IMG/VR virus record: IMGVR_UViG_3300005670_000014 | Span: 1 to 64,000 of that record | Source of the DNA: a virus | Taxonomy: Duplodnaviria > Caudoviricetes | Strand: one strand, 5' to 3' | DNA: 64,000 nucleotides | Part shown: positions 1 to 64,000 of the stretch, one piece after another | How the letters are laid out: every line of letters begins with the position of its first letter | How positions within the stretch are numbered: position 1 is the stretch's first letter | Position numbers and translations under genes: made by a program | The notes under the pieces: model-generated | Database searches by the model: none | What the model saw: the letters and a program-made list of their open reading frames with translations, nothing else | What the model was told of the DNA's origin: nothing

Positions 1-1
1 C

Positions 2-394
2 GGCAAAGACAACAGCGACAACAATTCAGTCGTCATCGGCGGCAATACGCCGATTGGCCTTGGTGCCAACACCACGGTAATAGGCACTTCTGCCACTACG
101 CTGACTCGACTTTATGGCGACATCGCAACAGGAGTTGATTCACCCTCTGCTGCGCTTCATGCGGTGAAGACGACTGAGCAGCTACGGTTAGGCTACGATG
201 CTAGTTACTACGCCGCGTTCACCGTCTCCAGCGCCGGGAATCTCACCATTGACGCCGTGGGCGGCACGATCTACACCCCGGACACCATCGAGAATACCGT
301 CAATGGTGGGGGAATTGTCCTTCGCAGTCCTGATGGAACCCGTTACCTTATCACCGTCGCCAATGGCGGCACTTTAACTGTTGCAACTGCATAG
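2..394 (+). CDS. C-terminal part of a tail-fibre/virion structural protein (5'-truncated by window)
   Basis: Frame is open from base 2 (GKDNSDNNSVVIGGNTPIGLGANTTVIG...). G/T/N-rich beta-type sequence ending GIVLRSPDGTRYLITVANGGTLTV, typical of fibre C-termini. Confidence 0.6.
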   Translation, partial: GKDNSDNNSVVIGGNTPIGLGANTTVIGTSATTLTRLYGDIATGVDSPSAALHAVKTTEQLRLGYDASYYAAFTVSSAGNLTIDAVGGTIYTPDTIENTVNGGGIVLRSPDGTRYLITVANGGTLTVATA

Positions 395-402
395 GTATTA
401 TT

Positions 403-744
403 ATGGCCGATTATCGGGAAAACAGTATCGCTGGAACTTCTTATACACGCGGGAGAAGTCTCTATTTTGAGAACCCGGCAAACAGCACGCCTTCCCTCCT
501 CATCCGTGAAGAAACCGTCATCAACCTGGCCGACCGGGCGATCTATGAACCGGCGGGCGAGATTAGGAAAGTGGTTGACGACCTGAGCGTGGAATTCCCA
601 CTGCGCAATCCCGCAACGAACGAGATTATTGATGGCCAGACAATGACCTATCAAGATTTGTACGTGGGGCTGTTCAGCTTGTACTGGCATCTGGCCTTAG
701 AGCGGGATGAAGAAGTGGCGGCACGAGTAGAAGAAACGCCGTGA
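403..744 (+). CDS. Hypothetical protein, probably fibre-associated
   Basis: 113-aa ORF directly after the fibre gene, AGGT RBS, same GC-rich codon style. Confidence 0.6.
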   Translation: MADYRENSIAGTSYTRGRSLYFENPANSTPSLLIREETVINLADRAIYEPAGEIRKVVDDLSVEFPLRNPATNEIIDGQTMTYQDLYVGLFSLYWHLALERDEEVAARVEETP

Positions 745-935
745 CCCATTCGCAACAGTGGACATTAGAGGACTTCAATAAAGCACATCAGGCGACGGAC
801 GCGGCTCCGAATATCGCCTGCCCGCAATGTGGATCATCATTGTGCGATGTGCATGAATACGCTCTATTGTCTAATCCTCCCAAGAAGGAAGTGCATTGTC
901 CGCAATGTCATTATCAAGGATACCGATTACTGTGA
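741..935 (+). CDS. Small zinc-ribbon protein
   Basis: CPQCGS...CPQCHY, two CxxC pairs; GTGA overlap with the upstream stop. Confidence 0.55.
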   Translation: MTHSQQWTLEDFNKAHQATDAAPNIACPQCGSSLCDVHEYALLSNPPKKEVHCPQCHYQGYRLL

Positions 936-1030
936 TGATCTCATGACCGCTGACAAAGAACCCCCCGAAACCGAACTGAATCTGCGTGAGCCGCAATACG
1001 CGATTTTGGCTACAAATTAAAGAGTGAATT

Positions 1031-2332
1031 ATGTTTAAATTTGGTTTGGGATTATGGAGTAGTCAATATAGAACGGGATCGGGTACACCGGCTGTATCTT
1101 TTCCTGATCTTGAACCAAATTTAATTCATAAAGATTATTTAGGTTTTGGACGAGTTTTTCAAGATGTTGCGGGGACAATCCCCATTAATGAATTGGGTCA
1201 ACCTGTTGCATTAATTATTGATTATTCTACAACATCTGATTCTTTGTTGTGGGATGATGGTGAAACATTACTCTTATGGGATGATAACACCACGGAACTT
1301 GTGTTGGATGATCTAACTCATGCTATTCAAAGTACCAGTAGTCGTAGACCTTTATTACGGTTAGATTCAGGGGGTCGTTTTTATTTGAATCATGATCGTA
1401 TTGATGATTATATGACGTTATCGACGTTAGATGCGGGTACGTATACCTGCGGATTTTCGTCATGGGATATGGTACAGATTTTTGAAGTGTATCATAAAAC
1501 AACGGGTGAATTTAAGTGGAATATGGCAGATACTCATTCAAGAGTACTGGTAAAAGGATCTTTAACGTCACAACAAGAGATTGACTTAAGAGCTTGGTTG
1601 GAATCTCGACGTTTAGCATCGGGCAATACGGATGTATTTAGAATTCACTGTGGTAGTTCTTCAGTGAATTTAAGTGTAGTAGAATCTGCCAATTCAGGAT
1701 CTTCGTGGTTATTGGGTGATAATCAAACAGCCAGTGGCGTATCTTGTGTCAAAACCATTACCGCTCCACAGACTTTGATTTATCGAGCCACAGATCCTAC
1801 GAAGATTACTGAAATTCAATGGTCTAGTAAGAATTTATTTGGTTTAGTTGATCTATCAAAATTAGTCAATGTTACGATTGTCTATTTGAGTACGAATACT
1901 TTTTCGGGTTGTTTAGATCTAACTCATAATACGTTATTACAGACTTTTTATGCGTCTAATAATTTCTTCGGTGGAACTTTAGATTTAAGTTTAAATACCC
2001 AGTTACAGACTTTGCAAGTGGGTAACAATCAGTTGACGGGTAGTATTAATATCACTACTAATACCTCACTAATAACAGCGGGTTTTACCAGTAATTGTTT
2101 TTCTGGATTTGCTGGAACGGTATCCAATACTGTAGATAATTTTCAAGCACAAAATAATTTATTGACACAAGCCGCAGTGGATGCGATCTTATTAGCGTTT
2201 GTGAATGCGAATCGCACGACGGGTTTAAGAATTTTAAATTTAGGGGGTACAGGTAATGCTGCTCCCAGTGTAACGGGTTTGGGTTATAAATCGACACTGA
2301 CTTCTCGTGGATGGACAGTGACGCATAACTGA
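1031..2332 (+). CDS. Virion fibre/spike protein with C-terminal leucine-rich repeats
   Basis: N-terminal FQDVAGTIPINELGQPVALIID motif of phage fibre proteins; about five 22-aa repeats (N.F.G.LDL..N..L..L....N); C-terminal cap AVDAIL...LTSRGWTV. Confidence 0.6.
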   Translation: MFKFGLGLWSSQYRTGSGTPAVSFPDLEPNLIHKDYLGFGRVFQDVAGTIPINELGQPVALIIDYSTTSDSLLWDDGETLLLWDDNTTELVLDDLTHAIQSTSSRRPLLRLDSGGRFYLNHDRIDDYMTLSTLDAGTYTCGFSSWDMVQIFEVYHKTTGEFKWNMADTHSRVLVKGSLTSQQEIDLRAWLESRRLASGNTDVFRIHCGSSSVNLSVVESANSGSSWLLGDNQTASGVSCVKTITAPQTLIYRATDPTKITEIQWSSKNLFGLVDLSKLVNVTIVYLSTNTFSGCLDLTHNTLLQTFYASNNFFGGTLDLSLNTQLQTLQVGNNQLTGSINITTNTSLITAGFTSNCFSGFAGTVSNTVDNFQAQNNLLTQAAVDAILLAFVNANRTTGLRILNLGGTGNAAPSVTGLGYKSTLTSRGWTVTHN

Positions 2333-2342
2333 GGAAAGATCA

Positions 2343-2606
2343 ATGCCAGCAACCGATCAATTTTATACACACGCACCTAACTTAGCGAGTCCAGCAGTAG
2401 GCGCTTTCTCCATTGTTCCACACGATACGAATGAAGTCTCTCAAGTGACCCGTGCGTTACGAATTGGCACATCTGATGGTACATTATCTGTGATCATGGC
2501 AGATGGTAGTGCATTAGTCATTCCCGTAGCTGCAATGGAAATTCTACCATTTCGAGTGAAGAAAGTGATGGCTGCGACAACGGTAGATGTGTGGGGATTA
2601 GTATAG
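2343..2606 (+). CDS. Head-spike base protein, RcGTA Rcc01079-like
   Basis: DQFYTHAPNLASPAVGAFSIVPHDTNEVSQVTRALRIG...G.L.V.MADG...ILPFRVKKV matches my recollection of the Rcc01079 family; GAGG RBS. Confidence 0.75.
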   Translation: MPATDQFYTHAPNLASPAVGAFSIVPHDTNEVSQVTRALRIGTSDGTLSVIMADGSALVIPVAAMEILPFRVKKVMAATTVDVWGLV

Positions 2607-2642
2607 TCCAGGTATAAATATTGCGTATTGTTTCATCTTGAT

Positions 2643-2675
2643 AAATAAGCCGGTGTTAAAGCCGGTTTATTTTTT
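2643..2675 (+). terminator. Intrinsic terminator
   Basis: AAATAAGCCGG / CCGGTTTATTT stem followed by a T run. Confidence 0.75.
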
Positions 2676-2734
2676 CTGTGGATAAAAGGTATAATTAAGG
2701 TCGTTTTGACAATATCTTTTAAGAGAATTCTTTA

Positions 2735-3256
2735 ATGAAAAAGTCAGTATTGTTTTTATGTTGTGCTAGTATTTCGGGTTGTGCGCATATTTCGCAGGCA
2801 GATTATGCACAAACTGCGGATGTCGTTACTACGGCAGTGGGTTTAAGTAATGGATTATCTGAAGCAAATTCTATTTGGGGAGATGTTAATTGGCCGGTGA
2901 TGGCCGTAGTGAAGTTAGGGGCTACCCAAGCCGTGAAATTAGCCCCGGAACCTTATTGTACTTCGGGTTTAATGGGATTGACGATTGCTGGTTATGGAGC
3001 GGCTTTTTGGAATGTTGGCGTGATGTTAGGATCAGGTCCACTTGCAATTCCTGTGGCTGTGGGTGTGTTGGGTTGGCAATGGGAAAATTTAGCTCAAGAT
3101 TCGATGGCAACGTGTAATTCTACAGGTGTAGGATTTAATTATTTTAAAAATAACTCTAAACCTTATTCTTATTCTGGACCGACGTGTCACGGTTGGGATA
3201 ATGCGCGACCAGATAGATGTGCTTCTTATTTTGTCAAACATCCAGAAAGACTTTAA
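2735..3256 (+). CDS. Putative lipoprotein/membrane protein
   Basis: MKK + hydrophobic stretch + SGC lipobox-like signal; two further hydrophobic segments. Confidence 0.55.
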   Translation: MKKSVLFLCCASISGCAHISQADYAQTADVVTTAVGLSNGLSEANSIWGDVNWPVMAVVKLGATQAVKLAPEPYCTSGLMGLTIAGYGAAFWNVGVMLGSGPLAIPVAVGVLGWQWENLAQDSMATCNSTGVGFNYFKNNSKPYSYSGPTCHGWDNARPDRCASYFVKHPERL

Positions 3257-3298
3257 TTTATTTTTGGATTCTTGTAATAAGAATTTTCAAGAAAATCA

Positions 3299-3326
3299 TT
3301 GACTTTTGCTTTTTTGTATGCTATAT
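3299..3326 (+). promoter_or_regulatory. Sigma70-type promoter
   Basis: TTGACT-16-TATATT with TG extension. Confidence 0.5.
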
Positions 3327-3481
3327 TAAAGATGTACTTTGGCGAGTACACGTAATAATTGATTGGACTACTATCTAATTGTTGAGTGGTTTATTACGGT
3401 TTAATCCGTATGCCAGTTATAATTGGATCGTAGCCCAATTTTCTTGGTTTTGCTGAAGGGCATAAGCGCAATTTTGTAATA

Positions 3482-4363
3482 ATGTCTCGATTGGTTAACA
3501 TTGGTAACAATGCTAAGCGAAGTGAGTCATACTACGAGATGGATCGGGATGGTTTCACATTCTTAACTATGGGATTTACGGGAGCGAAAGCGGCCAAGTG
3601 GAAATGGGATTACATCAACGCCTTTAATAAAATGGAAGAGTTTATTAAAGTGAGATCTGTTGATGATATTATCACGGATATGATTAGTGAACGGATGCAA
3701 AAGGTGGATGCGTTGTACAATCCAAAGATCAAGGAAGTGGCTGCGGAAGTGAATCGGTTGGAGCATGAAAAGGTGAGTATGTTGGGATTTGAGCAAAAAT
3801 CTTACCGAGATCGAGTGACGCAGTGCGAAAATCAAACGAATCTGGTGCAGCAGCATTTTCAAACCCATAAAATTTCTTATGGTCCGTGGATTAAGCATCA
3901 AGCGGAGATTCATTTGGAATTGTTTGGCATGACCTCCGCACAGTTCCGGCGTGAAATTGGAATTTTCGATCATACCAATATCTTAACACGAGATTTCTTC
4001 CCATATATTATTCAGCATATTTTGTATTTGGGAGAGTTAGGATTATGTGAGTTTTTTGACGAAGGCGGTGATAATCCATTTACACTGGATGATGTGTTAG
4101 AAGTTCATCGCAGTTTTGTGAATCAGCGGGTGATGGTTTATACGAGGAAGAATCCTGGATTAAATTTAAGTAATGTTTTAGTCCAGCATGTCCGTATGGT
4201 ACGGGACTTCATTGAAGGCCGACTGGAATTATCATCAATTTCTCCGTATGATACTCAGCGACAATGGCTTGAAGAACGAATTGACGTGTTGAATCAGTTG
4301 CGAGAGGAGTATCGCAAGTCTTTAGTAGTAGTAGTGCGTAAAACGCCGTATAATCCGATTTAA
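3482..4363 (+). CDS. Rha-family regulator, N-terminally truncated
   Basis: YYEMDRDGFTFLTMGFTGAKAAKWKWDYINAFNKME is the Rha core. The usual N-terminal Rha helix and an RBS are missing. Confidence 0.7.
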   Translation: MSRLVNIGNNAKRSESYYEMDRDGFTFLTMGFTGAKAAKWKWDYINAFNKMEEFIKVRSVDDIITDMISERMQKVDALYNPKIKEVAAEVNRLEHEKVSMLGFEQKSYRDRVTQCENQTNLVQQHFQTHKISYGPWIKHQAEIHLELFGMTSAQFRREIGIFDHTNILTRDFFPYIIQHILYLGELGLCEFFDEGGDNPFTLDDVLEVHRSFVNQRVMVYTRKNPGLNLSNVLVQHVRMVRDFIEGRLELSSISPYDTQRQWLEERIDVLNQLREEYRKSLVVVVRKTPYNPI

Positions 4364-4515
4364 GCCGTTCAATATCCGACTCGCTACCCGACTACTGGGT
4401 AGCGGGTTAACCCGCCCCAAATGCCCGTTTTGGGGCCAATCCTGACGTGTTTATCATTCATTGCACGGGTAGTTTTGAAGCAAGTTGTCAATGAATTAAC
4501 AGTCATAAAAATTCA

Positions 4516-4544
4516 TTGCAGTTTCAGGTACTTTAGTGTATGCT
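4516..4544 (+). promoter_or_regulatory. Sigma70-type promoter
   Basis: TTGCAG-17-TATGCT upstream of 4567. Confidence 0.45.
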
Positions 4545-4566
4545 TTTGATTGATTTATAGGAGAGT

Positions 4567-4773
4567 ATGATGGATGCAAATTTTACTGTTCAAGATGTTA
4601 TTTTAAATGCGGTAGAAGATGCACCTAGTTATTTTTTGGGTAGTGCGATAGCGTGTTTATTACGCTATCGGGTAGGTCAAGGTGCTCAACCTTTGGAAGC
4701 ATGTAAAGGGTACTTAGAGTTCTTGATCAAAATTGAAGTTGCAAATGAGGTAAAGAGTCATGCCGATTCCTGA
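4567..4773 (+). CDS. Divergent DUF3310/SaV-like small protein
   Basis: FLGSAIACLLRY...LEACKGYLEFLI resembles the LGNAIKYLWR...DLKKARWYL pattern; GGAG RBS. Confidence 0.4.
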   Translation: MMDANFTVQDVILNAVEDAPSYFLGSAIACLLRYRVGQGAQPLEACKGYLEFLIKIEVANEVKSHADS

Positions 4774-5080
4774 AAGCATCATTGATAGCGTTGCGAGTGC
4801 CAATCTGAAGAACGTAGGTGAAGCTCCTGCGTTTTATAGTGGTCTCGCCATGGGTAATGCCGTATCCGATCAGCAGGCGATGAATGTGATTCGTCAGGCT
4901 GCTGTGGGTAGCATTGTGAAGAGTCTGACCGAAGTGGACCCGTCTGAAGCGGTTGCTGCGTTGAAGATGACTTCCGGCAATGAAGTGGCCTCTACTTTGG
5001 GGCAGCTTCTGGCTGCGCTACAAAGTGGGCAGGTGGGTACTAAGGTCGCTCAAACGACGCCTCCGATTACGAGTGGTTAA
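4760..5080 (+). CDS. RebB/R-body-like protein
   Basis: IIDSVASANLKNVGEAPAF...GLAMGNAVSDQQAMNVIRQAA...LTEVD aligns with the RebB pattern as I recall it; GAGG RBS; own terminator. Confidence 0.6.
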   Translation: MPIPESIIDSVASANLKNVGEAPAFYSGLAMGNAVSDQQAMNVIRQAAVGSIVKSLTEVDPSEAVAALKMTSGNEVASTLGQLLAALQSGQVGTKVAQTTPPITSG

Positions 5081-5100
5081 GCTCTTTTGATCTGGGGTTA

Positions 5101-5124
5101 AAGGCACACTACTGTGCCTTTTTT
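5101..5124 (+). terminator. Intrinsic terminator
   Basis: AAGGCACA-CTAC-TGTGCCTT followed by TTTT. Confidence 0.8.
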
Positions 5125-5139
5125 ATTGGGAGATATTCT

Positions 5140-5613
5140 ATGAAATATTTAAGTTTGTTATTCTTATTGCCGGGAATTTTATTGGCAGCATCTCCACAAG
5201 ATGTGGTGGGTTTTATTATTAAGGTGTATGACGGAGATACTGCCACATTAATTTCTTGTGAAGGTAATATGCACAAGATCAGACTTGCTAAGATTGATGC
5301 ACCGGAATTAAAACAAGATTTCGGTAAAGAATCTAAGTTGTGTTTGTCGAACAAAATTCTGAATCAACGTGTCCATGTTATAATCTTTGAACGAGATAAA
5401 TATCGTCGTGATGTGGGAGAAATTTTCAAAGATAGTAAATCAGTGAACACGATGTTGGTGGATGAAGGCTGTGCTTGGGTGTATGAAGCATATAATAAAG
5501 ATGCTTCGTTAGACTCTTTACAAGTGAAAGCACGATTTTTGCGTAAAGGGTTATGGGAGCTTCCAGCACCAATCCCTCCATGGGTGTGGCGTAATTTACA
5601 GAAGAGTGATTGA
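5140..5613 (+). CDS. Thermonuclease (SNase-like) with signal peptide
   Basis: VYDGDT, IRLAKIDAPE, DKYRR, N..LV.EG.AW motifs; hydrophobic N-terminus; GGAG RBS. Confidence 0.9.
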   Translation: MKYLSLLFLLPGILLAASPQDVVGFIIKVYDGDTATLISCEGNMHKIRLAKIDAPELKQDFGKESKLCLSNKILNQRVHVIIFERDKYRRDVGEIFKDSKSVNTMLVDEGCAWVYEAYNKDASLDSLQVKARFLRKGLWELPAPIPPWVWRNLQKSD

Positions 5614-5638
5614 CAGGATTTGTTCAATTTGATATTAT
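5610..5638 (+). promoter_or_regulatory. Sigma70-type promoter
   Basis: TTGACA-17-TATTAT. Confidence 0.55.
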
Positions 5639-5791
5639 AATTTTATTAAATCAGGCTGTCGTGAGTTGGATTTAATAAAGGTATGAACACACTGTAAAAT
5701 TAAGCTGATTTTTGTTGAAGAATGTAGTTTATAGTGTGGCTACATCACGACCTTCAATGAAAGTCGGCTTTATTTTTATGAGATTTAGATT

Positions 5792-6031
5792 ATGTCAAAT
5801 GTTATTCAGTTATTTTGTTTTAATGGATTGGAGATTAGATCCATTGTTCTTGAAAATGGTGACGTGTGGTTTGTTGGTCGAGACATTGCTGAAATTCTCC
5901 AATACGTGGATAAAGCGCAAGCTTTGAGACAACATTGTAAGCGCGCCAAGCCACTGAATTCATTGAATTGCGTTAAAACGTTGTACTCTGAATTGGGGCT
6001 TAGTCCACGTTTTGAGCATCGTAACTCCTAA
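5792..6031 (+). pseudogene. Bro-N domain fragment (C-terminally truncated)
   Basis: LFCFNGLEIRSIVLENGDVWFVGRDIAEILQY is Bro-N. It stops before the I.ES..Y.LI motif and abuts a convergent gene. Confidence 0.65.
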
Positions 6032-6294
6032 TTTCTAGCAAAAGATAATTTGATTATTGCATTGGGATAATGTCGAAACGTATCTTTCAATGCTGGAAGT
6101 ATGACCTCCATGGTTGGAAAATATTTAGCAATCTGATGAATTTTGCTAAACGGATATTGGTGTCCGACATAATTATCTACTAACCAAAATTGAATTTTTT
6201 TCCATAATGGAAGGTTGTGGTATGTAGACCATGTAAAACGATTATACACAGTTATTGTATCTTTTTTCACATATAAAATAACAGTTTGTGTCAT
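6028..6294 (-). CDS. Hypothetical protein
   Basis: Last ORF of the leftward array. Confidence 0.5.
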   Translation of the reverse strand: MTQTVILYVKKDTITVYNRFTWSTYHNLPLWKKIQFWLVDNYVGHQYPFSKIHQIAKYFPTMEVILPALKDTFRHYPNAIIKLSFARN

Positions 6295-6371
6295 TCGTTT
6301 TCTATGCTATGGTAATGTTCGTGGGACCGTTTCTGGCTGTATGGACTTTGGGGTTGCATACAGCCAGTTTT

Positions 6372-6659
6372 TTAGTGTTTCAAGCAAGATTCATAAAAAA
6401 GATTTGCAATAAAATCTTGTTGAAAGTTTTCAGTGTGTTTCAATTCATAGACACTGGAACAGATTGTTTTGGATAATTTTTGAATATTCGAAGGTTGTCC
6501 TTCAAACATCTGTGAAGCCGTTTGTTCACTGACTCCCATCTTTTTAAGTTGTAGACAAAGATCTACAATGCTTTTTACAGCTTCGCATACTTGTGGATCT
6601 GCTGCCAGACTGGGTACGGGGATGAGTGTTAGTGCGAGTGCGAGTATATGTTTTTTCAT
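6372..6659 (-). CDS. Exported protein with signal peptide
   Basis: MKKHILALALTLIPVPSLA signal; four Cys. Confidence 0.6.
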   Translation of the reverse strand: MKKHILALALTLIPVPSLAADPQVCEAVKSIVDLCLQLKKMGVSEQTASQMFEGQPSNIQKLSKTICSSVYELKHTENFQQDFIANLFYESCLKH

Positions 6660-6665
6660 AAGAGT

Positions 6666-7361
6666 TTACGTTTTAGTGGAATAAAAGGTGAGTAATTCTT
6701 TTGCAGTGTCTTTGCAGTATTCGTAACCGAAAAATCCACCACAACCATCTTCTTGGTTGCGGTCATCGGGTAATTCATCTTCATGGGTCAAAATTTGATT
6801 AGCAAATTCTTCATCTTCAGTACTGTAAATGGCATAACCCCATACATCCCCGGTTAAATATTGATCCAACGTGGTAATTTCATTTTTTAAAATATTTTCA
6901 GCATCTTCAAATTTAATTTGTTGTTTTTCACAAGTGTCTTTGGTGACGTAAATGATCCCCACTTGCCCACTATCCCACGGACAATTAAAAGGCCCCGTAT
7001 TGATAGTAATACCTGAATGATCGTACATGTATACGGGGAGTATGCATATGTTGTTTTTAATCCAAGTATTAACAGTCTGATTGAAAAATGTTTCTTGTTC
7101 ATGAGTTAATTCTTCATCTTCGAAATAAATATTACCTTCATAACTGTTGTAACCTTTTAATTCTTTTAAACTAGCGAGATCATTAAATTCATCAAAGCAC
7201 CAAACATTCAAGTCATGAATCGGAGACTGATTGTTAAAGTCATCTTTACCTCCCAAAATATAATTACGATGCCAAGTGTACAGTGTTCCAAGACTATCCC
7301 ACTCATCGCGGGGATTCTCGTTCCATTCATCTTGTTCAATAGTAGCGAAATAATGAGTCAT
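6666..7361 (-). CDS. Conserved phage hypothetical (NPR..WD..GT...W.HR / PVYMYDHSG / CPWDSGQVG family), paralog 1
   Basis: Motifs shared with 14829-15533; start moved to the ATG after the GGAG RBS. Confidence 0.75.
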   Translation of the reverse strand: MTHYFATIEQDEWNENPRDEWDSLGTLYTWHRNYILGGKDDFNNQSPIHDLNVWCFDEFNDLASLKELKGYNSYEGNIYFEDEELTHEQETFFNQTVNTWIKNNICILPVYMYDHSGITINTGPFNCPWDSGQVGIIYVTKDTCEKQQIKFEDAENILKNEITTLDQYLTGDVWGYAIYSTEDEEFANQILTHEDELPDDRNQEDGCGGFFGYEYCKDTAKELLTFYSTKT

Positions 7362-7362
7362 G

Positions 7363-7809
7363 TTAAAGTTCTCCAAATGCAGTAGTAAAAGGTGAATCTT
7401 CATGAATAACCGGCCAGATGTATGCAATTCGGGGTTGTTCGATCCAACCGAATTGAGAGTACCAATTTAAATCTTTGAATAAAAGAGCGGATCGGTGGCT
7501 TGAATGAAAATCTGTATTACCGAGCCACGGTGGAAATCTGAGTTTTGTTTGCTGAATGGGTAGTAATGGCATCCGGTTATTATAACCTCGCCGTATCCAT
7601 TCAGTAATGATCTCATTGTGATATAAAGCAAGAGCTTCACTGTATGGTCTCCACATGACCGTACATGGGTGATTCTTCCATGCCATCGCATGTGGATTCT
7701 TAATCGTGCGATAGACTACCAGTGCTTCATTGCGTTGATTACCTAATCTTCGGTAATCCAATACTTTGGCACTCTGTTGGAATGAAGGCAACGGAAGGAA
7801 TGTTTGCAT
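7363..7809 (-). CDS. Pyrimidine-dimer DNA glycosylase-like (MSMEG_6728/DenV-related)
   Basis: MQTFLP...SAKVLD.RRLGNQR.EA...W.NHP...MW...PPWLG...H.SHRS.LL.KD pattern. Confidence 0.8.
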   Translation of the reverse strand: MQTFLPLPSFQQSAKVLDYRRLGNQRNEALVVYRTIKNPHAMAWKNHPCTVMWRPYSEALALYHNEIITEWIRRGYNNRMPLLPIQQTKLRFPPWLGNTDFHSSHRSALLFKDLNWYSQFGWIEQPRIAYIWPVIHEDSPFTTAFGEL

Positions 7810-8150
7810 TAGTTGGGTTCAAATTTTGCTTTTAAACGAAGATATTGATTATATTCACATTTTCTTATATCTTCTTTTTGTTTTTTATAATATTGTTCTA
7901 GTTCTTTTTCTGTACAAATTTCTAATTCAAGTAAATTTTGACGGTAAAAATCGTCGAATGGTTCATTTGTAATTTGTTCAACTAAATAAAATCTGTCATC
8001 GTCATCAGGTGTGATTGAAATAATAGTAAAAAGGTTGTCTTCAACAGTTAAAAGTAATTTATCAGATTCCATTGAATAAGTATAACCCGTAAGTTTAATT
8101 TCTTTTTTATTCTCTGAAAAAAGATTGAATAATGTTGTTTGTGTTTTCAT
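7809..8150 (-). CDS. Hypothetical protein, tandem paralog A
   Basis: Ends QYLRLKAKFEPN; GGAG RBS; paralog of 8296-8628. Confidence 0.7.
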   Translation of the reverse strand: MKTQTTLFNLFSENKKEIKLTGYTYSMESDKLLLTVEDNLFTIISITPDDDDRFYLVEQITNEPFDDFYRQNLLELEICTEKELEQYYKKQKEDIRKCEYNQYLRLKAKFEPN

Positions 8151-8198
8151 GATAATTCTCCAGTGTTTTACTGTTATTGTGTGCTGTTGCACATGACT

Positions 8199-8227
8199 CT
8201 TGTAGCACAGTTACTCAGATTTTGCAA
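8199..8227 (-). promoter_or_regulatory. Early promoter (duplicated copy)
   Basis: TTGCAA-17-TACAAG with TG extension. Confidence 0.45.
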
Positions 8228-8295
8228 ATTTTTTATGATGTAAATCTAAATAGTTGTCTTGCTGTATAGTAATGCTAACGGTAGGAATGTTTGCA

Positions 8296-8628
8296 TTAGT
8301 TGGGTTCAAAAATCTTTTTTAATGCCAAATATTGTGCGTATTGTAATTCTTTGTGATGTTGTATTCTTTGAGCACAATTTTCATCAATCTCTTCTTGAGT
8401 ACAAATACCCAACAAAATTAAATCTTCTTCATAAAAATGATCAAAGATGTAACAATTTTCATTGTTTAAAACAAATGGTTGAAGAGACTCTTCATCAGTA
8501 TTAGCCGTGATAGAAATGATTGAAAAACAATTTTCAAACAACAATAAAATCTTATCTTCATTGATTGAATATAGATGATGTTTGAAATGCATTTTTTCAC
8601 AAGCGTCTAAAGTTGTTTGGGGTAGCAT
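8296..8628 (-). CDS. Hypothetical protein, tandem paralog B
   Basis: Ends QYLALKKIFEPN; GGAG RBS. Confidence 0.7.
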   Translation of the reverse strand: MLPQTTLDACEKMHFKHHLYSINEDKILLLFENCFSIISITANTDEESLQPFVLNNENCYIFDHFYEEDLILLGICTQEEIDENCAQRIQHHKELQYAQYLALKKIFEPN

Positions 8629-8677
8629 GGTAAAATCTCCAACAAGTGACTTGATATTTGTGCCGTTGCACGTTGCC

Positions 8678-8706
8678 ATTTTAGCATGTTTATTCAGATT
8701 TTGCAA
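8678..8706 (-). promoter_or_regulatory. Early promoter
   Basis: TTGCAA-17-TAAAAT with TG extension. Confidence 0.7.
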
Positions 8707-8819
8707 ATTTTTAATGATGTAAATCTAAATCGTAGTCTTGCTATACGAACATGCTAACGGTTCGTTTTATTCTGCTCCCAAAATTACCACAAGCAAGATA
8801 TTCGCTTGTGGTAATCAAA

Positions 8820-9083
8820 TTATTTGATCTTGTATTTGGGAAATATAGGAATCTTTAAGTGTTTTTTAGCTAGATTTAGTAATCGTTCTTTTGTAGTAAT
8901 TCCAAGTTGAGTTTCCCAATATGTCGCTGCGCATAAAAATTGAAAGACTAAAGTAACATGTTCTTCAGTGTTTATATTGGATAATTTAGCTAATTCTTCA
9001 ACATAATATCTTGCATTACTAACAATTTTATAATTGTTAAACTCCCATCGAATAATATGATTGATATCTTGGAGTTCCGTCAT
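8820..9083 (-). CDS. Hypothetical protein
   Basis: ORF tiling the leftward array; ATGA overlap. Confidence 0.6.
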   Translation of the reverse strand: MTELQDINHIIRWEFNNYKIVSNARYYVEELAKLSNINTEEHVTLVFQFLCAATYWETQLGITTKERLLNLAKKHLKIPIFPKYKIK

Positions 9084-9328
9084 AGAAACTCTCCATTTAA
9101 TTCTTCAGTCAATCGTTTAATAAATGCTGATTCTTCTAATTCAGTGAAGCTGTTGACTCCCATGAGAGTTTTATGTTTCGATGTTGTCTTGCTGTATTTT
9201 GTTGCAGTTTTATAACTGCCAGATGGGCCAGAAAAAGCTACGCATGTTTCGTATGAAAAATACAAGGTGATGCCGTTTACACAAATCTCAGTTGCATTAG
9301 CATAAACAATCTTTAATTTAGGAATCAT
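9080..9328 (-). CDS. Conserved phage hypothetical (FSYET.VA...YSKTTSKH family)
   Basis: Motif seen in many phage early genes; ATGA overlap. Confidence 0.65.
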   Translation of the reverse strand: MIPKLKIVYANATEICVNGITLYFSYETCVAFSGPSGSYKTATKYSKTTSKHKTLMGVNSFTELEESAFIKRLTEELNGEFL

Positions 9329-9675
9329 TTGGCACCTCGAATAATTTCAACTAAAGGCTGTAAAACTTCCGCAATAAAACGTGTTTGGTCGTAAGATTGG
9401 TTAATTCGTATTAATACATCGTGAACACATTCTGCGGGTAGTCCTTGATGGTGACGACGAAGTTGATATTCTAATTCGTTAAACATCTCTTCCGAAACAT
9501 TATTGGGTTTAAACAGTTCTCGTAGTAATGTTAGCTTTTGCGTTTCGTTTAAACAACATGGTACGAGACAAGCATCTCGCGATAGCAATTCATTACTCAA
9601 TTCTTCCAATGAAACATTTTTTAAGATGGTTTGAATGTCATCTTTATTGAGTTCAAAAGACTTTTTAAGATACAT
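9325..9675 (-). CDS. Hypothetical protein
   Basis: ORF tiling the array. Confidence 0.6.
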   Translation of the reverse strand: MYLKKSFELNKDDIQTILKNVSLEELSNELLSRDACLVPCCLNETQKLTLLRELFKPNNVSEEMFNELEYQLRRHHQGLPAECVHDVLIRINQSYDQTRFIAEVLQPLVEIIRGAK

Positions 9676-9677
9676 AG

Positions 9678-10346
9678 TTATGTCTCATTAACTGGGGTAG
9701 TGGCTTTGGGAGTGACTTTACGCTTCAATGGAGTTTTCTTTATCGCTGGTTCTTTATCCGGTTTCTTAACCACAGTTTCTTTTACTGATTTCTTAGTTTT
9801 AAATTCAAGTACTTCTGCGGTCTTTTGAGTCGGTGGTGGAATATCTTGAATGATTTCTTTTATGGGTTCTGGTTTTGGAACATATTGTGTTAAAATAGCC
9901 ATTAATTCTTCAACAACTTCTTTTTGCTGTAATCGCAATTCCAGCATTTTGGCAATACGTTCTTGTGTTTTTTCATTTTCCTTGTCAAAGTTGGTTGGAA
10001 GATTGGGTGTGGTTAGCAATGAAACTCCACCTTCATCCCAACCTTTAGCGCCGTTTACAGCACGTCTTCCTGTGCTAATAATGACTAAAGCAACATCGGG
10101 TATGTCTTTTTCATAATTAAATGCTTTTTTGATTTTAGTTAAAAGAGTTTTTGGAATAATATCTTGAAGTGTTCCATCTCGATACGCATTTAAAACAACT
10201 TCCAATACACCTTTATACTGTGTACCCAATGATCTTTTAGCAAGAAATTGAATTCCTTTGGGTGAAAATAAATTCTTATCACCTAAAAATTCAATTAATT
10301 CATGTTGTTTGGACAAGTTTCGTTGTCCGGTTTTGATATCTGGCAT
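9678..10346 (-). CDS. Hypothetical protein with Lys/Pro/Thr-rich basic C-terminal tail
   Basis: Tail KTKKSVKETVVKKPDKEPAIKKTPLKRKVTPK. Confidence 0.7.
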   Translation of the reverse strand: MPDIKTGQRNLSKQHELIEFLGDKNLFSPKGIQFLAKRSLGTQYKGVLEVVLNAYRDGTLQDIIPKTLLTKIKKAFNYEKDIPDVALVIISTGRRAVNGAKGWDEGGVSLLTTPNLPTNFDKENEKTQERIAKMLELRLQQKEVVEELMAILTQYVPKPEPIKEIIQDIPPPTQKTAEVLEFKTKKSVKETVVKKPDKEPAIKKTPLKRKVTPKATTPVNET

Positions 10347-10359
10347 GTTAATTCTCTAT

Positions 10360-10731
10360 TTAAAAATTCTTGGTTATGTAGTTTGTGATGCGGGGTTCTG
10401 GCACTGTTTCAAGTTGCAACAATGCGTTAACGCATTGTTGATATACAAGAGTCATGTAGTTGTTAGTTAGTGTTATATCTTCTGATTTTAAGTATTTTAA
10501 ATAATCATTAATTCTTTTACAAAATGCAATATAACAAGCTCTTTGTATCGAATTTGAAATGATTAAGTATTCTTCGCTGTCTAAAGAATAAATTACGTCA
10601 TCAAATTCTTTTAATGGCTCTTCATGTTCAATACATTTTTCTTTGATTAAATTTATTGAATCTTCCGACAATTTGGAAGCAAAAGCTTCTGGATGATCCA
10701 CGAAGCTGATTAATAGTGCGAAGTGTGTCAT
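10360..10731 (-). CDS. Hypothetical protein
   Basis: GGAG RBS; directly downstream of a promoter. Confidence 0.65.
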   Translation of the reverse strand: MTHFALLISFVDHPEAFASKLSEDSINLIKEKCIEHEEPLKEFDDVIYSLDSEEYLIISNSIQRACYIAFCKRINDYLKYLKSEDITLTNNYMTLVYQQCVNALLQLETVPEPRITNYITKNF

Positions 10732-10780
10732 ATCAATTCTCCAGTTAATTTAACTTGAATTGGGTTGCTGACGCATAGTT

Positions 10781-10809
10781 ATTATAGCACAATGCGTCAG
10801 AGTTTTCAA
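10781..10809 (-). promoter_or_regulatory. Early promoter with an inverted repeat flanking the -10 box
   Basis: TTGAAA-17-TATAAT with TG; CTGACGCA (10768-75) / TGCGTCAG (10793-800). Confidence 0.75.
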
Positions 10810-10813
10810 CGAA

Positions 10814-11302
10814 TTAATCGTATACAGCTTTGCCACGTTTTACGGTAACAACATTATCTTTAACTACAATTTTCCAAACATCTTTTGGATCTTCACCTTG
10901 TGCATATAACTCTCCATTACAGATATGGTTGTATGTGAAGTTTCTGAAGTTGGGATTCTCAACATTATGAGTTTTAGCTTTGGGTTTCAAAAAATGGTCA
11001 ATGAGATATTTGATCCAAGCTTTACTGGAGTCAGTTTTTTCTGCCCCAGTCCACACTAAAGCCGTACCATCTTCAGTGGCATTAAAATTACACCATAACG
11101 AAGGTTGTGGTTTGTGGGGTTCATTAAAGTTAATCACCCCAGTTGCATCTTCACAGTTATACATGTCATCTACAACAAAGTATGGACCTTGCTGACGTTT
11201 CATGTGTCGGGTCCAAGAAAATTTGGTCAAATAATCTACTTCAGATTGATTCAATGGTGGGTCAATGTTAATTTGTCCAGTGAAATCTGTGCTATAACCC
11301 AT
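10814..11302 (-). CDS. Conserved phage hypothetical (MGY.TDF.G...QPSLWC...G.EK...W..YLIDHFL family)
   Basis: Recognisable widespread phage family of unknown function; GGAG RBS. Confidence 0.75.
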   Translation of the reverse strand: MGYSTDFTGQINIDPPLNQSEVDYLTKFSWTRHMKRQQGPYFVVDDMYNCEDATGVINFNEPHKPQPSLWCNFNATEDGTALVWTGAEKTDSSKAWIKYLIDHFLKPKAKTHNVENPNFRNFTYNHICNGELYAQGEDPKDVWKIVVKDNVVTVKRGKAVYD

Positions 11303-11315
11303 GATTAATCTCCAG

Positions 11316-11558
11316 TTAGTTATTTTGATTAAGAAACCATTCTACAATGGTAAATTCATTAACGAATTCTTGTTCATTAATGATTGTTGGATTTTGATAA
11401 GTAAATTTTACTTGACCAAAGACTTTGGGAATATCTTTAACGTTAAATAATTTAACGTGATGAAATTTGACTATCAGTTGTGTACTATTTTCTGGATTTA
11501 CAAAGACGTTAGCCATCATGGTTGTAGCGTCATTGTTTAAGTAGTTAAAAGGAACCAT
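11316..11558 (-). CDS. Hypothetical protein
   Basis: ORF tiling the array. Confidence 0.55.
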   Translation of the reverse strand: MVPFNYLNNDATTMMANVFVNPENSTQLIVKFHHVKLFNVKDIPKVFGQVKFTYQNPTIINEQEFVNEFTIVEWFLNQNN

Positions 11559-11560
11559 AT

Positions 11561-11845
11561 TTAATCTCCGTAGTTAAAAAGTCTTAGCATAGCTTGCTCT
11601 AAAAGTTTTTCATCATTCGTAAAGTAAAAATCGTAGTAATCTTCAACGGCTTCCTCTAATTCTTGTCTATCACAATCTTCTGGTACAAAATGGATACTGA
11701 GTATTTCATGTTCTTCATATGGGGTTGTTTCACCTCCATGTGCAATTTCAAATAATACATACCTTGTCATTGGTGTTAACAGATCATGACCTTCAATGAG
11801 GTCTTCATCGGATTCTAAACTGAATTGATATAAACATTTATCCAT
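11561..11845 (-). CDS. Acidic hypothetical protein
   Basis: AGGA RBS; D/E-rich. Confidence 0.6.
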   Translation of the reverse strand: MDKCLYQFSLESDEDLIEGHDLLTPMTRYVLFEIAHGGETTPYEEHEILSIHFVPEDCDRQELEEAVEDYYDFYFTNDEKLLEQAMLRLFNYGD

Positions 11846-11855
11846 AAATTATCCT

Positions 11856-12137
11856 TTAAAGAGTTTCAATGAGTGTGTTATCCAATCCTTGGGATTTTGC
11901 CCAGTTAAAAGCTTGCTTTTTTGTTATTTTTTTAAAGCGATCTAATCTTAAGTCCAAGATGGCAATTTCATTGGGACAATATTTTTTGGTATTACCTCGT
12001 CGATCTTCTAAATATAGATCTTTATCATTGATAATGTGCAATACATAGCCATGCGAATAATACGGGACACGTATTTTTGATTCTACATGGCATAATGGAC
12101 ATGAATGATGATTATCCACGGTAGTTCTTTCCTTCAA
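11856..12137 (-). CDS. Hypothetical protein with CPLCH motif
   Basis: ORF tiling the array. Confidence 0.5.
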   Translation of the reverse strand: MKERTTVDNHHSCPLCHVESKIRVPYYSHGYVLHIINDKDLYLEDRRGNTKKYCPNEIAILDLRLDRFKKITKKQAFNWAKSQGLDNTLIETL

Positions 12138-12654
12138 TCGTCAATGCACCGTTTTTCTTCATGAGTTGTTTGTCAATCAAACCTTGTTTAGCATCTTCCC
12201 ATCGAATGGTAGACATGCCCACTTGCTGGCGTCGAGATACCCCACCGTAAGAGGCTTTATAGCGTCGAGTGGCTTCTAAACATAGTTTTTCATCATCATT
12301 CAATTCTACAACCGCTGTGGTGGGTAAGAATTGTGTAATGTTGGATTTGTTGACGTAAATAAATAAACCGGAATCTTGTCCACCGATAATAGCGTGTTCT
12401 ACGACGGCATGGTTATCGGGAATCTTAAAATAAGCATGAGCAATGGTTAAAAATGGATTGGAAGTTTCTGGTGCTGGACTCTGTGTTTCACCTGTTTGAA
12501 GATTTACTACTGTGCAATAACTGCGTGAACCTTCGTTCCAGTAGTTGGAAATGGTATAACTGTCAGTCTCAACTAATCGAAACTTTTTGCCGTTATAATG
12601 AGGATAACAGTTTAAAATAACGGCTGGAACATCTTGTTTGCGTAAGTGCAACAT
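12112..12654 (-). CDS. Hypothetical protein
   Basis: Start at MLHLRK after the GGAG RBS, downstream of a promoter. Confidence 0.7.
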   Translation of the reverse strand: MLHLRKQDVPAVILNCYPHYNGKKFRLVETDSYTISNYWNEGSRSYCTVVNLQTGETQSPAPETSNPFLTIAHAYFKIPDNHAVVEHAIIGGQDSGLFIYVNKSNITQFLPTTAVVELNDDEKLCLEATRRYKASYGGVSRRQQVGMSTIRWEDAKQGLIDKQLMKKNGALTIEGKNYRG

Positions 12655-12702
12655 GTTAATTCTCCACACATGGTTGAATACTACGTTTACTGGCGTAAAC
12701 GT

Positions 12703-12731
12703 AGTATAGCACGGAATTAAAGAGTTTTCAA
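12703..12731 (-). promoter_or_regulatory. Early promoter with 13-bp inverted repeat (12678-12707)
   Basis: TTGAAA-17-TATACT with TG; ATACTACGTTTAC-TGGC-GTAAACGTAGTAT. Confidence 0.8.
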
Positions 12732-13147
12732 CGAAAATTATTGTCAATATAAGATTTTAGACTGGGTTTGGAAAATTCTTCATATTTTGTGATTTCCATC
12801 AATTCGTATAGATATGGATAAACCAATTGATTAAAAGACATGTTTGGTAGTTCTTGATCGTCTGATTCCACTGCATCAACATATCTGGCTAATACTTGAT
12901 CTTTAGTAGATTTTAAAGCGAACTCAACACACTCTGCCAACGTATTTCGGAAAATGATTACTTCATCTGCATCTACCACAAACACGTTTTGATAGTGAGA
13001 TTTGTAATAACGCTCCCAAGTATCTGAATCTGAATTACCCATCAACGGAGTAACAATTTCTTTAAATTCTTCATCATCCTGGATGAATTCCCAGTACATA
13101 TAACTGTTTACATAATTGACTAAGAGTGCATAGCAAGGATTTTTCAT
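12728..13147 (-). CDS. Hypothetical protein
   Basis: GAGG RBS. Confidence 0.65.
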   Translation of the reverse strand: MKNPCYALLVNYVNSYMYWEFIQDDEEFKEIVTPLMGNSDSDTWERYYKSHYQNVFVVDADEVIIFRNTLAECVEFALKSTKDQVLARYVDAVESDDQELPNMSFNQLVYPYLYELMEITKYEEFSKPSLKSYIDNNFR

Positions 13148-13203
13148 AATAACCTCAACGGGTAGTGGACTGCATAAATAACTATATGCAGTCCAAGATG
13201 GGT

Positions 13204-13419
13204 TTACGCGTCTTCCCTAGTTAGGGGCATGGTGGGATAGCCATAATTTTCCAAAGATTCATTTACACATTCAGCAAGGTTCATGTAATCATCTTCGGGG
13301 TCCATTTCTTTAAATTCGTCACGCCATTCCTTTAATTCTTGAAAAAGTCCATCTTCCAAGTCATGACGAAATGCCCAGATTGGGGAAAAGAATGAAATAA
13401 ATTCTTGTCGATTCATCAT
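13204..13419 (-). CDS. Acidic hypothetical protein
   Basis: GGAG RBS. Confidence 0.65.
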   Translation of the reverse strand: MMNRQEFISFFSPIWAFRHDLEDGLFQELKEWRDEFKEMDPEDDYMNLAECVNESLENYGYPTMPLTREDA

Positions 13420-13441
13420 ACTTAATTCTCCAAAAAAGGTT

Positions 13442-13762
13442 TTAAATGTCTAACATTTTGATGTGAATTTTAACTCTGCCTACTTTTTCGTGGATATAGT
13501 GATAAGCATCTGTTAAACTTTCATGAATAAATGACATTTCATCAAGTTTAGAAGGAAATACACTTTCATAGGTATTTTTGTCGTGTTGAATAATCCAGAA
13601 CTCTTCAAATTCTGGATTATGCCGTTGTGTCAAGATGGTTAAAGATTCTTGACCTTTATAATTCAAGCGTTGTAAGTTAGCAGGGGTGTGAGCAAGTTGG
13701 TATAAGATTTTGTTTGCTAATGCAAAAGCTTGTTCCAATCGTAAATCTATGTCATCGTTCAT
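13442..13762 (-). CDS. Hypothetical protein
   Basis: AAGGA RBS before MNDDID. Confidence 0.6.
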   Translation of the reverse strand: MNDDIDLRLEQAFALANKILYQLAHTPANLQRLNYKGQESLTILTQRHNPEFEEFWIIQHDKNTYESVFPSKLDEMSFIHESLTDAYHYIHEKVGRVKIHIKMLDI

Positions 13763-13766
13763 TATG

Positions 13767-13961
13767 TTATTCCTTGGTATAACCATCGAACCATGCCCCT
13801 AATTGTCGGGTACGGCGTTTGTTGTGGGGTTTTACACAAGTAGATGACGAAGTTTCAGGATCTTTACAATGGTTCTGTGCTTGTTCTAAAGTCAGATTCC
13901 GTTGAATGGTACGTTTTGGAATGTTGGGATTGAAATACATTCTAACGATCTTGTAACTCAT
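13767..13961 (-). CDS. Small hypothetical, tandem paralog
   Basis: MSYKIVRMYF...HCKDPET..STC matches 14005-14208. Confidence 0.65.
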   Translation of the reverse strand: MSYKIVRMYFNPNIPKRTIQRNLTLEQAQNHCKDPETSSSTCVKPHNKRRTRQLGAWFDGYTKE

Positions 13962-14004
13962 TGTAGTACCTTTTATGGTAAAAGCCATCCTTGGCAATTA
14001 AGTT

Positions 14005-14208
14005 TTACATCTTAAAAAATGTATCCGACCATGGACCTACTTTGAGTGTCCGCTGACAATTAGCGGGTTTTGAGCAAGTTCGCCAGTTGGCTTCTGGATT
14101 GACACAATGTTCTTTGGCGTGTTTGTACGTGACGAAGGTCCGCAGTACATGTTCTGATTTTTGAGCATGATAAAAGCGAATGATCTTGTAGCTGTATTTT
14201 AGTTTCAT
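14005..14208 (-). CDS. Small hypothetical, tandem paralog
   Basis: YSYKIIRFYH...HCVNPEA..RTC; both end GPW/GAW.D. Confidence 0.65.
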   Translation of the reverse strand: MKLKYSYKIIRFYHAQKSEHVLRTFVTYKHAKEHCVNPEANWRTCSKPANCQRTLKVGPWSDTFFKM

Positions 14209-14534
14209 TCCACATCTCCAAAAAGTTCTTCTTTAGCCGTATTAAAATGTTTTTCAGTAAGCGTAAGTAATTCTTTTTCTATCCCATCTCCAATAGCTGT
14301 TTCATAAAGATCCCATGCCACGTCGGGATCTTCCTCGTCATTCAGTTCCTTAGCAAAGAATTCAAACGGAGTGTATTGACGATAATTCTCTTCAGCTTCC
14401 CATGCCAGTTGTCGAACGGCGTCGAGATATTCATCATATTCCATATCTTCCGTAATTTTGACATCTTTACAATTGCAAGCAACTAAATCTTGACCAAGAT
14501 TAAAACCATAGCGAATGATCGTGTCATTATCCAT
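14205..14534 (-). CDS. Acidic hypothetical protein
   Basis: GGAG RBS; directly downstream of a promoter. Confidence 0.7.
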   Translation of the reverse strand: MDNDTIIRYGFNLGQDLVACNCKDVKITEDMEYDEYLDAVRQLAWEAEENYRQYTPFEFFAKELNDEEDPDVAWDLYETAIGDGIEKELLTLTEKHFNTAKEELFGDVE

Positions 14535-14583
14535 GATAATTCTCCGAAGTGTTGGGGTGCTTTACGCTTTACGGCGTAAAGCA

Positions 14584-14612
14584 ATTTTATCACAGTTTAC
14601 AAGAAGTTGCAA
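14584..14612 (-). promoter_or_regulatory. Early promoter with inverted repeat
   Basis: TTGCAA-17-TAAAAT with TG; GCTTTAC-GGC-GTAAAGC. Confidence 0.75.
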
Positions 14613-14616
14613 ATTT

Positions 14617-14829
14617 TTATTTCAAAAAGTCTTTTGGCTCAGCGCCCACTGCGACCATCCATTCTGCAATGGTAGTAGCCCAGTCTGCATAACCGAGTTC
14701 CCATGCGGCACATTCTTTAACGATCTTGACGGGCGACAGTTGATAAAACTCTTCATCTCGACTTTTGTCATCTTCTTCAAGACCTAATCTGCCACGTAAC
14801 TTTTTTAGCATATACGGTGGTATTGTCAT
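14617..14829 (-). CDS. Hypothetical protein
   Basis: TAATG overlap with the upstream gene. Confidence 0.65.
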   Translation of the reverse strand: MTIPPYMLKKLRGRLGLEEDDKSRDEEFYQLSPVKIVKECAAWELGYADWATTIAEWMVAVGAEPKDFLK

Positions 14830-15533
14830 TAAATGTTCACCTTTTGTTGAATTGCGTTAAGTTCAGCCAATGCGGATTCTTTACAGTATTGATAACCGTA
14901 AAATCCTACACAACTGGTAATGCATTCAAATTCTTTAACGTGATACGTGCTTTCGTAAATCTTTGTCATATCACATGTTTCTTCTGTGCTGTAGATGCTG
15001 TACGAATACACATCCCCAGTTAAATACGTATCTAATTCTTTAAGTTCGGCAACTAGAATTTTTTCCGCTTCTTTCACGGAATATGGTCGTTGCATTTGAG
15101 TTTCAAACGTGTCTTTGGTCATGTAAATGAAACCGATCTGACCACTATCCCACGGACAGCTAAAAGGTTTATCACTAATGGTGATTTCAGAGTGGTCGTA
15201 CATATATACTGGAATGACGCACAGATTGTTTTGTTTCCATTCCTCAACAATTTGATTGAAATGGGCAATTTGTTCTTCATCAATTTCCATATCTTCGAAA
15301 TAAAGTTCATTGTTATGACTAACATAATCTTTTAATTCAGGCATCCATGCCACATCTTCAAAGTGATCAAAAATCCATACATTTAGATTTTTGATGGGTT
15401 CTTGATGGTTTTCATCCGTTTGACCTCCCAATGTATACTTGCTATGCCACGTATACAGAGTTCCTACACAGTCAAACGCTTCTCGTGGATTCTCGGCAAA
15501 TTCATCGGGTTCAACTACGATAAAATGATTCAT
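14829..15533 (-). CDS. Conserved phage hypothetical, paralog 2 of 6666-7361
   Basis: NPREAFDCVGTLYTWH, PVYMYDHS, CPWDSGQIG; GGAG RBS. Confidence 0.75.
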   Translation of the reverse strand: MNHFIVVEPDEFAENPREAFDCVGTLYTWHSKYTLGGQTDENHQEPIKNLNVWIFDHFEDVAWMPELKDYVSHNNELYFEDMEIDEEQIAHFNQIVEEWKQNNLCVIPVYMYDHSEITISDKPFSCPWDSGQIGFIYMTKDTFETQMQRPYSVKEAEKILVAELKELDTYLTGDVYSYSIYSTEETCDMTKIYESTYHVKEFECITSCVGFYGYQYCKESALAELNAIQQKVNI

Positions 15534-15582
15534 GCGGATTCTCCAAGCAGTGTGGTATGGCAGTATTCGTTGCCACGAATGA

Positions 15583-15611
15583 ATTTTAGCACGGATTTGA
15601 AGGTATTGCAA
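15583..15611 (-). promoter_or_regulatory. Early promoter with inverted repeat
   Basis: TTGCAA-17-TAAAAT with TG; ATTCGT-TGCC-ACGAAT. Confidence 0.75.
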
Positions 15612-15640
15612 CTGATTAATGATTAAACTCTGGAGTTATC

Positions 15641-16102
15641 ATGTTATATAAATCTGAATCGGGACATATTTACGAACAAAAGCAGTGTGAAGAGTGTGGA
15701 CACGAATTCTTTCATCGGCGTGATTGCCATGATGAATGCCCGATCTGTAAACGAAAACGGAGATCTTCAAAACCAGATCTGACTGACCCGGCGATCAAAA
15801 GAACTTACAGTAGTTATTACAGTATGTTATCCAGATGTACTAATATAAATCATAAAGATTATCCAAATTATGGAGGTCGAGGCGTGATGGTTCAACCGGA
15901 ATGGATTGAATCTTTTGATCATTTCTTAGCTGATGTGGGATTAAGGCCGGAATATACGAGTTTAGATCGTATTTCGCCCAACAAACATTACACTAAAGAC
16001 AATGTTCGTTGGGCGAATCAGCATGTACAGAACTTAAATAGAAGGAAAAAGTTCCAAGGTCTTTGGTCTAAAGTCTTGAAACCACAAGCGGAAAAACCTT
16101 AA
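15641..16102 (+). CDS. HNH-type homing endonuclease-like protein
   Basis: YYSMLSRC...YGGRGV...W..SF..FLADVG.RP...SLDRI...Y...NVRWA...Q..NRR; N-terminal CxxC/CxxC; inserted antisense to the array. Confidence 0.8.
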   Translation: MLYKSESGHIYEQKQCEECGHEFFHRRDCHDECPICKRKRRSSKPDLTDPAIKRTYSSYYSMLSRCTNINHKDYPNYGGRGVMVQPEWIESFDHFLADVGLRPEYTSLDRISPNKHYTKDNVRWANQHVQNLNRRKKFQGLWSKVLKPQAEKP

Positions 16103-16377
16103 TGGATAAAGCTTGTAGCGTCAAAAGGCTGTTTGGGTTCGTCAATCCATTCTTGATCAATTCCATGGGGTTGATATAGAGCTGCTCGAAAGGTGTTATT
16201 TTGTCGTCCAGCAATCCAGGTGTGCCAGAACTCTTTATGCGCTTGGGCAATCAGTTGGTCAAGTTCTTGTTGAGTGTCCACTTGAATTTCTAATAAATCA
16301 AAACCCGGTCGTTGATCCCAAGGATGCCCGAAATTGGGTGTAAATTGGAAATTTTGTGAATCTTTAAGCGTGGTCAT
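16099..16377 (-). CDS. Hypothetical protein
   Basis: ORF tiling the array. Confidence 0.6.
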   Translation of the reverse strand: MTTLKDSQNFQFTPNFGHPWDQRPGFDLLEIQVDTQQELDQLIAQAHKEFWHTWIAGRQNNTFRAALYQPHGIDQEWIDEPKQPFDATSFIH

Positions 16378-16592
16378 TTTGGATATTCTTCCGTTTCATC
16401 TTCCCAATTAAAATCGGGAGTATTAGGATCTTTATTAATGTGAATACAATTCCAACCTTCGATTGTCATATCTTCAGTAACAATTTCTGGATCTACACCA
16501 TTTAGTTCTTTGGGTGTAAAAATGGCTATAGCAAATCCTTTATCAGCTAATTCTTCCAGTGCTTTTTTAATATGTTCAGGATATGTAATCAT
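16374..16592 (-). CDS. Hypothetical, paralog of 20252-20488
   Basis: Shared ELADKGFA..IFTPKEL.GV.P.IV.E.M...GWN.I...DFNWEDE. Confidence 0.75.
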   Translation of the reverse strand: MITYPEHIKKALEELADKGFAIAIFTPKELNGVDPEIVTEDMTIEGWNCIHINKDPNTPDFNWEDETEEYPK

Positions 16593-17017
16593 TGTTTAAT
16601 GCCTTCTAAAACATCTTCTAGTAATTGAATCATTTCTGTGGGATTGTTTCTAGTTATTTTATATATTGCCGCGCATGTAGAACCTTTAACTCTGACAATG
16701 GGACAGTATTCGTCAGTTTGATTAGAGTAACAACTGCAGTCATCAGGGGGATTAGAGTAATAATTGCAGTCATCAGGGGGATCAAAGTCAGAATATTTTC
16801 TACATAAGGCACACGTCCAGCCAGTGTAAGAGAGTTGTTCTGTTGAATTTTCAATTATAGCATGTTGCTCATAGGTTACTTGGTGTTTTTCAACATTTTC
16901 AGGTAATGCTCCTTTCCATTTTAAAATAGAATGTTTTAAACATTTCTCATCGGTTTTATTGATATATTCACTTGCATCTTTTGTATAGAATTCTTTTTTC
17001 CAACTTTTAAAAGACAT
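16589..17017 (-). CDS. Cys-rich hypothetical with a 10-aa internal repeat
   Basis: CALC...CPI...C; GGAG RBS. Confidence 0.65.
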   Translation of the reverse strand: MSFKSWKKEFYTKDASEYINKTDEKCLKHSILKWKGALPENVEKHQVTYEQHAIIENSTEQLSYTGWTCALCRKYSDFDPPDDCNYYSNPPDDCSCYSNQTDEYCPIVRVKGSTCAAIYKITRNNPTEMIQLLEDVLEGIKQ

Positions 17018-17026
17018 AAAAATCTC

Positions 17027-17305
17027 CTAAGTCTTTAATTTAGTTTTTACAGTTTCTAATCTGCATGACGCGTATGTGCATTTTTGATCGGATTCTCGGT
17101 AAGTAAATCTCATGGGTTTTTTACCCACAAAGCCAAACCAAATATCTCGATCCGGTTCTTTTTCAACGATACCTTTACAATATGTTAAATCTAGTTGTAA
17201 TTTAACTTCAATAGATTTGAATATTTCATATGGAATAATTGATAATAATGTTGTTGTTTTGTTTGGTTTGAACATGACCATCTTTCGTAAAGTGGATATA
17301 GTCAA
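17027..17305 (-). CDS. Hypothetical protein (start uncertain)
   Basis: ORF only. Confidence 0.45.
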   Translation of the reverse strand: MTISTLRKMVMFKPNKTTTLLSIIPYEIFKSIEVKLQLDLTYCKGIVEKEPDRDIWFGFVGKKPMRFTYRESDQKCTYASCRLETVKTKLKT

Positions 17306-17433
17306 AATTGTTTGATGTGTTTATTTTATCATAGTTTTGAAGATATAACAAGTGGTATGAAATTGTTGACAAAAGCGTTATTTTAGCATAATAGCGGATA
17401 ACAGACTCCTCAAATCAGTTCAAGTCCTTAATC

Positions 17434-17766
17434 GTGCGTACTTTTATTGACGAATCTGGTAATACTTGGTTTTGTGCCAAAGATTCGTGTGATATTCTTG
17501 GATACGTTAATGCGCCGGATATGATAGCTAAATATTGTCGTCCAGAGGGTGTTGTCAAGTGCGGCACCCCAATGGAAGGGGATATAGTGAATTGCGATGG
17601 TACACCCAAAGCACGAAAATCTCAGGAAATGACTTATATTAATGAAGGCAATCTTTATCGATTGATTGCTCGTAGTAAGAAAAGGAAGCTGATTATAGTG
17701 TTGTTGAGTATTAAGAATAAGTTGAGCAGTTGTGTTTGGCGTAGGCACGCTTGTCAAGTCATTTAA
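17434..17766 (+). pseudogene. Bro-N domain fragment
   Basis: RTFIDESGNTWFCAKDSCDILGY...YINEGNLYRLIARS; no ATG or RBS; degenerate C-terminus. Confidence 0.65.
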
Positions 17767-17918
17767 TTCGTCTGGTAAGCGGCTGAGACGGTTATTTTAG
17801 CCACTTTCTAGCCACTCCGCTATCCCAACACGTCCTGGGTGGGAAAGTGGCTTAAATCGTCTCACAAGTGGCTTTCTCCGTAGATCAATTTTCAGCAGAA
17901 CTTTTTTCTTTTGCCCCA

Positions 17919-17962
17919 AAGACGGGGCTGAACAGCAAAATCTGCCATTCAGCCCCGTCTTT
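17919..17962. terminator. Hairpin between convergent genes (probable bidirectional terminator)
   Basis: AAGACGGGGCTGAA ... TTCAGCCCCGTCTT, 14-bp stem. Confidence 0.6.
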
Positions 17963-17976
17963 ACTACACGAAGAAC

Positions 17977-18228
17977 TTAATTAATCAGCCAACTATCTTC
18001 ATCGTCGAATTGCTTGGTTTTTTCAAAGACTTCAAGTTGGTAATCCGTCACCGTTTCAAAATCTCCAGCCTTGGCTTTGCACCAATCTTGTATCAACTTT
18101 TTATCTTCAAAATTGTCATACAAAAACTGGACATCTTTTTCCGCTATATCATAAACATATGATCCTTTGCTTCCGCACCATAATTTTCCCACTACAATCA
18201 GTCTGTTTTCATAGTAGTGAACGAGCAT
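17977..18228 (-). CDS. Hypothetical protein
   Basis: GGAG RBS before MLVHYY. Confidence 0.65.
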   Translation of the reverse strand: MLVHYYENRLIVVGKLWCGSKGSYVYDIAEKDVQFLYDNFEDKKLIQDWCKAKAGDFETVTDYQLEVFEKTKQFDDEDSWLIN

Positions 18229-18296
18229 GTTAATTCTCCGTTGGTGAATGGTGTACACCACACTCCATGATCTTATGGAGTGTGGTGATGAAAGTC

Positions 18297-18854
18297 TTAG
18301 TTGAACATGTCGCTATCACGAAGATAATCATACACATCTTCCGGGATGCGATCTTCATGCCGTGCAGCAAAAATGCTATCATCTGTTTTGCGGCAATAAT
18401 CAATTCGTTCTTCCAATGTGCAATCTTTCCACCATTGGTAAATGGCATTATCTTGACGTTCCATGTAATCATCTTCATCTAAAATGGGATATTCATGTTT
18501 CAAGTAGTGATGAAGATCATTCGCTCGTTCCAGTAATTCTTCCGGTGCATCAGCCCGAATCATCAGATATTCAACCCAACCCACGGCCCAATGACCTGCG
18601 CTCCAAATGTACATCCAATCACTGGGTAGTTCTTCTTCTTCACCCCAGTGATTGATCTGAGTGCGTGTGTTTGGTATGGGAATGGTGTCAATAATTTTTT
18701 GTAATTCTTGTTGCAGCATCTCCCAATTGGATTCTGTTAAAAGATCTGAATCTCGATGACGGGAATACAATACATAATCTCCCACCGGATCGAAACCAAA
18801 ATACGAATCGGGAGTCTTCCAAACCGGCATTGACATCTCAATAGCAGTGTTCAT
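18297..18854 (-). CDS. Conserved phage hypothetical (RHRDSD.L..SNW / GHWAVGWVE / YP.LDEDD family)
   Basis: Recognisable phage early-gene family; GGAG RBS. Confidence 0.75.
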   Translation of the reverse strand: MNTAIEMSMPVWKTPDSYFGFDPVGDYVLYSRHRDSDLLTESNWEMLQQELQKIIDTIPIPNTRTQINHWGEEEELPSDWMYIWSAGHWAVGWVEYLMIRADAPEELLERANDLHHYLKHEYPILDEDDYMERQDNAIYQWWKDCTLEERIDYCRKTDDSIFAARHEDRIPEDVYDYLRDSDMFN

Positions 18855-18905
18855 ACTTAAATTCTCCATGCAATGGTCAATCAGTGAGTGCTAAACCGCG
18901 AATGT

Positions 18906-18934
18906 AGTTTAGCACAGTTTTAAAGATTATGCAA
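18906..18934 (-). promoter_or_regulatory. Early promoter with an inverted repeat covering -10
   Basis: TTGCAT-17-TAAACT; GTGCTAAAC (18888-96) / GTTTAGCAC (18907-15). Confidence 0.7.
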
Positions 18935-18937
18935 GTA

Positions 18938-19228
18938 TTATATGGCAGTTCTCCAATTGATCTTCATACGCTTTTGCATCTTCAGTTTGCACTGATAATG
19001 CCGTTCATACATCTTGCGGACGTACTCCGTTTCTTCATCGGTGGCTAAACGAGTCTTTTGAACAACTCCGTAAGGATCTCCATCTCCATGTTGTCCAACT
19101 TCTTCCCACATTCCCACCGTGTATCTTCGTGGGTCAACATCTTCCGGGAAGATCAGTATGGGATTTTTATTACCGCTCTTCCATACGCGGCACACGGCCT
19201 TAATCGTTTCCAAAGTCTCACTCATCAC
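18938..19228 (-). CDS. Conserved hypothetical protein
   Basis: GGAG RBS; VGQHG motif. Confidence 0.7.
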   Translation of the reverse strand: MMSETLETIKAVCRVWKSGNKNPILIFPEDVDPRRYTVGMWEEVGQHGDGDPYGVVQKTRLATDEETEYVRKMYERHYQCKLKMQKRMKINWRTAI

Positions 19229-19237
19229 AATTCTCCG

Positions 19238-19438
19238 TCAAAGAGTCGTTTCATCGACATTTGCAAAAGGCAACTCTTCTTTAGTTTCCCATTGCGTCAC
19301 AATCGCATCATGAAGATGCTCCGTCAGCATCTCATTAATGCCGGGAAATTCTAGTAGCTTGTCGGGTGACAAATTACTGATCTCACCAAACAAGCCTTTG
19401 GTGAACTCTTCATCAGTCATCTGGGAATAATCAGTCAT
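19238..19438 (-). CDS. Small acidic protein, tandem paralog
   Basis: MTDYSQMTDEEF...PGI.E.L.EH.H. Confidence 0.7.
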   Translation of the reverse strand: MTDYSQMTDEEFTKGLFGEISNLSPDKLLEFPGINEMLTEHLHDAIVTQWETKEELPFANVDETTL

Positions 19439-19646
19439 CGTCACTCTCCGTGAGCATGTTTTCATACTTTTCATCGTCTTGATGTTTTTGTTCCCAACGA
19501 TCTAGTACTTCGTTGTGGAAGTGTTCACTAAGGATCTCATAAATACCAGGAATTTGTAATAAGTAATAAGCCACACAATCTTCGTTAATGATTTCACTCA
19601 GTTCTAAATCAAATTCTTCATCAGTCATTTTGGAATAATCAGTCAT
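19431..19646 (-). CDS. Small acidic protein, tandem paralog
   Basis: MTDYSKMTDEEF...PGI.E.L.EH.H. Confidence 0.7.
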   Translation of the reverse strand: MTDYSKMTDEEFDLELSEIINEDCVAYYLLQIPGIYEILSEHFHNEVLDRWEQKHQDDEKYENMLTESDDD

Positions 19647-19688
19647 TGTAATTCTCCGTAGTGAAGCCATCCTTGGCTTGGTATGGGA

Positions 19689-19976
19689 TTAAATTAGTGG
19701 CATCTGACGTTCGTACTTGTCAACCACCTCACAAATTCGTTTCGCCATCTTGCAAGCATGTTCATTACGCAGATCGTAATATCCTTCTGCATATTGTTCA
19801 TTCAAGCCTTCAATAAACTTCAAGCACAGTTCCATCTTGGCTTGAACAAGTGTTCGATGATCTTTAAGCATCAATTCGGCTAACTTGGCTATATCAGTAC
19901 GATCTCCGGCATTGACAACGCGGGAAATACCTTCAGCCGTGGTGATAACGAGTTCTTTCAGTTCATCGCGTGTCAT
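19689..19976 (-). CDS. Hypothetical protein
   Basis: GGAG RBS; directly after a promoter. Confidence 0.7.
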   Translation of the reverse strand: MTRDELKELVITTAEGISRVVNAGDRTDIAKLAELMLKDHRTLVQAKMELCLKFIEGLNEQYAEGYYDLRNEHACKMAKRICEVVDKYERQMPLI

Positions 19977-20024
19977 GTCAATTCTCCGAATGTTTCATGG
20001 GTTGCGCCATACTGGCGTATGGCA

Positions 20025-20053
20025 ATCATATCATACCAATTAAGAGTTTGCAA
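20025..20053 (-). promoter_or_regulatory. Early promoter with inverted repeat
   Basis: TTGCAA-17-TATGAT with TG; GCCATAC-TGGC-GTATGGC. Confidence 0.8.
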
Positions 20054-20054
20054 C

Positions 20055-20255
20055 TTAATTAGTTGTTGACTCTGGTTCCCAGTGCAAGCCAGTGATCTTG
20101 ACTTTGGGTTCTTTGTAGTCGGCACAATTTTCACCCATATTCATGAGCATCTGCCGTGCCAAACTCTTCGCTTGAACTGGGCCAATTGCTTCGACCTCAA
20201 ACGTGTATCCAGCGTGTTTTCTGGAACGAGGTGAAAAATCCACTTTAAAATTCAT
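20055..20255 (-). CDS. Hypothetical protein
   Basis: GGAG RBS. Confidence 0.65.
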   Translation of the reverse strand: MNFKVDFSPRSRKHAGYTFEVEAIGPVQAKSLARQMLMNMGENCADYKEPKVKITGLHWEPESTTN

Positions 20256-20488
20256 GACAATTCTCCACAGTAAGCCGGATACACTTCATCTTCATCTTCC
20301 CAATTAAAATCTGATTGACTGGGATGTTTGCAGCCCTCGATGGTATTCCATCCTTTGATGACCATTTCTTCTTCTACGATATCTGGATTGACGCCTTGTA
20401 ATTCTTTTGGGGTGAATATGACGACAGCAAACCCTTTATCAGCTAGTTCTTGCAATACATCTTGTACGTGTTTTGGGAATTTGATCAC
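20252..20488 (-). CDS. Hypothetical, paralog of 16374-16592
   Basis: GTG start after a GGAG RBS. Confidence 0.75.
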   Translation of the reverse strand: MIKFPKHVQDVLQELADKGFAVVIFTPKELQGVNPDIVEEEMVIKGWNTIEGCKHPSQSDFNWEDEDEVYPAYCGELS

Positions 20489-20537
20489 GTCAATTTCTCC
20501 GTAGTGTGGGGAGTTATACGTTTACTGGCGTAAACGT

Positions 20538-20566
20538 AGTTTATCATGGAATTAAAGAGTTAGCAA
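20538..20566 (-). promoter_or_regulatory. Early promoter with inverted repeat
   Basis: TTGCTA-17-TAAACT with TG; TACGTTTAC-TGGC-GTAAACGTA. Confidence 0.8.
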
Positions 20567-20976
20567 TGTACTTTTTCAAAATACTGCATCGCTTCTTCAT
20601 CGGGATACAAACCCAATTTGATTGCATCTTGCTTAGTGATAAAAGCTTTCCTAGCTTGGAAAATATCTTCCGCAATGGATTCTTGCAGCATTCGTTTAAT
20701 TGCATCTTCCGTAACGACCCAATAAGATCCCGTTGGGTACGCTCCGCTTAAATCGGGTTGTTTCTCGGTTAGTGGAGTCTTACTGACTTCAATCAATAAA
20801 ATACCTTGATCAAAGTTCTTCATGCATTGGTCGCATGGATTGTAATCTGTCACCATGTACATGGGAGCTTCACCTTTGAAAGCATTTCCCAATAACAAGA
20901 TTTCACCGGTACTTTCTTTACACCAGAAACACTGGCGCATGGTGGGATTCACTCCATGATCTTTATGCAGTTTCAT
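20560..20976 (-). CDS. Zn-binding hypothetical protein
   Basis: GVNP...CFWC...PCDQC; GGAG RBS. Confidence 0.7.
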   Translation of the reverse strand: MKLHKDHGVNPTMRQCFWCKESTGEILLLGNAFKGEAPMYMVTDYNPCDQCMKNFDQGILLIEVSKTPLTEKQPDLSGAYPTGSYWVVTEDAIKRMLQESIAEDIFQARKAFITKQDAIKLGLYPDEEAMQYFEKVHC

Positions 20977-21004
20977 TTGGATTCTCCGTAATAGCGGGAA
21001 AGTC

Positions 21005-21505
21005 TTAAATGCGAACGGTAAATTGGTTCATGAGAATGTTCATCGTTCCTTCGGTCACTTGGGGGTATAAAGTCTTGTTGATGGCAAGTAGCCAATCTCG
21101 ATAATACTTGAGTTGCCAACTATCACTATAGTTGATCTGAAACAACTCCATGGCACTTTCAAGAGTTTTTGGGAAGATCAACAAATTGGACGCTTTAAAA
21201 GGTTCCAATAGCAGTTGGTATACTGCATTTCCCCGATCATCGCAATACACCTTTTCTTGCCAATTCAGTAGAGTTGGATTCAAATTGTGTTCCACAATCC
21301 ACACCAATTCTTGGTGATCATGGGCTAACACTTTAATCAGATATGGCATGTGTAATCTTACCAACTCTCCATTGATAGAGTCAATGAGAATTTGGGTTGG
21401 ATAATCGGGAACATGCTGCACGGCATGTTTAAGAACATGTTCTTTAGTAGCGGAATCGAATAAAAATTCGACATCGTTCAGAATGTCAAGTGTACTGAGC
21501 AGCAT
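21005..21505 (-). CDS. Hypothetical protein
   Basis: GGAG RBS; after a promoter. Confidence 0.65.
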   Translation of the reverse strand: MLLSTLDILNDVEFLFDSATKEHVLKHAVQHVPDYPTQILIDSINGELVRLHMPYLIKVLAHDHQELVWIVEHNLNPTLLNWQEKVYCDDRGNAVYQLLLEPFKASNLLIFPKTLESAMELFQINYSDSWQLKYYRDWLLAINKTLYPQVTEGTMNILMNQFTVRI

Positions 21506-21552
21506 GATTAATCTCCAACGTGGTGGGTTATGTCAATTCGCTTGACGCATTC

Positions 21553-21581
21553 AGTTTAACACAGTATTAAAGAATATGCAA
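21553..21581 (-). promoter_or_regulatory. Early promoter
   Basis: TTGCAT-17-TAAACT with TG. Confidence 0.7.
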
Positions 21582-21582
21582 A

Positions 21583-21813
21583 TTAATTTGCATTTAATTC
21601 TTTGATTTTCCAGTGAACTTCCTTATTCTTAGTGAAATACAGATCTTCCACTTGCATGGGCAAGTGATTAATACGGAAAGATCTATTCACTTCTTTGATT
21701 GCCCAAATCTTATCTTCCTGATCCAGTTCATAGTTTGCCAGCATAAATTCTGCTGCGCAGTCTGGATGACCATTAATTTTCTTAATGACCTCTTTGGGGG
21801 TTAAGTATTTCAT
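21583..21813 (-). CDS. Hypothetical protein
   Basis: AAGGAG RBS before MKYLTP. Confidence 0.65.
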   Translation of the reverse strand: MKYLTPKEVIKKINGHPDCAAEFMLANYELDQEDKIWAIKEVNRSFRINHLPMQVEDLYFTKNKEVHWKIKELNAN

Positions 21814-21890
21814 AACGGACTCCTTGAAAAAGTCCATAATACTATAGTTGATGCGTTGCAGCAAAGGCATCGCTGCAACGCACGTCTGGG

Positions 21891-22088
21891 TTATCTCGTT
21901 CCTGTTCGCAATATGGGAATCTTACGTAGCACTTGTGGATACAAAGGTTCGTGTCGAATCAACTGCTCATGTTCCTTTTTGAGCTTTTTCATCGCTTTCA
22001 ACATCCGATCATGATTCTTGAACATCAAATTAGCGGTACGCCGATCACGACGTTCTTTGTTCTTGACGAAATAAAATTCATGCGGCAT
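21891..22088 (-). CDS. Small basic hypothetical protein
   Basis: AAGGAGG RBS before MPHEFY. Confidence 0.6.
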   Translation of the reverse strand: MPHEFYFVKNKERRDRRTANLMFKNHDRMLKAMKKLKKEHEQLIRHEPLYPQVLRKIPILRTGTR

Positions 22089-22572
22089 GACACACCTCCT
22101 TATACTTGTTGTACGCCCAATCGTATGCATACTCTCGAAAGTGAATGCCCAGACGGGTAATGACGGCGGCTCCACCTAAAAATTCATCGGGACGCGGTTT
22201 ACTGCATGTCTCCGCCCAAGTGAACAGAATAAAACTCGGAATGGGAATCAAGATGTACAGTTTTAGTAATGCATATAGCCATTCCGTAGCTAAGTCTACG
22301 TTACCGTACTCTTCACTGTACACGTAGTAATAACTGGAACCTTCGATGCGGGTGATGAATCCACGATCTACGTAATCCAGTGACGTTGCAATGAGATCAG
22401 TTTGTTCCAACACATCTTTGGCAAATGCGGGAACCGTAGCCCATATCTTATCAACATCGGGAATGGGTTCTTCAAAAATCCCTAAATACCATGTTTCTAA
22501 CTCTTTAAGTTGGTCGATCTTGTCGGGATTGAGTGTGACTCCCACCGAGAATTGGATGTAATTGTCAGCCAT
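22078..22572 (-). CDS. Conserved phage hypothetical (MADNY.QFS / W..TCSKPR.DEF.GGA.VIT family)
   Basis: Recognisable motif; GGAG RBS. Confidence 0.75.
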   Translation of the reverse strand: MADNYIQFSVGVTLNPDKIDQLKELETWYLGIFEEPIPDVDKIWATVPAFAKDVLEQTDLIATSLDYVDRGFITRIEGSSYYYVYSEEYGNVDLATEWLYALLKLYILIPIPSFILFTWAETCSKPRPDEFLGGAAVITRLGIHFREYAYDWAYNKYKEVCHAA

Positions 22573-22574
22573 GA

Positions 22575-22856
22575 TTATTCTCCCAAGTGAGCATAAATTT
22601 CTTGAAGCACCAATTCTTCGGATGCACCAATGAAATGGGGAAAGATTGGCATAACACTTTCCCCCATTGGATCTTCAATCATTCGTCGTTTCAGATTGAT
22701 GTGAAACTCACCAATTTGATTACCCATATCTTCAGTCCATATCTGTATTGGATTGATCTTGATGTGTTTGGAATTCTTGGGCATTTTCAGTTCAACATTC
22801 TCAAATGCATTGAACTGATCTTCAATAAACCACAGTTGATCTACCATCGTATTCAT
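22575..22856 (-). CDS. Hypothetical protein
   Basis: GGAG RBS. Confidence 0.65.
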   Translation of the reverse strand: MNTMVDQLWFIEDQFNAFENVELKMPKNSKHIKINPIQIWTEDMGNQIGEFHINLKRRMIEDPMGESVMPIFPHFIGASEELVLQEIYAHLGE

Positions 22857-22883
22857 GACTTAATTCTCCGAGTGTGGGGCAAT

Positions 22884-22906
22884 AAAAAAACCCGTAGGAT
22901 CTACGG
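22884..22906 (-). terminator. Intrinsic terminator of leftward transcription
   Basis: CCCGTAG-ATC-CTACGGG followed by T7 on the minus strand. Confidence 0.75.
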
Positions 22907-22925
22907 GCGTGTGGATAAAAAATTC

Positions 22926-23222
22926 TTAATTTTTACAATTAAGAACGTGGTAATTCTTGCTGTGTGGGTATGGCACGAAGTAATAACCATCATCCTTTCT
23001 GGAAATGAATCCGGTGATATTCTTTTTCTTGTACTGAATTCTTGCTGGAACACTGAAGAATGTGTTGGGTTCTCCAGTCACCTACGCAGTCAGTCTGATT
23101 TCAGTACCAGCAATGGGACAATTTTTCACTTTACTGAGTGAACATTGTGGTCTGGGTGTGTGAAAACTCTTGCTACCATTGGGGTATTCAGTACCCGGAT
23201 CTTTGGGGTCGGTGTAGTACAT
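22926..23222 (-). pseudogene. 98-codon gene interrupted by one in-frame TAG (23082-23084)
   Basis: GGAG RBS, MYYTDP...KVKNCPIAGTEIRLTA*VTGEPNTFFSVPARIQYKKKNITGFIS...; missing from the ORF track. Confidence 0.6.
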
Positions 23223-23334
23223 CTGCTTTTCTCCATTCACGTTGATCTTTGGGTCGATACGCTTTAGTGCGATCTCGATGAATTTGAATCCGGTTAATCT
23301 TTCGATTAACTTTAGCCACTGGATTCTTCATCAT
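23188..23334 (-). CDS. 48-aa basic protein (KNPVAK family)
   Basis: MMKNPVAKVNRKINRIQIHRDRTKAY...; resembles a common small phage protein; below the ORF-track cutoff. Confidence 0.5.
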   Translation of the reverse strand: MMKNPVAKVNRKINRIQIHRDRTKAYRPKDQREWRKADVLHRPQRSGY

Positions 23335-23542
23335 CCACCTCATGGATGGTAATCGTGCTTTCATCATTTGAAAGCAGATTGAAGTCGTGTTCCAATGTGT
23401 GAGTAAGGCCCGTCATTGGATCTTCAAATTCACATCGAATGATGATCTTGACTCGATCTAATTTAGTGCCGGAACTGTAAAATGGAGCCTTGCTAAAACT
23501 CACTCTTGTTACGTTATGTAAAAACGTGGATTCAAGTATCAT
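23312..23542 (-). CDS. Hypothetical protein
   Basis: GGAG RBS; after a promoter. Confidence 0.65.
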   Translation of the reverse strand: MILESTFLHNVTRVSFSKAPFYSSGTKLDRVKIIIRCEFEDPMTGLTHTLEHDFNLLSNDESTITIHEVDDEESSG

Positions 23543-23589
23543 GTCAATTCTCCATCATTTCAGTGGGTTGTGCCATGCTGCGCAAATTC

Positions 23590-23618
23590 AGTTTAGCACA
23601 CGTTTGAAGAGTTTGCAA
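23590..23618 (-). promoter_or_regulatory. Early promoter
   Basis: TTGCAA-17-TAAACT with TG. Confidence 0.75.
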
Positions 23619-23620
23619 TA

Positions 23621-24181
23621 TTAAAGTTTGCAAAGCTTTTCAATGCGTCGGCAAATCCATTGGGTTCTGTTTGTATAGTCGGGATTTTTGTTATATGCTT
23701 CCAGTTTCTTATCCAGCAAATAATCCATGAGTTCTATGTAACTCAATTCCATGCAGTTTAGTAATATACAGCAGAGTTTTACAGTGGCTACACTTGCACA
23801 TCTTTGGTAGTAAGGTCTACCCTTAAAATCTTTTTGGTCAGTTTTGACCACCAAGCAGACTTCCATGAGTGGACTGCGATCTGGAAATTGTTTATTGACC
23901 GCTTCTGCATTGCTTGACCACGGCCCTTTTAACACCACTTCACTGCCGTCTTGCATGATAATGGGAATGTGTCTGCCACCAAAACCTCCATTATTATCTG
24001 GACCTTTCCAGTAGAAAAAGCTACCGAAACCTTCAGTATCTTCAGCCCGGTATACACCGCAGCGTTCTTCATAGCGAAAGCAATGTGCTTCCAAGGATTG
24101 GAACTGATCTACTTCGATCTCAATTTGAGGATCTGTATCCCAATTTAAGCATAAATCAATCTTAGCGCCAATGATGTTCAT
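23621..24181 (-). CDS. Conserved phage hypothetical (GFGGR...LKGPWSSN family)
   Basis: GGAG RBS before MNIIGA. Confidence 0.7.
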   Translation of the reverse strand: MNIIGAKIDLCLNWDTDPQIEIEVDQFQSLEAHCFRYEERCGVYRAEDTEGFGSFFYWKGPDNNGGFGGRHIPIIMQDGSEVVLKGPWSSNAEAVNKQFPDRSPLMEVCLVVKTDQKDFKGRPYYQRCASVATVKLCCILLNCMELSYIELMDYLLDKKLEAYNKNPDYTNRTQWICRRIEKLCKL

Positions 24182-24231
24182 ACTTAATTTCTCCGTAATG
24201 TGGATTGTTATACGCTTACTGGCGTAAGCGC

Positions 24232-24260
24232 AGTTTAGCACGGAATTAAAGAGTTAGCAA
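24232..24260 (-). promoter_or_regulatory. Early promoter with inverted repeat
   Basis: TTGCTA-17-TAAACT with TG; CGCTTAC-TGGC-GTAAGCG. Confidence 0.8.
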
Positions 24261-24264
24261 ACAT

Positions 24265-24738
24265 TTACTGTAGAAATGTACAGTTAAATGAAGTGCAACC
24301 TTCAGCGTATTCAAAGAATGCATCTTCAACATCGCTCTGCCATTTACAATATTCTTCAAACTCTTTATCGGGATCTGGAACCTCTTCTTCACCTAATTCA
24401 TTCGTAGCCCACATCAAAAGATCATAATGTGTTTCAGTTTTATCAGTCTGAATCCATCCAGCGAAACATCCATCCGTAGATGTTCCAATGAGATAACCCG
24501 TTCCATTTTCTCTAAAAAAATTGATGTTAGTCAGATTTCGATAGTAATAATTGGGAATATAAATCTGCATTTTATCATTGAAAATGGTGGGGAACTCTGT
24601 TACTCGATGACCATTTTCATTTAAAAAGTAACCCTCTTCATCAATCCAAAGACCTTTTTTTAAGATGTTGATTATTTTTAGAAATGAATCTTGGTCACTA
24701 AAAACAATCTCACCTTCCATACGTGAATAAAAGGACAT
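24265..24738 (-). CDS. Hypothetical protein
   Basis: GGAG RBS before MSFYSR. Confidence 0.7.
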   Translation of the reverse strand: MSFYSRMEGEIVFSDQDSFLKIINILKKGLWIDEEGYFLNENGHRVTEFPTIFNDKMQIYIPNYYYRNLTNINFFRENGTGYLIGTSTDGCFAGWIQTDKTETHYDLLMWATNELGEEEVPDPDKEFEEYCKWQSDVEDAFFEYAEGCTSFNCTFLQ

Positions 24739-24739
24739 T

Positions 24740-24961
24740 TTAGTTCTCCAATCGTGGGATAAAAAGTGATTCCAGTTTAGACCAGCCATCTCCATTTTGG
24801 TAAACAAAACCTTCCACGGTACATGGAGTGGGAAAAGGTCCTTGTTCTTCAATTTGGTTAATGGCCCATTCTTTAACACAGTTATAGCCGTGTCCGAGAA
24901 TAATAACATCCTTAATTTTAGAACCGTTCGGTTTCCGAACGGAGATGTTTATCATATTCAT
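24740..24961 (-). CDS. Hypothetical protein
   Basis: GAGG RBS. Confidence 0.6.
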   Translation of the reverse strand: MNMINISVRKPNGSKIKDVIILGHGYNCVKEWAINQIEEQGPFPTPCTVEGFVYQNGDGWSKLESLFIPRLEN

Positions 24962-24962
24962 G

Positions 24963-25133
24963 TTAGTTCCTCTTCATGAAATAGTCATCGCTGGAAATAC
25001 GATGATCGCCTTCATCGTCAGTAATAATAATGGGTTGACCACAAGACCATCGTGCTAAATACATGGCAATGGTTAAGATTGTGCTATGAAATCGGCAGTG
25101 CATCCAAAAAGATTTTAAAGCGGATACCTTCAT
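24963..25133 (-). CDS. 56-aa hypothetical protein
   Basis: MKVSALKSFW...YFMKRN; GGAG RBS; below the ORF-track cutoff. Confidence 0.55.
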   Translation of the reverse strand: MKVSALKSFWMHCRFHSTILTIAMYLARWSCGQPIIITDDEGDHRISSDDYFMKRN

Positions 25134-25220
25134 CGTGAATTCTCCAGTGGAATAGTTGTACTGGAATATACAGATGTATCTTCCAGTACAACCACTCTGT
25201 ATTGAGTGGTTGTACTTTTA

Positions 25221-25562
25221 CTAGATGTTCATTAACATTCTAGCAATTTTTCGACCCACCTGCTCTACATTGTTAGCCTTCACTACGAACACATCTTGTC
25301 CATAAGCCGTCTTGAGTGACAGTCCGTTGGTAGATTGAAGCGCCACCAAATCTTCAATCAATGAATCTTCCATGCACACCAGCATCGGAATGTCCAGCAT
25401 CCTTAACACATTCACCAGTTCACCTATGCCCGGTGTGGTTGCGGCAACTTCCATCTTTCCACCAATCGAAACCATGGTAAAGAATTTGGATGGATTGTGA
25501 AAGTTTCTTGCTTTGGGAAGTATCTTGGACGTTTCGTAGTCTTGGCGATTTTCAATCATCAT
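25221..25562 (-). CDS. Hypothetical protein
   Basis: GGAG RBS before MMIENR. Confidence 0.65.
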   Translation of the reverse strand: MMIENRQDYETSKILPKARNFHNPSKFFTMVSIGGKMEVAATTPGIGELVNVLRMLDIPMLVCMEDSLIEDLVALQSTNGLSLKTAYGQDVFVVKANNVEQVGRKIARMLMNI

Positions 25563-25657
25563 TAATTCTCCGATTAGTGGGGGTATATCACACAATACAA
25601 CAAATCTGCTTGCTGTATTGTGTGATATACCCACATCTTATGATGTGGGTATTCAGT

Positions 25658-25861
25658 CTAGCGGTACTGTTGTGTTCGGTAATTCTTCCAGCTTTTGACT
25701 TGGTATGAACTTCTGACCCAATCATCCCATGCATTGGGAAGGTTACGTGCGGATCTGGCAGCACGTAATTTGATATTGACATCAAATTCTTTTGAGTCAA
25801 TAATCAGACCTGTCCACAGTTTACGCTCTTGAGTCGTTTTGGGGTGACGGTAATAAGACAT
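25658..25861 (-). CDS. Conserved small basic phage protein (R.PKTTQE...LP..WDD...SWK..R..Q family)
   Basis: Recognisable motif; AAGGAG RBS. Confidence 0.75.
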   Translation of the reverse strand: MSYYRHPKTTQERKLWTGLIIDSKEFDVNIKLRAARSARNLPNAWDDWVRSSYQVKSWKNYRTQQYR

Positions 25862-25871
25862 GATTCACTCC

Positions 25872-26129
25872 TTAATGTTGTCCAGAATCTCGGACGCGCC
25901 AAGTGTAACCATCATCATCTACACCGACGCACTCCAACAACTGCAATGAACTCCCTAATTCTTCCAGTACAGTATTGAGTTTGTTCTTGATGGGTTCCAT
26001 GTCATCCCAATACATGTGATCTGGTATAGCTTCTCCGTAAGCTATGACCGCATCTTCATTAATCTCGGATTCTAGCCAATCCATAATTTCTTGATCGTGC
26101 AACTTGCCAGACCATTCGATCTTTAACAT
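25872..26129 (-). CDS. Acidic hypothetical protein
   Basis: GGAG RBS. Confidence 0.65.
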   Translation of the reverse strand: MLKIEWSGKLHDQEIMDWLESEINEDAVIAYGEAIPDHMYWDDMEPIKNKLNTVLEELGSSLQLLECVGVDDDGYTWRVRDSGQH

Positions 26130-26169
26130 GTTAGTTCTCCGTAAAGTGCCATCCTTGGCAATGGAATCA

Positions 26170-26379
26170 TTAGTTTACTTTAACAACACAACCATCTTCA
26201 ATGGTTGCAGTAGCATACCATTTATGAGGCTGTGGGTAGTGTGGTCCTTCCAATGCTACCTTACCATTCTTGGGAGTATTGCCACCAAAAGGTCCGGGCT
26301 GGAAAATGGTCACGCGATCACCTTTGGCAATTGCTTCCTTCAAAGCTTTCTTTGTTTGAAAATTGGTGGAAGTATACAT
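26170..26379 (-). CDS. Conserved small phage protein (NFQTKK.LKEA...EGPHYP.PHKWYA family)
   Basis: Recognisable motif; GGAG RBS. Confidence 0.75.
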   Translation of the reverse strand: MYTSTNFQTKKALKEAIAKGDRVTIFQPGPFGGNTPKNGKVALEGPHYPQPHKWYATATIEDGCVVKVN

Positions 26380-26427
26380 GTTAATTCTCCAAGTTGTTCG
26401 TGGGTTGCGCAAAATTGGCGCAATCGC

Positions 26428-26456
26428 AGTGTATCACGCCAATGAAGATTTTGCAA
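26428..26456 (-). promoter_or_regulatory. Early promoter
   Basis: TTGCAA-17-TACACT with TG; TGGC at the conserved position (26416-19). Confidence 0.75.
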
Positions 26457-26460
26457 TGAA

Positions 26461-26634
26461 TTATACTAAAAACACAGTCAAAATCTTGAATGTGTTTAAA
26501 GTAAAATCTTGGCTGAGTAAATTCTCCACAGCCAATCTTGCCATTTCAGCGCATGTTGCGCCAAATCGAAAAGAACTTTTACGAATACTGTTCTTACGAG
26601 TCACAGCAATGTACGTAATTCTGAATTCGTTCAT
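26461..26634 (-). CDS. 57-aa hypothetical protein
   Basis: GGAG RBS before MNEFRI. Confidence 0.55.
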   Translation of the reverse strand: MNEFRITYIAVTRKNSIRKSSFRFGATCAEMARLAVENLLSQDFTLNTFKILTVFLV

Positions 26635-26683
26635 GACTAATTCTCCAAGTTTTCCAGTGCTTACACCATGCTGGCGCATGGCA

Positions 26684-26712
26684 ATTTTAACACGGCATTT
26701 AAGAGTTTGCAA
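26684..26712 (-). promoter_or_regulatory. Early promoter with inverted repeat
   Basis: TTGCAA-17-TAAAAT with TG; CCATGC-TGGC-GCATGG. Confidence 0.8.
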
Positions 26713-26719
26713 ATAATAC

Positions 26720-26748
26720 TTGACAACTAACTTTAGTTTCTGTATAGT
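26720..26748 (+). promoter_or_regulatory. Rightward sigma70 promoter, back-to-back with the leftward one
   Basis: TTGACA-17-TATAGT. Confidence 0.75.
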
Positions 26749-26876
26749 GAACACACTCCGTAGTAAGAGAAAAGAGTGCTAAAGATTTTATATCAGGTTG
26801 CTTTGTTTGATGTTCGGTTCTGCACTCCGATTACTACCTTCAAACAAAACAACCTTTTTATTTGGAGATTTTTAAA

Positions 26877-27758
26877 ATGATTACGTTAAAACGTCGAGAA
26901 ATAAAGCCCGTTTTAGTTTCCAATCAAGACGGTAAATTGAAAACGGATTCTTTAATTGTGGCGCGAGTGTTTGAAAAAGAGCATTTTAATCTGATGCGTG
27001 ATATTAGAAACATTACAGAATCAGATACGTATCTGAAGCGAATTAAAAATGGTACACAACCCAATTTTGAATTGTGCTTTAGAATCAATGAATTAGCCAA
27101 TGGTAAAAGAGTTCCTTACTACGAAATGGATCGTCAAGGTTTTGAAATTCTGGCAATGGGCTTTACGGGTGAAAAAGCACTAGAATGGAAATTTAAATAT
27201 TCTGATGCATTTGCTGCAATGGAAGAATTGTTGAAAAAGGAGCGTATTGTTGTTCAAGATAATCCGTTCAATTTGGAAGAGTTAGGTTTGGGATTGTTGC
27301 AAGTTGGATCTGAGCAACGACAAACAGCTAAACAGGTGCGTTGTCGTTGGGTGAACATCTTGCAAAATTCCATTGGTTGTGGAAACATCTGGGTTTGTCG
27401 TTTGACTAATGAAATCTACCAAAGTTTGTTGAATTGTCCGCAAGCAAACGCCAGAAATTTTCGTCAGCACATGAATCTTCCATTGATCTCTGCCATATTT
27501 TTGACGCGGGATCAATTAGAGGGCCACATACAGTCTTTCGTTACCGACATTGAATTGAGTGCAATCAGATTGTATTCTTTAAATCGTGAAGTCACCTTTG
27601 GCGAAATTCGGGAATTTATGTTGGGACAAGCTAAGATGTACCATAAGCAGTTGGTACGAATTGCACAGCAACCACCTTCAGCATTAGTGTTTGATCATGA
27701 ATACAATGTGGTGCCAATTCTTCCATACCGTGGAAGAAGGATGCAACAAACAGAGTAA
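26877..27758 (+). CDS. Rha-family regulator (full length)
   Basis: TDSLIVARVFEKEHFNLMRDI...PNF...YYEMDRQGFEILAMGFTGEKALEWKFKY..AF..ME; GGAG RBS. Confidence 0.85.
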   Translation: MITLKRREIKPVLVSNQDGKLKTDSLIVARVFEKEHFNLMRDIRNITESDTYLKRIKNGTQPNFELCFRINELANGKRVPYYEMDRQGFEILAMGFTGEKALEWKFKYSDAFAAMEELLKKERIVVQDNPFNLEELGLGLLQVGSEQRQTAKQVRCRWVNILQNSIGCGNIWVCRLTNEIYQSLLNCPQANARNFRQHMNLPLISAIFLTRDQLEGHIQSFVTDIELSAIRLYSLNREVTFGEIREFMLGQAKMYHKQLVRIAQQPPSALVFDHEYNVVPILPYRGRRMQQTE

Positions 27759-27867
27759 TACACTCCACTCTGCCAATACGCCGGGGTGATGTAAATTTTC
27801 ATCTTAATCATTGCAATTCATCAGATTTTACAGATAAAGTCTTAACGCCACTTCTCAATCTCGCCCC

Positions 27868-27890
27868 AAAAATCCCGCCCGAAGGCGGGA
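27868..27890 (-). terminator. Intrinsic terminator with UUCG tetraloop
   Basis: Minus strand TCCCGCC-TTCG-GGCGGGA-TTTTT. Confidence 0.8.
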
Positions 27891-27905
27891 GTGGAAGATC
27901 ATAGT

Positions 27906-28025
27906 TTAAACTGCGTGATAATCTCCGGTGAACGAATTGGGCGGGTTAATGATTTCTACAATAATCATCGACCCGATCAGATAGTACGTGTAACCCGGAT
28001 ATTGAAACGTAGTAAAAGGCAGCAT
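27906..28025 (-). CDS. 39-aa peptide (MLPF paralog)
   Basis: MLPFTTFQYPGYTYYLIG...; GGAG RBS. Confidence 0.5.
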   Translation of the reverse strand: MLPFTTFQYPGYTYYLIGSMIIVEIINPPNSFTGDYHAV

Positions 28026-28036
28026 ACAATTCTCCG

Positions 28037-28180
28037 TCACAATAAGTTCAGTTCTAAATCCCACAATGGGAAGGTGAAAACCTTGTACTCATTGACGGGT
28101 TGATGAATCTGCATGACGCAATGTTCAGCCAGCAGATAAAATGTTACGTCATCACCTGGCAAAGCGGCAAATGGTAGCAT
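28037..28180 (-). CDS. 47-aa peptide (MLPF paralog)
   Basis: MLPFAALPGDDVTFYLLA...; GGAG RBS. Confidence 0.5.
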   Translation of the reverse strand: MLPFAALPGDDVTFYLLAEHCVMQIHQPVNEYKVFTFPLWDLELNLL

Positions 28181-28191
28181 GTAAGTCTCCA

Positions 28192-28497
28192 TTATGGTTG
28201 GAAACCAAATTCAGAATCATCGGGGTCGTCATAGCCCCCTTGTTCCGGGCATTCTTCATCGTGCGTATCGGGGTCACAAACACCACCACAATCTGCGCAC
28301 ACCCACACGCTGTTCTCTTTGGACGTGGCAAATCGGTCATAACGACCTTTTGTTTCCAGCGGGTAATCTTCCGTGAGTGCCTTTTGTATGGTTTCGTGGT
28401 ATGCCGTAGCACACCCAGTTTCTTCATCACATGGGAAAAATCCATCTTCCGACCGATAATCTTCCCAACCGGGGCAACCCGTATTGAACATGCACAT
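28192..28497 (-). CDS. Cys-rich (Zn-binding) acidic hypothetical protein
   Basis: C....CP, CADCGGVC...CP; GAGG RBS. Confidence 0.6.
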   Translation of the reverse strand: MCMFNTGCPGWEDYRSEDGFFPCDEETGCATAYHETIQKALTEDYPLETKGRYDRFATSKENSVWVCADCGGVCDPDTHDEECPEQGGYDDPDDSEFGFQP

Positions 28498-28510
28498 GGT
28501 AATTCTCCTC

Positions 28511-28732
28511 TTACGCGGAATAGCGATTAATGATCTGACGATCCACGATGTAATCAAACCCTTGCCGATCTACATCGGCCAGCGTGAATAATGGACGACT
28601 CTCTTCATCCAGCACCACAATGGACACTAGATTTTCACGATGGTCTTGTGCCAACAATTCGTTAGCCCATTCTACCAACGCATCAAATGACGAATCGTTC
28701 TTCCATTGTGCAAATGACATGGCGCGAAGCAT
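28511..28732 (-). CDS. Hypothetical protein
   Basis: GGAG RBS; after a promoter. Confidence 0.65.
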   Translation of the reverse strand: MLRAMSFAQWKNDSSFDALVEWANELLAQDHRENLVSIVVLDEESRPLFTLADVDRQGFDYIVDRQIINRYSA

Positions 28733-28782
28733 ACTTAATTTCTCCGTAGTGTTGGGGTGTTTACGCTTACTGGCGTAAGCGC

Positions 28783-28811
28783 AGTTTAGCACGGTTTAAA
28801 AGAGTTTGCAA
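28783..28811 (-). promoter_or_regulatory. Early promoter with inverted repeat
   Basis: TTGCAA-17-TAAACT with TG; CGCTTAC-TGGC-GTAAGCG. Confidence 0.8.
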
Positions 28812-29117
28812 CTATGGAACGATCTTGGGTGTACGAAGTACCACAAATTCTTCCAATGTCGCACCGAGTTCTTCCATTTTGTCGGCAGTGATCTCCATAC
28901 CCCGTAAATCTGCTGGAATGTTTAATACCAGATGGAAGTAACGTCCTTGTCGATCCCAAATTTCGGCAGCGAGATGGATGGGTAGTGTTCCCAACACCAC
29001 GTCACCTTTTTCGACAGTCTTCACATCGAAATGCTCAACAATCTGAGCATCAAAGCCTTTACGCGCTGCCCAATCTTTGGCACCTTGATGCCGGGTCACA
29101 AAATAAGTCTTAGCCAT
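28812..29117 (-). CDS. csx16: Csx16 (Cas_VVA1548)-family protein, stand-alone; candidate viral ring nuclease
   Basis: TYFVTRHQGAKDWA...VEHFD...GDVVLGTLPIHLAAEI...GRYFHLVL.IP..LRG.EIT...M...GATLEEF covers the whole Csx16 pattern. Confidence 0.85.
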   Translation of the reverse strand: MAKTYFVTRHQGAKDWAARKGFDAQIVEHFDVKTVEKGDVVLGTLPIHLAAEIWDRQGRYFHLVLNIPADLRGMEITADKMEELGATLEEFVVLRTPKIVP

Positions 29118-29118
29118 G

Positions 29119-29199
29119 TTAGCGATCTCGTCTAAAAGTAGTGGACAAAATATAAAGAATCATGCCGAAAATAACGGCAAGCATAATGATCTCACTCAT
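29119..29199 (-). CDS. 26-aa single-pass membrane peptide
   Basis: MSEIIMLAVIFGMILYILSTTFRRDR; GGAGG RBS. Confidence 0.5.
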   Translation of the reverse strand: MSEIIMLAVIFGMILYILSTTFRRDR

Positions 29200-29257
29200 C
29201 AAACACCTCCATTAATTCGTGGATAAAAGCCATCCTTGGCTCAAGAATGCTGTTTAG

Positions 29258-29908
29258 CTAGTTTTTGAATTGCCGCCAGCACTCTCTAACATGGTCTACA
29301 ACATTCATCGGATTATGACCTCCGATCTTGTTGCGTGGATGTTCTTCATCAATCCATGGGGAGTCGTTATACTCTAGCCAGTGCCAAAATTGGTTTTGGA
29401 CTCTGGCTACAGCTTCTTTACCACCCAAGTCGCCTTCACACGCGACTAGCCATTCACGTCTGACGTATACGGGATGCGTCGGCAGTATAAATTCTGCTGA
29501 TGTAGCGGGGATGCTACCTTCGGGCCGCTTGACATCTACCCACCACGCATACGGTGCGTGTTGGTAATTCTTCAATTCACTATCTAACACTGGAAAATCT
29601 TCCAGTGCTGATGCACCCAAGCACAAGTAGCCGTAGTAATCTCCATCCTCAACGAGTTCGTCATCATCCGTGGGAAACGGAATCTCGGCAATGAACACAG
29701 TGATCTCCACCGGACCCAATCTGTGTTCCGGGTCAATGGTATCCCACAGCGGGATGGGTGTCTTAACCTTCCATAGTTGGCCCACATTTGCATCTTTCGG
29801 CTGTACATGTGCAAAGTCTGCCCGTGCTTTGGTGGTGCGGGCGATGGCGTCTTTCACGAACGCTGGAACTTCTACCACTTGAGCAGTGGCCTTTTGAAAC
29901 TCGGACAT
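29258..29908 (-). CDS. Hypothetical protein
   Basis: GGAG RBS. Confidence 0.7.
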   Translation of the reverse strand: MSEFQKATAQVVEVPAFVKDAIARTTKARADFAHVQPKDANVGQLWKVKTPIPLWDTIDPEHRLGPVEITVFIAEIPFPTDDDELVEDGDYYGYLCLGASALEDFPVLDSELKNYQHAPYAWWVDVKRPEGSIPATSAEFILPTHPVYVRREWLVACEGDLGGKEAVARVQNQFWHWLEYNDSPWIDEEHPRNKIGGHNPMNVVDHVRECWRQFKN

Positions 29909-30012
29909 GGAGTATCTCCGGGTGGATGAAACAACAAATGGGTTTTAATGCAAGCATACCTTGTGACGACATGCTTGCATTAAAACCCACTCTTGCGAGT
30001 GGGTTATGGGGA

Positions 30013-30888
30013 TTACGCCGCCTTGGCCGCCTTGGCCGCTTTGCCCGACTTGCCAGTCTTGACAACTGGGGGCTTGATGACCTTAACGGTAGCATCCGGC
30101 TTGGCAGTCTCGGGCTTGGTCTCTGCCGCTTTAGCCAAAGTAGCGGCCTTTTGCGCCTGGACTTTCTTCATCGCCGCTTGTGCAGCCGTGGCGAAGTCTT
30201 TAGCACCCGACAATCGCTTGGCAACGGTCAAGCCACCTTCCGCTAGCAAGTTAGCAAATTTCTTTTGCGACTCAATGGCTTGCAGCACCTCATCGGTGGG
30301 CAACAATTCTTGATTTTCATGGAAGCAGCGAATCTCGGATGCACTCCCATCCATAGCGTAGTCTTCCATGCAGCCGTAATCTAGTGTGGTATACGCTGAT
30401 GGAATCTTAGTAATGGGCGCACCCACCTTTACTGAACGGGAAGTACCTACCCACAACGATTGGGTAGCGGCCATTCTCCAGCTTTGCGCCCACGCAATGA
30501 ACTCTTGTGGCCTACCCGTCTTGGCAGCATCCTTACTCTTGTGCCGATCCACCTTTGACTTGCTGTTGGCGTTAAACGCCAATACAAATCTGGGTGCTGT
30601 TCCGCAAGCATAGCCTACGCTCACGGGATCGGCAATCGTTTGGTATTCTTTGGGGATGAATTCCCCTTTTTGGAAAGTTTCCCAGTTCTCCAGCATCCAT
30701 GCGATTGTGGGGAAATTCCCTGCGTTGCACAAAAGGTGTGCGAACATATTCGCTTCCATGCTCTTATTACTCACCGCCAAACCTGCGGTTGCCGTAGCAC
30801 ACCGTTTCAATTCTAGCCCGGTGATCTGTTTGATCAGTACCAAAGCCTCTTCGCGTTGTTGCTTCACTAAACTGTTATCTTTAGCCAT
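30013..30888 (-). CDS. Hypothetical protein with Lys/Ala-rich (histone H1-like) tail
   Basis: GGAG RBS before MAKDNS; tail KAAETKPETAKP...KTGKSGKAAKAAKAA. Confidence 0.7.
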   Translation of the reverse strand: MAKDNSLVKQQREEALVLIKQITGLELKRCATATAGLAVSNKSMEANMFAHLLCNAGNFPTIAWMLENWETFQKGEFIPKEYQTIADPVSVGYACGTAPRFVLAFNANSKSKVDRHKSKDAAKTGRPQEFIAWAQSWRMAATQSLWVGTSRSVKVGAPITKIPSAYTTLDYGCMEDYAMDGSASEIRCFHENQELLPTDEVLQAIESQKKFANLLAEGGLTVAKRLSGAKDFATAAQAAMKKVQAQKAATLAKAAETKPETAKPDATVKVIKPPVVKTGKSGKAAKAAKAA

Positions 30889-30968
30889 GCTATATTCTCC
30901 GCAGCGCATTAAAGCGCATTTAAAAGTCTCAAAAAAAGCGCCATGCATTGCCATGCTGGCGCAAATGG

Positions 30969-30997
30969 ATTTTAGCACACTCGAAAAGAATGTGCAA
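30969..30997 (-). promoter_or_regulatory. Early promoter
   Basis: TTGCAC-17-TAAAAT with TG; CCATGC-TGGC-GC at the conserved position. Confidence 0.75.
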
Positions 30998-31006
30998 CGG
31001 TTAATT

Positions 31007-31174
31007 TTAAAATTCTGGCAATGCAATTACATCCAGCACTTCATCTGCCCATGTAGCTGCTTTCAGCACCTGATGCTTAGCATCCGCCTCATTAACAGCC
31101 ATCAGACACAAATTGATTTCCGTTCCATGGAAATCATCTTCAATAACATACACCACCACGATGAATTCTTTCAT
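31007..31174 (-). CDS. 55-aa hypothetical protein
   Basis: MKEFIVVVCII...; GGAG RBS; below the cutoff. Confidence 0.6.
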   Translation of the reverse strand: MKEFIVVVYVIEDDFHGTEINLCLMAVNEADAKHQVLKAATWADEVLDVIALPEF

Positions 31175-31223
31175 GACGTATTCTCCGTAAATGCGCTAGT
31201 CCACTATGTGCTGGCGCGTTTGC

Positions 31224-31252
31224 AGCATAACATGCTGCGGAAGAGTTTGCAA
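31224..31252 (-). promoter_or_regulatory. Early promoter
   Basis: TTGCAA-17-TATGCT with TG; TGGC at 31212-15. Confidence 0.75.
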
Positions 31253-31260
31253 CTATTTCG

Positions 31261-31470
31261 TTAAGAGTGTTGCAAACTATTTGCAGAACTAAATGCACGA
31301 TCTCCGTGCTTATCCCAACATGATGGGTAAATCACCTGTTGTTTCCGGCTCTCATAAAAGCCGGAACCATCCAAAAAGAGCGTCAACATTACATCGGGTG
31401 CTAAGATGATGTTGATGCCAGTATCTTTGTATCCAAATGATGCGAATTTCTCCGCCATTGAACCGTTCAT
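31261..31470 (-). CDS. Hypothetical protein
   Basis: AAGGAG RBS. Confidence 0.6.
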   Translation of the reverse strand: MNGSMAEKFASFGYKDTGINIILAPDVMLTLFLDGSGFYESRKQQVIYPSCWDKHGDRAFSSANSLQHS

Positions 31471-31649
31471 GTTAACTCCTTATAAATCACATCGTCCAAA
31501 TATCTGGACGCTTGGGTGTAAGTGACTTTAAATTCTTTAGCAAAGTCACACAAAAAGGCGTGGGTTGCAGCGGGGGACGTCTTGCCACGCAAGATGAAAT
31601 CCATCACACGCTCTTTGCATTTCAAATCCAATGCGCTCATCTGACTCAT
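31467..31649 (-). CDS. Hypothetical protein
   Basis: ATGA overlap with the upstream gene. Confidence 0.55.
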   Translation of the reverse strand: MSQMSALDLKCKERVMDFILRGKTSPAATHAFLCDFAKEFKVTYTQASRYLDDVIYKELT

Positions 31650-31957
31650 TTCCAATCCTCCATCTCTGCTAGTTCATCGTAGTACAACTCTGTTTCCTCG
31701 TCATAGTCATCATCTGACCATTTCTGGGCAGTAGTTTGGAATGATGAAAAATTAGCCAAGTTGCTCAAGTAGAACATTTTGAACATCTTGGTTTTGCCGG
31801 TAACATCATCCCAATCCAGCAAGTTTTCTTCGTACACATACGATCCATCCTTGAGTTTATGGATGACATCCGATTCTTCCATGGGTTCGAATCTGGATTC
31901 GACAACATTTTGTAAATCTAACTGCTGATTTTCTACAACCATGTGGGCTAACGACAT
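31646..31957 (-). CDS. Acidic hypothetical protein
   Basis: GGAG RBS before MSLAHM. Confidence 0.6.
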   Translation of the reverse strand: MSLAHMVVENQQLDLQNVVESRFEPMEESDVIHKLKDGSYVYEENLLDWDDVTGKTKMFKMFYLSNLANFSSFQTTAQKWSDDDYDEETELYYDELAEMEDWK

Positions 31958-32045
31958 GACAATATCTCCAGTTGTGGATGGGTACATCGGTATATACATT
32001 TGCATATACCGATGTACCCACTCTTGCGAGTGGGTACTAAAACTC

Positions 32046-32282
32046 TTACACGGCCATATCCAATCGGAAAACCATCTTCCGATAGCTTTCCAACTTCTGC
32101 CGCTTGGGCTGCAAGTAGTCTTTACGATCACGGTTGCGCGATCCCATCTTGGAACCATCGCGCACTTCCTTAGCGCAATTCTCCAACAGCCGTGCCAACC
32201 ACATGGCATCTCCAGTTTGCCATGCGTGATACAGCGGCAAATCTTTGGATTTCGTTTGTGGACTACGGAAAGTTCTGCTCAT
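32046..32282 (-). CDS. Basic hypothetical protein
   Basis: GGAGGT RBS before MSRTFR. Confidence 0.6.
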   Translation of the reverse strand: MSRTFRSPQTKSKDLPLYHAWQTGDAMWLARLLENCAKEVRDGSKMGSRNRDRKDYLQPKRQKLESYRKMVFRLDMAV

Positions 32283-32283
32283 T

Positions 32284-32523
32284 TCACACCTCCCAAGCTG
32301 ACCAATCAAAGTCGGCAGATTTCACAATCCAGTTGCCATCTTTAAAAATGGCGCTTTTCGCTTCCAAACCTTTGCCGCATTTCTCCACGGCGGCAACTGC
32401 ATAGTCCATGACTTCTTGAGCCGTAGCATCCTTACCAACCCGTCCGTAGTAGACGGGGTTGGACTCTCCCCATTGGACAAGCACTTGCCCTTTGGGGTTG
32501 GGCAGTTTAAATTCTTTCAGCAT
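32284..32523 (-). CDS. Hypothetical protein
   Basis: GAGG RBS before MLKEFK. Confidence 0.6.
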   Translation of the reverse strand: MLKEFKLPNPKGQVLVQWGESNPVYYGRVGKDATAQEVMDYAVAAVEKCGKGLEAKSAIFKDGNWIVKSADFDWSAWEV

Positions 32524-32617
32524 GGCATTTTCCTCTTTTATGGATGGGTACATCAGTAAGTACATCTTGCACTTACTGATGTACCCACACCTTTCACAGT
32601 GTGGGTACGGAAACGAA

Positions 32618-32854
32618 TTACTCGATAATCTCATTGGGGACAGCACCGCCCCAATCTTCCAGCCGCAACCGGAATTTATCTGACGGATATGCTGCACGAA
32701 TCCGTTTTAGCTCTTTCAAAGCCGACTCTCGTGTAATGGGACGCATGACTTTGAAATCTACGAATTCACCCGTTTCCAGGATCTCAATGACCGCATTATC
32801 CACATTTCCGGGAATTAAGAACGGACGACTAAAAACCGGAATTGAATAGTTCAT
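32618..32854 (-). CDS. Hypothetical protein
   Basis: GGAG RBS before MNYSIP. Confidence 0.6.
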   Translation of the reverse strand: MNYSIPVFSRPFLIPGNVDNAVIEILETGEFVDFKVMRPITRESALKELKRIRAAYPSDKFRLRLEDWGGAVPNEIIE

Positions 32855-33078
32855 TACAGTTTCTCCACGACGATGGTGATCGTTTCCTGCTCGTTTGAGC
32901 AACTAAATCCTTCGCGCACACTTCCTTGTATGCTATACCCTTTTTGCTGCAAAAGCCCGCGAAGCTCTTTCAAAAACTGCACCATCTTGGTGCCATCTTT
33001 GACATCTGTCATCCGACGACCTTGCCGCAGCACATCTACAGCATACGAATTACGGGGTAAAATACCTGTCAAGTTCAT
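32854..33078 (-). CDS. Hypothetical protein
   Basis: GGAG RBS before MNLTGI. Confidence 0.6.
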   Translation of the reverse strand: MNLTGILPRNSYAVDVLRQGRRMTDVKDGTKMVQFLKELRGLLQQKGYSIQGSVREGFSCSNEQETITIVVEKL

Positions 33079-33155
33079 GTCAATTCTCCGTGGTTGTGGG
33101 GGTAAAGTCTCTTCATTCGGTGGTACGAATGAACGCACCACCTGATGAAATTACT

Positions 33156-33503
33156 CTACATGGAAATTAAGCAATCTTTGCGTGGCGAATACTTGAATTT
33201 CCATTGTTTATTATCTTTTAGTCCCGTGAATACGTATTTTTTGGATACGATTTGGGCCTTGACATCAGCATATCCATTCTTTTCCAGTGTTCGACACAGT
33301 GTGTTACGATCTTTCACCGGAAGTTTGGAATGCCAATCTTCCGATACCCATGATATTGCTCTTTGTGGCTCTCCATTTTCGTTGGTGCCGCAAATCAGCA
33401 AATCCAATTCTGGCTTACTTTGCACAACGTAAGCGATACACTCATCTTTCGATCCATAAAACCGGAACGATCCCCCGCATTCTTGCACGATTACGAAGTT
33501 CAT
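33156..33503 (-). CDS. Hypothetical protein
   Basis: GGAG RBS before MNFVIV. Confidence 0.65.
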   Translation of the reverse strand: MNFVIVQECGGSFRFYGSKDECIAYVVQSKPELDLLICGTNENGEPQRAISWVSEDWHSKLPVKDRNTLCRTLEKNGYADVKAQIVSKKYVFTGLKDNKQWKFKYSPRKDCLISM

Positions 33504-33505
33504 GA

Positions 33506-33613
33506 TCAATTCTCCGTCAGTTCTTTGATTGAAGTGGGTCTTTGTAGCCATAAATTGGCTACAAATAAATATGCCAAAGTCTGCGCTCTGGCAAACGCTT
33601 GCTCTTTACTCAT
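33506..33613 (-). CDS. 35-aa peptide
   Basis: MSKEQAFARAQTLAYLFVANLW...; GGAG RBS. Confidence 0.45.
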   Translation of the reverse strand: MSKEQAFARAQTLAYLFVANLWLQRPTSIKELTEN

Positions 33614-33681
33614 GTTAATTCTCCGTGGTGGACAAAATAAACTCAACAATAGCCGCATAAGAACGCGGCTATCAGCAAAGT

Positions 33682-33921
33682 TTATTCAGCCTGCATCTGA
33701 GCAGCTTCTAATTCAGCTTGCATCTCATCGAATTCTTTTGTCCATGCATGTCCATTCCATTCGATCTGGCGTCCGTTGCTCCCTTTAACGAAATGGGTAT
33801 ACATCACCCCATGTTCATGTGTCACCTTCACTAAGTACAAGTGAATCTGTTTTCCGTCAAATTTGACGTAGTTGGGGTCATTCTCAACAACCCGGAACAA
33901 TGCTTTAGTCTGATACATCAT
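33682..33921 (-). CDS. Hypothetical protein
   Basis: GGAG RBS; after a promoter. Confidence 0.65.
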   Translation of the reverse strand: MMYQTKALFRVVENDPNYVKFDGKQIHLYLVKVTHEHGVMYTHFVKGSNGRQIEWNGHAWTKEFDEMQAELEAAQMQAE

Positions 33922-33984
33922 AATTCTCCCGAAAGTTAAAACATCTTAAATAAGTACGCCAAGCTATATAGCTTGGCGCAACCC

Positions 33985-34013
33985 ATTTTAAATCCGATTG
34001 AAAGAGTTTGCAA
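33985..34013 (-). promoter_or_regulatory. Early promoter with inverted repeat
   Basis: TTGCAA-17-TAAAAT; CGCCAAGCT-ATAT-AGCTTGGCG. Confidence 0.7.
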
Positions 34014-34103
34014 ACATTATTTTCATGACATCTGAAAATAATTTGCCCAAAAACATAGACATAGCGTTCAACGCCATGTCCACGTCTGCTCCCAAATTCC
34101 ATG

Positions 34104-34253
34104 TCAGAAGCTGTGAATAATCTGCTCGCGCAAACCCATCAAGAGTTTGAACTCAAATTCTCGTACCACGCTTTTCTTAGCGTGGACAAAATGCCGACAA
34201 CCTCCATGTTGAAGTTTCCAGCACACGAATCCCACACGTATAAGAGTGTTCAT
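34104..34253 (-). CDS. 49-aa hypothetical protein
   Basis: MNTLIRVGFVCW...; GGAG RBS. Confidence 0.45.
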   Translation of the reverse strand: MNTLIRVGFVCWKLQHGGCRHFVHAKKSVVREFEFKLLMGLREQIIHSF

Positions 34254-34267
34254 GCCAATTCTCCCAG

Positions 34268-34807
34268 TTAAACTTTACTTTGCAAACACAACTTGTAAAG
34301 CTCAAGATCAAATTCTCCACGCCGCCAGTCTTCGAATAACTCCAACGCATCGAAGAGGAATTGTGTTTCTTTGAACAGCATGGGAAAACCACGACCCCCT
34401 TTAGCCGCACCATCGAAGATACCAAATTCTCGCATACAGTTCTCCCATTCCCGACCATGCGGATATACGGTTATCTTCATTAGCGAAGCATTGAAGTACT
34501 TTTTCTGGATAATCCCATGACACACCTCATGAACTGCCGTGTGTGCCACCTGATAAAACAAATCTAGTTGATTTTCAATTCTTCGTAAATCCACGATGGT
34601 AGCGGGAGACAGCGTCACCGACGAAATCCCTTTGTCGTAGTAGTACGTACACGATCCTAAAGAACGTGCTCTGGAATCTTTACCGATGCTGATGTGTTCA
34701 GCATCTCGACCCCGCAGCATTTTGCTTTTCGTAACAAAAAGTTGGAAAAGGTACCATGCTGAGTTGATTTCGTTCTGCCGGTTTGAAACTTTGCAAAAAG
34801 CTTTCAT
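34268..34807 (-). CDS. SprT-like zinc metalloprotease
   Basis: HEVCH (HExxH) followed by PHGREW...M..FG. Confidence 0.7.
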   Translation of the reverse strand: MKAFCKVSNRQNEINSAWYLFQLFVTKSKMLRGRDAEHISIGKDSRARSLGSCTYYYDKGISSVTLSPATIVDLRRIENQLDLFYQVAHTAVHEVCHGIIQKKYFNASLMKITVYPHGREWENCMREFGIFDGAAKGGRGFPMLFKETQFLFDALELFEDWRRGEFDLELYKLCLQSKV

Positions 34808-34940
34808 GACTCAATTCCCCAAGTGAGTAGAGCGATCACATGCTCTCTGAAAAGACAAAAATCTCTGAAAAAGACAGTTGAAAAAACGTCGGGAAAAACA
34901 ACTGTTATTCCCGACGTGATTTGTTTCATATGAAACAAAT

Positions 34941-36977
34941 TTATTTCAACCCCGCCCAAGTCTGGTTGCGGACTTCTCCATCGAAAAACATCTTGCGGAA
35001 CTGCACGGGTTTACGGTAAGCAGTTAATATCTGCTTAATATCCGAAGTATCCATCCCGCAATCTTCAACCAACTGTCTAGCCCGTTGCAATCTTTCCAGC
35101 TCTTCCATGTTAATACAACGAGCCAACACCGTCACGTCTTCCGGGAACAAGTGTTCACGGATATTGAGCCACGGCGAATCTCCATCCATGTAAACGCTCT
35201 CGATGGATAAATCGTTCAACCGGATCATGTAACTCTTCAGCATCCGTTCCAAATCATCTTTCGTCAATTTCGCATTCAGTCCATGAGTAAAGCCTTTTTC
35301 CAACTCTTCAGCCGCAAAGCCTCCGAAGTTGAATCCCAACTCTCCGAACTTCTCCACCATGCCAGCAGCATCGACAATTCCGGCAAACTGATCTAACTCA
35401 TGTCCGGGCGCTGTGATCTGAATCCAAATCGTACTTTCCGTCAATACGGCTGATCTGGCACCATTGACCGTACATGATTTGTCTCCGTTCCGCAGTTTGG
35501 AACTCTTGGACTTGTACATCTTACCAACATTCTTCGAAGCATTCCGAGCCAATTCCCGGTTAGCATTCTTCGAACTTTGAACCCATGATTTAGCCAAGTT
35601 CTTCCGTGCCATCTCCAAGTACGTCAATCCCGACTCTGGATCGTAAATTTCGTCGTAATAATCGGATACGTCATTATCTCCGACTAAATTTTCCACCGAA
35701 TTATTACGACGACCACCTAACAGCTTGCGGATCTGATCATCCAGATTCCACTGGATGAACCGTTCGCAGTTCTGCGATTGCCGCATTGCATCCAATGCCG
35801 GAATGTATATCTTTGGAGCTAAACCATTCTTGTTCAGCCGACTACTTGAAACACCTGCCATCGCATTGATGGCTAATTTCTTGGAATCTTTGCTTGGAAA
35901 CTTCCAAGCATAGTACGATTCCAGTGGATTGGGACAATCTGCCAGCCACGCTTCCATGACTGACCAATCTGAAGCTTCCGAGCAGTAAGCTGATAATTCT
36001 CCATGACACGCATTCCATGCTGCCAAATTGACCGCTTCACCTCCCACGTTGATCCATCCACCTGCACAGCGGCATTGCCGATGTCTGACGTATGGGACTA
36101 AACCCACCATGAAAATCTCCCGGCGACCATCTGCCGTTAAATCCATGTTCTTTGACGACATCGGAATCGAAATTATTTTCAGAGCTTCAAATTCCTCTTT
36201 CAGCATGATGCCGCACTCGATGGAATTCTCCAGTGGTTCATGGACGAGCACTTCCTTCTTAAACACCGTCCCATTCTTTTCCACTTCAATCTCGACACTT
36301 GGATGCTTGGCAACGGAAACGGGACGGAGCGAAATCACAGTCTTCCCGTATTGCCGTGAACTGGACATGAACGTGGGCTTGTTCTTTTCATTCAAGCCAC
36401 CGTCGAAGACTTTGATGGTTCCCGATGATTGCGAACCACGGGGATTCTTCAGTTGTGAATCCCAGTCTGAGCCGAATTTCATGCTCATGGCAACATCGAA
36501 TGCACTCTTGATTCGACGTTCTGTTACCACGGAAGATGCTGTAATCGGAACAACGGTTACGCGGTCAATCACTTTTTCATCTTCGAAAAATTGACCGTCG
36601 ACTTCCACTATTTCTTTCACAGTTTCCTTCCAATGGTATTCTGTGTCATCTTTGGAAACAGTGGAATGAACTGCGTAATCCACTTCTTCATCTTCCGTAT
36701 CCAGTCGTTTCACGAGTTCCAGTCTGAATGCTGCTTGCTGGAACGATAAAACATCTCGTTCGGATTCAGCAGCCAGTTGCGAACCTCCGTAGCCAATCCA
36801 TGCTATCTGATCCGTGGCATCCAATGCCCGGTAGTAGTTCTCCAAACATGCAGCATCCAAGCCACCAAAATCAAGAGCTTCGATACTGCTCCATACTGCC
36901 GATACCACGGCGGACTCTGCACCCGAACATTCCAGCCGGAGTTTCATCTCCAGCAAACGTTGGTCAATGTGGTTCAT
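34941..36977 (-). CDS. Large orphan early protein (678 aa)
   Basis: Long ORF with GGAG RBS and its own promoter; no motif recognised. Confidence 0.75.
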   Translation of the reverse strand: MNHIDQRLLEMKLRLECSGAESAVVSAVWSSIEALDFGGLDAACLENYYRALDATDQIAWIGYGGSQLAAESERDVLSFQQAAFRLELVKRLDTEDEEVDYAVHSTVSKDDTEYHWKETVKEIVEVDGQFFEDEKVIDRVTVVPITASSVVTERRIKSAFDVAMSMKFGSDWDSQLKNPRGSQSSGTIKVFDGGLNEKNKPTFMSSSRQYGKTVISLRPVSVAKHPSVEIEVEKNGTVFKKEVLVHEPLENSIECGIMLKEEFEALKIISIPMSSKNMDLTADGRREIFMVGLVPYVRHRQCRCAGGWINVGGEAVNLAAWNACHGELSAYCSEASDWSVMEAWLADCPNPLESYYAWKFPSKDSKKLAINAMAGVSSSRLNKNGLAPKIYIPALDAMRQSQNCERFIQWNLDDQIRKLLGGRRNNSVENLVGDNDVSDYYDEIYDPESGLTYLEMARKNLAKSWVQSSKNANRELARNASKNVGKMYKSKSSKLRNGDKSCTVNGARSAVLTESTIWIQITAPGHELDQFAGIVDAAGMVEKFGELGFNFGGFAAEELEKGFTHGLNAKLTKDDLERMLKSYMIRLNDLSIESVYMDGDSPWLNIREHLFPEDVTVLARCINMEELERLQRARQLVEDCGMDTSDIKQILTAYRKPVQFRKMFFDGEVRNQTWAGLK

Positions 36978-37044
36978 GACTTAATTCTCCAGTTGAAGCC
37001 AAGTTCTTGCCAAATACCCCGTCAAAACGGAATTTGGCAAGTGT

Positions 37045-37073
37045 ATTTTACCACGATTACTCAGATTTTGCTA
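37045..37073 (-). promoter_or_regulatory. Early promoter for the 678-aa gene
   Basis: TAGCAA-17-TAAAAT with TG; inverted repeat CTTGCCAAAT / ATTTGGCAAG. Confidence 0.6.
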
Positions 37074-37250
37074 CCGAGTCTGAGTAAAGTGGGATAACGA
37101 ATGTTTCCAATCTTCCGCTGAACTGCGAATGGGAGTGTTGGAAAGTTGAAAGATAAAGAACCCAAGTGTACCCCATAGCAAGATGAGACGGGGAATTTCT
37201 GGGAGTACGAAACAACATAACCAATCCAGAATTTCGAGTAAGGTTTTCAT
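37071..37250 (-). CDS. Small membrane protein
   Basis: GGAG RBS; hydrophobic segment. Confidence 0.55.
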   Translation of the reverse strand: MKTLLEILDWLCCFVLPEIPRLILLWGTLGFFIFQLSNTPIRSSAEDWKHSLSHFTQTR

Positions 37251-37316
37251 CTTAATTCTCCGGTTGTAAAACATGTCTGGTCATTTTGACCGCTGAAAAA
37301 TGATGCTGGCGCATCC

Positions 37317-37345
37317 ATGATAAACCCCATTTGCAGAGTTTTCAA
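37317..37345 (-). promoter_or_regulatory. Early promoter with inverted repeat
   Basis: TTGAAA-17-TATCAT; GATGC-TGGC-GCATC. Confidence 0.65.
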
Positions 37346-38000
37346 CCATTTTCGGTTGAATGCCTGCGGGTTGGATTCAAAACCCGTTCAAAAATCGTCT
37401 GGAAACCCGCCAAAATCGTCTCACAAGCCACGCAATCCAGAAAGTAGTATGATGGTAGCGGGTAGAGGAATGACCCCTCTCAAATCGTCTCGTTGGGGCT
37501 TTGTCGAACGTGGGTCGTTTGAGAGTTTGATTTCTGGATGGGAATGTTGTGTCCAATTTCTTGGAAGCTTCCGATTTGCTGGCTGATTTCATCTTAAATT
37601 CAAGAATATTGTAGCCAAGCCACAGCATTTCAGATGGTGCTACATTCTCCAATGGAACCACCCCTCCGGGTCGGTAAACGCAGTTTAACACGAATCAAAT
37701 CAGATGTCAATACTTTTCTCAACAAAATAATAAATAAATATTCATTCATAAAGAGTTTCATATTATGTAATTACTGTATAACTCTTCATGACACAATTCT
37801 TTAACCATATGGAATCTTCGTACAAACTCTTTCAAATTTCAATCTCAGTATGGAGAGTTTGCAACGCCGACTCTGCGCCTGCTCCCAAAAAGAGGGTTAA
37901 AAACTCTTCATAGTTGTCAAATTCCCGCACTACATAGCTTGATTTCTCCAGTACGTAGTGCTATGCTGTTCCTCTACGTAGTTACTTATTGGAGAGTTTG

Positions 38001-38300
38001 ATGAAAAAGTTATCGTTGGAAGAGCGTTGGGTTAGTAAGATTGATGAATCTTCGGATGACAACTCTTGTTGGTTGTGGAAAGGAAGTCGATCTACTCAAG
38101 GGTATGGACAGATGTGTGTTAATAAGAAACAAGTGTTGGCACACCAGATCGGCTGGCAACTCATGGGTAAATCTATATGTAGAGGGAAAACACATCTCCG
38201 AAACAGGTGTGGTAACAAACTCTGTGTTAATCCCGATCATTGGGAAAAAGAGTTGAAAGTGAAGTCTTTGTTCGTATGTACTGGGGAAGATCTGGATTAA
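38001..38300 (+). CDS. Short HNH/His-Me-like endonuclease (possibly degenerate)
   Basis: CWLWKG...GYG...AHQIGW...CGNKLCVNPDH; antisense insertion. Confidence 0.65.
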   Translation: MKKLSLEERWVSKIDESSDDNSCWLWKGSRSTQGYGQMCVNKKQVLAHQIGWQLMGKSICRGKTHLRNRCGNKLCVNPDHWEKELKVKSLFVCTGEDLD

Positions 38301-38400
38301 AACTCTTTTGTCCATGCGTTTTTACGTCAGTACATAGTCTAGTCAATTCAGCGTGAAGGTATTACGTAATATGTACCATGTAATACCTTCACGCTTGAAT

Positions 38401-38910
38401 CTAATCTAGCATGTCCCACACATCTTCACTGATGTCGTCAATGATCTGTTGTAACAGATCTGGACGAGTGAATTCTTGAGTCCAGGTGAAACTCAAGTCT
38501 TTCGCTTTGGGACGTTTCACACCTAACTCTTTCATACATTTTCTCCATTCATAGCCATGATGTTGGGTGTATGAGAGCATACTTTCATAATGCCATCCTT
38601 CATCCATCATCACTAAAGTCTGTCGTTGATGCCCCGTTTCATGGAGTGCTAACATGATATTCAGAGTTAGAAGAACATTACCTCTGCGCTCTTTGGGTAG
38701 ACTCAAGACACGACTCTCCATCCAGTCGGGATCAAAGCCATAGTAGAATGTTAGACCTTCATGATCCGTATATGAAGTTCTGACAAACGCAATGGAGTGA
38801 TCTTCTCGATCTGGAATAAAGAGTTGTTTGAAAGGTGTAAGATAGTTCCACTCAATGCGCTGATGCACAGAGCGAACAGTGTGGTGATACAATTCTTCGT
38901 ACTGATTCAT
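38401..38910 (-). CDS. SprT-like zinc metalloprotease, second copy
   Basis: HETGH (HExxH) ... HHGYEWRKCMKELG; GGAG RBS. Confidence 0.7.
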   Translation of the reverse strand: MNQYEELYHHTVRSVHQRIEWNYLTPFKQLFIPDREDHSIAFVRTSYTDHEGLTFYYGFDPDWMESRVLSLPKERRGNVLLTLNIMLALHETGHQRQTLVMMDEGWHYESMLSYTQHHGYEWRKCMKELGVKRPKAKDLSFTWTQEFTRPDLLQQIIDDISEDVWDMLD

Positions 38911-38912
38911 GA

Positions 38913-39383
38913 TTAACTCTCCGTGATAATACGCATGGAAATGATATCTGATGGTAAGATCAAAGCTTCCACCAGATGGGGAGTATCCCGCCAAACCTCT
39001 TCACAGTCAAACTCTTCGCCAAACTCCAACCAGCGAGAGTATGACGCACAACTACGACCTTGAATTCTCCACCACTTACTCTTAACTCGTTTCATTCTTG
39101 GATGCTCGAATGGAGAGTCTGCATTGTCGCTCCATGACATGAAATCTGATTTCAACCATCTCTTCGTGGGTTGTAATGACAGATCACGGATGCATGTCAC
39201 TTCTAACTCTACCAATGTGGTTCTCCAATCATCCAAGTTGTGGGAGAGCTGCAATGCCCAAGCCAGAGCTTGGTCCACTGATCTTGTTACAAAGATCGCA
39301 TCACCGATTCCTTCTTGGAAGAGCATACCCCAATCATTGGCGGTAGATGGATTATCTGGATTAACAACTTTGTACACTTTCAT
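38913..39383 (-). CDS. Hypothetical protein (weak ADP-ribosyltransferase-like motif order)
   Basis: GGAG RBS; KVYK ... FVTRSVDQALAWA ... EALILP. Confidence 0.6.
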   Translation of the reverse strand: MKVYKVVNPDNPSTANDWGMLFQEGIGDAIFVTRSVDQALAWALQLSHNLDDWRTTLVELEVTCIRDLSLQPTKRWLKSDFMSWSDNADSPFEHPRMKRVKSKWWRIQGRSCASYSRWLEFGEEFDCEEVWRDTPHLVEALILPSDIISMRIITES

Positions 39384-39425
39384 GATTAATTCTCCCATGC
39401 AAACTGAATTTCAACTTGAGGAATG

Positions 39426-39905
39426 TCACCGAAGATTTCTTGGATCAGCGTTCTTACAATGCCTGATTTGCCTCTGCTCCCAAATCTTTTTATACGTGTG
39501 GTAGTAAAAATCTCCAGTATCCATGTGCCAATGGGGATCACGACAGAGCCGTGAGTACACTTTCCGACGTTGTGGATCTGCGCTACGGATCATAAACCTC
39601 CAACGAGGTTTATTGTCGGGTTGATTTTTGATCTGGTCAATCACGGTATAGATCTGCCGTTTCAGCCACAGCAACCTGGACAATCCCTCTTGTCGAGTTT
39701 CCAACGCATCAATACTCTTCCGGGCTTGCCGTACTGCCCGAACATCATCTACCCGAATGCGGGCAAAACCACTGAAGACTGCATAGACTTTAACGTCAGA
39801 TTCAGTCCACCATTCAATGCCGAGAACAAAGTCTTGATCACGAATACAGGTGAAGCCAACGTCTCCGACGCCCAATGGCCGGAAGTATTGAGGTGAGTAT
39901 TTCAT
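39426..39905 (-). CDS. Hypothetical protein
   Basis: GGAG RBS. Confidence 0.65.
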   Translation of the reverse strand: MKYSPQYFRPLGVGDVGFTCIRDQDFVLGIEWWTESDVKVYAVFSGFARIRVDDVRAVRQARKSIDALETRQEGLSRLLWLKRQIYTVIDQIKNQPDNKPRWRFMIRSADPQRRKVYSRLCRDPHWHMDTGDFYYHTYKKIWEQRQIRHCKNADPRNLR

Positions 39906-39973
39906 GATTAATTCTCCAAGTAATATTTCATGAAGAGCGTTACGTATTACATCTTACGTAACGCTCTATGATT

Positions 39974-40180
39974 TTAGCCGTGACCAACTGGCACGAAGGT
40001 GCCATAGTCATCCATGAAACCTGTCCAGTCGGCGTTATCAGCGCCGACTCCCCAGATTTCGTTCATCCCGAAGAAATTATGTCCAGTTTCCCGGACGATA
40101 AAGAGCGTAATGCTCTTTTCAAATGTTGAGTCTTGCTGTAACAAGGCTTTGTATTCTTCGTTGGTTAAGTACATGCTCAT
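39974..40180 (-). CDS. Hypothetical protein
   Basis: GGAG RBS. Confidence 0.6.
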   Translation of the reverse strand: MSMYLTNEEYKALLQQDSTFEKSITLFIVRETGHNFFGMNEIWGVGADNADWTGFMDDYGTFVPVGHG

Positions 40181-40358
40181 CTCCAGCGGCTAACGCCGCG
40201 CTAGTGTTCAGATGGGAAATCCATCTGATTTAATGGGGGTCGGTCTCATTGAACCGGCCCCGGTCGAGTGCGAAGAACGTTTGTTCAGCGCACACCTAAA
40301 GCACGGAAAATGTTTGAAAAATCAAGCATTTGCCCGTGAACCCCGGTGGGGTATGTAT

Positions 40359-40387
40359 ATTGTACACACATTTATAAGGAGTGTCAA
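40359..40387 (-). promoter_or_regulatory. Strong leftward sigma70 promoter
   Basis: TTGACA-17-TACAAT. Confidence 0.75.
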
Positions 40388-40709
40388 GTACCCCAGTGAA
40401 AATAATTCAGAGCGATGTAGAGGGCGAATACGCTCTGTTCATGTCTGATCATGAGAGTTAGAGGACTTTCGAATTAGAGTAGATTGTTGACCTTTAATAT
40501 GAGATGGTAGAGGGAAGGTGGGAGATGTCAGATGGGTAGATGGAAGGGCTGTAGAGTGGGGTCGTAGGTGGAAATTCAAGGTGGTCATACCAGAATCCCC
40601 TCTCAACCTACAGTACACTCTAACGCCTAATGTCTTGTTTGACCGCCCCTGCCCATGGACGGGCGCGGGGCGGCGCATTTTTCGTGCCAGCCGCGTGTGT
40701 CCATTGCGT

Positions 40710-40930
40710 GTTACGTAACGTGTGGGTGACGGTATGCATACACCATGCCAACCATTGACTGTATAACACATGTTACGTAACAGTGTTATGACAGTATAAC
40801 CCCATGCCGGGTAATATGTCAAACATGTGTTACGTAACAACACTGTACAGTATGCAGTGTCGCAATCGGTTGACATGCAGCACAAGTTATACATGCAACC
40901 ACCTGATACATGATGGGTGCATGTTACGTC
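40710..40930. repeat. Repeated palindrome GTTACGTAAC (three perfect, one partial)
   Basis: 40710, 40772, 40829; partial at 40923. Confidence 0.8.
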
Positions 40931-41186
40931 AATACAATGCAACAGTCCTGGAATTGTGACTGTAGCATTGTTGGGTTGTTTCATGTAAAACAAAACTAGG
41001 ACAGCATTAGTTTTGTTTCATATGAAACAAAACTAGCGCCCTGCTACAATCCAGTGACAGGGCGCATTGTGTTACTTTTTGACAATATCCTTAATTGTCA
41101 AGGGTTTAGTTAGCAGCATGTTTGCTGCTGTCAGATATGCTAGGGTCTGTGCCCTAGCAGTGGCTTGTTCAACGTTGAGCATTGCC

Positions 41187-41357
41187 TTATTCTCTAAACA
41201 AGCAAAATAGACAAATATCGCCGATAACAGCAACTATAATCATTAGTTGCAATGCTAGCGCTTCAATACTGTAGCCGCCAGCTAAGAGCGTAAAACTTAA
41301 AACAATAAGCACTAACAAGCTTACAACAAACTCCAAAAAGTCTGGAAACGTTTTCAT
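41187..41357 (-). CDS. Small two-helix membrane protein
   Basis: GGAG RBS before MKTFPD; hydrophobic. Confidence 0.55.
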   Translation of the reverse strand: MKTFPDFLEFVVSLLVLIVLSFTLLAGGYSIEALALQLMIIVAVIGDICLFCLFRE

Positions 41358-41400
41358 CGTAATACTCCAAGTTAGTGACACATCCTTGTGTCAGTGTGTG

Positions 41401-41610
41401 TTAGTCAGTGCTACGTTTTGTTACATTGAGTTCAACATCATACCCTCTTGCATACAAGAATTCCTTTAATTCTAGTAAAGTTTTACACCAAACTTTAGTG
41501 TAACCTTTTGGCGCATCTTTACTTACAGCTTCTGGCAAGTAGTAAAAATGGTCTACTATCCAAGTAGCTAGTTCATTGTTACCAATGTTATCAAGGCTAA
41601 TCTTAGTCAT
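41401..41610 (-). CDS. Hypothetical protein
   Basis: AGGGA RBS. Confidence 0.6.
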   Translation of the reverse strand: MTKISLDNIGNNELATWIVDHFYYLPEAVSKDAPKGYTKVWCKTLLELKEFLYARGYDVELNVTKRSTD

Positions 41611-41724
41611 GTCAATTCCCTACATTGTGCCAGTGTATTAGATCGGGTACACTGACTAACCCGCCTAATCCTGTATCGTTAGGGAGACAGCCGGATTAGG
41701 CTGACTGTCTCCCATTTGAGACTG

Positions 41725-41853
41725 TCACTGTGCGAGGACAGCCTCAATTTGCGCTATCCGACTGACGCGCAATTCAGTAAAATCGGATTTTATTGAAAAT
41801 GTGGTATAAATAAAACCACAAATCAGGCCAAGTATAAAAAGATTGCGTAACAT
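41725..41853 (-). CDS. 42-aa membrane-anchored peptide
   Basis: MLRNLFILGLICGFIY...; GGAG RBS; below the cutoff. Confidence 0.55.
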   Translation of the reverse strand: MLRNLFILGLICGFIYTTFSIKSDFTELRVSRIAQIEAVLAQ

Positions 41854-41914
41854 TGTTGTTTCTCCATGTTTGAGTTTATGCCAGTGTTTCATATGAAACA
41901 CTGGCTGTTATGGG

Positions 41915-42538
41915 TTATACTGCTTTGGGCGCTTTAGCCTTACCTTTACCTTTTTTAATCGTTTCCGACTGGACTGTTTCTGCCTTAACAGTTTGCGGTT
42001 TAGCGGGTTTAGAATACTTTTCCAATATCGCCGCTATTGACAGAGAGGCATTCTCAAAAGCAGCGCGATTATTGTCATGTTTTGCGCTTTCCAGCGCTAA
42101 CACTTCTTTACTGCCAACTTGCCGTGCTTTGGGATTGCTTTGTGCGCTAACCATGCTAGCAGCAAGGCGGCCCTCTACACTTCCAAGACTTGAATCTTGG
42201 CGCGGTCTAGCAAACGCCATGCCGGATTTTATCGCTTGCTCGTTAACTCCACGTAGCGCTACGTGGGCGTTTTTAGTCCAATTTTGCGTTAAAGCGTAGC
42301 AAAACTGTGCTAGCACAAAGTCGTGACTACGCCCCTTAATACCGTCACCCGCCAGAGGTACTGTGAAGTATGCCAAGGGGTTAGACATAGTAGACTGTAC
42401 CTTGCCATTGACATGGAGTTTATACTGTTTAGCTAGCAGTCCAGTCCAGTATGACAACGTGTCACTACTGCATGACACTGAATTCATAGCGGATTGAAGC
42501 TTAGTGATTGCATTATTCAAAGAAGTTTGAGTAGCCAT
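41915..42538 (-). CDS. Hypothetical protein with Lys/Ala-rich tail
   Basis: GGAG RBS; tail KPAKPQTVKAE...KKGKGKAKAPKAV. Confidence 0.7.
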   Translation of the reverse strand: MATQTSLNNAITKLQSAMNSVSCSSDTLSYWTGLLAKQYKLHVNGKVQSTMSNPLAYFTVPLAGDGIKGRSHDFVLAQFCYALTQNWTKNAHVALRGVNEQAIKSGMAFARPRQDSSLGSVEGRLAASMVSAQSNPKARQVGSKEVLALESAKHDNNRAAFENASLSIAAILEKYSKPAKPQTVKAETVQSETIKKGKGKAKAPKAV

Positions 42539-42540
42539 GA

Positions 42541-42825
42541 TTAACTCTCCAATTTTGCAGCTTTGCGGAATTGCTTGGCTTGCGCTTGGAATGATGCGAG
42601 CATTGTGCCAAGTTCCAAAACTATTTTATAAGTTCCTATTTTCAAACGATTTTTATTTTCATTGCTTTGAATTAGCTTTTGCTTAATTGTTGTTTGCAAT
42701 AAAGCGCTGTAGTGATAACTTGCTGATTTCATAGAAAAATAAATATTTTCAATCCAGTTTTTGAAACTCGAAAACAGGGTGACTAGCATGGGCATATTGT
42801 GACGTTGCGCGTCAACTTTTGACAT
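42541..42825 (-). CDS. Doubtful ORF
   Basis: Open frame only; no clear RBS. Confidence 0.25.
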   Translation of the reverse strand: MSKVDAQRHNMPMLVTLFSSFKNWIENIYFSMKSASYHYSALLQTTIKQKLIQSNENKNRLKIGTYKIVLELGTMLASFQAQAKQFRKAAKLES

Positions 42826-43298
42826 TCACAAACACTAGGCGAAGCCCTTGGAGACAGCGCTTATTCTATAAACCGAACCTAACGCCAATTTTTCAAAGCT
42901 TGTTTCATACGAAACAAGCACATAGGACTTAATCTATAAACCCTAGCAGAAATCTAACACCAATTTTTCAAAACATTGTTTCATATGAAACAAAATAAAA
43001 CCTTGACCATACACAAAACCAAATGACCACTTCAAAGTAGTGTTTCATATGAAACAAACCAAATTATGTACTGCGTATTTTTCTCTCACATTAGCTAACC
43101 ATGCCAAATACCTCACCTTCTTCTCTAACCACCCACTACCACCAATTACCATTATATCTAACACATGTCACACAACCTAACAACCCAATACTCACACACT
43201 GACACAGTGATTCCATTCGTAATTTTTCATCTAGTCAAAACAGTTCCATAAAAATTTACAGATTATTTCTAACACCTGAAATTTCGTTTCAGTAAAAT

Positions 43299-43328
43299 TT
43301 GACAGTGATACTGTCCATCATATATAGT
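43299..43328 (+). promoter_or_regulatory. Rightward sigma70 promoter of the replication/head operon
   Basis: TTGACA-18-TATAGT. Confidence 0.55.
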
Positions 43329-43361
43329 ATCCATTCATTCATTATATTGGAGTGCTTGATC

Positions 43362-43535
43362 ATGCTAGAACATTACAACATTCAAATTGCCGTGTTAGAA
43401 AAACTGGTAGATTCACATAAAACAGAACTGACTGTACGACATGTGTTGGATGAATTAGAATATCTGAAACACTGTATACGCACTATGGAAGATGAAGTAT
43501 ATCATTGGGAGTTGTATTTCGGACGGTTACCTTAA
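43362..43535 (+). CDS. 57-aa hypothetical protein
   Basis: GGAG RBS before MLEHYN. Confidence 0.55.
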   Translation: MLEHYNIQIAVLEKLVDSHKTELTVRHVLDELEYLKHCIRTMEDEVYHWELYFGRLP

Positions 43536-43596
43536 TTGTTAATATGCTTCATGGCCTTCTGCCATGAAGCATTCTTTAAGAATATAGAGTTTAAGT

Positions 43597-44298
43597 ATGA
43601 ACGCTATTGGTAAAAAATACGGAAAACTAACTATTATCGCTTATGTAGATTACACTTGGAGTGCTCGGTATTTATGTCAGTGTGAATGTGGAAATACAAA
43701 AGTAGAAGCGTTGAGTAATTTAAATCGTAGAAAACGAACTCGATTTGATTGTGGTAAATGTCCAAAAACTGATGAAGAATACAAACAATGGTTTTTATCG
43801 AAAGTGGTTAAAACAGATTCATGTTGGCTGTGGAATCAATCCTTAGATCGAGATGGTTATGGTTCTGTTAACATAGAAAACATTCGATTAAAAGCTCATC
43901 GTGCAGCTTACTTTTTATTTGTAGGTGACTTTGAAGATGATAAATTTGTATGTCATACGTGCGATAATCCACGTTGTGTAAATCCAGATCATTTGTTTTT
44001 GGGAACTCATCAAGACAACGAACGTGATAAAGATTTGAAAGGTCGTCGCCCGATTACTTCAAATGGCAAAGTGACTGCTTTAAAAGACGCAGATGTAATA
44101 ACCATTCGAGAGCAGTTTGAATTATTATCAGGTACTAATTTACAACGTTATCATTATCTTGCTGAAAAATTCCAATGTAATGCACGAATCATAGAACGTA
44201 TTGTTAAACGACAATTCTTTAAAAATGTGAAGTCTAAAGAAATTAAACCTTCGAATAAAGTCAATCCATTTTCTTTTTTATCGAGACTAAAACAATGA
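43597..44298 (+). CDS. HNH homing endonuclease
   Basis: CWLW...DGYG...AHR..Y...VCHTCDNPRCVNPDHLFLGT.QDN..D. Confidence 0.9.
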   Translation: MNAIGKKYGKLTIIAYVDYTWSARYLCQCECGNTKVEALSNLNRRKRTRFDCGKCPKTDEEYKQWFLSKVVKTDSCWLWNQSLDRDGYGSVNIENIRLKAHRAAYFLFVGDFEDDKFVCHTCDNPRCVNPDHLFLGTHQDNERDKDLKGRRPITSNGKVTALKDADVITIREQFELLSGTNLQRYHYLAEKFQCNARIIERIVKRQFFKNVKSKEIKPSNKVNPFSFLSRLKQ

Positions 44299-44828
44299 AT
44301 ATTATGAAATCTTATAATTTCTGTTACGCACACCGTGTATGGAATCAAGTACTGAGTACAGGTGTAACGTGTAAGTGCAGATATTGTCACGGACATTCTG
44401 GTAAAATCGATCTGTGTTTGACTGGTAATCTTGTAAACGGAATGATCATTGATTTCAACGAGTTACAGTTCATTAAAACATTTATTGATTCAGTGATCGA
44501 TCATCATATGCTGTGTGATATCTACGATCCATTGGTTCCACATTATTTTAAGTTACTGAACAGCAACGTATTATGTTTCGAGGATCGGGGGCTTTATCGA
44601 GTGGTGAATCAAAACTTTATGAAAGACTTGGCTGTGGAACTGCAAGAGTTTGGTTCTTCATTAGTGTTTATTGATGGAGTGCCCAGTGCTGAGAATTTAG
44701 CTTTATGGTTGGGTACAATGATTACCGAATTGTTATTACAGAATAAAGTGTGTGAAGAACGAAATGTTCGTTTAGTGTCATTGAAGTGGTGGGAATCTGA
44801 AACAAGCTATGCAGAGTACATTGTATGA
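44295..44828 (+). CDS. queD: 6-carboxy-5,6,7,8-tetrahydropterin synthase
   Basis: F..AHR...C...HGHS...G.IIDF..L...ID..IDH..L...PSAENLA...WESE.SYA. Confidence 0.9.
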   Translation: MNIMKSYNFCYAHRVWNQVLSTGVTCKCRYCHGHSGKIDLCLTGNLVNGMIIDFNELQFIKTFIDSVIDHHMLCDIYDPLVPHYFKLLNSNVLCFEDRGLYRVVNQNFMKDLAVELQEFGSSLVFIDGVPSAENLALWLGTMITELLLQNKVCEERNVRLVSLKWWESETSYAEYIV

Positions 44829-45523
44829 ATACTCAAAAACCCACTCCGGTGAATTACTCCAATTCGCAGTGTGAAGTAGAAGAAATATTCTATACTTTGC
44901 AAGGGGAAGGTCCTTTTACTGGACATCCTGCGGTGTTCATTCGATTATCAGGTTGCACTCTTCTTTGTTCGCTCTGCGATACGAATTACAGTTCATTTCA
45001 TTCAATGACGGTAGATGACGTGGTGGAGCAAGCTATAAACATCCAACACAACGCCCAATTAGCCGTTGTAACGGGCGGTGAACCGTTCCGGCAGTACCCA
45101 TTGGCTCCATTGATTGATGCACTGCTACAGCGGTTTTTGACGGTACAAATTGAAACTTCCGGGTCATGCTACCAACCCACATTTACCGCTTTGAAAAAAG
45201 CATATCCTGAACATATCAAAGTGGTGTGCAGCCCCAAAACACCCCGACTCCATCCGCTAATTCTGCAACACATTGATGCTTATAAATACGTCGTGCGCTT
45301 TGGAGCAGTGGATAAAGATGGATTACCCAATGAAGAACCCCAAAAGTTTCGTACTACTCCCGTCGCCAAACCCCACGATCCCCATATTCCCGTGTATATT
45401 TCGCCATGGGATGAAAAAGATTTAGAACTGAATATTCTAAATACGCAACAAGCCGTGGATGTGTGTTTAAAACACGGGTATTTTTTATCATTGCAAATTC
45501 ATAAGATCGTGAACTTGCCTTAA
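44825..45523 (+). CDS. queE: 7-carboxy-7-deazaguanine synthase (radical SAM)
   Basis: EIFYTLQGEG...G.PAVFIRLSGC.L.C..CDT; TGGEP; IETSG; CSPK; LSLQ.HK. Confidence 0.92.
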   Translation: MNTQKPTPVNYSNSQCEVEEIFYTLQGEGPFTGHPAVFIRLSGCTLLCSLCDTNYSSFHSMTVDDVVEQAINIQHNAQLAVVTGGEPFRQYPLAPLIDALLQRFLTVQIETSGSCYQPTFTALKKAYPEHIKVVCSPKTPRLHPLILQHIDAYKYVVRFGAVDKDGLPNEEPQKFRTTPVAKPHDPHIPVYISPWDEKDLELNILNTQQAVDVCLKHGYFLSLQIHKIVNLP

Positions 45524-45543
45524 CTTTAAGAGCGTAGATTTTT

Positions 45544-46032
45544 ATGGAACGTAGAAATATTGAACTTCGTCCCAATCGTGCGGTGACTCGTAGTATCCAA
45601 GCCATTCCTCCCAGTCAGCGAAATTTAAAAATTTCAGCGGATGAATCCCATATTGTGGATGCAATGGAAAAGAAACCCGAAAATCATTTCGGGACTTTAG
45701 CCCATCACACCAAAACTCTGGATATGGATTTATTGACTAAACGAATCTTGAAAAAAGGATCAAAAGAGTTTGAACCGCCGGTTAAAGAGTTGATTGGTGA
45801 GGTGCCACCTGGTCATGAAAACGGTGTACTTTTAACACATAGCCAAGTCTGTCGAATGTTTGATGTAACAGGTATGACTGTGTATGACTGGCGTAAACGT
45901 TTAAATCTTCCTGTCATTGTTTTATCCGGGGGTAAGCGACCACCCGTTCGTTATGATGAAGGGGTGGTGTTGGCTTGGGCAGAGTTACACAGTCGTAAAA
46001 TAGTAAAAAACGATTATCGAGAGTGGATGTAA
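45544..46032 (+). CDS. HTH (MerR/excisionase-like) DNA-binding protein
   Basis: LTHSQVCRMFDVTGMTVYDWRK...LP...VRYDE..V.AWA. Confidence 0.65.
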   Translation: MERRNIELRPNRAVTRSIQAIPPSQRNLKISADESHIVDAMEKKPENHFGTLAHHTKTLDMDLLTKRILKKGSKEFEPPVKELIGEVPPGHENGVLLTHSQVCRMFDVTGMTVYDWRKRLNLPVIVLSGGKRPPVRYDEGVVLAWAELHSRKIVKNDYREWM

Positions 46033-46047
46033 CATGGAGAATTGAGT

Positions 46048-46533
46048 ATGAGTGAAGAAACATTAAAACAAATCCGTCAATTACTACCTTCGTTAGTGGA
46101 CAGTGAACTGCAACAAATCATCTTATTAGCGACAAAATTACGTACTCGTGAAAATCAAGAATCGAGTGTCAATGCATGGTACATTGCACTCAGTACGGCA
46201 TTGATGTCACGAATGGATTGGCGGACTCCTCCCATCAAAGCTTTACCCGATCATACCAAAACCCAAATTCAGAAAACGGGTGATGGTTTATTGGTTTGGC
46301 TCAATGAAGTGTTTGAACCACCATTAACCAAGATTGAACAACAATGGGCATTGAACTGGTGTGCTCAGTTGTTGGCAGATTCGTTAATGGATCGAGAGCG
46401 TCCATTGTGTTTGAATGGATTACTCAATGCCGCACCTGAAATTCCTTGGGTAATTAATCAAGCGTTTCCGGGTTACATTAAAAACGGAGCATTGCGTTGG
46501 GTTATTAAGAATTCGATTAACGGTCATGTTTGA
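46048..46533 (+). CDS. Hypothetical protein
   Basis: GGAG RBS. Confidence 0.7.
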   Translation: MSEETLKQIRQLLPSLVDSELQQIILLATKLRTRENQESSVNAWYIALSTALMSRMDWRTPPIKALPDHTKTQIQKTGDGLLVWLNEVFEPPLTKIEQQWALNWCAQLLADSLMDRERPLCLNGLLNAAPEIPWVINQAFPGYIKNGALRWVIKNSINGHV

Positions 46534-47548
46534 CTTTGTGCAGTTTTGCGAAGAACATCGAATTCCGTATATTGTTCGTGGTGTCAATAAAAAAGTCTCA
46601 GACGATTGTAATATCAGTTGCCCATTTTGTAATGCCAGTGCTGACCCCGATCCTTCTATGCATTTGGGAATTGATTCACAAAAAGGCGTTTATTCATGTT
46701 GGCGCAATCCACGACAACACCGAGGACGTACTCTTCATAAATTAATTATGAAGTTGATCCGTTGCTCATATTATACCGCGTGTGAACTGTTAGGTCAGCA
46801 AACGATCTGGTTAAAAGAAGGATCTTTTGAATTATTAGCGGATGATCCCAACAACTTTTTTAAAGAATCTAATATTGAAAAACAAGAATTAATGTTATTG
46901 GAAGAGTTTCGAGATTTTGGTACACCACTTCAAGCCGAACAGCGATTTATCGGCTATTTGCAACAGCGGGGATTTTCTGCAAAACAAGTTACAGCTTTGG
47001 TTCGTGAATTCCATTTAAAATGGGCCATTACGGGTCGATATAAGCAACGGATTATCATTCCATTGCACCATCAACAACAGTTGGTGGGATGGACTTCGCG
47101 TAGTATTCACAGTAAAGAGTCTATTCGATATTTAACTTTATCCGATGCTGAAGGGGCTTTAATCAATATTAAGAAAATGATCTTTAATTGGGATCAACTC
47201 ATTGAACATCCTACGGACATTGCAGTAGTGTGTGAAGGTCCATTTGACGCTATGACTTTAGATCTACATGGACGAAAATATGGGATTCGGGCGACGTGTT
47301 TATTTAATCAGATGGCAACAATGGAACAGATTGCTTATATTGCAGCATTGACCGATCTGTATCAATACGTACTGATTTTATTGGATGATACTGCAACGGT
47401 ATATGCACAATCGATTAAAGATCAATTGCCCGGTTATCCTTTGGAAGTGATTCAACTCCCGGATGGAATTCACGATCCGGGTGAATTAACGATGGCACAG
47501 GTATGGACATTGAGTAAGCAGTGGTTTAAACAACTGGAGATTAAGTAA
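46526..47548 (+). CDS. DNA primase (Zn-binding + TOPRIM)
   Basis: CPFC...H...C; RIIIP...GWTSR; CEGPFDA; LLDD. Confidence 0.85.
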   Translation: MFDFVQFCEEHRIPYIVRGVNKKVSDDCNISCPFCNASADPDPSMHLGIDSQKGVYSCWRNPRQHRGRTLHKLIMKLIRCSYYTACELLGQQTIWLKEGSFELLADDPNNFFKESNIEKQELMLLEEFRDFGTPLQAEQRFIGYLQQRGFSAKQVTALVREFHLKWAITGRYKQRIIIPLHHQQQLVGWTSRSIHSKESIRYLTLSDAEGALINIKKMIFNWDQLIEHPTDIAVVCEGPFDAMTLDLHGRKYGIRATCLFNQMATMEQIAYIAALTDLYQYVLILLDDTATVYAQSIKDQLPGYPLEVIQLPDGIHDPGELTMAQVWTLSKQWFKQLEIK

Positions 47549-47835
47549 TGGCACGGCAATTGGGAAAAACCACGCAACAACTCAGTGATGCTCCTACTTC
47601 AGCAATTTATGTTTGGTGTAACAGTAATTTGGAATATCCCAAGTATCTTGCTAGGAAATTACAACGTACTGATTTGTTTATTGTTAGTCCTAGTTGGTTG
47701 ACTGAATATCGTTGGAGGGGTCAAACGTTCAATGATGTTATTGTTGATCATGCGTTGAATTTTACATTGGAAGAGTTAGAAGCTCTTAGGGAAGTTAGAT
47801 TTAGATGCGGTCGTAATAAAAAGATTGAAATTTAA
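47548..47835 (+). CDS. Conserved hypothetical protein
   Basis: MARQLGKTT..L..AP..AIYVW; TAATG overlap. Confidence 0.65.
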   Translation: MARQLGKTTQQLSDAPTSAIYVWCNSNLEYPKYLARKLQRTDLFIVSPSWLTEYRWRGQTFNDVIVDHALNFTLEELEALREVRFRCGRNKKIEI

Positions 47836-47849
47836 TTGGAGATTAAATA

Positions 47850-48371
47850 ATGGCTTATATTATGGTAGATGTTGAAGCTGATGGGCCATGTCCCGGTTTA
47901 TACAGTATGATTAGTTTGGGGGCTGTCGTCGTAGAACCTTCATTAAATCGAACATTTTATATGCAGTTTAAACCGATTTCCGATCAATGGATTCCGCAAG
48001 CTTTAGCAGTATCGGGACATTCTCGTATTGAGTGTTTAGAATTTATGGAACCAAAAATTGGAATGGAATGTTTTGATGGTTGGTTAAAGACTTTAAATAC
48101 AAAAGTTTATTTTATGAGTGACAATAATGGCTTTGATTGGCAGTTTGTCAATTACTATTTTTGGAAGTTTTTAAATAAAAATCCATTTGGATACAGTTCC
48201 ATTAATTTAGGATCTTTGTACAAAGGACTGGAACGAAACATGTTTAAAAACTTTAAGCATCTTCGTAAAACAAAACATACCCATCATCCCGTTGATGATG
48301 CAAGAGGAAATGCGGAAGCTTTTTTGACGATTCAAAATCAGTTTCAATTGAAAACTGTAAAGAGTAAGTAA
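47850..48371 (+). CDS. DEDDh 3'-5' exonuclease (RNase T/Rv2179c-like)
   Basis: DVE, NGFD, H.P.DDA motifs. Confidence 0.85.
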   Translation: MAYIMVDVEADGPCPGLYSMISLGAVVVEPSLNRTFYMQFKPISDQWIPQALAVSGHSRIECLEFMEPKIGMECFDGWLKTLNTKVYFMSDNNGFDWQFVNYYFWKFLNKNPFGYSSINLGSLYKGLERNMFKNFKHLRKTKHTHHPVDDARGNAEAFLTIQNQFQLKTVKSK

Positions 48372-48372
48372 T

Positions 48373-50235
48373 ATGACACCTAAAGCTCTTACACTTAGAT
48401 CTTTTAAGTGTTTTTCGGGTGAAACTAAATTTACATTTCCCGTTGAATCGGGATTGTATTTAGTCCAAGGTCGTAATGAAGTTCAACCATCATTGGAAGG
48501 TAATGGCTGTGGTAAGAGTACATTATTTGGTGATGCGTTAACATGGTGTTTGTTTGGGAAAACGCCCCGCTTATTGAAAGCTTCAGATATTCTAAATTGG
48601 GAAGCGGGGTCTGCTGGATCAGTTTATTTTGAGTTTACCATGGAAGGCAAAGAATATGGACTATTACGAACTCAAACTCCCAATTCTTTATGTTTAGATG
48701 CTGACGGAATTCGTAAAACCGCAACTCAAGAACAAGTCAATGAATTGTTGGGATTGGACTTTGATCAATTTGTCGCCAGTATTGTCTTTGCCCAATTCGG
48801 TACAATGTTCTTTGACTTGTCTGCGGCTGATAAATCTACATTGTTGTCAGCAATTTTAGATTTAGATGTATGGGATACCGCTACGGATACCGCTAAAAAA
48901 TCATCAAATCAATTGGAATCTTCGATTACTACTGTAAAAATGGATACAGCCAGTGTTGAAGGTCGTATTGAAGGTTTACAATCACAAGATTTTGATGACA
49001 AAATTAAGCAATGGGAACAAAATTTTGAAGATCAACATCAAAATTTGATGGAACAAAATGATCTGTTCTATCAAAAACTGGAAAAATTGATTAAACAAGG
49101 TTCCAAAATTGAAGATCAACTAAAAGAACATCAAGAGCAGCTAGATGAATTGGCTGAAATCGAACAAGAAGTTCAATTGGACGGTCGTAAGTTGGAAAAA
49201 CAACGGAGTTCTTTACAAGATAAACGTAATGAACAAGAATTTTTATTAAAAAATCTTAAAAATGAACTGAAAAAGTTCGAAACTGTGGATAAAACATGTC
49301 CATATTGTTTACAAGATGTTCCAAAAGCTCATTTACAACAAGAAATGGGCAAGTTACAAACACAGATTTATAATGCGCAATCCAAGAGTGCTGATTTTAG
49401 AGCTTTGATTGATGAAAAAGATTCTGAATTGAATCAATATCGGATAGATTTGACAACTATACAGCAAACTCGAAAGGAATTTTTAGCGGAACAACGCGAA
49501 ACACTGGATAAAAAGTCATTTTTAAAGGCAGAGTTGGCTAAAATCAAAGTTCAACAGCAAACAGTGGAGCGTGATTTAGCTAAATTACAAAATTCAGTCA
49601 ATCCGTACTATTTGGAACAGCAACAACAGCAGCAACATATCGAAAAACTGCAAGATAAGCTAAAAATCAATGAAAAACAGTTAAAAGAACTGAACAAAGA
49701 GCTGTTTGCTACCCAATACTGGGTTAAAGCATTTCGTGAAGTACGTTTATCGTTAATTAGTGAAGTGTTAACGCAGTTAGAGTTGGAAGTAAATAATAAA
49801 TTGTTCCAATTAGGTCTTGAAAATTGGAAAGTGCTGTTTTCAGTGGAAGGTTTGACTAAAGGCGGTAAAGTTAAGAAAGGTTTTACGGTCAATATCATCA
49901 CGCCATACAATTTAGAACCCGTTCATTGGAACGCATGGAGTGGAGGCGAGTCACAACGCTTGCGTTTAGCCGGTGCTTTGGGTATGTCGGATTTAATTAC
50001 TGCTAAATGCAAGCAACAGCCGACGTTTGAGGTGTTCGACGAACCCTCAAGTTACTTATCTGAAGCAGGTATCACATCATTGTTATCCATTCTTAAAGAT
50101 CGTGCTAGACAATTGAACAAGCAGATCTTTTTAATTGATCATCGAAAGCTGGATAGTGTCGCTTTTGATGGAACCATATCTGTAATCAAAAACCATGATG
50201 GAATTGACATTGAATCATCATGGGCAGTGTGTTAA
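48373..50235 (+). CDS. SbcC/Rad50/gp46-like recombination ATPase
   Basis: Walker A GNGCGKST, coiled coil, CPYC zinc hook, SGGE signature, VFDEP Walker B. Confidence 0.92.
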   Translation: MTPKALTLRSFKCFSGETKFTFPVESGLYLVQGRNEVQPSLEGNGCGKSTLFGDALTWCLFGKTPRLLKASDILNWEAGSAGSVYFEFTMEGKEYGLLRTQTPNSLCLDADGIRKTATQEQVNELLGLDFDQFVASIVFAQFGTMFFDLSAADKSTLLSAILDLDVWDTATDTAKKSSNQLESSITTVKMDTASVEGRIEGLQSQDFDDKIKQWEQNFEDQHQNLMEQNDLFYQKLEKLIKQGSKIEDQLKEHQEQLDELAEIEQEVQLDGRKLEKQRSSLQDKRNEQEFLLKNLKNELKKFETVDKTCPYCLQDVPKAHLQQEMGKLQTQIYNAQSKSADFRALIDEKDSELNQYRIDLTTIQQTRKEFLAEQRETLDKKSFLKAELAKIKVQQQTVERDLAKLQNSVNPYYLEQQQQQQHIEKLQDKLKINEKQLKELNKELFATQYWVKAFREVRLSLISEVLTQLELEVNNKLFQLGLENWKVLFSVEGLTKGGKVKKGFTVNIITPYNLEPVHWNAWSGGESQRLRLAGALGMSDLITAKCKQQPTFEVFDEPSSYLSEAGITSLLSILKDRARQLNKQIFLIDHRKLDSVAFDGTISVIKNHDGIDIESSWAVC

Positions 50236-50256
50236 AATAAACCTTTTGGAGGTATT

Positions 50257-50712
50257 ATGCGTAATATTGATGTAAAAATCTTACATCCCACGTTTTATCA
50301 ACAATGGGATTTACCCCAGTATGCAACTTCAGAATCGGCAGGATTAGATTTACGAGCTTGTATTGATGATGAATTAATTTTGGCTCCAAAAATTAAATTT
50401 TTATGTCCTACAGGATTGGCAGTAGATTTAAATGATAAAGAATTAGCAATGTTTTTATTACCTAAATCAGGTTTGGGCCATAAAAAAGGGTTGATCTTAT
50501 CTAATTCCGTTGGTCTCATAGATTCAGACTATCATCTCGAAGTTTTTGTAAGTTTGTGGAATCAAGGCAGTGAGAGAATTAAAATTACACCAGGTATGTT
50601 TATTGCTCAAGCGTATTTTGCTCCGATTGTTCGAGTTCAATTGAACGTAGTAAAAGAATTTGATCGAATTGTGGAGCGAACAGGTGGTTTTGGATCAACA
50701 GGAACTCATTGA
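50257..50712 (+). CDS. dut: dUTPase (trimeric)
   Basis: SAGLDL, PKSGLG, GLIDSDY, RTGGFGSTG. Confidence 0.95.
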   Translation: MRNIDVKILHPTFYQQWDLPQYATSESAGLDLRACIDDELILAPKIKFLCPTGLAVDLNDKELAMFLLPKSGLGHKKGLILSNSVGLIDSDYHLEVFVSLWNQGSERIKITPGMFIAQAYFAPIVRVQLNVVKEFDRIVERTGGFGSTGTH

Positions 50713-51026
50713 TGTCTGAACAACACGCTGTTGGTTATAAAGCAGATGTTGGAAAGAATCGACTCACTCTCATCATGCACGGCTTTGCGCGTGCATTACT
50801 AGAAGTGGGCAAAGTGGGAACCTTCGGCGCACAAAAATACACGGATGATGGATGGTGTGAAGTGGTTAATGCGGAGCAGCGTTATACCGATGCATTGTAC
50901 CGTCATCTGTTAGCTGAAGCGACGAATGAAGTATTTGATGAAGAATCTGGATTACTCCATGCTGCACATTCTGCATGGAACGCTCTCGCAAGATTGGAAT
51001 TACAGCTTCGTAATTCTAAACAATAA
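50712..51026 (+). CDS. dATP/dGTP diphosphohydrolase-domain protein (DUF5664-like)
   Basis: G.KAD.GK.R..L...L.EV.KV.TFGAQKY...W...Y.DAL.RH...D.ESGL.H.AH.AWNAL..LEL. Confidence 0.8.
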   Translation: MSEQHAVGYKADVGKNRLTLIMHGFARALLEVGKVGTFGAQKYTDDGWCEVVNAEQRYTDALYRHLLAEATNEVFDEESGLLHAAHSAWNALARLELQLRNSKQ

Positions 51027-51081
51027 CAGTCCATGCACGATAATTTATATCGTGCATTTTTTATTGCCATGAGGTTTGATT

Positions 51082-54000
51082 ATGTCTTTTCAATCCGTAT
51101 CTAACTCTGTATATTCCAATAAATATCAATTGTTCGATAAGCATGGCAATGAGGTCGATGAGAGTAGAAGTCATAGTTTTATGCGAGTGGCTCAAGCATT
51201 GGCTAAAAATGAAAAAGATTGTCGATATTGGACGGATGTCTTTTTTGAAGCAATGGTGAGTGGTGCAATACCTGCTGGAAGAATTATGAGTAATGCGGGT
51301 GCTGAGGAACACAAACCAAATACTTCGCAGATCAACTGCGTCGTTGCAGATACAATCTATGACTCTATCGAATCAATTGGACAATCCGTAAAAGATTCTT
51401 TAATTACTCTATCTGGTGGTAGCGGAATTGGTTACGACTTCAGTTCTTTACGTCCCAAAGGATCTTTTGTTAATGGAGTGGGTAGCACCACATCTGGCCC
51501 GTTACCTTTTGCTGATATTTTTGATAAAGGCTGTTTTACCATTGCATCAGCCGGTGGAAGACGTGGTGCACAGATGGCAACATTTGATTTACGTCATCCA
51601 GATGTGTTAGCTTTTATTAAAGCTAAACGAGAAAATGGACGATTTCGACAATTTAATATTAGTGTGCTCGTTCCTCATTCATTTTTTAATGAAGAAAAAG
51701 ATTGGATATTTCGTTTTCCCATTCGTAGTTCTGATCCTGCATTGGATACTGCGGAAACGATGTGGGATACATGGCATATTAAAGATGCTGCATATATCAC
51801 GAATGAACATGGACAGACTTTATTTAAAATTTATGGCAAGATGCCAAAATCAGAATTATGGAATTTAATACTTCAATCTAATTATGAGTATGCTGAACCA
51901 GGTGTTATTTTTATAGATCGCGTGAACGAAGAAAATAATTTATGGTTTTGTGAAGAAATTAGAGCTTCTAATCCGTCAATGCCAGCGGGAACTTTGGTAC
52001 ACACCAATCTTGGTATTTTGCCTATTGAAGAATTAGAAAATCAACTTTTTTCAGTAAGATCTTTAGATGGTTGTTGGGCACCTGCAAGTTGTCGTTTGTC
52101 AGGAGAAGCCGAAACTCTTATGGAAATTAATTTTGGTAACTATAAGACTATCCAAGCTACACCTAAACATCTATGGCCGGTTTTAAATTCTTTTGGAAAA
52201 ATTGTAAAGAAAGAAACTAGTGAATTAAAAGCTGGTGATTTAATTCCTCTCAATCTAAATCTTCCATTAGAATTCAATGTAGACCCTACATTGACTGAAG
52301 ATGAGGGATTTTTAGTGGGCGTTTTTATGGGAAATGGCTGGCTTTCATCCCGCGTTGATGGTACAGGTTATGCTTTTGGGATTAGTTTTAACAAGTTGGA
52401 TATTAAAGTAGCTGAAAGAACCCTGTCAATTTTAAATCAGTACAAAAACAATCCTTCGTCCATCAAGGAAAATGCACATGAATTAAGTATTCAACTTACT
52501 TCAAAGGCATTTATTGAATGGTTTATGTTGCGTTTTGGAATTTTTCCTAAAACTAAAGATTTACCTTTAGTTTTATTTAAAAGCAATGATTACTTCATTC
52601 GAGGTTTTATTGATGGGTTGTTTTCAACGGATGGCAGTATTTCTGAAGGCAATGATTTTCGTGGAGGTTGTATAATTTTTAGTCAAAAATCAGAGTCTTT
52701 TACTATGAACTTAGCTAAATTGCTGAGTTTTTATGGAATAAAAACATCTGTTTGGAAAACTGAAAGTTCTAACACTGTATTTCCAAATGGAAAATCGTAT
52801 AATAAAAGTTACACAGCTTTCGCTGTGAAACTTGCTAATTCAGCATCAAAAGCATTTGCTTCGTTATTTAATTTAACTTGTGAAAGAAAACAAGCAAAAT
52901 TAGATTTTTTGGTTTTAAGAAAACCAAAAAAATCTAAAATAACAAATCTTTATAATGAAGTAAAAACTGTTACATATGTTCAAGGTGCTCATAAAGTTTG
53001 GGATATTTCAGTACAACATGATCAACATGTTTTTCCAACTGAATGGGGTTATACAGGAAACTGTGGCGAACAGATGCTTCCACCAAACAATTCATGTTTA
53101 TTAGGTTCTATTGATCTGACTCAGTTTGTTGAACAACCTTTCACGGATGATGCTCATTTTGATTTCAGTAATTTTTCCAACACTGTAGATGTATTTACAC
53201 GAATGTTGGATAATGTAGTAGAGTTTAATAATTTACCGTTAAAGTCTCAACAAGATGAAATTTTACAAAAACGTCGGCATGGAATGGGCTTTTTTGGTTT
53301 AGGCTCTGCTTTAATTATGCTGTGTATTCATTATGATTCTAAAACAGCGTTAGACTTTGCAGAAAAAGTAACGAAATTGATGGCAATTCGTGGGTATGTC
53401 ACGGGTTGTGCATTGGCTGAAGAAAAAGGTTGTGCACCCGTACTGAATGAGTATTTTGAGATTACTCCAGAGATTGTTAGAAAGAATGAATTATTTAAAG
53501 ATCAGTTAGGACAAAAAGTTAAAGGTATTGAATTATTTTTGGCAAGTCCATACATGCAACGTTTATTAGCAGATGAACCTGAATTAAAAGATCGATTGTT
53601 GAGACATGGCTGCCGTTTTAGTCATCACACCTCTATTGCACCTACGGGTACAATCTCTTTAGCATTTGGAAACGGAGCATCTGGAGGTATCGAACCTTCT
53701 TTCTCCCATTGTTATTTTCGTAATTTAACAGTACAAGATAAGAAAACTCGACAACAGGAAGCCGTGTACAGTAAAGAGTTTTTGTTGTATAAAGAATTAT
53801 ATGGACAAAATAAAACGGACGAAGAATTGTTAAAACATCTACCGGATTATTTTGTGACTGCGGATACCATTTCATGGAAAGCCCATATAGACATGGTGGC
53901 TGTCGTACAAAAGTGGGTGGACTCTTCAATTAGTAAAACCTGTAATGTACCCACTAATATTACTTTAGAAGAGTTTAAAGGTATTTATGATTATGCCTAT

Positions 54001-54225
54001 AAAGTAGGTTGTAAGGCAGTCTCCACATTTCGTTATAATCCTGAAACTTTAGGGTCGATTTTAAGTCGAAGTGAAGACTTAGCCAATAGTAGGTATGAAT
54101 TTAAATTAGCTGATGGTACGGTGATCCAATGTGCAGGTGGTGATCGTGTTGAATACGATGGTGAAATAACCACGGCTGAAAATTTGTTTTCCGCTTTGAA
54201 AGAGAATACTTATGGAAAATTCTAA
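51082..54225 (+). CDS. nrdJ: Class II (B12-dependent) ribonucleotide reductase large subunit, intein-containing
   Basis: PAGR, NC, GGGIG, RRGAQM, EPGVIFID, split NP|CGEQ, C.LGSI, IAPTGTIS, DSSISKT. Confidence 0.92.
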   Translation: MSFQSVSNSVYSNKYQLFDKHGNEVDESRSHSFMRVAQALAKNEKDCRYWTDVFFEAMVSGAIPAGRIMSNAGAEEHKPNTSQINCVVADTIYDSIESIGQSVKDSLITLSGGSGIGYDFSSLRPKGSFVNGVGSTTSGPLPFADIFDKGCFTIASAGGRRGAQMATFDLRHPDVLAFIKAKRENGRFRQFNISVLVPHSFFNEEKDWIFRFPIRSSDPALDTAETMWDTWHIKDAAYITNEHGQTLFKIYGKMPKSELWNLILQSNYEYAEPGVIFIDRVNEENNLWFCEEIRASNPSMPAGTLVHTNLGILPIEELENQLFSVRSLDGCWAPASCRLSGEAETLMEINFGNYKTIQATPKHLWPVLNSFGKIVKKETSELKAGDLIPLNLNLPLEFNVDPTLTEDEGFLVGVFMGNGWLSSRVDGTGYAFGISFNKLDIKVAERTLSILNQYKNNPSSIKENAHELSIQLTSKAFIEWFMLRFGIFPKTKDLPLVLFKSNDYFIRGFIDGLFSTDGSISEGNDFRGGCIIFSQKSESFTMNLAKLLSFYGIKTSVWKTESSNTVFPNGKSYNKSYTAFAVKLANSASKAFASLFNLTCERKQAKLDFLVLRKPKKSKITNLYNEVKTVTYVQGAHKVWDISVQHDQHVFPTEWGYTGNCGEQMLPPNNSCLLGSIDLTQFVEQPFTDDAHFDFSNFSNTVDVFTRMLDNVVEFNNLPLKSQQDEILQKRRHGMGFFGLGSALIMLCIHYDSKTALDFAEKVTKLMAIRGYVTGCALAEEKGCAPVLNEYFEITPEIVRKNELFKDQLGQKVKGIELFLASPYMQRLLADEPELKDRLLRHGCRFSHHTSIAPTGTISLAFGNGASGGIEPSFSHCYFRNLTVQDKKTRQQEAVYSKEFLLYKELYGQNKTDEELLKHLPDYFVTADTISWKAHIDMVAVVQKWVDSSISKTCNVPTNITLEEFKGIYDYAYKVGCKAVSTFRYNPETLGSILSRSEDLANSRYEFKLADGTVIQCAGGDRVEYDGEITTAENLFSALKENTYGKF
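51976..53061 (+). mobile_element. Intein with LAGLIDADG endonuclease (362 aa) in NrdJ
   Basis: ASNP|SMPAGTLV...TEWGYTGN|CGEQ; LVGVFMGNG and FIDGLFSTDG motifs. Confidence 0.9.
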
Positions 54226-54841
54226 AATTGTACAAATTAAAAGTCCCATTGTTGATTTCAAATACTTGGGAGATTCTAATGAGAGTTCAATTTCTAAAGA
54301 ATTGTCAATGGAAAAGTTATGCGAGACAACGGAACGTCCAGCGATTCTCGAGGGAAGAACCTATAAATTACGATCTCCAGTGTACGATGCCGCCTTGTAC
54401 ATTACCATTAACGACATTATCCTTAATCACGGTACTGAGCATGAGCAAAAACGACCGTTTGAGATTTTCATTAACTCAAAAGCCATGGAAAGTTTTCAGT
54501 GGATCGTTGCTCTCACACGAATGATCAGTGGTGTGTTTCGTAAAGGGGGCGATGTTACTTTTATTGTAGAAGAATTAAGAGCTGTTAACGATCCAAAAGG
54601 CGGTTATTGGAAAAAAGGGCAGTATATTCCCAGTATTGTGGCCGAAATTGCTTTAGTCATTGAAGAGCATTTCATTCAATTGGGATTATTAACAGCCACG
54701 GAAAAGCCCGTTGCCGTGGTTGAACCCGCAGTAAAAGATTTACCTGCTATGAGAATCTGTCCTAAATGTAATATGCCTACATTGACACGGGAATCAGGAT
54801 GTGATAAATGTTTATCATGTTCTTGGTCAAGGTGTGGATAA
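54212..54841 (+). CDS. nrdJb: NrdJb (TSCPD domain + C-terminal Zn ribbon)
   Basis: RP..L.G.TYK...ALYITIND...RPFEIFINSK...ALTR.IS.VFRKGG; CPKC...GC..C..C..SRCG. Confidence 0.9.
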   Translation: MENSKIVQIKSPIVDFKYLGDSNESSISKELSMEKLCETTERPAILEGRTYKLRSPVYDAALYITINDIILNHGTEHEQKRPFEIFINSKAMESFQWIVALTRMISGVFRKGGDVTFIVEELRAVNDPKGGYWKKGQYIPSIVAEIALVIEEHFIQLGLLTATEKPVAVVEPAVKDLPAMRICPKCNMPTLTRESGCDKCLSCSWSRCG

Positions 54842-55233
54842 TGTCTGAAAAAGCATTTCATTTAGAAGCAGTTCAATCTTTTGAACGAACCTTCCGGTGC
54901 ATCTTCCGTCAAGCAAATGAAGAAGTAGATCGTTTAGAACGAATTAATTCAGCAATGAACTTGCTGGAAAATCGTTTACTAGATCCTGAAACGATTGATG
55001 CCATGGACACCATGCAGCAAATTGCGTTAATGGAATTGCTTTCAAAGAATCAACAAGCCGCAATTAAAAATGTCATGGGGTTTAGTGGTACGTTATCCAA
55101 AGTCAAGAATGTGGTAGGAGTCTTTGACGGAATCCAACGTTACGCTTCGTTGCCGGATTCACCGGATGGAGATTTTCCTGAATTGGACTACGAAGATCGT
55201 CCTTTGATCGGACAATTGATGGATGAAGAGTAA
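54841..55233 (+). CDS. Hypothetical helical protein
   Basis: TAATG overlap. Confidence 0.65.
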   Translation: MSEKAFHLEAVQSFERTFRCIFRQANEEVDRLERINSAMNLLENRLLDPETIDAMDTMQQIALMELLSKNQQAAIKNVMGFSGTLSKVKNVVGVFDGIQRYASLPDSPDGDFPELDYEDRPLIGQLMDEE

Positions 55234-55234
55234 C

Positions 55235-55540
55235 ATGCGGCAACAAGAGTTTGATACACTATTAAAGTGGTTAGCGTATCCCGCATTGTTCAAAAATGCC
55301 ATTCGTAAATCTGTGGAAACAGGTTTAGCATTTAGAATCTTAACGGATCAAACGCTAACGGATGAGTTGAAAAATCAATTTAAAGTATTAATGCAAGAAG
55401 CAATTCCTCAAGCTGATTTACAACAACTAATGAAGGTATATGAACGAACCTTTCCACAGATTCAACATCAAAATTTTAATAATCAGATTTATAAATTACA
55501 TTCTGATGTTTTAAGAATTACACCATCGCAAAGAGTTTAA
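55235..55540 (+). CDS. Hypothetical protein
   Basis: ORF tiling the operon. Confidence 0.6.
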   Translation: MRQQEFDTLLKWLAYPALFKNAIRKSVETGLAFRILTDQTLTDELKNQFKVLMQEAIPQADLQQLMKVYERTFPQIQHQNFNNQIYKLHSDVLRITPSQRV

Positions 55541-55992
55541 TGATGAATATTATGACCCCGGCTGAAGCTTTTGAACGTTATTATGATTTAGGTGTTAAGC
55601 GTAATTTATTACGTTTATCTAAGATCATTGGTATTGAATTTGATTTATTGTCCAGTTGGGCGGATGGTTATGCATGGGATGAAAAAGTTGAAGCACGGGA
55701 TAAAGAAGTTAATCGAGTTTTTGAACAAGTATACAAACAACGTACTTTAGACATTCGAAATCGACTAGTAAGACAGATTGATACTTTATTAAAAGATATG
55801 GAAAGTTGTAGTTTGGGGTTGCCATTCGGGGTAACGTCTCCTGCTGAATTACGTTCAGTTGCACAGGCGTATCGAGAGTTAGTTCAAGCGAATGTATTAG
55901 CGATGACTAAAGGTGTGGATATGGGTGGTGGTAAAGCGCCTAAGACTTGGAGTGATTTGTTAGAGCAAATTGAAAATACGGAAACTGAATGA
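55540..55992 (+). CDS. Putative terminase small subunit
   Basis: AFERYYDLG..R.L..LS...L..WA..Y.W.E..EARD HTH pattern, directly before terL. Confidence 0.55.
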   Translation: MMNIMTPAEAFERYYDLGVKRNLLRLSKIIGIEFDLLSSWADGYAWDEKVEARDKEVNRVFEQVYKQRTLDIRNRLVRQIDTLLKDMESCSLGLPFGVTSPAELRSVAQAYRELVQANVLAMTKGVDMGGGKAPKTWSDLLEQIENTETE

Positions 55993-55993
55993 C

Positions 55994-58669
55994 ATGGATC
56001 GTAAAAAGAATTGGAAAAGTGAACTTGTTTTACGTGGACGACAAGATCCAGCTTGGTGGATTGAGAGTGTTTTAGGTGGAAGTCTTTGGGAAAAACAAAA
56101 AGAGATTTGCAAAGCTTTAGTTAAGTATGAAAGAGTCGCGGTAGCAGGTGCGTTTGGCTTTGGCAAATGTGTTGCTTTTGGTGAGCGCATAGTACTTTCC
56201 AATGGCAATGTTGCTAACGCTGAAGATTTGATTGGTAAATCTTTTAAAGTTCTTGCTTGGGATGAAAAAACTGGACAACAAATCGAAGCTGAGGCTTTTG
56301 CTGAAGATAATGGTTTAAAACCAGTTTGTAAGATCACTACTAAATCGGGGCGTTGCATTATTCGTACTGAAAACCATCCTTTATACACTTGCTATCTTCC
56401 AAAACGAAATGTTCATCGGATACCAACATTGCCAAAATGGAGACCTATTAATAATTTAAGGGGTAATATGGTTGTTGCCGTACCTTTGAAATTGAATGTT
56501 TTAGCAACAAAAACAATTACAGAAGATGAAGCTAAGTTGATTGGCTATTTATTGGGAGATGGCGGTACGACAACTGGTATAACCTTTACACAAGAGTTGG
56601 GAAAAACTCTTGATGATTTTAGAGATATTGTTAATCGTTTTAACTGTGATGTTATCAAAAAAACTGATTCACGATACGATTATCGTGTGATTGGACGTGA
56701 ACGTACTGAAGATAATATAAATAGATACAATCCACTGTTGGAAAAATTTCGTGCATGGGGATTAATTGGACATAAAGCTAAACATAAATATTTACCAGAT
56801 TTTATTTGGGAATTAAATGATGATTCTTTAGCTTTAATTATGAATCGTTTATTTGCTTGTGACGGTTGGGTGTATATACCAAAAACAGATCGTGAAACAT
56901 CTAGAATTGCTATTACTTTAGCATCTGAAAAATTAATTCGTGATATTGAATTAGTGATGCTTCGTTTGGGTATTTATGGAAATGTTTCTTATGGACAAAA
57001 AACTTGCAATGGTAAAAAGTTTGACGCTTGGACTTGGCAAGTTTTTAAAGGTGTAGAAGTTTTAAAATTTATTGATCGTGTTGGAATTTTTGGAAAAGAA
57101 ATTAAATTAGAAAAATGTCGTCAATTTGTTTTAACAAAAACCAGTTTTAAGCATACACTGGAATGGCCTTTTAAAAGTCTTCCAGAAGGTTATGCTTGGG
57201 AACAAATAAGATCGATTGAATATTTAGGATTGCAACCAACTGTGGGTATTTGTGTACCGGAATATAATACGTACTTGACTACGTTTGTAGAACATAACAC
57301 TCATTTGGCCGCGAGATTAATGTTATGGTTTTTGCTCTGTCATCCAAATTCTAAAGTAGTATCCACGGCTCCCACACAGAGGCAGGTGAAAGATTTACTT
57401 TGGTCAGAATTACGTGCAGCACATGCTAAAGCAATTATGCCGTTAGGTGGAGAACTTTTACAGTTACAATACAAATTGGGCGAAGATCATTTTGCGGTTG
57501 GTTTTAGTACAGATTCTGAAAATATAGATCGATTTACGGGCTACCATGCACCTCATCAGTTGGTAGTTTTTGATCAAGCTGGAGGTATTGATAGTCCAAT
57601 TTGGGAAGCCGCAGAAGGTTTAATGACTTCTGCAAATTGTCGTTGGTTAGCTATTTCCAATACAGCTATTTCCAGTTGCGAATTAGCTAACATCTGTATG
57701 CCAGATCGTAAAACCAAGTTTGGTGACTGGCACGTTATTCGGGTAAAAGCAACTGAAACGCCTAATGTCTTAGCTGGTAAAAATATTTATCCCGGTTTGA
57801 TTGCTTATGATTGGGTAAAAAAGCGTGAAGAAGCTTGGGGTCGGGATGATCCATTATACAAAATCTTCGTAGAAGCAGAGTTTATTCCTGACTCTGAAAT
57901 GGTGGTTGTACCGTACAAAGCGATTGTTGATGCATTCAATATGAATGGGGAGTTGGGTTCGCATATTGAAGTGGGCTTAGACGTAGCGCGAATGGGGACG
58001 GACAGTACCGTATGGACTGCGGTTAGTGGTTCACGGGTGATGGAAGTCAAGCGAGTCACGGGCAATACCACCATGCAAGTGGTAGGTTTGACGGTAGAGT
58101 TTGTAAAGCATTTACAAGAAACTTATGGTTTACCCGTAACTGCGGTAAAGATTGACGTAATTGGTTTAGGTGCGGGTGTATATGATCGATTGATAGAATT
58201 GGATGACGACAATATTGAAATTCCCGTAGTGGCAGTCAATAATGCGGAAGTCAATATTGTGGTAGATAAAGAACGTTATTCTAATGTTCGTGCGGAGATG
58301 GCTTGGGCATTTCGTTATCGAATTGATCATGGTAATGTGGGATTGGCGGCGGTACAAGTTCACGATTATGAAATTAAAGAGTATATTCGTGGTGATATTC
58401 AAGCCATGCGTTATAAGATCACTTCACAAGGTAAGATTCAGTTATTACCCAAAGAAGAACTTAAAAAGAATTTAGGACGATCTCCTGACTATTGGGATTC
58501 ATTAGTTATGGCATTTGAAACACCGGGTGGTGGACCTCCGATGCTGGAATCGATATCTTCAAAGAAAGAACGTGAAGAAGAGTTTTCAATTTCAGAAGAA
58601 GAGTGGCAAATTTTAATGGGTACGCGGATGCCCATGGATGATCGATTTTTCCGAGACGTACAATTTTAA
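55994..58669 (+). CDS. terL: Terminase large subunit, intein-containing
   Basis: VAVAGAFGFGK|T Walker A, APT.RQ, VVFDQA.G Walker B-like, ISN, GLDVAR.G.D nuclease, D..D at the C-terminus. Confidence 0.9.
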   Translation: MDRKKNWKSELVLRGRQDPAWWIESVLGGSLWEKQKEICKALVKYERVAVAGAFGFGKCVAFGERIVLSNGNVANAEDLIGKSFKVLAWDEKTGQQIEAEAFAEDNGLKPVCKITTKSGRCIIRTENHPLYTCYLPKRNVHRIPTLPKWRPINNLRGNMVVAVPLKLNVLATKTITEDEAKLIGYLLGDGGTTTGITFTQELGKTLDDFRDIVNRFNCDVIKKTDSRYDYRVIGRERTEDNINRYNPLLEKFRAWGLIGHKAKHKYLPDFIWELNDDSLALIMNRLFACDGWVYIPKTDRETSRIAITLASEKLIRDIELVMLRLGIYGNVSYGQKTCNGKKFDAWTWQVFKGVEVLKFIDRVGIFGKEIKLEKCRQFVLTKTSFKHTLEWPFKSLPEGYAWEQIRSIEYLGLQPTVGICVPEYNTYLTTFVEHNTHLAARLMLWFLLCHPNSKVVSTAPTQRQVKDLLWSELRAAHAKAIMPLGGELLQLQYKLGEDHFAVGFSTDSENIDRFTGYHAPHQLVVFDQAGGIDSPIWEAAEGLMTSANCRWLAISNTAISSCELANICMPDRKTKFGDWHVIRVKATETPNVLAGKNIYPGLIAYDWVKKREEAWGRDDPLYKIFVEAEFIPDSEMVVVPYKAIVDAFNMNGELGSHIEVGLDVARMGTDSTVWTAVSGSRVMEVKRVTGNTTMQVVGLTVEFVKHLQETYGLPVTAVKIDVIGLGAGVYDRLIELDDDNIEIPVVAVNNAEVNIVVDKERYSNVRAEMAWAFRYRIDHGNVGLAAVQVHDYEIKEYIRGDIQAMRYKITSQGKIQLLPKEELKKNLGRSPDYWDSLVMAFETPGGGPPMLESISSKKEREEEFSISEEEWQILMGTRMPMDDRFFRDVQF
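56168..57298 (+). mobile_element. Intein with LAGLIDADG endonuclease (377 aa) in TerL
   Basis: GK|CVAFGE...VEHN|T; LIGYLLGDG and RLFACDG motifs. Confidence 0.92.
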
Positions 58670-58732
58670 ATTTTTATTGACAAGGATGTAATTTCATGGC
58701 ACAGTATTCGAATCAGACTATTAGGCTTATTC

Positions 58733-60322
58733 ATGAGCTTTAAAATCTTTTCATTTAATGATTGGTTATCCGAAGGCGGCGCTGCGGGGCTGCGTTCTTT
58801 TGTTCTTAATAATTCTTATGAAAGGATGTGTTGGGTATATGCGTGTGTTAATCGCATTGCCACATCTGCCAGTTCAGCACCTTTAGTTTTTTATCAAGGA
58901 AAACCAGATCGTATCCCTTCAGATGCTCCAAATGAAAAAGAACGGATCAAAGATCGAGAGCATCTAGTCTATCAATTATTTAATCCACCAAATCCTCCCA
59001 CAATCATTAGTTTAAAACAATTAATGTATCGTACTTTTGTGCATGTCAGTATTGATGGATTGGTTTTTTGGATTATTGAACGTAAGAAAGGTGTAGCAAC
59101 ATCCATTGATATTCGTTTAAAGACTGAATTACGCCCCATTTTAGTGTACACCAATGCTGATCCAGCCCGTCCGCAATTACGCGGTTGGGAAGATTCATCG
59201 GGTAAAAAATATTTACCAGAAGATGTACTTCCGTTGGATAATTATAATCCAAAAGATCCTTTAGCGGGATTATCACAACTCAGTCCTTCACGGATGAGTT
59301 TAGAATCAGAGTTTAGTATTGCGGGATGGAATTCGGCTTTTTTCCGTTCCGGGATGAAAAACCCATTATTGATTCAAGCAAAAGGTCAGTTAACCCGCGA
59401 ACAAAAGAAAGACATTCGCAGTGAAGTGGTGAATTATTACAGTGGGATTGATGGAGCGCACGGAGCGTTGTTAATGCAAGGTGGAGTTGAAGTCAAACCG
59501 CTCGTTGTCAATCCAAAAGATGTTGATTTCATTCGTGGTAAAGAATTAAACCGTGAAGAAGTACTTGCAGTGTTTGGTGTCCCTCCATCAATTGTGGGTA
59601 TTTTTAGTTACAGTAATTACAGTAATGTGAGAGAACAAATTAGAATCTTTTGGGAACATACTTTATTACCCAAAATGAATCACGTTTTAGAACTCATTCA
59701 ATTTAATATTTTAGATCGTGATTTTCCTGGCGTGTATGCGCAATGGGATGTTAGTAAAGTCGCTGGTTTAGCTCCTGATCCTGTTGAATTAGCAGCACCA
59801 GCATCTCAGTATCATGCCATGGGCTATTCCCCGTCACAAACTGCGACCATTTTAAAATGTCCAGGACTAGAACCAGATAAAGATTTTAAAAAGCCGGAAC
59901 CCATTAAGCCACAGATGCCAACAGCAGATAATGAAGATGACGAAACATCTGCTGAAAAGCCCAAAAAACCTAAAAAGCCAAAAGATCCTAATGCTGGTGA
60001 TCCGAAGCCTTCGGATAAGCCCAAACCCGATAATAACAATTCTTATTTAAAAGAATTGTTAATGGATAAGATATATTTATTTGCAATCAATGTTCCTTTA
60101 TCGGCTCCAACACATAAACAAATTTTTGCTCTTTGGCAAGATTTGGTAATTTCTGTATTACAAGAAAAGTTTAAAGGTTTTGATTTTTTACAATTTAATT
60201 TATTACCTGAGATGCTTTGTCAAAAACCAACTGAAAAGATGCGACAAGAATTCATTAAAAATAGTGAGTTAATAGCTGAAAAAATGCTAAACACTATTTA
60301 CAAAGCAAAAGTAAGACTATAG
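58733..60322 (+). CDS. Portal protein (HK97-like)
   Basis: WVYACV..IA...SS.PL; GLSQL; FF..G..P; G..L..G; EEVLAVFGVPP..VG; YSN; D/K/P-rich linker. Confidence 0.9.
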   Translation: MSFKIFSFNDWLSEGGAAGLRSFVLNNSYERMCWVYACVNRIATSASSAPLVFYQGKPDRIPSDAPNEKERIKDREHLVYQLFNPPNPPTIISLKQLMYRTFVHVSIDGLVFWIIERKKGVATSIDIRLKTELRPILVYTNADPARPQLRGWEDSSGKKYLPEDVLPLDNYNPKDPLAGLSQLSPSRMSLESEFSIAGWNSAFFRSGMKNPLLIQAKGQLTREQKKDIRSEVVNYYSGIDGAHGALLMQGGVEVKPLVVNPKDVDFIRGKELNREEVLAVFGVPPSIVGIFSYSNYSNVREQIRIFWEHTLLPKMNHVLELIQFNILDRDFPGVYAQWDVSKVAGLAPDPVELAAPASQYHAMGYSPSQTATILKCPGLEPDKDFKKPEPIKPQMPTADNEDDETSAEKPKKPKKPKDPNAGDPKPSDKPKPDNNNSYLKELLMDKIYLFAINVPLSAPTHKQIFALWQDLVISVLQEKFKGFDFLQFNLLPEMLCQKPTEKMRQEFIKNSELIAEKMLNTIYKAKVRL

Positions 60323-60347
60323 TATTCACTGATTATAGGAGATTACC

Positions 60348-61766
60348 ATGTTTAGTATTTGCCAATTTGATTTTAAAAGACCTACTTTATTGAAAAAAGG
60401 GGTCGGTATTAAAAACGTATATACCGCGATTGCCAGTACGGCGGCTGTAGATCGTCATAAAGAAATTTTAGTACCTCGCGGGGTCATTACTGATGCTTTT
60501 ATGAAGAATCCAGTGATGTTGGATATTCATAATTCGCGGACTTATCCAGTGGGTAAGGTCGTTGAAATTAAGGTCAGTAAAGAATCTGTTGAAATTCATT
60601 TTGAATTTGCAGATACTGAAGAAGGTGTTAAACTGGAAAAACTTTATACTTCCGGTTTTATGAACGCTTTTTCGGTAGGTTTTATTCCTAAGAATTATAT
60701 TGATCTATATGACATGCGGGGTGATGATGGCAAGTTATCCATCACTTCGTTAGAAGTTGAATTGCCCAATGGCGAAAAGGAACTTTTAGATCTGAGTCAA
60801 TACAAAGAAATTCCTTATGGAATTATTTCCAAATGGGAACTCTTAGAAGTGAGTCCTGTTTCAGTTCCGGCCAATCCCGAAGCGTTAATGCTCCGTGCGA
60901 AAGATGACATTGTTCGTAAATACTTGGACTCCGGTCATCATCAAGTTGCTGCCAAGTTGCTAGATGCACAACTCAGTGAGCATATTACCGAACTGCGTAA
61001 GCATTTTGATGATCTTTTGAATACGTCAAAAGATGAACATGTTGAAATGAGTTACGCTGTTCCATTCCAAGATTCTAAGGCTTTAGATCAAGAATGGGAT
61101 GCTTCGGAAGCTCGTGCATGTTTGGCATTATGGTCAAGTGAAGATAAGACTGGTGAAAAGGAAACTTTGAACTGGTCTAAATTCGCTAAAGGCTTTGGTT
61201 GGATCGATCTGGAAAAAGCCGATCAGTTCCGTAGCTATCGTTATATTCATCATACTGTAGAAGGTGATGAATTGTATGTTGTGGCTGAAGGTTTGAAAGC
61301 GGCCATGGCGGATTTGTTAACGGATAAGTCAGTTAATAATGCTGAAGAAGTTTACGCACATCTAGCGAAGCATTATGAAGCTTTTGATCTGACTGCACCA
61401 GAATTTAAAGATTATACTGAGGATGAATTGCAAAAGATTCGTTCCGGTGAATCTTTGATTGAAACCATCGAAGAGACTGAATTGGAAAGTTCAGAATCTG
61501 AAAAAGATGTTAATCCAGATGTTCTTAAAGATTTGATCAATATTGGATTTACTGAAGTTAAAGATCAAATTTCCGAATTGGAAGAAACAGTTCGGTTGCG
61601 TATGAACATCCTCAGTAAGATGTTTGACGAGTTGCAGAAAGAATTGTTGACTTCTAAGCCAACCACTGAGACTGTTACAGTCGAAGATGATTCTGATGAA
61701 GTCAAACTGTTTGCTGATAAACTCACTGCATTATCTTCCATGTTTGAAGATATTCGTGTTCAATAA
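60348..61766 (+). CDS. Prohead protease with long C-terminal extension
   Basis: VDRH.E, L..HN...PVGK, AFSVGF, LLEVS.VSVPANPEAL. Confidence 0.88.
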   Translation: MFSICQFDFKRPTLLKKGVGIKNVYTAIASTAAVDRHKEILVPRGVITDAFMKNPVMLDIHNSRTYPVGKVVEIKVSKESVEIHFEFADTEEGVKLEKLYTSGFMNAFSVGFIPKNYIDLYDMRGDDGKLSITSLEVELPNGEKELLDLSQYKEIPYGIISKWELLEVSPVSVPANPEALMLRAKDDIVRKYLDSGHHQVAAKLLDAQLSEHITELRKHFDDLLNTSKDEHVEMSYAVPFQDSKALDQEWDASEARACLALWSSEDKTGEKETLNWSKFAKGFGWIDLEKADQFRSYRYIHHTVEGDELYVVAEGLKAAMADLLTDKSVNNAEEVYAHLAKHYEAFDLTAPEFKDYTEDELQKIRSGESLIETIEETELESSESEKDVNPDVLKDLINIGFTEVKDQISELEETVRLRMNILSKMFDELQKELLTSKPTTETVTVEDDSDEVKLFADKLTALSSMFEDIRVQ

Positions 61767-61789
61767 AACCTTTGTGGAGTGTATGTAAC

Positions 61790-62932
61790 ATGTTAGATCA
61801 TGATATGAAAAAGCAGTTTGACGAATTTTCGAGTTCGGTTAAAGAATCTATTGCATTGTTTAAGAATCAAGATGCTTTGGTTAAAACTTTGCAACAGCGG
61901 ATTGGTGAACTAGAACAGCGTGTACTGGATAACAGTGTTTGCACGATCTTAGAGTCTACTCATGGCGAAGTGGGCTTTACTGATCCTAAAAAAGCTAAAG
62001 AGTTTGTTACTTTAGTTCGTCACATCTTTAACAAGGATGATTATGCGGTTAAAGATTTGGTTGAAGGTCGTGATGCAGATGGTGGATATCTGGTTCAGCC
62101 CGAATATCGCAACACCATGATGTCGTTGATTGAACAGTATGGCGTGGCTCGGCAGTTTTGTACGGTCATTCCCATGTCTACCACTGAACTGATCATGCCG
62201 AAGCTGACAGGTGGCGTTCAAGTTTACTGGATTGGTGAAGGCCAAACAATTACTGAGACTCAGCCGACGTTTGGTGAGTTCCGTATGACCGTCAAGAAAT
62301 TGGCGGCATTGGTTCCGATGACCAGTGAATTGCTGAATGACGCGAATCTAGCTATTGCTAACTTGTTGGCAACTCTGTTTGCTCAAGCGTTGGCTAAGGA
62401 AGAAGATCGTATCGTATTTGTGGGTAATACTGCTGCCAGTGATCCGTTCAATGGTGTGCTCCGTGATCCTGGTGTCTACAGTCATATTTTGGGCAGTGGC
62501 AAGACCAAGTTCACTAGTGCTACGGCTGGAGATTTGGCTGACGTGACTTCGCGTAATTCGTTGTATACGCAAGGTGCTCGTTGGTTCATGCACCGCACGA
62601 TCTTTAACGTGATTCGTCAGTTGCAAGATGGTGATGGCATGTACATTTGGGGTAATCCCACGCAAAGTTCTGATCAAGGTCTTATTTGGGGCTATCCGTA
62701 CACCTTGGTTGAAAATATGCCAGCGGTTACGGCGACTGCGGTCAGTACTCCGTATATCTTCTTTGGTAATCTGATGCATTACTACATTGGTGATCGTCAG
62801 CAGATGACTTTGGCCCGTTCGGAGCATGTTGGCTTTGCGGCGGACAAAGTGTATCTTCGTGTACTTCAGCGTGAAGGTATGGCTTATGCTTTACCGGAAA
62901 CCGGCGTTGCGGTAACGACTGCGGCTAGCTAA
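61790..62932 (+). CDS. Major capsid protein (HK97 fold)
   Basis: DGGYLVQPE, WIGEGQ, KKLAALVPMTSELL.DA, ED..VF.G, GYP, FGNL..Y.IGDR; short coiled-coil N-terminus. Confidence 0.93.
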   Translation: MLDHDMKKQFDEFSSSVKESIALFKNQDALVKTLQQRIGELEQRVLDNSVCTILESTHGEVGFTDPKKAKEFVTLVRHIFNKDDYAVKDLVEGRDADGGYLVQPEYRNTMMSLIEQYGVARQFCTVIPMSTTELIMPKLTGGVQVYWIGEGQTITETQPTFGEFRMTVKKLAALVPMTSELLNDANLAIANLLATLFAQALAKEEDRIVFVGNTAASDPFNGVLRDPGVYSHILGSGKTKFTSATAGDLADVTSRNSLYTQGARWFMHRTIFNVIRQLQDGDGMYIWGNPTQSSDQGLIWGYPYTLVENMPAVTATAVSTPYIFFGNLMHYYIGDRQQMTLARSEHVGFAADKVYLRVLQREGMAYALPETGVAVTTAAS

Positions 62933-62940
62933 GTTTGATA

Positions 62941-62975
62941 GAGTGGGACTGCGAATTTTACAGTCCCACTCATTT
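62941..62975 (+). terminator. Hairpin after the capsid gene
   Basis: GAGTGGGACTG / CAGTCCCACTC, 11-bp stem, weak T tail. Confidence 0.6.
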
Positions 62976-62988
62976 CCAAGGAGTTTTT

Positions 62989-63345
62989 ATGTTATATCAA
63001 GCAACAAGACAGTTTGGTGATTTTGTTAATGGAATTGAAATTCCTTATGGTGGTTATGTTGAAACGGATTGTATTAAATGGGTACAACGGATTGGTCCTT
63101 TTTTAAGACCTTTGTCACCCAGTGAAAAGCCAAAAGGAAAAATAATCAGTGTTAAAGATACACTTGAAGATGTTGTAGTTGAAGTGGTGATTAAGGAAGA
63201 TATCGCTATTAAGGAAGAAGTACTTGAAGAGCCTATTCTTGAAATTACTGAAGAAGCTCTGGTTGAAGAAACTGATGTTACGGAAGAATCTGTGGTTGAA
63301 ACGACACCTTTACGTCGTAAAATTAAACCATTACGTAATAATTAA
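62989..63345 (+). CDS. Head-associated small protein with acidic tail
   Basis: AAGGAG RBS; position after the MCP. Confidence 0.6.
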   Translation: MLYQATRQFGDFVNGIEIPYGGYVETDCIKWVQRIGPFLRPLSPSEKPKGKIISVKDTLEDVVVEVVIKEDIAIKEEVLEEPILEITEEALVEETDVTEESVVETTPLRRKIKPLRNN

Positions 63346-63356
63346 GGATTTTTAGC

Positions 63357-64000
63357 ATGTTAGATGATATTGACTCTTTTGTTGAATTGGTTGTTACTGA
63401 GGCATGTGATCTGTTGCAATTAACAGCACCAGAAACTTATGCTAAAGTAACAACTGATTCAAGAGTCAATTTATGTGCTCGTGCTGCATATACACAGATT
63501 ACTCATTATTTAAATCGAGATTTGATTTATAAAGAACATTACGAAGAATATTTCGAAGAAGATACTACAATTACATTAAGATGCACACCTGTTTCAGAAA
63601 TTACATTAGTGAGTATTAGTGATACTCGTTATTCTGAAGTGTTGTCAGATCCAGATAAATTCACAGTTTTAGATCCAGATGAAGATTATCGTTTAGTTCG
63701 TGAAAAACGTTTAGTGATTTATAATTTAATTAAACTAGGTGAGATCGTTGGAAGTACGACTCAACGGATAAATGCGTATGTGGAATATACAGGTGGTTAT
63801 TATACTAGTGAAGATATTCCAATCGTTCATAATGCTTTAGTGATGCAAACGGTTGCCAATTATAATCGAGTTCCCGCTTTAGGTTTGACGCAAATTGAAG
63901 GTGGGGGTGGCGATGCTAAAGGTGGTCGATTATTGTTAAATTTAAATTTAGTAGATGCTGGACAGTTGCTAGATTCTGTTAAAATAATGTTAGATCCTTT
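63357..64000 (+). CDS. Head-tail adaptor/connector (3'-truncated by window)
   Basis: MLDDID...AAYTQITHYLNRDL...ITLR.TPVSEI..V...V.YTGGY...P.....AL.MQ; AAGGA RBS; position. Confidence 0.7.
   Translation, partial: MLDDIDSFVELVVTEACDLLQLTAPETYAKVTTDSRVNLCARAAYTQITHYLNRDLIYKEHYEEYFEEDTTITLRCTPVSEITLVSISDTRYSEVLSDPDKFTVLDPDEDYRLVREKRLVIYNLIKLGEIVGSTTQRINAYVEYTGGYYTSEDIPIVHNALVMQTVANYNRVPALGLTQIEGGGGDAKGGRLLLNLNLVDAGQLLDSVKIMLDP

Follow-up and report, generated by a model that had tools for sequence, protein, structure and literature searches.

A RebB-family gene in the two-gene cassette of a tailed phage and the phage-borne subfamily to which it belongs

Introduction

The association of R-bodies, the spring-like protein ribbons made by bacteria, with phage-like particles goes back to early electron microscope studies of the endosymbionts of Paramecium. 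A gene resembling those for R-body subunits in what appears to be a phage genome therefore raises two questions: is it truly a member of the Reb family encoded by a phage, and if so, what might a phage do with its product? The DNA analysed here (the window) comprises 64,000 nucleotides, positions 1 to 64,000 of the IMG/VR virus record IMGVR_UViG_3300005670_000014 (the full record being designated G000). The original prediction, made from the letters of the sequence, placed in it a phage-encoded RebB-like gene, present in a single copy and forming its own expression unit. In what follows we describe the gene and its product, the phage and the cassette in which the gene is found, a large set of phage-borne relatives, and the explanations that may be offered for its presence.

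A RebB-family gene

The open reading frame in question (4760-5080, plus strand) has an ATG start and encodes a protein of 106 amino acids, hereafter Reb. Its sole hmmscan match is to the Pfam RebB profile (PF11747, 'Killing trait') with an E value of 1.3e-10 and a score of 41.6 bits, the curated gathering cut-off being 24 bits, and residues 7-60 cover positions 1-65 of the 68 in the profile. The search with a RebB HMM that had been proposed as a check on the assignment thus gives a clear match, and when all six frames of the 88,785-bp record are scanned with PF11747 only one locus is found (45.3 bits summed). As a canonical reference we used the reb locus of the Caedibacter taeniospiralis plasmid pKAP298 (L040, taken from PLSDB), in which three coding sequences, for proteins of 81, 105 and 114 amino acids, carry the annotation 'RebB family R body protein'. 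In BLASTP comparisons Reb is 28% identical to the 105 amino acid pKAP298 RebB (L040:593-907, minus strand) over 102 amino acids (E 8e-10), with a single gap of 11 residues immediately after the ...PAF motif. The peptides on which the family assignment was first based are found in this reading frame, and the deletion of about 11 amino acids that was proposed to separate them turns out to be exact. Blocks of conserved sequence are common to Reb and the RebA, RebB and RebD proteins of pKAP298 in a multiple alignment, whilst hhalign comparison of a profile of 28 close homologues with nine canonical Reb proteins (from pKAP298, a Magnetovibrio MAG and a Vibrio replicon) returns a probability of 97.6% and an E value of 3.7e-12 across columns 1-61. 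The reading frame at 4760-5080 is therefore confirmed as a bona fide RebB-family gene.

The protein can be divided into a Reb core (residues 1-61), in which the helix-1 motif N-x-K-x-V-G-E-x-P-A-F and the helix-2 motif N-A-V-x-x-Q-Q are brought together by the 11 amino acid deletion, two further helices (residues 62-99) and a conserved K-x-A-Q-T-T-P-P tail (residues 95-106). The possibility that the C-terminal half is an internal repeat of the core was rejected, as hhalign gives this a probability of 0.2%. AlphaFold2 models of the monomer have a pLDDT of 64.8 when built from 28 sequences and of 78.6, with a pTM of 0.37, when built from 127, and predict a 53-residue helix (residues 5-57), shorter helices at 61-72 and 75-99 and a disordered proline-rich tail. 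These locally confident helices lack a defined tertiary arrangement, a combination to be expected if the subunit folds as it assembles, and the monomer model is compatible with a fold of that kind. Foldseek searches of the PDB and BFVD with the model reveal no structural neighbour, and a sequence search of the PDB yields spurious matches only (E>1), with no R-body protein detectable.

The phage and its genomic setting

PHROG matches identify the window as the DNA of a tailed phage, with genes for the large terminase (TerL, 55970-58669), portal (58733), protease (60348) and major head protein (61772) and further matches to ribonucleotide reductase (RNR), primase, an SbcC-like nuclease and QueE. 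A 472 amino acid protease/scaffold-type gene adjoins the capsid gene, and a 4662 amino acid reading frame occupies the tape-measure position further along the record, beyond the window; the claim that Reb is phage-encoded is accordingly well founded. No tRNA genes are present within the window. The record itself is linear, with a CheckV completeness of 68%. A sister phage (G001, 111 kb, reached through contig L003) that is 60-80% identical to it at the DNA level overlaps both of its ends, suggesting a genome of ~155 kb. No integrase or resolvase (tyrosine or serine recombinase) was found in either phage by searches whose controls were positive, suggesting that the phage is probably virulent and weakening any reading of Reb as a lysogenic-conversion gene in this phage. 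Exactly one Reb gene is detected in G000 (88.8 kb) and one in G001 (111 kb) with subfamily and canonical profiles at E<=1, and as G001 covers the part of the genome missing from G000, the gene is indeed single copy.

Reb lies at the end of a rightward block containing fibre-like, lipoprotein-like and Rha-like genes, close to the point at which transcription changes strand and the leftward early genes begin. The fibre-like genes upstream (1031-2329, 2343-2603 and 2735-3253) have no Pfam match. The window contains two Rha/antirepressor-like genes (3482-4363 and 26862-27758, both plus strand); the first of these is adjacent to the Reb cassette and its N-terminus matches only positions 46-91 of the Phage_pRha profile, the C-terminal half, suggesting that the gene may be 5'-truncated or remodelled.

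Several other features of these genomes deserve mention in their own right. The large terminase reading frame (plus strand) encodes 899 amino acids and terminase profiles match residues ~444-856 only, the 440 amino acid N-terminal extension perhaps being a fusion, an intein or the result of a mis-called start. The gene for the RNR large subunit (51076-54841, plus strand) seems to be interrupted: a 1049 amino acid reading frame matches RNR at residues 12-301 and 590-989 and a 209 amino acid frame following it matches the RNR C-terminus, suggesting an intein or intron-type insertion. In the sister phage, ~50 kb of minus-strand genes (G001:C1:12000-61000, L042-L045) separate the tail genes from the fibre/Reb block, in the part of the genome that is missing from G000.

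The two-gene cassette

Reb does not stand alone. A 68 amino acid partner ORF (4567-4773, plus strand) overlaps the start of Reb by 14 nt, and the Shine-Dalgarno sequence GAGGT (4746-4750, plus strand), which ends 9 nt before the Reb ATG, lies within it and is identical in G001. This arrangement makes Reb the second cistron of a two-gene cassette, and translational coupling of Reb to the partner ORF is likely on the same grounds. The cassette ends in an intrinsic terminator (5100-5130, plus strand) with a 9-bp stem (5100-5121, AAAGGCACA-CTAC-TGTGCCTTT) followed by a T-run; in G001 a terminator is found in the same position with a different stem sequence. The strong ribosome-binding site and the terminator of the original prediction can thus both be recognised, whilst the expression unit that it envisaged is Reb's own with respect to the terminator but is shared with a second gene.

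The partner ORF was found upstream of Reb in only two other places, G001 and a prophage (L036, phmmer E 1.8e-16). It has no Pfam match at E<=1, to the DUF3310 profile (PF11753) or any other, but a language-model search of the ESM Atlas provides a lead to DUF3310 (score 0.92, 214 shared features), and the protein may on this basis be a DUF3310-like small phage protein. That it might be a hidden Reb paralogue was rejected: the Reb HMM finds no match in it and its phmmer relatives are its own orthologues only.

The intergenic leader upstream of the cassette (4364-4566, plus strand) is the presumed promoter region and shares blocks of sequence with G001, including TTTTGGGGCCAATCCTGAC at 4428-4446 and AAAAATTCATTGCA at 4507-4520. 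Its sole sigma-70-like site (4485-4512) is weak, scoring 9/12, and has a different spacing in G001. The phage has ~20 early-promoter cassettes, but these are of the minus-strand TTGCAA-N17-TAAAAT type and the conserved block upstream of the Reb cassette is unique within the window, so one of these as the driver of the cassette was rejected. Two to three hairpins are seen directly 3' of the stop codon of the Rha-like gene (4385-4440 in the window, L003:7620-7680), for example GCTACCC-GACTAC-TGGGTAGC. The first of these is swapped in the sister phage for another self-complementary sequence (GCTAGT-CC-ACTAGC), a covariation that would fit the conservation of an RNA or terminator structure.

Beyond the Reb terminator, 60 nt downstream of Reb, is a gene for a staphylococcal-nuclease homologue (5140-5613, plus strand; Pfam SNase E 6.5e-22) with a signal-peptide-like N-terminus, MKYLSLLFLLPGILLAASP. 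A secreted nuclease is unusual for a phage. The adjacency is retained in G001, where the protein is 58% identical (57.8%), but the gene is absent from other Reb loci, and a role for the nuclease as Reb-associated cargo is not supported.

Selection and hints of expression

Of the 51 reciprocal-best orthologue pairs in G000 and G001, none is as well conserved as Reb and its partner. Reb is 98.1% identical at the amino acid level in the two phages, with a dN/dS of 0.06 and a dS of 0.38, and is under very strong purifying selection; the partner ORF is 94.1% identical (dN/dS 0.12, dS 0.21). The flanking genes are much less similar (the nuclease at the level given above, the lipoprotein-like gene at 70.2% and the fibre-like gene at 60.6% amino acid identity). 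The cassette also has dS values far short of those of most genes, which are nearly saturated at 1-2.5; this suggests recent exchange, codon constraint or both, although recent exchange could be the whole of the explanation.

Reb differs from the genome in base composition, with a GC content of 52.6% (50.5% at third codon positions, GC3) compared with 39.2% for the genome, whilst the partner ORF is typical at 38.6%. The GC3 of the major head gene is 44.2%, making it the only other late gene examined with a raised value; TerL, portal, protease, RNR and tape measure fall between 17 and 30%. The capsid-like codon style attributed to Reb is therefore borne out in part, as its GC3 does set it beside the capsid gene, but the high value could be due to some extent to an Ala/Gly-rich composition or to a foreign origin. 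Across the phage loci, terminator-like hairpins follow 11 of 37 Reb units compared with 33 of 701 other genes at the same loci (Fisher p 2.6e-6), an enrichment that persists after related loci are collapsed (about 6/30 lineages, p 0.004). Taken as hints, the good Shine-Dalgarno sequence, the capsid-like GC3 and the adjacent terminator suggest that Reb may be made in large amounts.

A phage-borne Reb subfamily

Far from being the isolated case for which it was first taken, Reb belongs to a large subfamily carried by phages. A word-indexed search identified 28 proteins of ~105 amino acids that are 52-99% identical to Reb, and when 1.84 billion representatives were searched exhaustively with a HMMER profile, 535 clusters were recovered at E<=1e-3, 205 of them at E<=1e-10. 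Relatives were located by pattern scans on 32 IMG/VR viral contigs and five genome contigs. Wherever the context of a subfamily member was annotated it proved to be a phage or a prophage, in most cases a morphogenesis module. (The Magnetovibrio MAG locus, L039, is a canonical bacterial reb locus that was used as a comparator and falls outside the subfamily.)

The position of the gene within these modules varies. The L005-L018 group has the order portal, capsid/protease, head decoration, major tail protein, Reb, chaperone-like ORFs and tape measure, with Reb in L009 and L017 located between the major tail protein and the chaperone/tape-measure genes. Reb itself was rejected as the tail assembly chaperone of this group since L009 has an overlapping, frameshift-like pair of reading frames between Reb and the tape measure. 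Elsewhere, TerL is followed by one Reb gene (L021, L034) or by three in tandem (L020), or is immediately preceded by Reb (L029); the portal is followed by Reb and then a short Reb (L019); Reb is found after portal and capsid (L033), between head and neck genes (L033 and the prophage L035, the latter with the order protease, capsid, Reb) or ahead of a ParB-methyltransferase, a virion protein and TerL (L011). In the prophage L036 the order is integrase, partner, Reb, protease/capsid and major tail protein. This last is a prophage-like contig in a Competibacteraceae MAG (L036:489-8039) in which the integrase, a 68-80 amino acid partner, Reb, a protease/capsid fusion and the major tail protein are packed into ~8 kb; with no terminase or portal between the integrase and head genes, it may be a satellite-like or reduced element.

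Reb genes occur in more than one copy in several of these phages. Three tandem paralogues of 117 amino acids are found 3' of TerL in L020 (3970-5221, plus strand), only the first of which has the TTPP tail. In L004 (4955-5556), L012 (8001-8616) and L019 (8001-8614) a Reb-like gene for a 105 amino acid protein is followed by a shorter paralogue (78-82 amino acids) that has neither the helix-1 motif nor TTPP, recalling the long/short pairing of RebB and RebD in pKAP298. L032 (7353-8576, plus strand) has two tandem Reb-like genes encoding 184 and 194 amino acids in which the C-terminal module, TTPP included, is internally duplicated, so that each protein has two TTPP-ended modules.

What unites the subfamily is its architecture. 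The spacing between the helix-1 and helix-2 motifs is 8 in Reb and in every scorable viral copy but 19 in the scorable copies from pKAP298, Magnetovibrio and Vibrio, a difference that marks the subfamily without excluding homology. A C-terminal [T/S/V]-T-P-P, 2-11 residues from the end, is present in 33 of 40 viral copies but missing from all nine canonical copies, and residues N15, K17, K95 and P102 are each at least 90% conserved in 127 diverse members. Six members were scanned against Pfam, and only the Reb of the window clears the cut-off, making it the closest of the six to canonical RebB; L017 scores 20.9 bits and the Reb-like proteins of L012 (the short paralogue), L020, L029 and L032 have no Pfam RebB match. 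A tblastn search with four members found no match in 50,697 GenBank phage records, blastn of the Reb region matched only Rha/antirepressor fragments, and comparison of Reb with PHROG gave no structural annotation, only a weak match to phrog_32040, a family of unknown function. That most divergent members fall below the Pfam cut-off, and that the four members searched have no tblastn match in GenBank phages, is probably why the branch has been missed. A search of the literature (Reb or R-body with phage, and PF11747) likewise found no paper describing it; the RebB family is itself known, and what seems to be new is this branch, borne by phages and prophages and distinct in its architecture. Prophages of the subfamily are binned with diverse hosts, in Competibacteraceae, Planctomycetaceae and Nitrosomonas MAGs. 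Most of these groups are not known R-body producers.

What might the phage Reb protein do?

The explanation that we favour, though we place it somewhat short of an even chance, is that Reb is the subunit of an abundant, self-assembling Reb-type homopolymer made during lytic infection. Reb would be transcribed together with the 68 amino acid ORF as a cassette closed by its own intrinsic terminator and carried by a probably virulent siphovirus of ~155 kb, and the extended helical subunit would self-assemble into a ribbon or filament in the infected cell alongside virion production. By analogy with bacterial R-bodies, the polymer might then rupture the membrane at egress or harm a protist that has swallowed the infected cell. 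The tandem paralogues of other phages lend support to a Reb-type homopolymer as they mirror the paralogue clusters of bacterial reb loci. Against it stands the single copy of Reb in this phage, since the R-body of Caedibacter is said to require RebA, RebB and RebC (PMC13689365). The 11 amino acid deletion and the new C-terminal tail could, furthermore, change the assembly of the protein altogether.

The frequent placement of Reb among the head and tail genes of other phages would be no less compatible with a role in the virion or its assembly. Reb could be a virion-associated or assembly protein (scaffold-like, internal, or part of a decoration or fibre) whose K-x-A-Q-T-T-P-P tail is a docking peptide for the capsid interior, portal or tail. 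It is found within the morphogenesis modules of unrelated phage lineages (L020, L021, L034, L019, L033, L035, L009, L017 and L029) and closes a block with fibre-like genes in the phage of the window; the protein is small, all-helical and extended, as are many scaffolding proteins, and its tail is the most invariant part of the subfamily. This recurrent placement, together with an invariant tail that may be a docking peptide, keeps such a role in contention, but we regard it as unlikely on balance: the position of Reb varies between lineages, unlike that of core virion genes, a protease/scaffold-type gene is already present beside the capsid gene, several loci have two to three tandem Reb copies, and there is neither a PHROG structural annotation nor a structural match to a viral protein.

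Rather less probable still is that Reb is a non-polymerising mobile accessory gene, or moron, perhaps encoding a helical binder of a host target and resembling Reb proteins by ancestry only. The terminator of the cassette, the GC content of Reb, its differing genomic position among phages and a dS far under that of its neighbours, which suggests recent exchange between phages, would all sit comfortably with this. Residues found across the superfamily are nevertheless retained (D-S-V, N-x-K, P-A and N-A-V-x-x-Q-Q), the paralogue arrays of its relatives are typical of co-polymerising subunits, and the codon and terminator signals suggest production in large amounts, which would be unusual for a regulator. 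It has also to be considered that Reb is a hijacker or poison of host R-bodies that co-assembles with, nucleates or caps a host Reb polymer, and both its single copy and its standing as the nearest to canonical RebB of the six Pfam-scanned members could be taken this way. We think this very improbable, as the phages and prophages that carry the subfamily are binned with very diverse hosts and the conserved, subfamily-specific C-terminus argues for an independent function. Finally, although a short, Ala/Gln-rich protein can in principle produce compositional matches, chance resemblance or a non-coding reading frame is refuted by the Pfam score above cut-off, the hhalign E value, the 535 related clusters and the low dN/dS.

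Genuine tailed phages and prophages therefore carry Reb-family genes, often in the late morphogenesis module and under strong purifying selection, and the old question of a phage origin for R-bodies is thereby made testable. To this the case described here adds a member that is the nearest of the six Pfam-scanned to canonical RebB, a quantified measure of selection, a two-gene cassette with a conserved terminator and a probably virulent phage of ~155 kb. A bolder proposal, and one that we consider doubtful, is that tailed phages build R-body-like ribbons of their own, that the phage branch is sister or ancestor to bacterial reb, with classical R-bodies descending from a phage late protein, and that the homopolymer acts in lytic infection as a mechanical aid to egress or as a weapon against protists ingesting infected cells. 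Were a single phage subunit of 106 amino acids able to polymerise into an extensible structure, no simpler actuator of the R-body type would be known. The use of R-bodies as protein pistons in synthetic biology has been discussed as an area of application (PMC13689365), and a one-gene phage actuator would, if real, be of interest there.

Comparison with known systems

The closest point of reference is the type-51 R-body operon of pKAP298. The phage protein is in the same length class (106 amino acids compared with 105 for RebB and 114 for RebA), shares the I-x-D-S-V, N-x-K-x-x-G-E-x-P-A, N-x-V-x-x-Q-Q and S/E-V-D blocks and is, like them, predicted to be all-helical. It differs in the 11-residue deletion, in the C-terminal extension ending in K-x-A-Q-T-T-P-P, which none of the nine canonical proteins has, in being encoded as a single copy without paralogues of the RebA, RebC or RebD type, and in its location in a tailed phage rather than on a chromosome or plasmid. 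R-bodies are refractile coiled ribbons that extend when triggered by pH or a chemical. An R-body system is expected to comprise at least two clustered Reb paralogues, and as neither G000 nor G001 has such a cluster, 'R-body' serves here as a working analogy and the gene is best filed as a subfamily of the Reb family.

The same family is represented in the bacterial reb clusters surveyed by Raymann et al. (PMC3583457), in that of Pseudomonas aeruginosa PA14 (PMC13733733) and in those of a six-species survey (PMC13689365), whose subunits are of 7-15 kDa and whose paralogue arrays have counterparts in some of the phage relatives. Those clusters are multi-gene loci on chromosomes or plasmids with regulators, assembly factors and toxins, whereas each subfamily context examined here is a phage or a prophage. 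Older proposals of a phage origin for R-bodies were summarised by Raymann et al. (2013). Their own survey, the only systematic one, searched phage genomes explicitly without detecting a Reb homologue and saw no prophages in the surroundings of reb loci, with the undersampling of phages given as a possible reason (PMC3583457). A 2026 survey stresses the lateral transfer of reb operons and does not report phage-encoded Reb (PMC13689365), whilst a preprint of the same year interprets as toxins the holins, GH24 lysozymes, HNH endonucleases and contractile-injection components that it lists at distances of up to 10 kb from rebP1 homologues (PMC13733733). In the light of the phage Reb genes described here, some of these rebP1-homologue loci may be prophages.

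A second comparison is with phage morons. These are autonomous accessory units in late operons, as in the lambdoid and HK97-like phages, and the Reb cassette resembles them in being compact, with its own terminator, in its variable position, often within structural modules, and in its signs of recent exchange. Its composition is atypical in the same way, although this is a property of Reb and not of the partner ORF. Unlike morons, Reb is found in both sister phages, with no presence/absence polymorphism, and is exceptionally conserved, so that it does not look dispensable.

Lastly, the ribbon proteins of the cryptomonad ejectisome (trichocyst) are Reb homologues, according to Yamagishi et al. 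(2012) as cited in PMC3583457. Going by that description, the ejectisome, although a eukaryotic organelle, offers a likeness to the phage case in that Reb-family proteins appear to have been recruited outside bacterial R-bodies, there for the building of a coiled ribbon.

Follow-up and report, generated by a model that had tools for sequence, protein, structure and literature searches.

Recurrent GGA-loop hairpins between stop codon and Shine-Dalgarno sequence in phage operons as putative CsrA/RsmA operators

Hairpins at the early-gene junctions of the phage

In the window, which is the whole 64,000-nt stretch of DNA from an uncultured phage analysed here, five gaps between early genes each hold a short hairpin on the minus (sense) strand (Table 1). 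GCCAAGGATGGC occurs exactly at 13984-95, 19666-77, 26148-59 and 29229-40, and with their stem extensions the last three span 19664-79, 26147-60 and 29227-42. The fifth hairpin, at 41376-93, reads TGACACA-AGGA-TGTGTCA. All five positions and their strand agree with an earlier note on this DNA. As the note had also described, each hairpin is intergenic and lies upstream of a Shine-Dalgarno (SD) sequence. The gap is short (40-43 nt, or 55 nt at 29227), promoter-less and runs from the stop codon of an early gene to the next SD, and the two SDs reported in the note as ACGGA (19653 and 26137) read ACGGAG. Most early genes of the phage have no known function. The genes flanking hairpin 1 are paralogues, and the stop of the 27-codon ORF behind hairpin 4 adjoins the start of gene 28812-29117, a member of the Csx16 family (Pfam PF09652, E 2e-32).

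Table 1. Hairpins and related sites in the window
Feature	Position	Strand	Sequence	Upstream	Downstream
Hairpin 1	13984..13995	-	GCCA-AGGA-UGGC	9 nt past TAA of gene 14005-14208	SD AAAAGG (no GGA), ATG 13961, gene 13767-13961
Hairpin 2	19664..19679	-	AAGCCA-AGGA-UGGCUU	9 nt past TAA of gene 19689-19976	SD ACGGAGAA (~19650-19657), ATG 19646, gene 19431-19646
Hairpin 3	26147..26160	-	UGCCA-AGGA-UGGCA	9 nt past TAA of gene 26170-26379	SD ACGGAGAA, ATG 26129, gene 25872-26129
Hairpin 4	29227..29242	-	GAGCCA-AGGA-UGGCUU	15 nt past TAG of gene 29258-29908	SD GGAGG, ATG 29202, 27-codon hydrophobic ORF
Hairpin 5	41376..41393	-	UGACACA-AGGA-UGUGUCA	7 nt past TAA of gene 41401-41610	SD UUGGAG, ATG 41357, gene 41187-41357
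Probable sixth member	32916..32933	-	GCAUAC-AAGGAA-GUGUGC (C-A-A-G-G-A-A-G)	no stop codon immediately 5'	SD AAGGA, TTG 32902
Plain SD, not a member	58680..58689	+	ACAAGGATGT		SD (AAGGA) of 15-codon ORF, 9 nt before ATG 58696

The CAAGGAUG core, with AGGA in the loop, is common to all five hairpins (13984, 19664, 26147, 29227 and 41376), and so is CAAGGATG. In every case the predicted minimum-energy fold contains the hairpin with an AGGA tetraloop. The stems comprise 4-7 bp, and the loop can be drawn either as this tetraloop or as an AAGGAU hexaloop closed by C-G. Four of the five copies have 14, 15, 17 or 25 nt between the loop GGA and the GGA of the SD (15 nt for hairpin 2, 14 nt for hairpin 3). 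As nearly every SD of the phage contains GGAG, the SD GGA is not specific evidence for a second site. The probable sixth member was absent from the list in the earlier note.

That note had also listed ACAAGGATGT, on the plus strand before the portal gene, alongside the hairpins. The sequence is present, in front of a small ORF that separates the terminase gene from the portal gene, which starts at 58733. Its membership of the set did not hold up: no hairpin was formed by 58680-89 in the fold prediction, the site is a plain SD, and its TG is not conserved in an 86%-identical relative (G001). For these reasons we regard it as a different thing.

A comparison of motif counts with expectation revealed a clear enrichment. 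When up to one mismatch was allowed, the 10-mer occurred 12 times versus 3.1 expected, and CAAGGATG occurred 9 times versus 2.2. Five CAAGGATG hairpins were observed, compared to 0.49 (maximum 3) in 300 first-order Markov simulations, and in the early block five of the six sense-strand CAAGGATG copies fall within the non-coding 19% of the sequence. A chance origin of the hairpins is excluded.

Conservation in relatives and in unrelated phages

A 111-kb relative (G005) has four of the five sites at matching positions. The positional homologue of hairpin 1 is CGCCAAGGACGGCG at 87117. At the junction orthologous to that of hairpin 2 the 12-mer is identical and the spacers differ, while hairpin 3 is kept after the orthologous upstream gene, with homology stopping just beyond the hairpin. 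Hairpin 4 is present in G005 and missing from G001, whose upstream gene differs. Altogether, the 12-mer is unchanged at three orthologous G005 junctions despite diverged flanking spacers. Within 65 kb of sequence from the close relative G001 no copy was found. Homology between the present phage (G000) and either relative breaks at or beside the hairpins, and the downstream genes differ. Orthologous loops show swaps between A and C before GGA (L099 versus L384) and between U and C after it (13984 versus 87117 in G005), which are exactly the changes at N positions that CsrA tolerates.

Scans of the whole IMG/VR collection uncovered the same layout, consisting of UAA, a 7-10 nt A/C-rich spacer, the hairpin, SD and AUG, in dozens of unrelated phage contigs. 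This context surrounded 26 of 63 copies of GCCAAGGATGGC with its AGGA loop, 19 of 76 loop variants (C, G or U before GGA) and 11 of 40 copies with a GACA/TGTC stem, versus 3 of 81 controls with a broken GGA and none of 26 antisense controls. Thus GGA is required and the N positions are free. The same strand bias is seen within single genomes (8 versus 0, 6 versus 0 and 5 versus 1). UAA is the upstream stop codon of 25 of the 26 copies with the AGGA loop and of 14 of 19 in the other set, and its distance to the stem base is fixed at 7-10 nt. The spacer that follows is unstructured and without common sequence, and upstream of some copies all three frames contain a stop codon.

Among 71 distinct layout-positive copies, C8, A9, G11, G12, A13 and G15 are invariant, while both N positions vary, even between orthologous sites. 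The base before GGA is free, with C second commonest, and the base after it is U or C, not G. At the fifth stem position, left unconstrained in the searches, 62 of the 71 copies are paired (GC 30, AU 15, CG 9, UA 4), giving a covariation score of 0.27 versus 0.086 in shuffles, none of 500 of which reached 0.27. In the family, 13-25 nt separate the loop GGA from the SD GGA, with a mode at 14-19 nt.

The carriers are unrelated, range in GC content from 0.30 to 0.62 and, at BLAST sensitivity, have no protein family common to all of them. Most contain only one or two copies, each ahead of one cistron. Of 40 genes lying 5' of the element, at least 6 encode the major head protein and 3 encode SSB. 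In relatives of Pseudomonas phage PMBT14 that infect E. coli and Salmonella, the place of the element behind the major head gene is taken by an intrinsic terminator. No Rfam family matches the element.

Among the other carriers, all with an identifiable host infect csrA-bearing Gammaproteobacteria. These carriers are PMBT14 (P. fluorescens), the jumbo Erwinia phage pEa_SNUABM_7 (Erwinia amylovora) and those of three gammaproteobacterial MAGs, in which PF02599 was matched. Pseudomonas and Erwinia possess Rsm/Csr systems. In one carrier family the portal proteins share 40-45% identity with those of phages infecting Pelagibacter, Roseobacter, Caulobacter and cyanobacteria, and because of this likeness the host of that family may lack CsrA. 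In addition, GGCCAAGGAUGGCC occurs in the leader of an integrase-family gene of Methylocapsa, Methylocella and Rhizobium, and csrA was not found in the one such genome searched.

The CsrA/RsmA consensus and alternative explanations

CsrA/RsmA binds its motif with GGA presented in a hairpin loop. Judged by its letters, the invariant C-A-N-G-G-A-N-G together with a covarying outer stem is the CsrA/RsmE consensus, a stronger match than the earlier note had claimed. The 8-nt core of the hairpins is CANGGAUG. In the flanking consensus (A/U)CANGGANG(U/A) all five hairpins agree with the core and only partly with the outer positions, because in the GCCA copies the first A of ACA and the final U are lacking. 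SELEX with E. coli CsrA yielded RUACARGGAUGU in hairpins of about 4 bp, with ACA 100% conserved (PMC7652899). Hairpin 5 agrees with 11 of the 12 positions of this consensus, and the commonest stem, GCCA/UGGC, departs from the invariant ACA. The CsrA dimer bridges two sites over 10-63 nt, with an optimum near 18 (PMC7652899), and the GGA-to-GGA spacing of the family, 13-25 nt, falls inside this range.

We propose, with a probability of about one half, that the hairpins are two-site CsrA operators which gate the downstream cistron. On the polycistronic early mRNA, the hairpin and the SD GGA 14-25 nt downstream would form an operator for a dimer of host CsrA/RsmA. The hairpin would act as the high-affinity anchor, presenting A-N-G-G-A-N closed by the invariant C-G pair, and the second RNA-binding face of the dimer would mask the SD and lower translation of that single cistron. 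The cistron would thereby no longer be coupled to the gene before it, and the free CsrA of the host would set its yield. We infer both the binder, CsrA, and the effect, which we take to be repression and not protection or activation.

Of the three mechanisms offered in the earlier note, this gating of chosen early genes is the putative one that fits. A sponge is unlikely, because most carriers have one or two copies, each ahead of one cistron. The suggestion of a phage-encoded CsrA gained no support: PF02599 had no match at E up to 10 in the 88.8-kb contig, which is 68% complete so that the absence applies to the contig, and it was also missing from the 29 carrier records searched, of which 8 are at least 90% complete. 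Since the carriers are unrelated, have no protein family in common and, in the records searched, carry no CsrA, a conserved host factor would be the economical binder.

The fixed UAA and the A/C-rich spacer are not explained by CsrA binding and hint at a link to termination or re-initiation. The AGGA of the loop is the SD core and might serve as a landing or stand-by site resembling an SD, or might catch ribosomes that have terminated at the UAA, in either case setting the level of re-initiation on the next cistron without a regulator protein. The constant stop codon, its fixed distance from the stem base, the unstructured spacer and the frequent position after heavily translated genes (major head protein, SSB) would all suit such an element, which would work too in csrA-less bacteria such as Methylocapsa. 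As reckoned from ribosome footprints, the stem base lies roughly at the leading edge of the terminating ribosome. We nevertheless consider this rather unlikely: anti-SD pairing leaves unexplained the invariant closing C...G pair, the U or C instead of G after GGA and the free base before it, where C is second commonest although A would lengthen the pairing, and the loop has no start codon at the spacing of an SD. The element, whose loop is sequence-specific and whose stem varies, is strictly strand-specific and intercistronic, and could also be read by another RNA-binding protein or by an endoribonuclease, phage- or host-encoded, which would cut or mask the mRNA between cistrons. T4 RegB at GGAG and the coat-protein operator are precedents in manner, and the many early genes without known function are in keeping with this. 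Such a binder is unlikely, given carriers without a common protein family at BLAST sensitivity, the lack of an Rfam match and a specificity that a known and widespread host protein also has.

It is quite improbable that the hairpins merely stabilise mRNA or mark boundaries between exchangeable cassettes, with no specific binder. The homology breaks at the hairpins, the different downstream genes, the stop codons in all three frames and the terminator in the PMBT14 relatives would suit that reading. By contrast, invariance of C-A-N-G-G-A-N-G across unrelated phages of such different GC content is not expected, the layout is nearly lost when GGA is changed, and the stems are weak and have no U tract. 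An operator or promoter element GCCA-N4-TGGC acting in the DNA is very improbable. Its arms do form an inverted repeat, but the orientation relative to the genes is absolute, in the antisense control as in single genomes, and a transcript start with its leader would not fit before the SD. Moreover, GACA/TGTC and UGACACA stems serve equally well, so that what is conserved is the fold and not a DNA word.

Some known kinds of hairpin were rejected. None of the five was listed in a scan for intrinsic terminators, which reported only an alternative pairing at 29249-29231, and the 4-7 bp stems are followed by an SD instead of a U run. A lambdoid nut boxB does not agree with the A-N-G-G-A-N loop and with an A/C-rich spacer that has no common sequence. 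A CsrB/RsmZ-type sponge was set aside because there is one hairpin per gene junction across 13984-41393.

Implications and relation to known systems

CsrA/Rsm sites in host leaders and sponge RNAs, as well as csrA genes in some phages, are already known. In the literature we found no account of a conserved, widespread cis element by which single phage cistrons come under CsrA/Rsm control. If CsrA binds, phages would routinely sense the growth and quorum state of the host gene by gene, structural operons included, as in PMBT14, whose copy comes after the major head gene. The element would also provide a simple annotation marker of 12-20 nt for post-transcriptional control in phage genomes. Whether CsrA binds is directly testable, because two cultured carriers grow in genetically tractable hosts with well-studied Rsm systems.

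A bolder proposal, to which we give little credence, is that of a portable 40-nt module (UAA, A/C spacer, CANGGANG hairpin, SD), common to phages of csrA-bearing bacteria, that hands cistrons to Csr/Rsm. The copy at hairpin 4 would then gate the 27-codon peptide that is translationally coupled to the Csx16-family protein, which we take to be a candidate ring nuclease against type III CRISPR. In Serratia, RsmA represses cas mRNAs (PMC8450108), so that a fall in free RsmA would release the counter-defence of the phage and the CRISPR-Cas of the host together.

Compared to known systems, the element resembles the lambdoid nut site (boxA and boxB after the cro stop) in that a small hairpin whose loop is rich in purines lies a few nucleotides past a stop codon, behind a linear tract, and in that most genomes have one or two copies. 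BoxB differs in its 5-bp stem and GNRA-like pentaloop without GGA, and the phage hairpins have no boxA consensus, lie directly before SDs and also occur in late operons after the major head gene. The sponge RNAs CsrB/CsrC and RsmX/Y/Z contain repeated GGA-loop hairpins of the same type; these combine many sites in one non-coding RNA, whereas the phage has one per junction over 27 kb. Phages and plasmids can also encode CsrA/RsmA homologues (PMC8450108), for instance gp28 of PTXU04 (PMC11879866). Like these elements, the hairpin phages are proposed to engage the Csr/Rsm network, but they carry cis sites instead of bringing the protein, and no csrA gene was found in them. Known high-affinity sites for CsrA, RsmA and RsmE include the hcnA SD hairpin, bound by RsmE, and the glgC leader with a hairpin and an SD site. 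The phage copies, still putative as such sites, lie inside polycistronic mRNA just past a stop codon and not in a host gene's 5' leader, usually have a GCCA/UGGC instead of an ACA/UGU stem, and add a fixed UAA and an A/C-rich spacer. Features in common with the known sites are a GGA displayed by the loop of a hairpin of some 4 bp, the invariant C-A-N-G-G-A-N-G and the position directly before a cistron. In four of the five copies a GGA of the kind present in nearly every SD of the phage also lies at bridging distance and is a putative second site.

Hairpins in the early intergenic gaps

The word GCCAAGGATGGC occurs four times in the window, on the minus strand every time, and a fifth hairpin reads UGACACA-AGGA-UGUGUCA. 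All five have CAAGGAUG in common, and in the predicted fold of each the AGGA forms the loop. When every early intergenic gap was listed in sense orientation, most were about 80 nt long and contained a sigma-70-type promoter (TTGCAA, 17 nt, TGnTAAACT), a 5' hairpin and the stereotyped ribosome-binding site (RBS) GGAGAAUUAAnAUG. The gaps of the five hairpins form a separate class of 40-43 nt without promoter, in which the hairpin starts 7-15 nt after the upstream stop codon and is followed by the Shine-Dalgarno (SD) site after 6-16 nt. The proposal in the earlier note that such hairpins stand in sense direction before SD sites was borne out at these five sites, with counts above chance, and there is a further likely member. 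The sixth site that had been proposed, at 58680-89 (+), was not sustained, as it has no fold, its TG is not conserved in the relative G001 and it is simply the SD belonging to an ORF of 15 codons. An upstream ORF starting at the AUG within AAGGAUGG was also rejected, since no SD lies at the right distance and the frame is inconsistent. The hairpins match no Rfam family at gathering or permissive thresholds, and a literature search with the hairpin sequence itself returned eukaryotic matches only, which are unrelated.

Conservation was assessed in two relatives. G001 (65 kb, ~80% nucleotide identity) begins at window position 27865; no CAAGGATG was found in its 65 kb, and both window sites that can be compared fall within non-homologous segments. 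G005 (111 kb; two other relatives come from its metagenome) covers the early region and has eight copies of CAAGGATG, on the sense strand only, five of which are intergenic hairpins. For four of the five window sites G005 has a counterpart in the same position, behind the orthologous upstream gene (53-84% amino-acid identity). The GCCA-AGGA-UGGC 12-mer is unchanged at three of these, though the surrounding spacers diverge, and the fourth has CGCCAAGGACGGCG in place of GCCAAGGAUGGC. The hairpin element itself is under purifying selection. Downstream genes often differ between the two genomes and homology tends to end just beyond the hairpin, so that the element acts like a border between exchangeable cassettes. 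The genes flanking the first hairpin are tandem paralogues (37% identity), single copy in G005.

Gene map and further hairpin classes

The window covers the first 64 kb of the contig (G000, 88.8 kb, 68% complete by CheckV). Some 100 small early genes occupy the minus strand, running from ~43000 down to ~6000. Beyond a divergent control region, the plus strand carries genes for replication and structure (primase, SbcC-like protein, NrdA, terminase, portal, major head). Comparison with cultured phages by megablast and tblastn gave no close relative, the best match being 27% on the portal, and neither QueE protein comparison nor a Csx16 search of 400 genomes gave usable host taxonomy. In NrdA (1047 aa), residues ~407-573 form an endonuclease-like insert that may be an intein or homing endonuclease, and the large terminase subunit (891 aa) has an extra N-terminal region of ~440 aa. 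Beyond the window, two small chaperone-like ORFs are followed by a single 4662-aa ORF in tape-measure position, which points to a tail of exceptional length.

The control region contains a cluster of the palindrome GTTTCATATGAAAC, which is found again at two gene ends; its copies resemble the operators of a dimeric DNA-binding protein. A common architecture is seen in about 20 early gaps, in which TTGCAAACTCTT, ~9 variable nt and TGCTAAACT precede, at the transcript start, a covarying hairpin with the loop CGCCAG, then ACCCAC and the same RBS. This is a second sequence-specific hairpin class within the AGGA-hairpin operons. In the double-hairpin gaps the 5' arm of the first hairpin, GUACCCAC, is repeated after the second hairpin, which could permit alternative pairing directly before the RBS. 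One early gene strongly matches the Pfam family Cas_VVA1548/Csx16 (PF09652, E 2e-32), and translational coupling links it to a hydrophobic ORF of 27 codons that comes after the fourth hairpin. No CRISPR locus was found near this gene, which makes its product a candidate anti-type III ring nuclease.

Features of the contig and of loci matched in database scans (L handles)
Feature	Record	Positions	Strand
GCCA-AGGA-UGGC hairpins (starts)	G000	13984, 19664, 26147, 29227	-
UGACACA-AGGA-UGUGUCA hairpin	G000	41376-93	-
Further likely member	G000	32916-33	
Tandem paralogues	G000	13767-13961, 14005-14208	-
Csx16-family gene	G000	28812-29117	-
CGCCAG-loop architecture, extent	G000	8150-37100	-
CGCCAG-loop hairpin gaps, examples	G000	14535-14616, 20489-20559, 24182-24264, 28733-28811	-
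Double-hairpin gaps	G000	25134-25220, 25560-25657, 29909-30012, 31958-32045, 32524-32617	-
Divergent control region	G000	42826-43597	
Palindrome, clustered copies	G000	42890-43050	
Palindrome at gene ends	G000	34920-34940, 41880-41905	
NrdA gene	G000	51082-54225	+
Terminase large subunit gene	G000	55994-58669	+
Portal gene	G000	starts 58733	+
Major head gene	G000	starts 61790	+
4662-aa ORF	G000	67104-81092	
Five-hairpin array	L311 (IMGVR_UViG_3300017777_005812)	258-2553	
Rhizobiales integrase-leader hairpin	L164 (Methylocapsa aurea); also L178, L203, L225, L230, L262	2206-2236 (L164)	

Spread across phage contigs

The hairpin observation is confirmed, and scans of IMG/VR, with a hairpin word followed by N4-18 and GGAGAA, place it in a larger, real family. 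A layout counted as full if the hairpin had, no more than 30 nt upstream, the end of an ORF of 50 or more codons and, downstream, an SD and the start codon of an ORF of at least 40 codons. Among the matches listed for GCCAAGGATGGC, 26 of 63 distinct contexts had this layout, one gut-phage coding family having been set aside before counting. Loops with C, G or U before GGA (C > G > U) gave 19 of 76 and the alternative stem GACAAGGATGTC 11 of 40. The antisense word GCCATCCTTGGC gave none of 26, and a broken GGA (GCCAAGHATGGC) 3 of 81 among the matches listed. The family set aside has the 12-mer in the conserved coding sequence YLMLPNKEVDSDGFYAKDGYLEN (L020, L022, L027 and ~47 more loci), a coding coincidence and not the element; it is a large gut-phage family (metagenome 3300045988 and others), also present in Segatella copri. 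A scan of genome contigs returned mostly chance or coding matches from all phyla, the useful ones being four phage-type copies and a Rhizobiales integrase leader.

The carriers are not related to the G000 phage (tblastx gave no match at E 1e-8), and their GC spans 0.30-0.62; most have one or two copies and a few at least five. The densest array seen, in L311, has five CANGGANG hairpins in 2.3 kb (GGCCA-C/A-GGA-C/U-GGCC), with both N variants present and a small gene after each. There is no such hairpin in Vibrio phage VP2, which is related to one carrier at 45%, or in the 50 kb of Pelagibacter phage HTVC027P that were read. When 71 distinct layout-positive copies are aligned, exactly six columns show no variation, C-A-n-G-G-A-n-G, and the N positions differ between orthologous sites. 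The first of the stem pairs left free by the search patterns is formed in 62 of the 71 copies by four pair types, and stem covariation far exceeds shuffled and slid controls.

Candidate binders of the hairpin

PF02599, the Pfam family of the translation regulator CsrA, is absent from the G000 contig and from 29 carrier records, 8 of them at least 90% complete, so that a phage-borne CsrA, as the earlier note had envisaged, is unlikely. Among 15 compared carrier genomes no protein family was common to all; the largest clusters, of long ORFs (~370-780 aa), cover 8 and 6 genomes. As the carriers neither encode CsrA nor have a common protein family, a conserved host factor would be the economical binder. 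Every nameable carrier host bears csrA, and a PF02599 gene is present in each of the three gammaproteobacterial MAGs with carrier contigs. One carrier is the Erwinia amylovora jumbo phage pEa_SNUABM_7. Another is identical to the P. fluorescens phage PMBT14, where 40 nt, taken up by the hairpin, separate the major head gene gp05 from the head fibre gene gp06; this hairpin is also present in phage Almagne. The relatives of PMBT14 from E. coli and Salmonella have an intrinsic terminator after the major head gene, in the hairpin's place, suggesting that the hairpin steps down expression of the next gene. Phages of alphaproteobacteria and cyanobacteria are distant relatives of one carrier family. 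Several Rhizobiales have a conserved Phage_integrase-family gene (210 aa) with GGCCAAGGAUGGCC 5 nt upstream of its SD; in the Methylocapsa genome, the one such genome searched, csrA was not found.

Some features of the layout are not part of the CsrA consensus. UAA is the upstream stop in 25 of 26 listed AGGA-loop copies and in 14 of 19 others, even at ~60% GC, and lies 8-10 nt from the 12-mer start (7-9 nt from the stem base), across a spacer rich in A/C and poor in G; in some copies stops close all three frames. Upstream genes are often of very highly expressed types, such as major head protein or SSB, and are not one family; downstream genes are not related to one another either. The constant UAA and spacer would agree with a mechanism centred on the ribosome no less well than with CsrA binding. 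Translational coupling through spacer-SD pairing was dropped because the A/C-rich spacers are not consistently complementary to GGAG.

Judged from sequence, the best-supported reading is that CsrA is the putative binder and gates translation of single cistrons, to which we give a probability of about one half. That the hairpins serve as a CsrA sponge, another suggestion of the earlier note, is unlikely. CsrA/RsmE recognizes a GGA that is flanked by CA and UG and displayed in the loop of a ~4-bp hairpin (PMC7652899). The usual stem here has GCCA, whereas the E. coli SELEX consensus has ACA. The six invariant columns of the 71-copy alignment are those of the published CsrA/RsmE pattern (PMC7652899).

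Follow-up and report, generated by a model that had tools for sequence, protein, structure and literature searches.

How closely packed phage genes are kept apart on a common message is the question raised by five gaps between minus-strand genes in the early region of an uncultivated tailed phage from wastewater / activated sludge. Phage early regions are crowded with small genes of unknown function, and the partitioning of their expression is poorly understood outside T4 and T7. An earlier note, made from the sequence alone, had described in each gap two hairpins sharing an arm and had proposed a conformational switch or a processing signal acting on the downstream gene. The window is the whole stretch of DNA that was analysed, 64,000 nucleotides at positions 1 to 64,000 of record IMGVR_UViG_3300005670_000014; the record has 88,785 bp (88.8 kb), with an estimated completeness of 68%. 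With its HK97-type capsid and 4674-aa ORF the phage is not T4-like, and the early operons holding the five sites appear to be transcribed by the host RNA polymerase.

Five hairpin pairs with a shared arm

On the transcript all five sites, E1 to E5 (Table 1), have the same layout, in which the stop codon is followed after 4-9 nt by a short hairpin, a long hairpin, a spacer, a Shine-Dalgarno (SD) sequence and the AUG. This is the placement given in the earlier note, whose coordinates also agree exactly with those found here; the perfect short stem of E5 has 10 bp. The spacer between the long hairpin and the SD is 9 nt, or 19 nt in E3, and the SD is GGAG, or GAGG in E5. The short and long stems of E1 to E5 have 8, 6, 6, 7 and 7 nt in common, respectively. 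Long stems contain 12-19 perfect bp, and 20-27 bp counting G.U pairs and one mismatch. The identical CCCACUC-GCAA-GAGUGGG cap that had been noticed in two copies belongs to E3 and E4, and the three loops that start with GCAA and end with UGU are those of the long stems of E2, E4 and E5. Overlapping perfect double stems occur six times in all 88,785 bp of the record, at the five sites and, unrelated to them, at 40988-41035, while about 0.07 per genome would be expected by chance (2 overlapping pairs in total over 30 dinucleotide-preserving shuffles of the record).

Table 1. Positions of the five elements, their stems and the associated leaders and promoter cassettes.
Feature	Position	Strand	Description
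E1	25155..25216	-	between 113-aa gene (25221-25562) and 56-aa gene (24963-25133)
E1 short hairpin	25185-25197 + 25204-25216	-	13 bp, transcript loop AAUACA
E1 long stem	25155-25166 + 25181-25192	-	12 perfect bp; ~22 with G.U and a bulge
E2	25581..25652	-	between 67-aa gene (25658-25861) and 113-aa gene
E2 short hairpin	25627-25637 + 25642-25652	-	11 bp, loop AUAA
E2 long stem	25581-25599 + 25614-25632	-	19 bp, loop GCAA...UGU
E3	29939..30005	-	between 291-aa gene (30013-30888) and 216-aa gene (29258-29908)
E3 short hairpin	29984-29992 + 29997-30005	-	9 bp, GCAA cap
E3 long stem	29939-29957 + 29971-29989	-	19 perfect bp; up to 27 with G.U
E4	31979..32037	-	between 78-aa gene (32046-32282) and 103-aa gene (31646-31957)
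E4 short hairpin	32014-32023 + 32028-32037	-	10 bp, GCAA cap
E4 long stem	31979-31995 + 32004-32020	-	17 perfect bp; 20 with G.U
E5	32545..32608	-	between 78-aa gene (32618-32854) and 79-aa gene (32284-32523)
E5 short hairpin	32581-32590 + 32599-32608	-	10-11 bp
E5 long stem	32545-32561 + 32571-32587	-	17 perfect bp; 21 with G.U
Leader below E4	31958..31978	-	UCCAC box, 4-nt spacer, GGAGAU SD, AUG
Equivalent leaders of the other elements	25134-25154, 25563-25580, 29909-29938, 32524-32544
Sister promoter cassettes	~26640-26720, 28740-28810, 30900-31000, 31190-31260		TTGCAA-N17-TAAAAT

The cassette family in related phages

The five sites are members of a clade-specific family of intercistronic hairpin cassettes. 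A search of related phages, as the earlier note had advised, recovered this family, with covariation, in seven related wastewater/sludge phage contigs, with 18 double copies in all and at least five lone short hairpins among the relatives. No named family had been recognised from the letters, and searching Rfam likewise gave no match at gathering score, a permissive search returning only sub-threshold miRNA-precursor hairpins. The constant part is the short hairpin, which has the core CCCACUC/GAGUGGG, is mostly GNRA-capped and lies 4-11 nt past the stop codon. The long hairpin is fast-evolving and optional, with only the short hairpin being found at some orthologous sites, such as the E3 site after the 291-aa gene in relative G001. 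Wherever the long stem is present (18 double copies) its base re-uses the 3' arm of the short hairpin, with no spacer between them. In relative L130 a promoter cassette, not a long stem, comes after the orthologous short hairpin of E1, indicating a modular build of a 3' hairpin and a 5' module.

That stem sequences differ while pairing is kept is confirmed by compensatory changes among the copies, including one G-C to U-A change in E3 of L130; several G-C to G.U changes are seen besides it in the E3 orthologs. E3 is also found in L123, in L129 with the cap GAAA, and in L127 and L128 with a different long stem. The long stem of the E2 ortholog in L130 carries two pyrimidine-pyrimidine mismatches, and in the E5 orthologs of L129, L128, L127 and G001 the long-stem sequence is mostly replaced, with the pairing and the overlap with the short hairpin kept. 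The identity of the element is about 93% against about 82% for the flanks in the case of E3 in L129; E4 of the same relative is identical, with flanks 96% identical. Changes on both sides are seen in six of nine pairs of the short hairpin (19 copies), and the covariation extends to three strands, in that outer bases vary together in the shared arm and in the upstream and downstream copies (GUAC, AAC/GUU, AUAC, UAAAAC, CACC and others). GNRA caps are kept through substitution as GCAA, GAAA or GUAA. In 14 of the 18 copies the sense fold is 2-10 kcal/mol stabler than the antisense, and far more G.U pairs are found in the sense, bearing out the idea of a repeated structured element that acts in the transcribed orientation.

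Leaders and promoter cassettes

An A/C-rich leader and a GGAGAAUU ribosome-binding site are common to the five sites and to the sigma-70-type promoter cassettes elsewhere in the operon. About 25 of the 79 early genes are preceded by the leader motif (A)ACCCAC, and no 5-mer is more enriched in this position than CCCAC. It had been suggested that a UCC(A) just upstream of the SD could pair with it. The box is indeed present, but it is part of this general leader motif, and the pairing amounts to at most 3-4 bp and is not conserved. No promoter-like site was found within the five elements; the TTGCAA-N17-TAAAAT promoters are those of the sister cassettes.

Folding of the shared arm

In the minimum-free-energy folds both hairpins stand side by side, with the shared arm predicted to partition approximately 50:50 between its two partners. 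The overlap is 5-13 nt, and as only 5-13 of the 17-27 pairs of the long stem are contested, the long stem still forms. To call the two stems mutually exclusive, as the earlier note did, was therefore an overstatement, since sharing is confined to the base of the long stem and the two hairpins coexist. The shared arm is thus predicted to be a sliding junction and not an exclusive switch. The SD lies outside both stems, and opening the 13 nt that would be under a terminating ribosome caused no consistent shift in its predicted accessibility. With a long hairpin that is dispensable, a small overlap and this unchanged accessibility, on/off coupling of downstream translation to upstream events is not supported.

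Junctions of mosaic gene exchange

Homology with L130 breaks off where E3 ends (29940) and, in E1, where the short hairpin meets the long one (25187). As a unit, E2, the 113-aa gene and the short hairpin of E1 are relocated in L130 and absent from relative G002, and the 216-aa gene is variably present among the relatives. Judged by these breakpoints, the cassettes double as junctions of mosaic gene exchange, as do the PeSLs of T4-type phages. In L123, a 99%-identical strain, 7 of the 31 substitutions fall inside E3 and E4, some of them breaking pairs, so these two sites are changeable. Between L127 and L128 the apex of one long stem is inverted; together with the perfect palindromes this is a sign of palindrome dynamics at the DNA level.

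Discussion

In our best reading, to which we would give roughly an even chance, the five sites are intercistronic RNA cassettes that have no promoter and serve stability or processing, resembling the T4-type PeSLs. The cassette would act on the mRNA as punctuation separating cistrons, with the short hairpin protecting the 3' end of the upstream message and the long hairpin (17-27 bp) bounding the downstream message on its 5' side and perhaps offering a processing site to a double-strand RNase of the RNase III type. No RNase III gene was found in the 68%-complete record. An ideal RNase III substrate has 22 bp, and the early polycistronic mRNA of T7 has five RNase III sites (PMC3867540). As here, these are five hairpins between the cistrons of an early polycistronic transcript. 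Their stems have about two helical turns (around 20-22 bp), a length that the long stems here may reach when G.U pairs and one mismatch are counted (20-27 bp, as against 12-19 perfect bp), and the T7 cleavage products bear 3' hairpins that stabilise the upstream message (PMC3867540). The T7 sites, in contrast, have internal loops that lead to single-strand cuts, whereas the stems here are perfect and have none; there is no sequence similarity, T7 lacks the second, arm-sharing hairpin, and cleavage of the present elements is putative. Contigs from an RNA library (contig-level data) span E4, and if the library material is RNA this would weakly suggest that E4 is not completely cut or terminated.

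Since the shared sequence recurs as a direct repeat ahead of the short hairpin and again behind the long one, the helix junction could slide freely, at no net energy cost, and the unit would then stay folded from whichever side a ribosome or nuclease invades. Were the long stem cut, the short hairpin could re-form in full as a 3' cap. A more specific proposal, which we regard as rather unlikely, is that the arm-sharing pair is a branch-migrating 'hand-over' device, with a junction that slides freely from one copy of the direct repeat to the identical other. Whether the disturbance came from a ribosome terminating upstream, from one initiating downstream or from a double-strand cut in the long stem, it would then merely shift the fold, leaving a complete GNRA-capped 3' hairpin on the upstream message and releasing the downstream leader. 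If true, this would amount to a new design principle by which phages keep the cistrons of a polycistronic mRNA separate.

PeSLs are likewise intergenic cassettes of about 60-100 nt, repeated often among small ORFan early genes and conserved in sequence amid otherwise diverged flanks (PMC2839356, PMC4122927). They too flank gene insertions, deletions and swaps between related phages, and true promoter-plus-hairpin cassettes also occur in the operons studied here. Unlike these five elements, though, a PeSL includes a strong sigma-70-like early promoter, here confined to the sister cassettes, and the elements differ in consisting of two abutting arm-sharing hairpins, mostly without a U tract (only E3 has a U-rich tail). 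The clade possesses a modular intergenic toolkit, in which promoter cassettes, short 3' hairpins and arm-sharing long 5' hairpins all lead into the same leader and ribosome-binding site. A functional shared arm would be a simple, portable means to insulate or process neighbouring cistrons; if the arm is a mere by-product, the elements still mark gene-cassette exchange and carry the PeSL idea past T4-like viruses. The REP/BIME elements of enterobacteria are likewise palindromes that recur between cistrons and are transcribed within polycistronic mRNAs; they can protect upstream mRNA from 3' exonucleases and mark points of rearrangement. REPs are chromosomal, present in hundreds of copies with a conserved GTAG-type head, and linked to RAYT transposases; the sequences here are unrelated, and the record gave no match to RAYT / Y1 transposase (PF01797).

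Alternatively, the pair could be a bistable RNA switch, in which the hairpins compete for the shared arm and gate translation or cleavage of the downstream gene, the state being set by the upstream terminating ribosome or by a phage RNA-binding protein. The complementarity of the shared arm to both partners in every double copy, with three-way covariation and never a spacer, would fit this, as would the nearly equal energies of the two states, the start of the short hairpin at what would be the leading edge of a terminating ribosome and the fact that the shared sequence, in its downstream copy, falls on the conserved leader motif ACCCA(C). We nevertheless think it distinctly unlikely, given that the long hairpin forms in either state, that the SD is in neither stem and that the long hairpin is missing at orthologous sites or, at the L130 E1 site, supplanted by a promoter cassette. 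The variable loops and the inverted apex further count against a protein that reads the loop. Attenuators, a class that covers antiterminator/terminator pairs and erm-type translational attenuation, have the same topology, the 3' arm of hairpin 1 being the 5' arm of hairpin 2 behind a translated ORF, but the second hairpin here is neither a terminator nor an SD sequestor and the overlap is too short to abolish it. The palindromes might instead be a DNA-level phenomenon with no RNA role, growing and being perfected by template switching (quasi-palindrome correction) or serving as recombination or cruciform sites, with the overlap a by-product of two neighbouring palindromes extending outward. 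Consistent with this, every one of the five long stems in this genome is a perfect Watson-Crick palindrome, the E3 short hairpin of L130 is extended 3 bp into the long-stem arm, and the apex inversion, the breakpoints at element edges and the enrichment of substitutions in L123 point in the same direction. Its probability appears fairly low, as orientation strictly follows transcription, the elements always lie between a stop codon and an SD, the sense fold is usually the stabler with G.U pairs nearly all in the sense strand, GNRA caps survive substitution, and the short-hairpin core is kept between phages whose proteins are only about 58% identical. The record also has no Y1 transposase and no match to tyrosine integrase (PF00589), the partner that integron attC-like cassettes would call for.

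If the elements terminated or attenuated transcription between early genes, in the manner of a PeSL's stem-loop half, G+C-rich hairpins directly past stop codons would be accounted for. Efficient termination by PeSL stem-loops has been seen in reporters (PMC2839356), the E3 long stem with its U-rich tail scores terminator-like, and the same 18-mer hairpin is an ordinary hairpin-plus-U-run terminator in the unrelated viral contigs L002 and L004. However, in four of the five elements neither hairpin is followed by a U tract, and a canonical hairpin-plus-U-run terminator, conserved in the relatives, is used at 27873-27890, where one is expected. Efficient termination would silence the downstream genes, which lack promoters of their own, and the RNA-library contigs crossing E4 argue weakly in the same sense, making this the most improbable of the explanations. 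Very unlikely too is that the CCCACUC/GAGUGGG stem is read by a sequence-specific RNA-binding protein, as an N/boxB-like antiterminator site or a CRISPR-repeat mimic. The sequence of the core stem is conserved across diverged phages beyond what pairing requires, and a promoter-proximal terminator lies downstream in the same operon (~30930-30960), but the loops vary (GCAA, GAAA, GUAA, ACCA, AUAA, UAAC and hexaloops) and no candidate partner protein was found. A CRISPR mimic is further disfavoured by the 18-mer being mostly single-copy in more than 120 unrelated bacterial genomes and never in a CRISPR array. Array-like spacing of the 18-mer was seen in one case only, a 205-bp tandem repeat.

Arm-sharing hairpin pairs in the early region

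Five copies of an element in which two consecutive hairpins share an arm (E1-E5; Table) lie between genes on the minus strand. Across the whole 88,785-bp virus record, a scan for stems with 8 or more perfect Watson-Crick pairs and a 3' arm overlapping the 5' arm of the next stem by at least 5 nt returned six overlapping pairs, namely exactly the five copies picked out in the earlier note and one unrelated pair at 40988-41035; across 30 dinucleotide-preserving shuffles two such pairs arose in total. For double hairpins with G.U pairs and mismatches permitted, a first finder gave mostly noise and an energy-filtered version was used instead. On the transcript the stop codon is followed, after 4-9 nt, by a short hairpin of 9-13 bp, the long hairpin, a gap of 9 nt (19 nt in E3), GGAG (GAGG in E5) and the AUG. 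The long hairpin has 12-19 perfect base pairs, or 20-27 with G.U pairs counted, and the long stems rank with the window's longest inverted repeats. As had been described, the GCAA-capped stem is identical in E3 and E4, and the loops of three long stems begin GCAA and end UGU. The UCCA/CCAC box thought able to pair with the Shine-Dalgarno sequence (SD) just downstream is present, but belongs to (A)ACCCAC, a leader motif found ahead of about 25 of the 79 or so early genes, among them genes behind promoter cassettes.

Conservation among related phages

A 111-kb viral contig (G002), syntenic with the element region, was reached through the 18-mer of the short hairpin, and searches with a 291-aa and a 678-aa protein, together with homolog look-ups, added the related wastewater and sludge contigs G001, L127-L130 and L123. 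The 291-aa protein is 61-87% identical in L127-L130, while L123 is a 99% strain. All of these relatives have family members in the same sub-region and orientation, giving 18 double copies and five or more stand-alone short hairpins. The element family is real, conserved and unannotated, with no meaningful Rfam match at either the gathering score or permissive thresholds, in agreement with the original failure to recognise a named family.

The short hairpin is the constant part of the element. For 19 copies RNAalifold predicted nine pairs, six of which show compensatory changes on both sides, around a nearly invariant CCCAC/GUGGG core; pairing is therefore kept although the stem sequences differ, as first proposed. 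The caps vary and are mostly GNRA (GCAA, GAAA, GUAA). The long hairpin is variable and optional. At the site after the 291-aa gene one long stem is common to the record, L123, L129 and L130, another is found in L127 and L128, and G001 has none; at the E1 site of L130 a sigma-70-type promoter cassette follows the short hairpin in place of the long stem. Every long stem that is present base pairs with the 3' arm of the short hairpin, no case of a spacer between the two hairpins was found, and from copy to copy the upstream repeat, the shared arm and the downstream repeat covary in their outer bases.

RNA-level and DNA-level signatures

Several features count for a role of the elements as sense RNA. 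They keep a constant position and orientation with respect to the genes, GNRA caps survive substitutions, and the E3 orthologs differ by one G-C to U-A and several G-C to G.U changes. One-sided substitutions among the orthologs (about five of G.U type, one or two of A.C type and five other mismatches in a hand tally) were too few for a strand test, so folding energies of the two strands were compared instead; in 14 of the 18 copies the sense RNA is more stable than the antisense by 2-10 kcal/mol, and there are 32 G.U pairs in the sense against 6 in the antisense direction.

Other features count for processes acting on the DNA, and both levels may hold, as with the promoter-early stem-loop cassettes (PeSLs) of T4-type phages. 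In this genome the stems are perfect palindromes, and E3 and E4 hold 7 of the 31 substitutions that distinguish the 99% strain. An orthologous long stem of E5 type (L127:9175-9239 and L128:9180-9244) has an apex that is the exact reverse complement in one relative of that in the other, AACGATCTTGATT versus AATCAAGATCGTT, a flip of the loop between the inverted repeats. In L130 the E3 short hairpin has been lengthened into the long arm, and homology with L130 breaks off precisely where E3 ends (29940) and at the boundary between the E1 short and long hairpins (25187). The unit made up of E2, a 113-aa gene and the E1 short hairpin is elsewhere in L130 and missing from G002, and the 216-aa gene behind E3 is absent from L130 and L128.

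The shared arm as a predicted sliding junction

The earlier note regarded the two stems as mutually exclusive and the element as a candidate conformational switch; modelling of the fold supports neither. Direct repeats stand before the short hairpin and after the long stem, so the shared arm can pair with either partner at nearly equal energy. In 16 of the 18 copies the partition function gives a probability of 0.31-0.64 for pairing of the shared arm upstream and 0.35-0.64 downstream. Competition for the arm affects only 5-13 of the 17-27 long-stem pairs, and both hairpins are therefore predicted to form in either register and to coexist, the shared arm providing a sliding junction rather than two exclusive conformers. 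Neither stem includes the SD. In a test of translational coupling, holding open the 13 nt under a terminating ribosome barely altered predicted SD accessibility, and in no consistent direction.

Other candidate functions

The elements do not qualify as intrinsic terminators, a U-rich tail being found in E3 only; the canonical intrinsic terminator of the clade is a separate UCCCGCC-UUCG-GGCGGGA hairpin with a U run behind it, and L130, L128 and G001 have the identical terminator. Mimicry of a CRISPR repeat was also rejected, the 18-mer being a common stand-alone hairpin of many bacteria, and TACCCAC-N6-14-GTGGGTA is unspecific, with more than 113 unrelated single matches in viral contigs. In an unrelated Oscillospiraceae MAG (L184:7523-7950) three copies of the 18-mer hairpin lie at 205-bp spacing in a tandem repeat. 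No RNase III, Y1 transposase or tyrosine integrase was found in the record; a search for a T7-like RNA polymerase, also without a match, was uninformative as its control was empty in every genome. Two contig sets from RNA libraries of one activated-sludge sample (X17 and X18) cover parts of the region, spanning E4 and leaving E1-E3 uncovered. Such contigs are silent on transcript ends, strand and level, and their breaks at palindromes are assembly artefacts; those across E4 fit read-through, if they represent RNA.

A modular intergenic toolkit

The family most closely resembles known intercistronic regulatory cassettes, and no named counterpart of the arm-sharing design was found. For their intergenic regions the operons draw on a modular toolkit that leads into one common leader and ribosome-binding site. 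Its modules are a promoter with a 5' hairpin, the short 3' hairpin alone, and the short 3' hairpin joined to the long 5' hairpin. We give about even weight to the reading that E1-E5 act on the mRNA as promoter-less members of this toolkit. The short hairpin would stabilise the upstream cistron as a barrier at its 3' end and the long hairpin would form a structured 5' boundary of the downstream one, possibly also a site for a double-strand RNase, while the shared arm would allow the unit to retain one intact hairpin no matter from which side it is invaded or cut. This proposed processing and stabilisation follows the T7 RNase III sites with their stabilising 3' hairpins (PMC3867540) and the PeSLs (PMC2839356, PMC4122927); E1-E5 lack the full set of defining features of either.

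At least 12 promoter cassettes occur in the early region, and the design is the same in G002 and L130: the promoter is directly followed by a covarying GCCA-loop hairpin (UACGCCAGUA), the ACCCAC leader and the GGAGAAUU site, which is the ribosome-binding site of nearly all early genes. Before the 291-aa gene a promoter leads directly into a hairpin with a run of seven U, an arrangement reminiscent of a leader terminator or attenuator. The small GCCA-AGGA-UGGC hairpins are a third intergenic hairpin family. Elsewhere in these operons, other intergenic gaps contain single strong hairpins; several of them lead into the same CCCAC or CCAC leader, and the one at 18256-18287 has a CACCACACUCC stem resembling the short-hairpin family.

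Intergenic features of the early region, with positions in the window unless a contig is named
Feature	Positions	Strand	Remark
E1	25155-25216	-	
E2	25581-25652	-	
E3	29939-30005	-	
E4	31979-32037	-	
E5	32545-32608	-	
Promoter cassette, TTGCAA-N17-TAAA(A/C)T	26640-26720, 28740-28810, 30900-31000, 31190-31260, 24180-24267, 23540-23623 and others	-	
Promoter, then directly hairpin and seven-U run	~30930-30960	-	kept in G002 (L120, ~7475-7510)
Small GCCA-AGGA-UGGC hairpins	26147-26160, 19664-19679, 13984-13995, 29228-29241	-	~40-nt gaps, directly upstream of SD
Single strong hairpins	33085-33160, 33647-33674, 18256-18287, 39934-39967, 21830-21880	-	
Canonical intrinsic terminator	27873-27890	-	

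Genomic setting

The record has a G+C content of 39%, and the window is its first 64 kb. It encodes an HK97-type capsid, a portal and an intein-bearing ribonucleotide reductase, and beyond the window lies one 4674-aa ORF (67068-81089), presumably the gene of a giant tape measure or tail protein. Deposited phages include no close relative (megablast against 50,697 phage records, 0 matches), and near-identical DNA is found in metagenomes from wastewater, activated sludge and bioreactors. The early genes, about 79 and small, occupy the minus strand at about 5-42 kb; Pfam and PHROGs gave no function for the nine small proteins flanking the elements or for the 678-aa protein. In L127, L128 and L130 the precomputed Pfam annotation for orthologs of a 101-aa early gene (28812-29117, minus strand) is PF09652 (Cas_VVA1548, Csx16-like). 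The intein of the reductase large subunit (51073-54222) contains a LAGLIDADG domain, as does a 901-aa ORF (55964-58666) directly before the portal gene. An overlapping double palindrome of another kind, based on TTTGTTTCATATGAAACAAA (40976-41046), sits in a gene-poor stretch near the strand switch, possibly at an origin or at one end of the genome.

Follow-up and report, generated by a model that had tools for sequence, protein, structure and literature searches.

The question raised by this locus is why a tailed phage should carry, on its own, a gene for Csx16, a protein whose typical context is a type III CRISPR-Cas locus. The DNA analyzed here (the window) comprises the initial 64 kb of a linear IMG/VR virus record of 88,785 bases, and the gene is a 101-aa ORF on its minus strand. 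The original prediction took the product for a captured host ring nuclease that serves the phage as an anti-CRISPR. Our analysis leads to a similar answer: we consider it likely that phage csx16 encodes a stand-alone cA4 ring nuclease which acts early in infection against type III CRISPR and keeps CARF/SAVED effectors switched off.

Profile searches of the window protein resulted in matches to both models of the family. Pfam PF09652 (Cas_VVA1548) scored 111.5 bits (E = 2.2e-32; curated cut-off 25 bits), with residues 5-92 aligned to positions 1-89 of the 91 in the model, i.e. over its full length, and NCBIfam TIGR02620 (Csx16) scored 93.7 bits against a cut-off of 46.35. The family alignment comprised 28 sequences, namely the window protein and 27 homologues of 39-97% identity from a protein collection. 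All 14 of its invariant columns (F6, R9, H10, G12, W16, A17, H29, D39, G43, L45, P46, L63, R72, and A86) and all 11 near-invariant columns are kept in the window protein, as are the conserved polar residues (His, Arg, Asp) and the TRH, GTLP, HL, and RG motifs. The full-length Csx16/Cas_VVA1548 match that the original prediction had claimed was therefore recovered by both models, and the motifs it had quoted (TRH.GA..W, GD.V.GTLP, Y.HL, and LRG.E) correspond to invariant or near-invariant columns, every one of them present. A search with the family-alignment profile returned 1,637 cluster representatives with E-values up to 0.001; judged by its sequence, the window protein is a typical stand-alone member of the large Csx16 family. 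Tandem two-domain Csx16 proteins of ~205 aa were numerous among these profile matches (P0033-P0040, and P0046 onwards), and in other matches Csx16 domains were fused, at either end, to proteins of 400-900 aa. The natural tandem forms fit a dimeric unit and the fusions fit a link to effectors, in both cases indirectly.

An AlphaFold2 model of window Csx16 with the family alignment as input (pLDDT 93.7, pTM 0.83) contained five strands (residues 4-7, 25-27, 40-43, 59-64, and 87-91) and four helices. This predicted fold, of the derived Rossmann/CARF-like class, matches the core fold reported for Csx16, a five-stranded beta-sheet flanked by helices (PMC12409355). In the model, T8-R9-H10 sits in the loop joining strand 1 to helix 1, and the same loop site holds the catalytic His in Csx15 and the catalytic Ser in Crn1 (PMC13148439). 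A sequence search of the PDB with the Csx16 family profile found no solved structure, and Foldseek comparison of the model with the PDB gave no match at E 0.001 or better, the structure matches being confined to generic Rossmann-like folds and weak matches to ring nucleases.

The messenger in question, cyclic tetra-adenylate (cA4), is the alarm signal of type III CRISPR and a product of type III Cas10 enzymes. Biochemical work has established that Csx16, a ring nuclease encoded in type III CRISPR loci, is specific for cA4 (Hoikkala et al. 2025, PMC12409355); the tested protein, one cellular representative, fully degraded cA4 supplied at 100-fold excess in 1 h in vitro, and cA3 and cA6 were not degraded (PMC12409355). 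These biochemical data exceed the link to cyclic-oligoadenylate turnover on which the original prediction had drawn. The phage protein might nevertheless act on another signal or outside CRISPR altogether, either by countering CBASS or some other cyclic-oligonucleotide defense or by serving phage regulation through its Rossmann-like nucleotide-binding fold. We regard such a role as unlikely, given that the window protein is 55-62% identical to Csx16 copies beside Cmr operons, that it has kept every invariant residue, and that the family member tested was cA4-specific. Phage sponges for cyclic nucleotides are also known, and Csx16 could sequester cyclic oligoadenylate, or cleave it so slowly that sequestration dominates, in which case it would still be directed against type III systems. 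This possibility draws on the related Csx15, for which almost no activity was seen at first and a sponge role was discussed (PMC12409355). It is made improbable, however, by the complete turnover of excess cA4 by the tested Csx16 and by the retention in window Csx16 of every His and Arg residue that this enzymatically active family conserves. Enzymatic removal of cA4 is the reading that we carry forward.

The carrier of csx16 is a real tailed phage, uncultured and large. The record encodes a large terminase, portal, head protease, major capsid protein, ribonucleotide reductase, and SbcC-like nuclease, and with the capsid protein of any isolated phage its major capsid protein shares no more than 32% identity. 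Between ~6,000 and 42,800 the genes are nearly all small and on the minus strand. Three further ORFs, all on the plus strand, are of unusual architecture. A single ORF of 4,662 aa (67104-81092) lies past the window end in the tail-gene region. The large subunit of ribonucleotide reductase (51076-54225; 1,049 aa) is covered by profiles over residues 12-301 and ~590-989, and the ~290 middle residues with no profile match may be an inserted domain or an intein. In the large terminase ORF (55970-58669; 899 aa) the terminase profile spans residues 444-856 only, with ~440 N-terminal residues outside it.

No type III CRISPR-Cas locus was found next to the gene or elsewhere in this record. Profiles for the Cas10 palm (PF22335) and RAMP (PF03787) families had no match in the whole 88.8-kb record, and both families were also absent from related viral contigs of 111 kb and 65 kb. 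Similarly, tblastn with the Cmr1-6, Cas10, and CARF proteins of cellular Csx16 loci found none of them in the record or in the related phage loci. The 88.8-kb record contains no CRISPR-like spaced repeats, matches between the phage and the repeats of arrays beside cellular Csx16 genes did not exceed 16 nt, and Rfam at gathering thresholds gave no match in the window. The absence of cas genes and arrays, first noted for the window, consequently holds for the entire record as regards Cas10 palm, RAMPs, and CRISPR-like repeats. A type III neighborhood is the typical context of Csx16 and does not define the protein family. CRISPR-Cas systems are carried by some phages, and because the record is ~68% complete by the CheckV estimate, a cas module could lie in the missing third, with Csx16 as the off-switch of the phage's own system. 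We consider this very unlikely in view of the 88.8 kb in which no Cas10, RAMP, or array was found and of the relatives from which Cas10 and RAMP are absent; moreover, bacterial Csx16 genes lie within a few kb of cas genes, whereas this one lies among small, putatively early genes.

Searches for a host returned no match, each with uncertain sensitivity: BLAST of window positions 24000-43900 against 5 genomes with a related Csx16 gene and 107 from the order to which Thiofilum flexile belongs, and BLAST of 60 cellular Csx16 loci, including their CRISPR arrays, against the phage, in which a spacer-like match was sought. The named relatives of the Rha protein (Candidatus Competibacter, a Gammaproteobacteria MAG, and Desulfobulbus) match it in the N-terminal domain only and do not fix the host.

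A csx16 gene occupies the equivalent position in no fewer than six further phage contigs (L004, of 58 kb; L005; L009/L010, from IMG/VR; L071/L072; and L074), whose Csx16 proteins are 66-90% identical to that of the window. The shared flanks consist, on one side, of homologues of a 291-aa gene and, further upstream, of a 678-aa gene, and on the other side of 73-aa and 121-aa genes and a Rha-like regulator. One of these contigs, L072, comes from the metagenome of a sulfur-cycling cyanobacterial mat (10.1101/2023.01.30.526236). Pairwise dN/dS among four orthologues was 0.05-0.20, with synonymous sites near saturation. This synteny across contigs and the low dN/dS indicate that csx16 is old in the lineage and under purifying selection. 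The suggestion that it is a passenger, i.e. a recently acquired host gene or an assembly chimera without function for the phage, could appeal to its GC content of 46.7% against a window mean of ~40%, yet it is contradicted by the recurrence of the gene at one position in six or more assemblies made independently from different samples, by the strong purifying selection, and by neighboring phage genes of similar GC (46-52%), and we give it almost no credence. Because the gene matches these neighbors in GC, there is no compositional sign of recent transfer.

Pattern scans of IMG/VR, based on the protein and on the family alignment, recovered just two more contigs; the patterns were narrow and do not amount to a census. 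Another contig of 2.8 kb, L073, has nothing but csx16 in common with this phage. The gene there (positions 1268-1555) lies behind a strong terminator-like hairpin, and its product, 65% identical to window Csx16, clusters with the phage clade; the L073 gene may reside on a different mobile element.

The origin of the phage gene was approached through its cellular relatives. P0014 (62% identity) directly follows Cmr3-Cmr6, P0018 (55%) precedes a full Cmr operon including Cas10, and the Csx16 of Rhodomicrobium vannielii (59%) adjoins two CARF-family genes. Related Csx16 genes were examined at 60 genomic loci, chiefly of Thiotrichales and Hyphomicrobiales; by a crude tblastn, 42 of these loci have Cmr, Cas10, or CARF genes no more than 10 kb away, and a CRISPR-like array was present in 8 of the remaining 18. 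In a maximum-likelihood tree of 114 sequences, whose deep forks are not resolved because the alignment has only 99 columns, the 12 phage-lineage rows formed one side of a branch (UFBoot 100 / SH-aLRT 79) in 100% of bootstrap trees. Phage context was verified for 7 of these 12 rows (the window and six loci); the other five (P0001 and P0007-P0010) are close homologues assigned to the lineage by sequence. The next branches outside the phage clade were P0015 with L073 (100/97) and then the Cmr-linked P0014 (100/89), a placement of the phage clade with which a quick tree agreed, and the clade is shallow relative to the divergence of the family overall. P0014 is the nearest relative of known context and stands beside a Cmr (type III-B) operon. 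Since the phage copies form one clade and their nearest relative of known context is Cmr-linked, capture from a host fits, and the tree placement is consistent with what the original prediction had said of the gene's origin. A single old capture from a type III-B locus would be the simplest reading. On balance we lean toward the fuller history in which large uncultured siphophages took Csx16 once, long ago, from a type III-B system and have kept it as a dedicated early anti-CRISPR.

In addition to the protein itself, we examined how csx16 might be expressed (Table 1). The promoter-like sites at 30996-30969 and 28811 delimit an apparent transcription unit consisting of the 291-aa gene, a long hairpin, a 216-aa gene, a micro-ORF, and csx16, with the second promoter probably marking the end of the unit. 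The 291-aa gene is conserved upstream of csx16 in every related phage contig examined (L004, L005, L009, L010, L071, and L074). Homologues of the 216-aa ORF likewise precede csx16 in L010 (53% identity) and L005 (43%), and none was found in L004, L009, or L074. The long hairpin, which is overlapped by a shorter upstream one, is possibly a partial terminator or an RNA switch within the unit. The GCCAAGGATGGC hairpin ahead of the micro-ORF in the window recurs in L005, L071, and L074. Translational coupling is probable given the single base that separates the micro-ORF stop from the csx16 ATG, and a comparable micro-ORF of 26-37 aa, ending at or overlapping the csx16 start, was present in six of the seven phage-context loci examined (the window, L004, L005, L009, L071, and L074). 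The micro-ORF may couple or regulate csx16 translation, and the conserved hydrophobic micro-ORF together with the AGGA-loop hairpin upstream of it may tune csx16 expression.

Table 1. Features of the csx16 region and of the repeated promoter family (positions in the window)
Feature	Position	Strand	Remarks
Promoter-like site TTGCAC, 17 nt, TAAAAT	30969..30996	-	Member of repeated promoter family; likely start of csx16 unit; scan row TGCACA-16-TAAAAT; with the reading shifted one base upstream, TTGCAC-17-TAAAAT
291-aa ORF	30013..30888	-	First gene of apparent unit; Pfam and PHROG searches without family; Lys/Ala-rich repeat tail (30013-30052), encoded by 9-bp tandem repeat at 30017-30052
Long intergenic hairpin, then T-rich run	29939..30005	-	20-bp stem at 29987-29941; between 291-aa and 216-aa genes
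216-aa ORF	29258..29908	-	No Pfam family; upstream of csx16 in same apparent transcription unit
Shine-Dalgarno GGAGG and short hairpin, GCCA-AGGA-TGGC core	29200..29249	-	Ahead of micro-ORF; terminator-like scan row 29249-29231
Micro-ORF, 26 aa	29119..29199	-	N-terminal half hydrophobic; stop one base before csx16 ATG
csx16 CDS	28812..29117	-	Stop codon included; ATG at 29117, TAG at 28814-28812; 101 aa; predicted cA4 ring nuclease (PF09652, TIGR02620)
Next family promoter TTGCAA, 17 nt, TAAACT, with 7-bp hairpin, GCCA loop	28764..28811	-	Begins on base after csx16 stop
Promoter with 7-bp GCCA-loop hairpin, aligned copies (n=4)	12684-12731, 20519-20566, 24213-24260, 28764-28811	-	
Further promoter-family sites	18934, 21581, 26712, 30996, 34013	-	

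The promoters belong to a repeated sigma-70-type family on the minus strand, composed of TTGCAA, a AACTCTTT-rich 17-nt spacer, and TAAACT. The spacer motif gave 9 matches where 0.86 were expected. In the four aligned copies, one pair of the hairpin stem changes from C-G to T-A, a compensatory substitution, and a GGAG ribosome-binding site follows the promoter-hairpin element. Of the "early array" in which the gene had originally been placed, the minus-strand block of small genes with repeated sigma-70-type promoters is borne out, while "early" is itself a reading of these motifs, from which we infer early expression of csx16. Pfam searches of 20 neighboring and early-block proteins gave only sub-threshold SprT-like and DUF6205 matches, which do not establish an anti-defense island.

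Taken together, these results suggest the following model. A promoter recognized by the host RNA polymerase would drive csx16, probably early in infection, and the product would most likely form a homodimer. Once a type III Cas10 in the host had detected phage RNA and made cA4, Csx16 would bind the cA4 and cut it into linear di-adenylates, so that cA4-dependent CARF/SAVED effectors (Csx1/Csm6, Can, Card nucleases, etc.) would never be switched on. The phage, whose lineage would have captured the gene once from a type III-B locus and then kept it, would thereby possess an anti-type III enzyme that works like AcrIII-1 and comes from another family. Dimer formation, cA4 cleavage, expression timing, and the effect on immunity are predicted elements of this model, and the comparisons made here render an anti-CRISPR role of phage Csx16 credible. 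Protection could be partial, since the Cas10 HD nuclease, target-RNA cleavage, and cA6, cA3, or SAM-AMP signaling would be untouched by a ring nuclease.

Type III CRISPR is hard for phages to evade by point mutation, which makes degradation of the second messenger one of the few general escape routes, and to our knowledge only AcrIII-1 and AcrIII-2 have been shown to defeat type III immunity in this way. AcrIII-1 evolved faster turnover than Crn1. The natural, diverged phage orthologues of Csx16 (66-97% identity) and their nearest cas-linked cellular relatives provide a ready-made panel with which to ask whether viral Csx16 turnover is likewise faster than that of the cellular enzyme. The novelty of the case is lowered because Csx16 activity has already been shown and phage copies have already been counted, at 2 of 28,114 phage genomes against 68 CRISPR loci (PMC12409355), and the case reveals no new mechanism or strategy. 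New here are a phage lineage with a conserved csx16, a plausible donor context, and the conserved micro-ORF and hairpin upstream of the gene. Our data also suggest that cA4 signaling exerts lasting selection on a group of phages for which metagenomes, among them that of a sulfur-cycling cyanobacterial mat, are the only source.

Compared with cellular Csx16, the phage protein belongs to the same family over its full length and shares the conserved residues, the predicted five-stranded alpha/beta fold, and a comparable size (~95-105 aa). Unlike the cellular copies it is the product of a phage gene, which has no accompanying cas gene or array and lies within a block of small promoter-dense genes, and its C-terminus bears a short extension, PKI[IV]P, absent from the cellular copies in the alignment. 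The presumed roles are opposed as well, in that cellular Csx16 resets host signaling whereas phage Csx16 would sabotage it. The only isolated virus in the phage collection that matched the window protein by tblastn was Methanobacterium virus Drs3 (MH674343), whose ORF 3, annotated Cas_VVA1548, is 39% identical over 84% of the query. The Drs3 copy is likewise small and stand-alone and lies among hypothetical genes near the genome end; Drs3, however, is a 37-kb archaeal virus, and its Csx16 is only distantly related and of predicted function.

The established viral cA4 ring nuclease among anti-CRISPRs is AcrIII-1/Crn2 (DUF1874), whose activity has been demonstrated (Athukoralage et al. 2020, as cited in PMC12830947). 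The window protein had been predicted to be distinct from AcrIII-1 and indeed belongs to a different sequence family, with no match of PF08960 (DUF1874) to the protein at E up to 1 or in three phage records at E up to 0.1. AcrIII-1 is mainly viral and Csx16 mainly cellular; the anti-CRISPR effect of AcrIII-1 has been shown experimentally, whereas that of phage Csx16 is predicted, and our literature search found no experimental test of a phage Csx16. According to the work cited in PMC12830947 and PMC13148439, AcrIII-1 and AcrIII-2 both neutralize type III immunity by destroying cA4. AcrIII-2/Crn5 (SAVED) and the phage and plasmid Crn4b follow the same counter-defense logic, that of a viral enzyme degrading cyclic oligoadenylate (PMC13148439, PMC12830947), but their folds and families are unrelated to Csx16, and Crn4 is of broad specificity whereas the tested Csx16 is cA4-specific. 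If the reading proposed here is shown to hold, phage Csx16 would be the first demonstrated anti-CRISPR of the Csx16 type and would add a further independent family of viral ring nucleases to AcrIII-1, AcrIII-2, and Crn4b.
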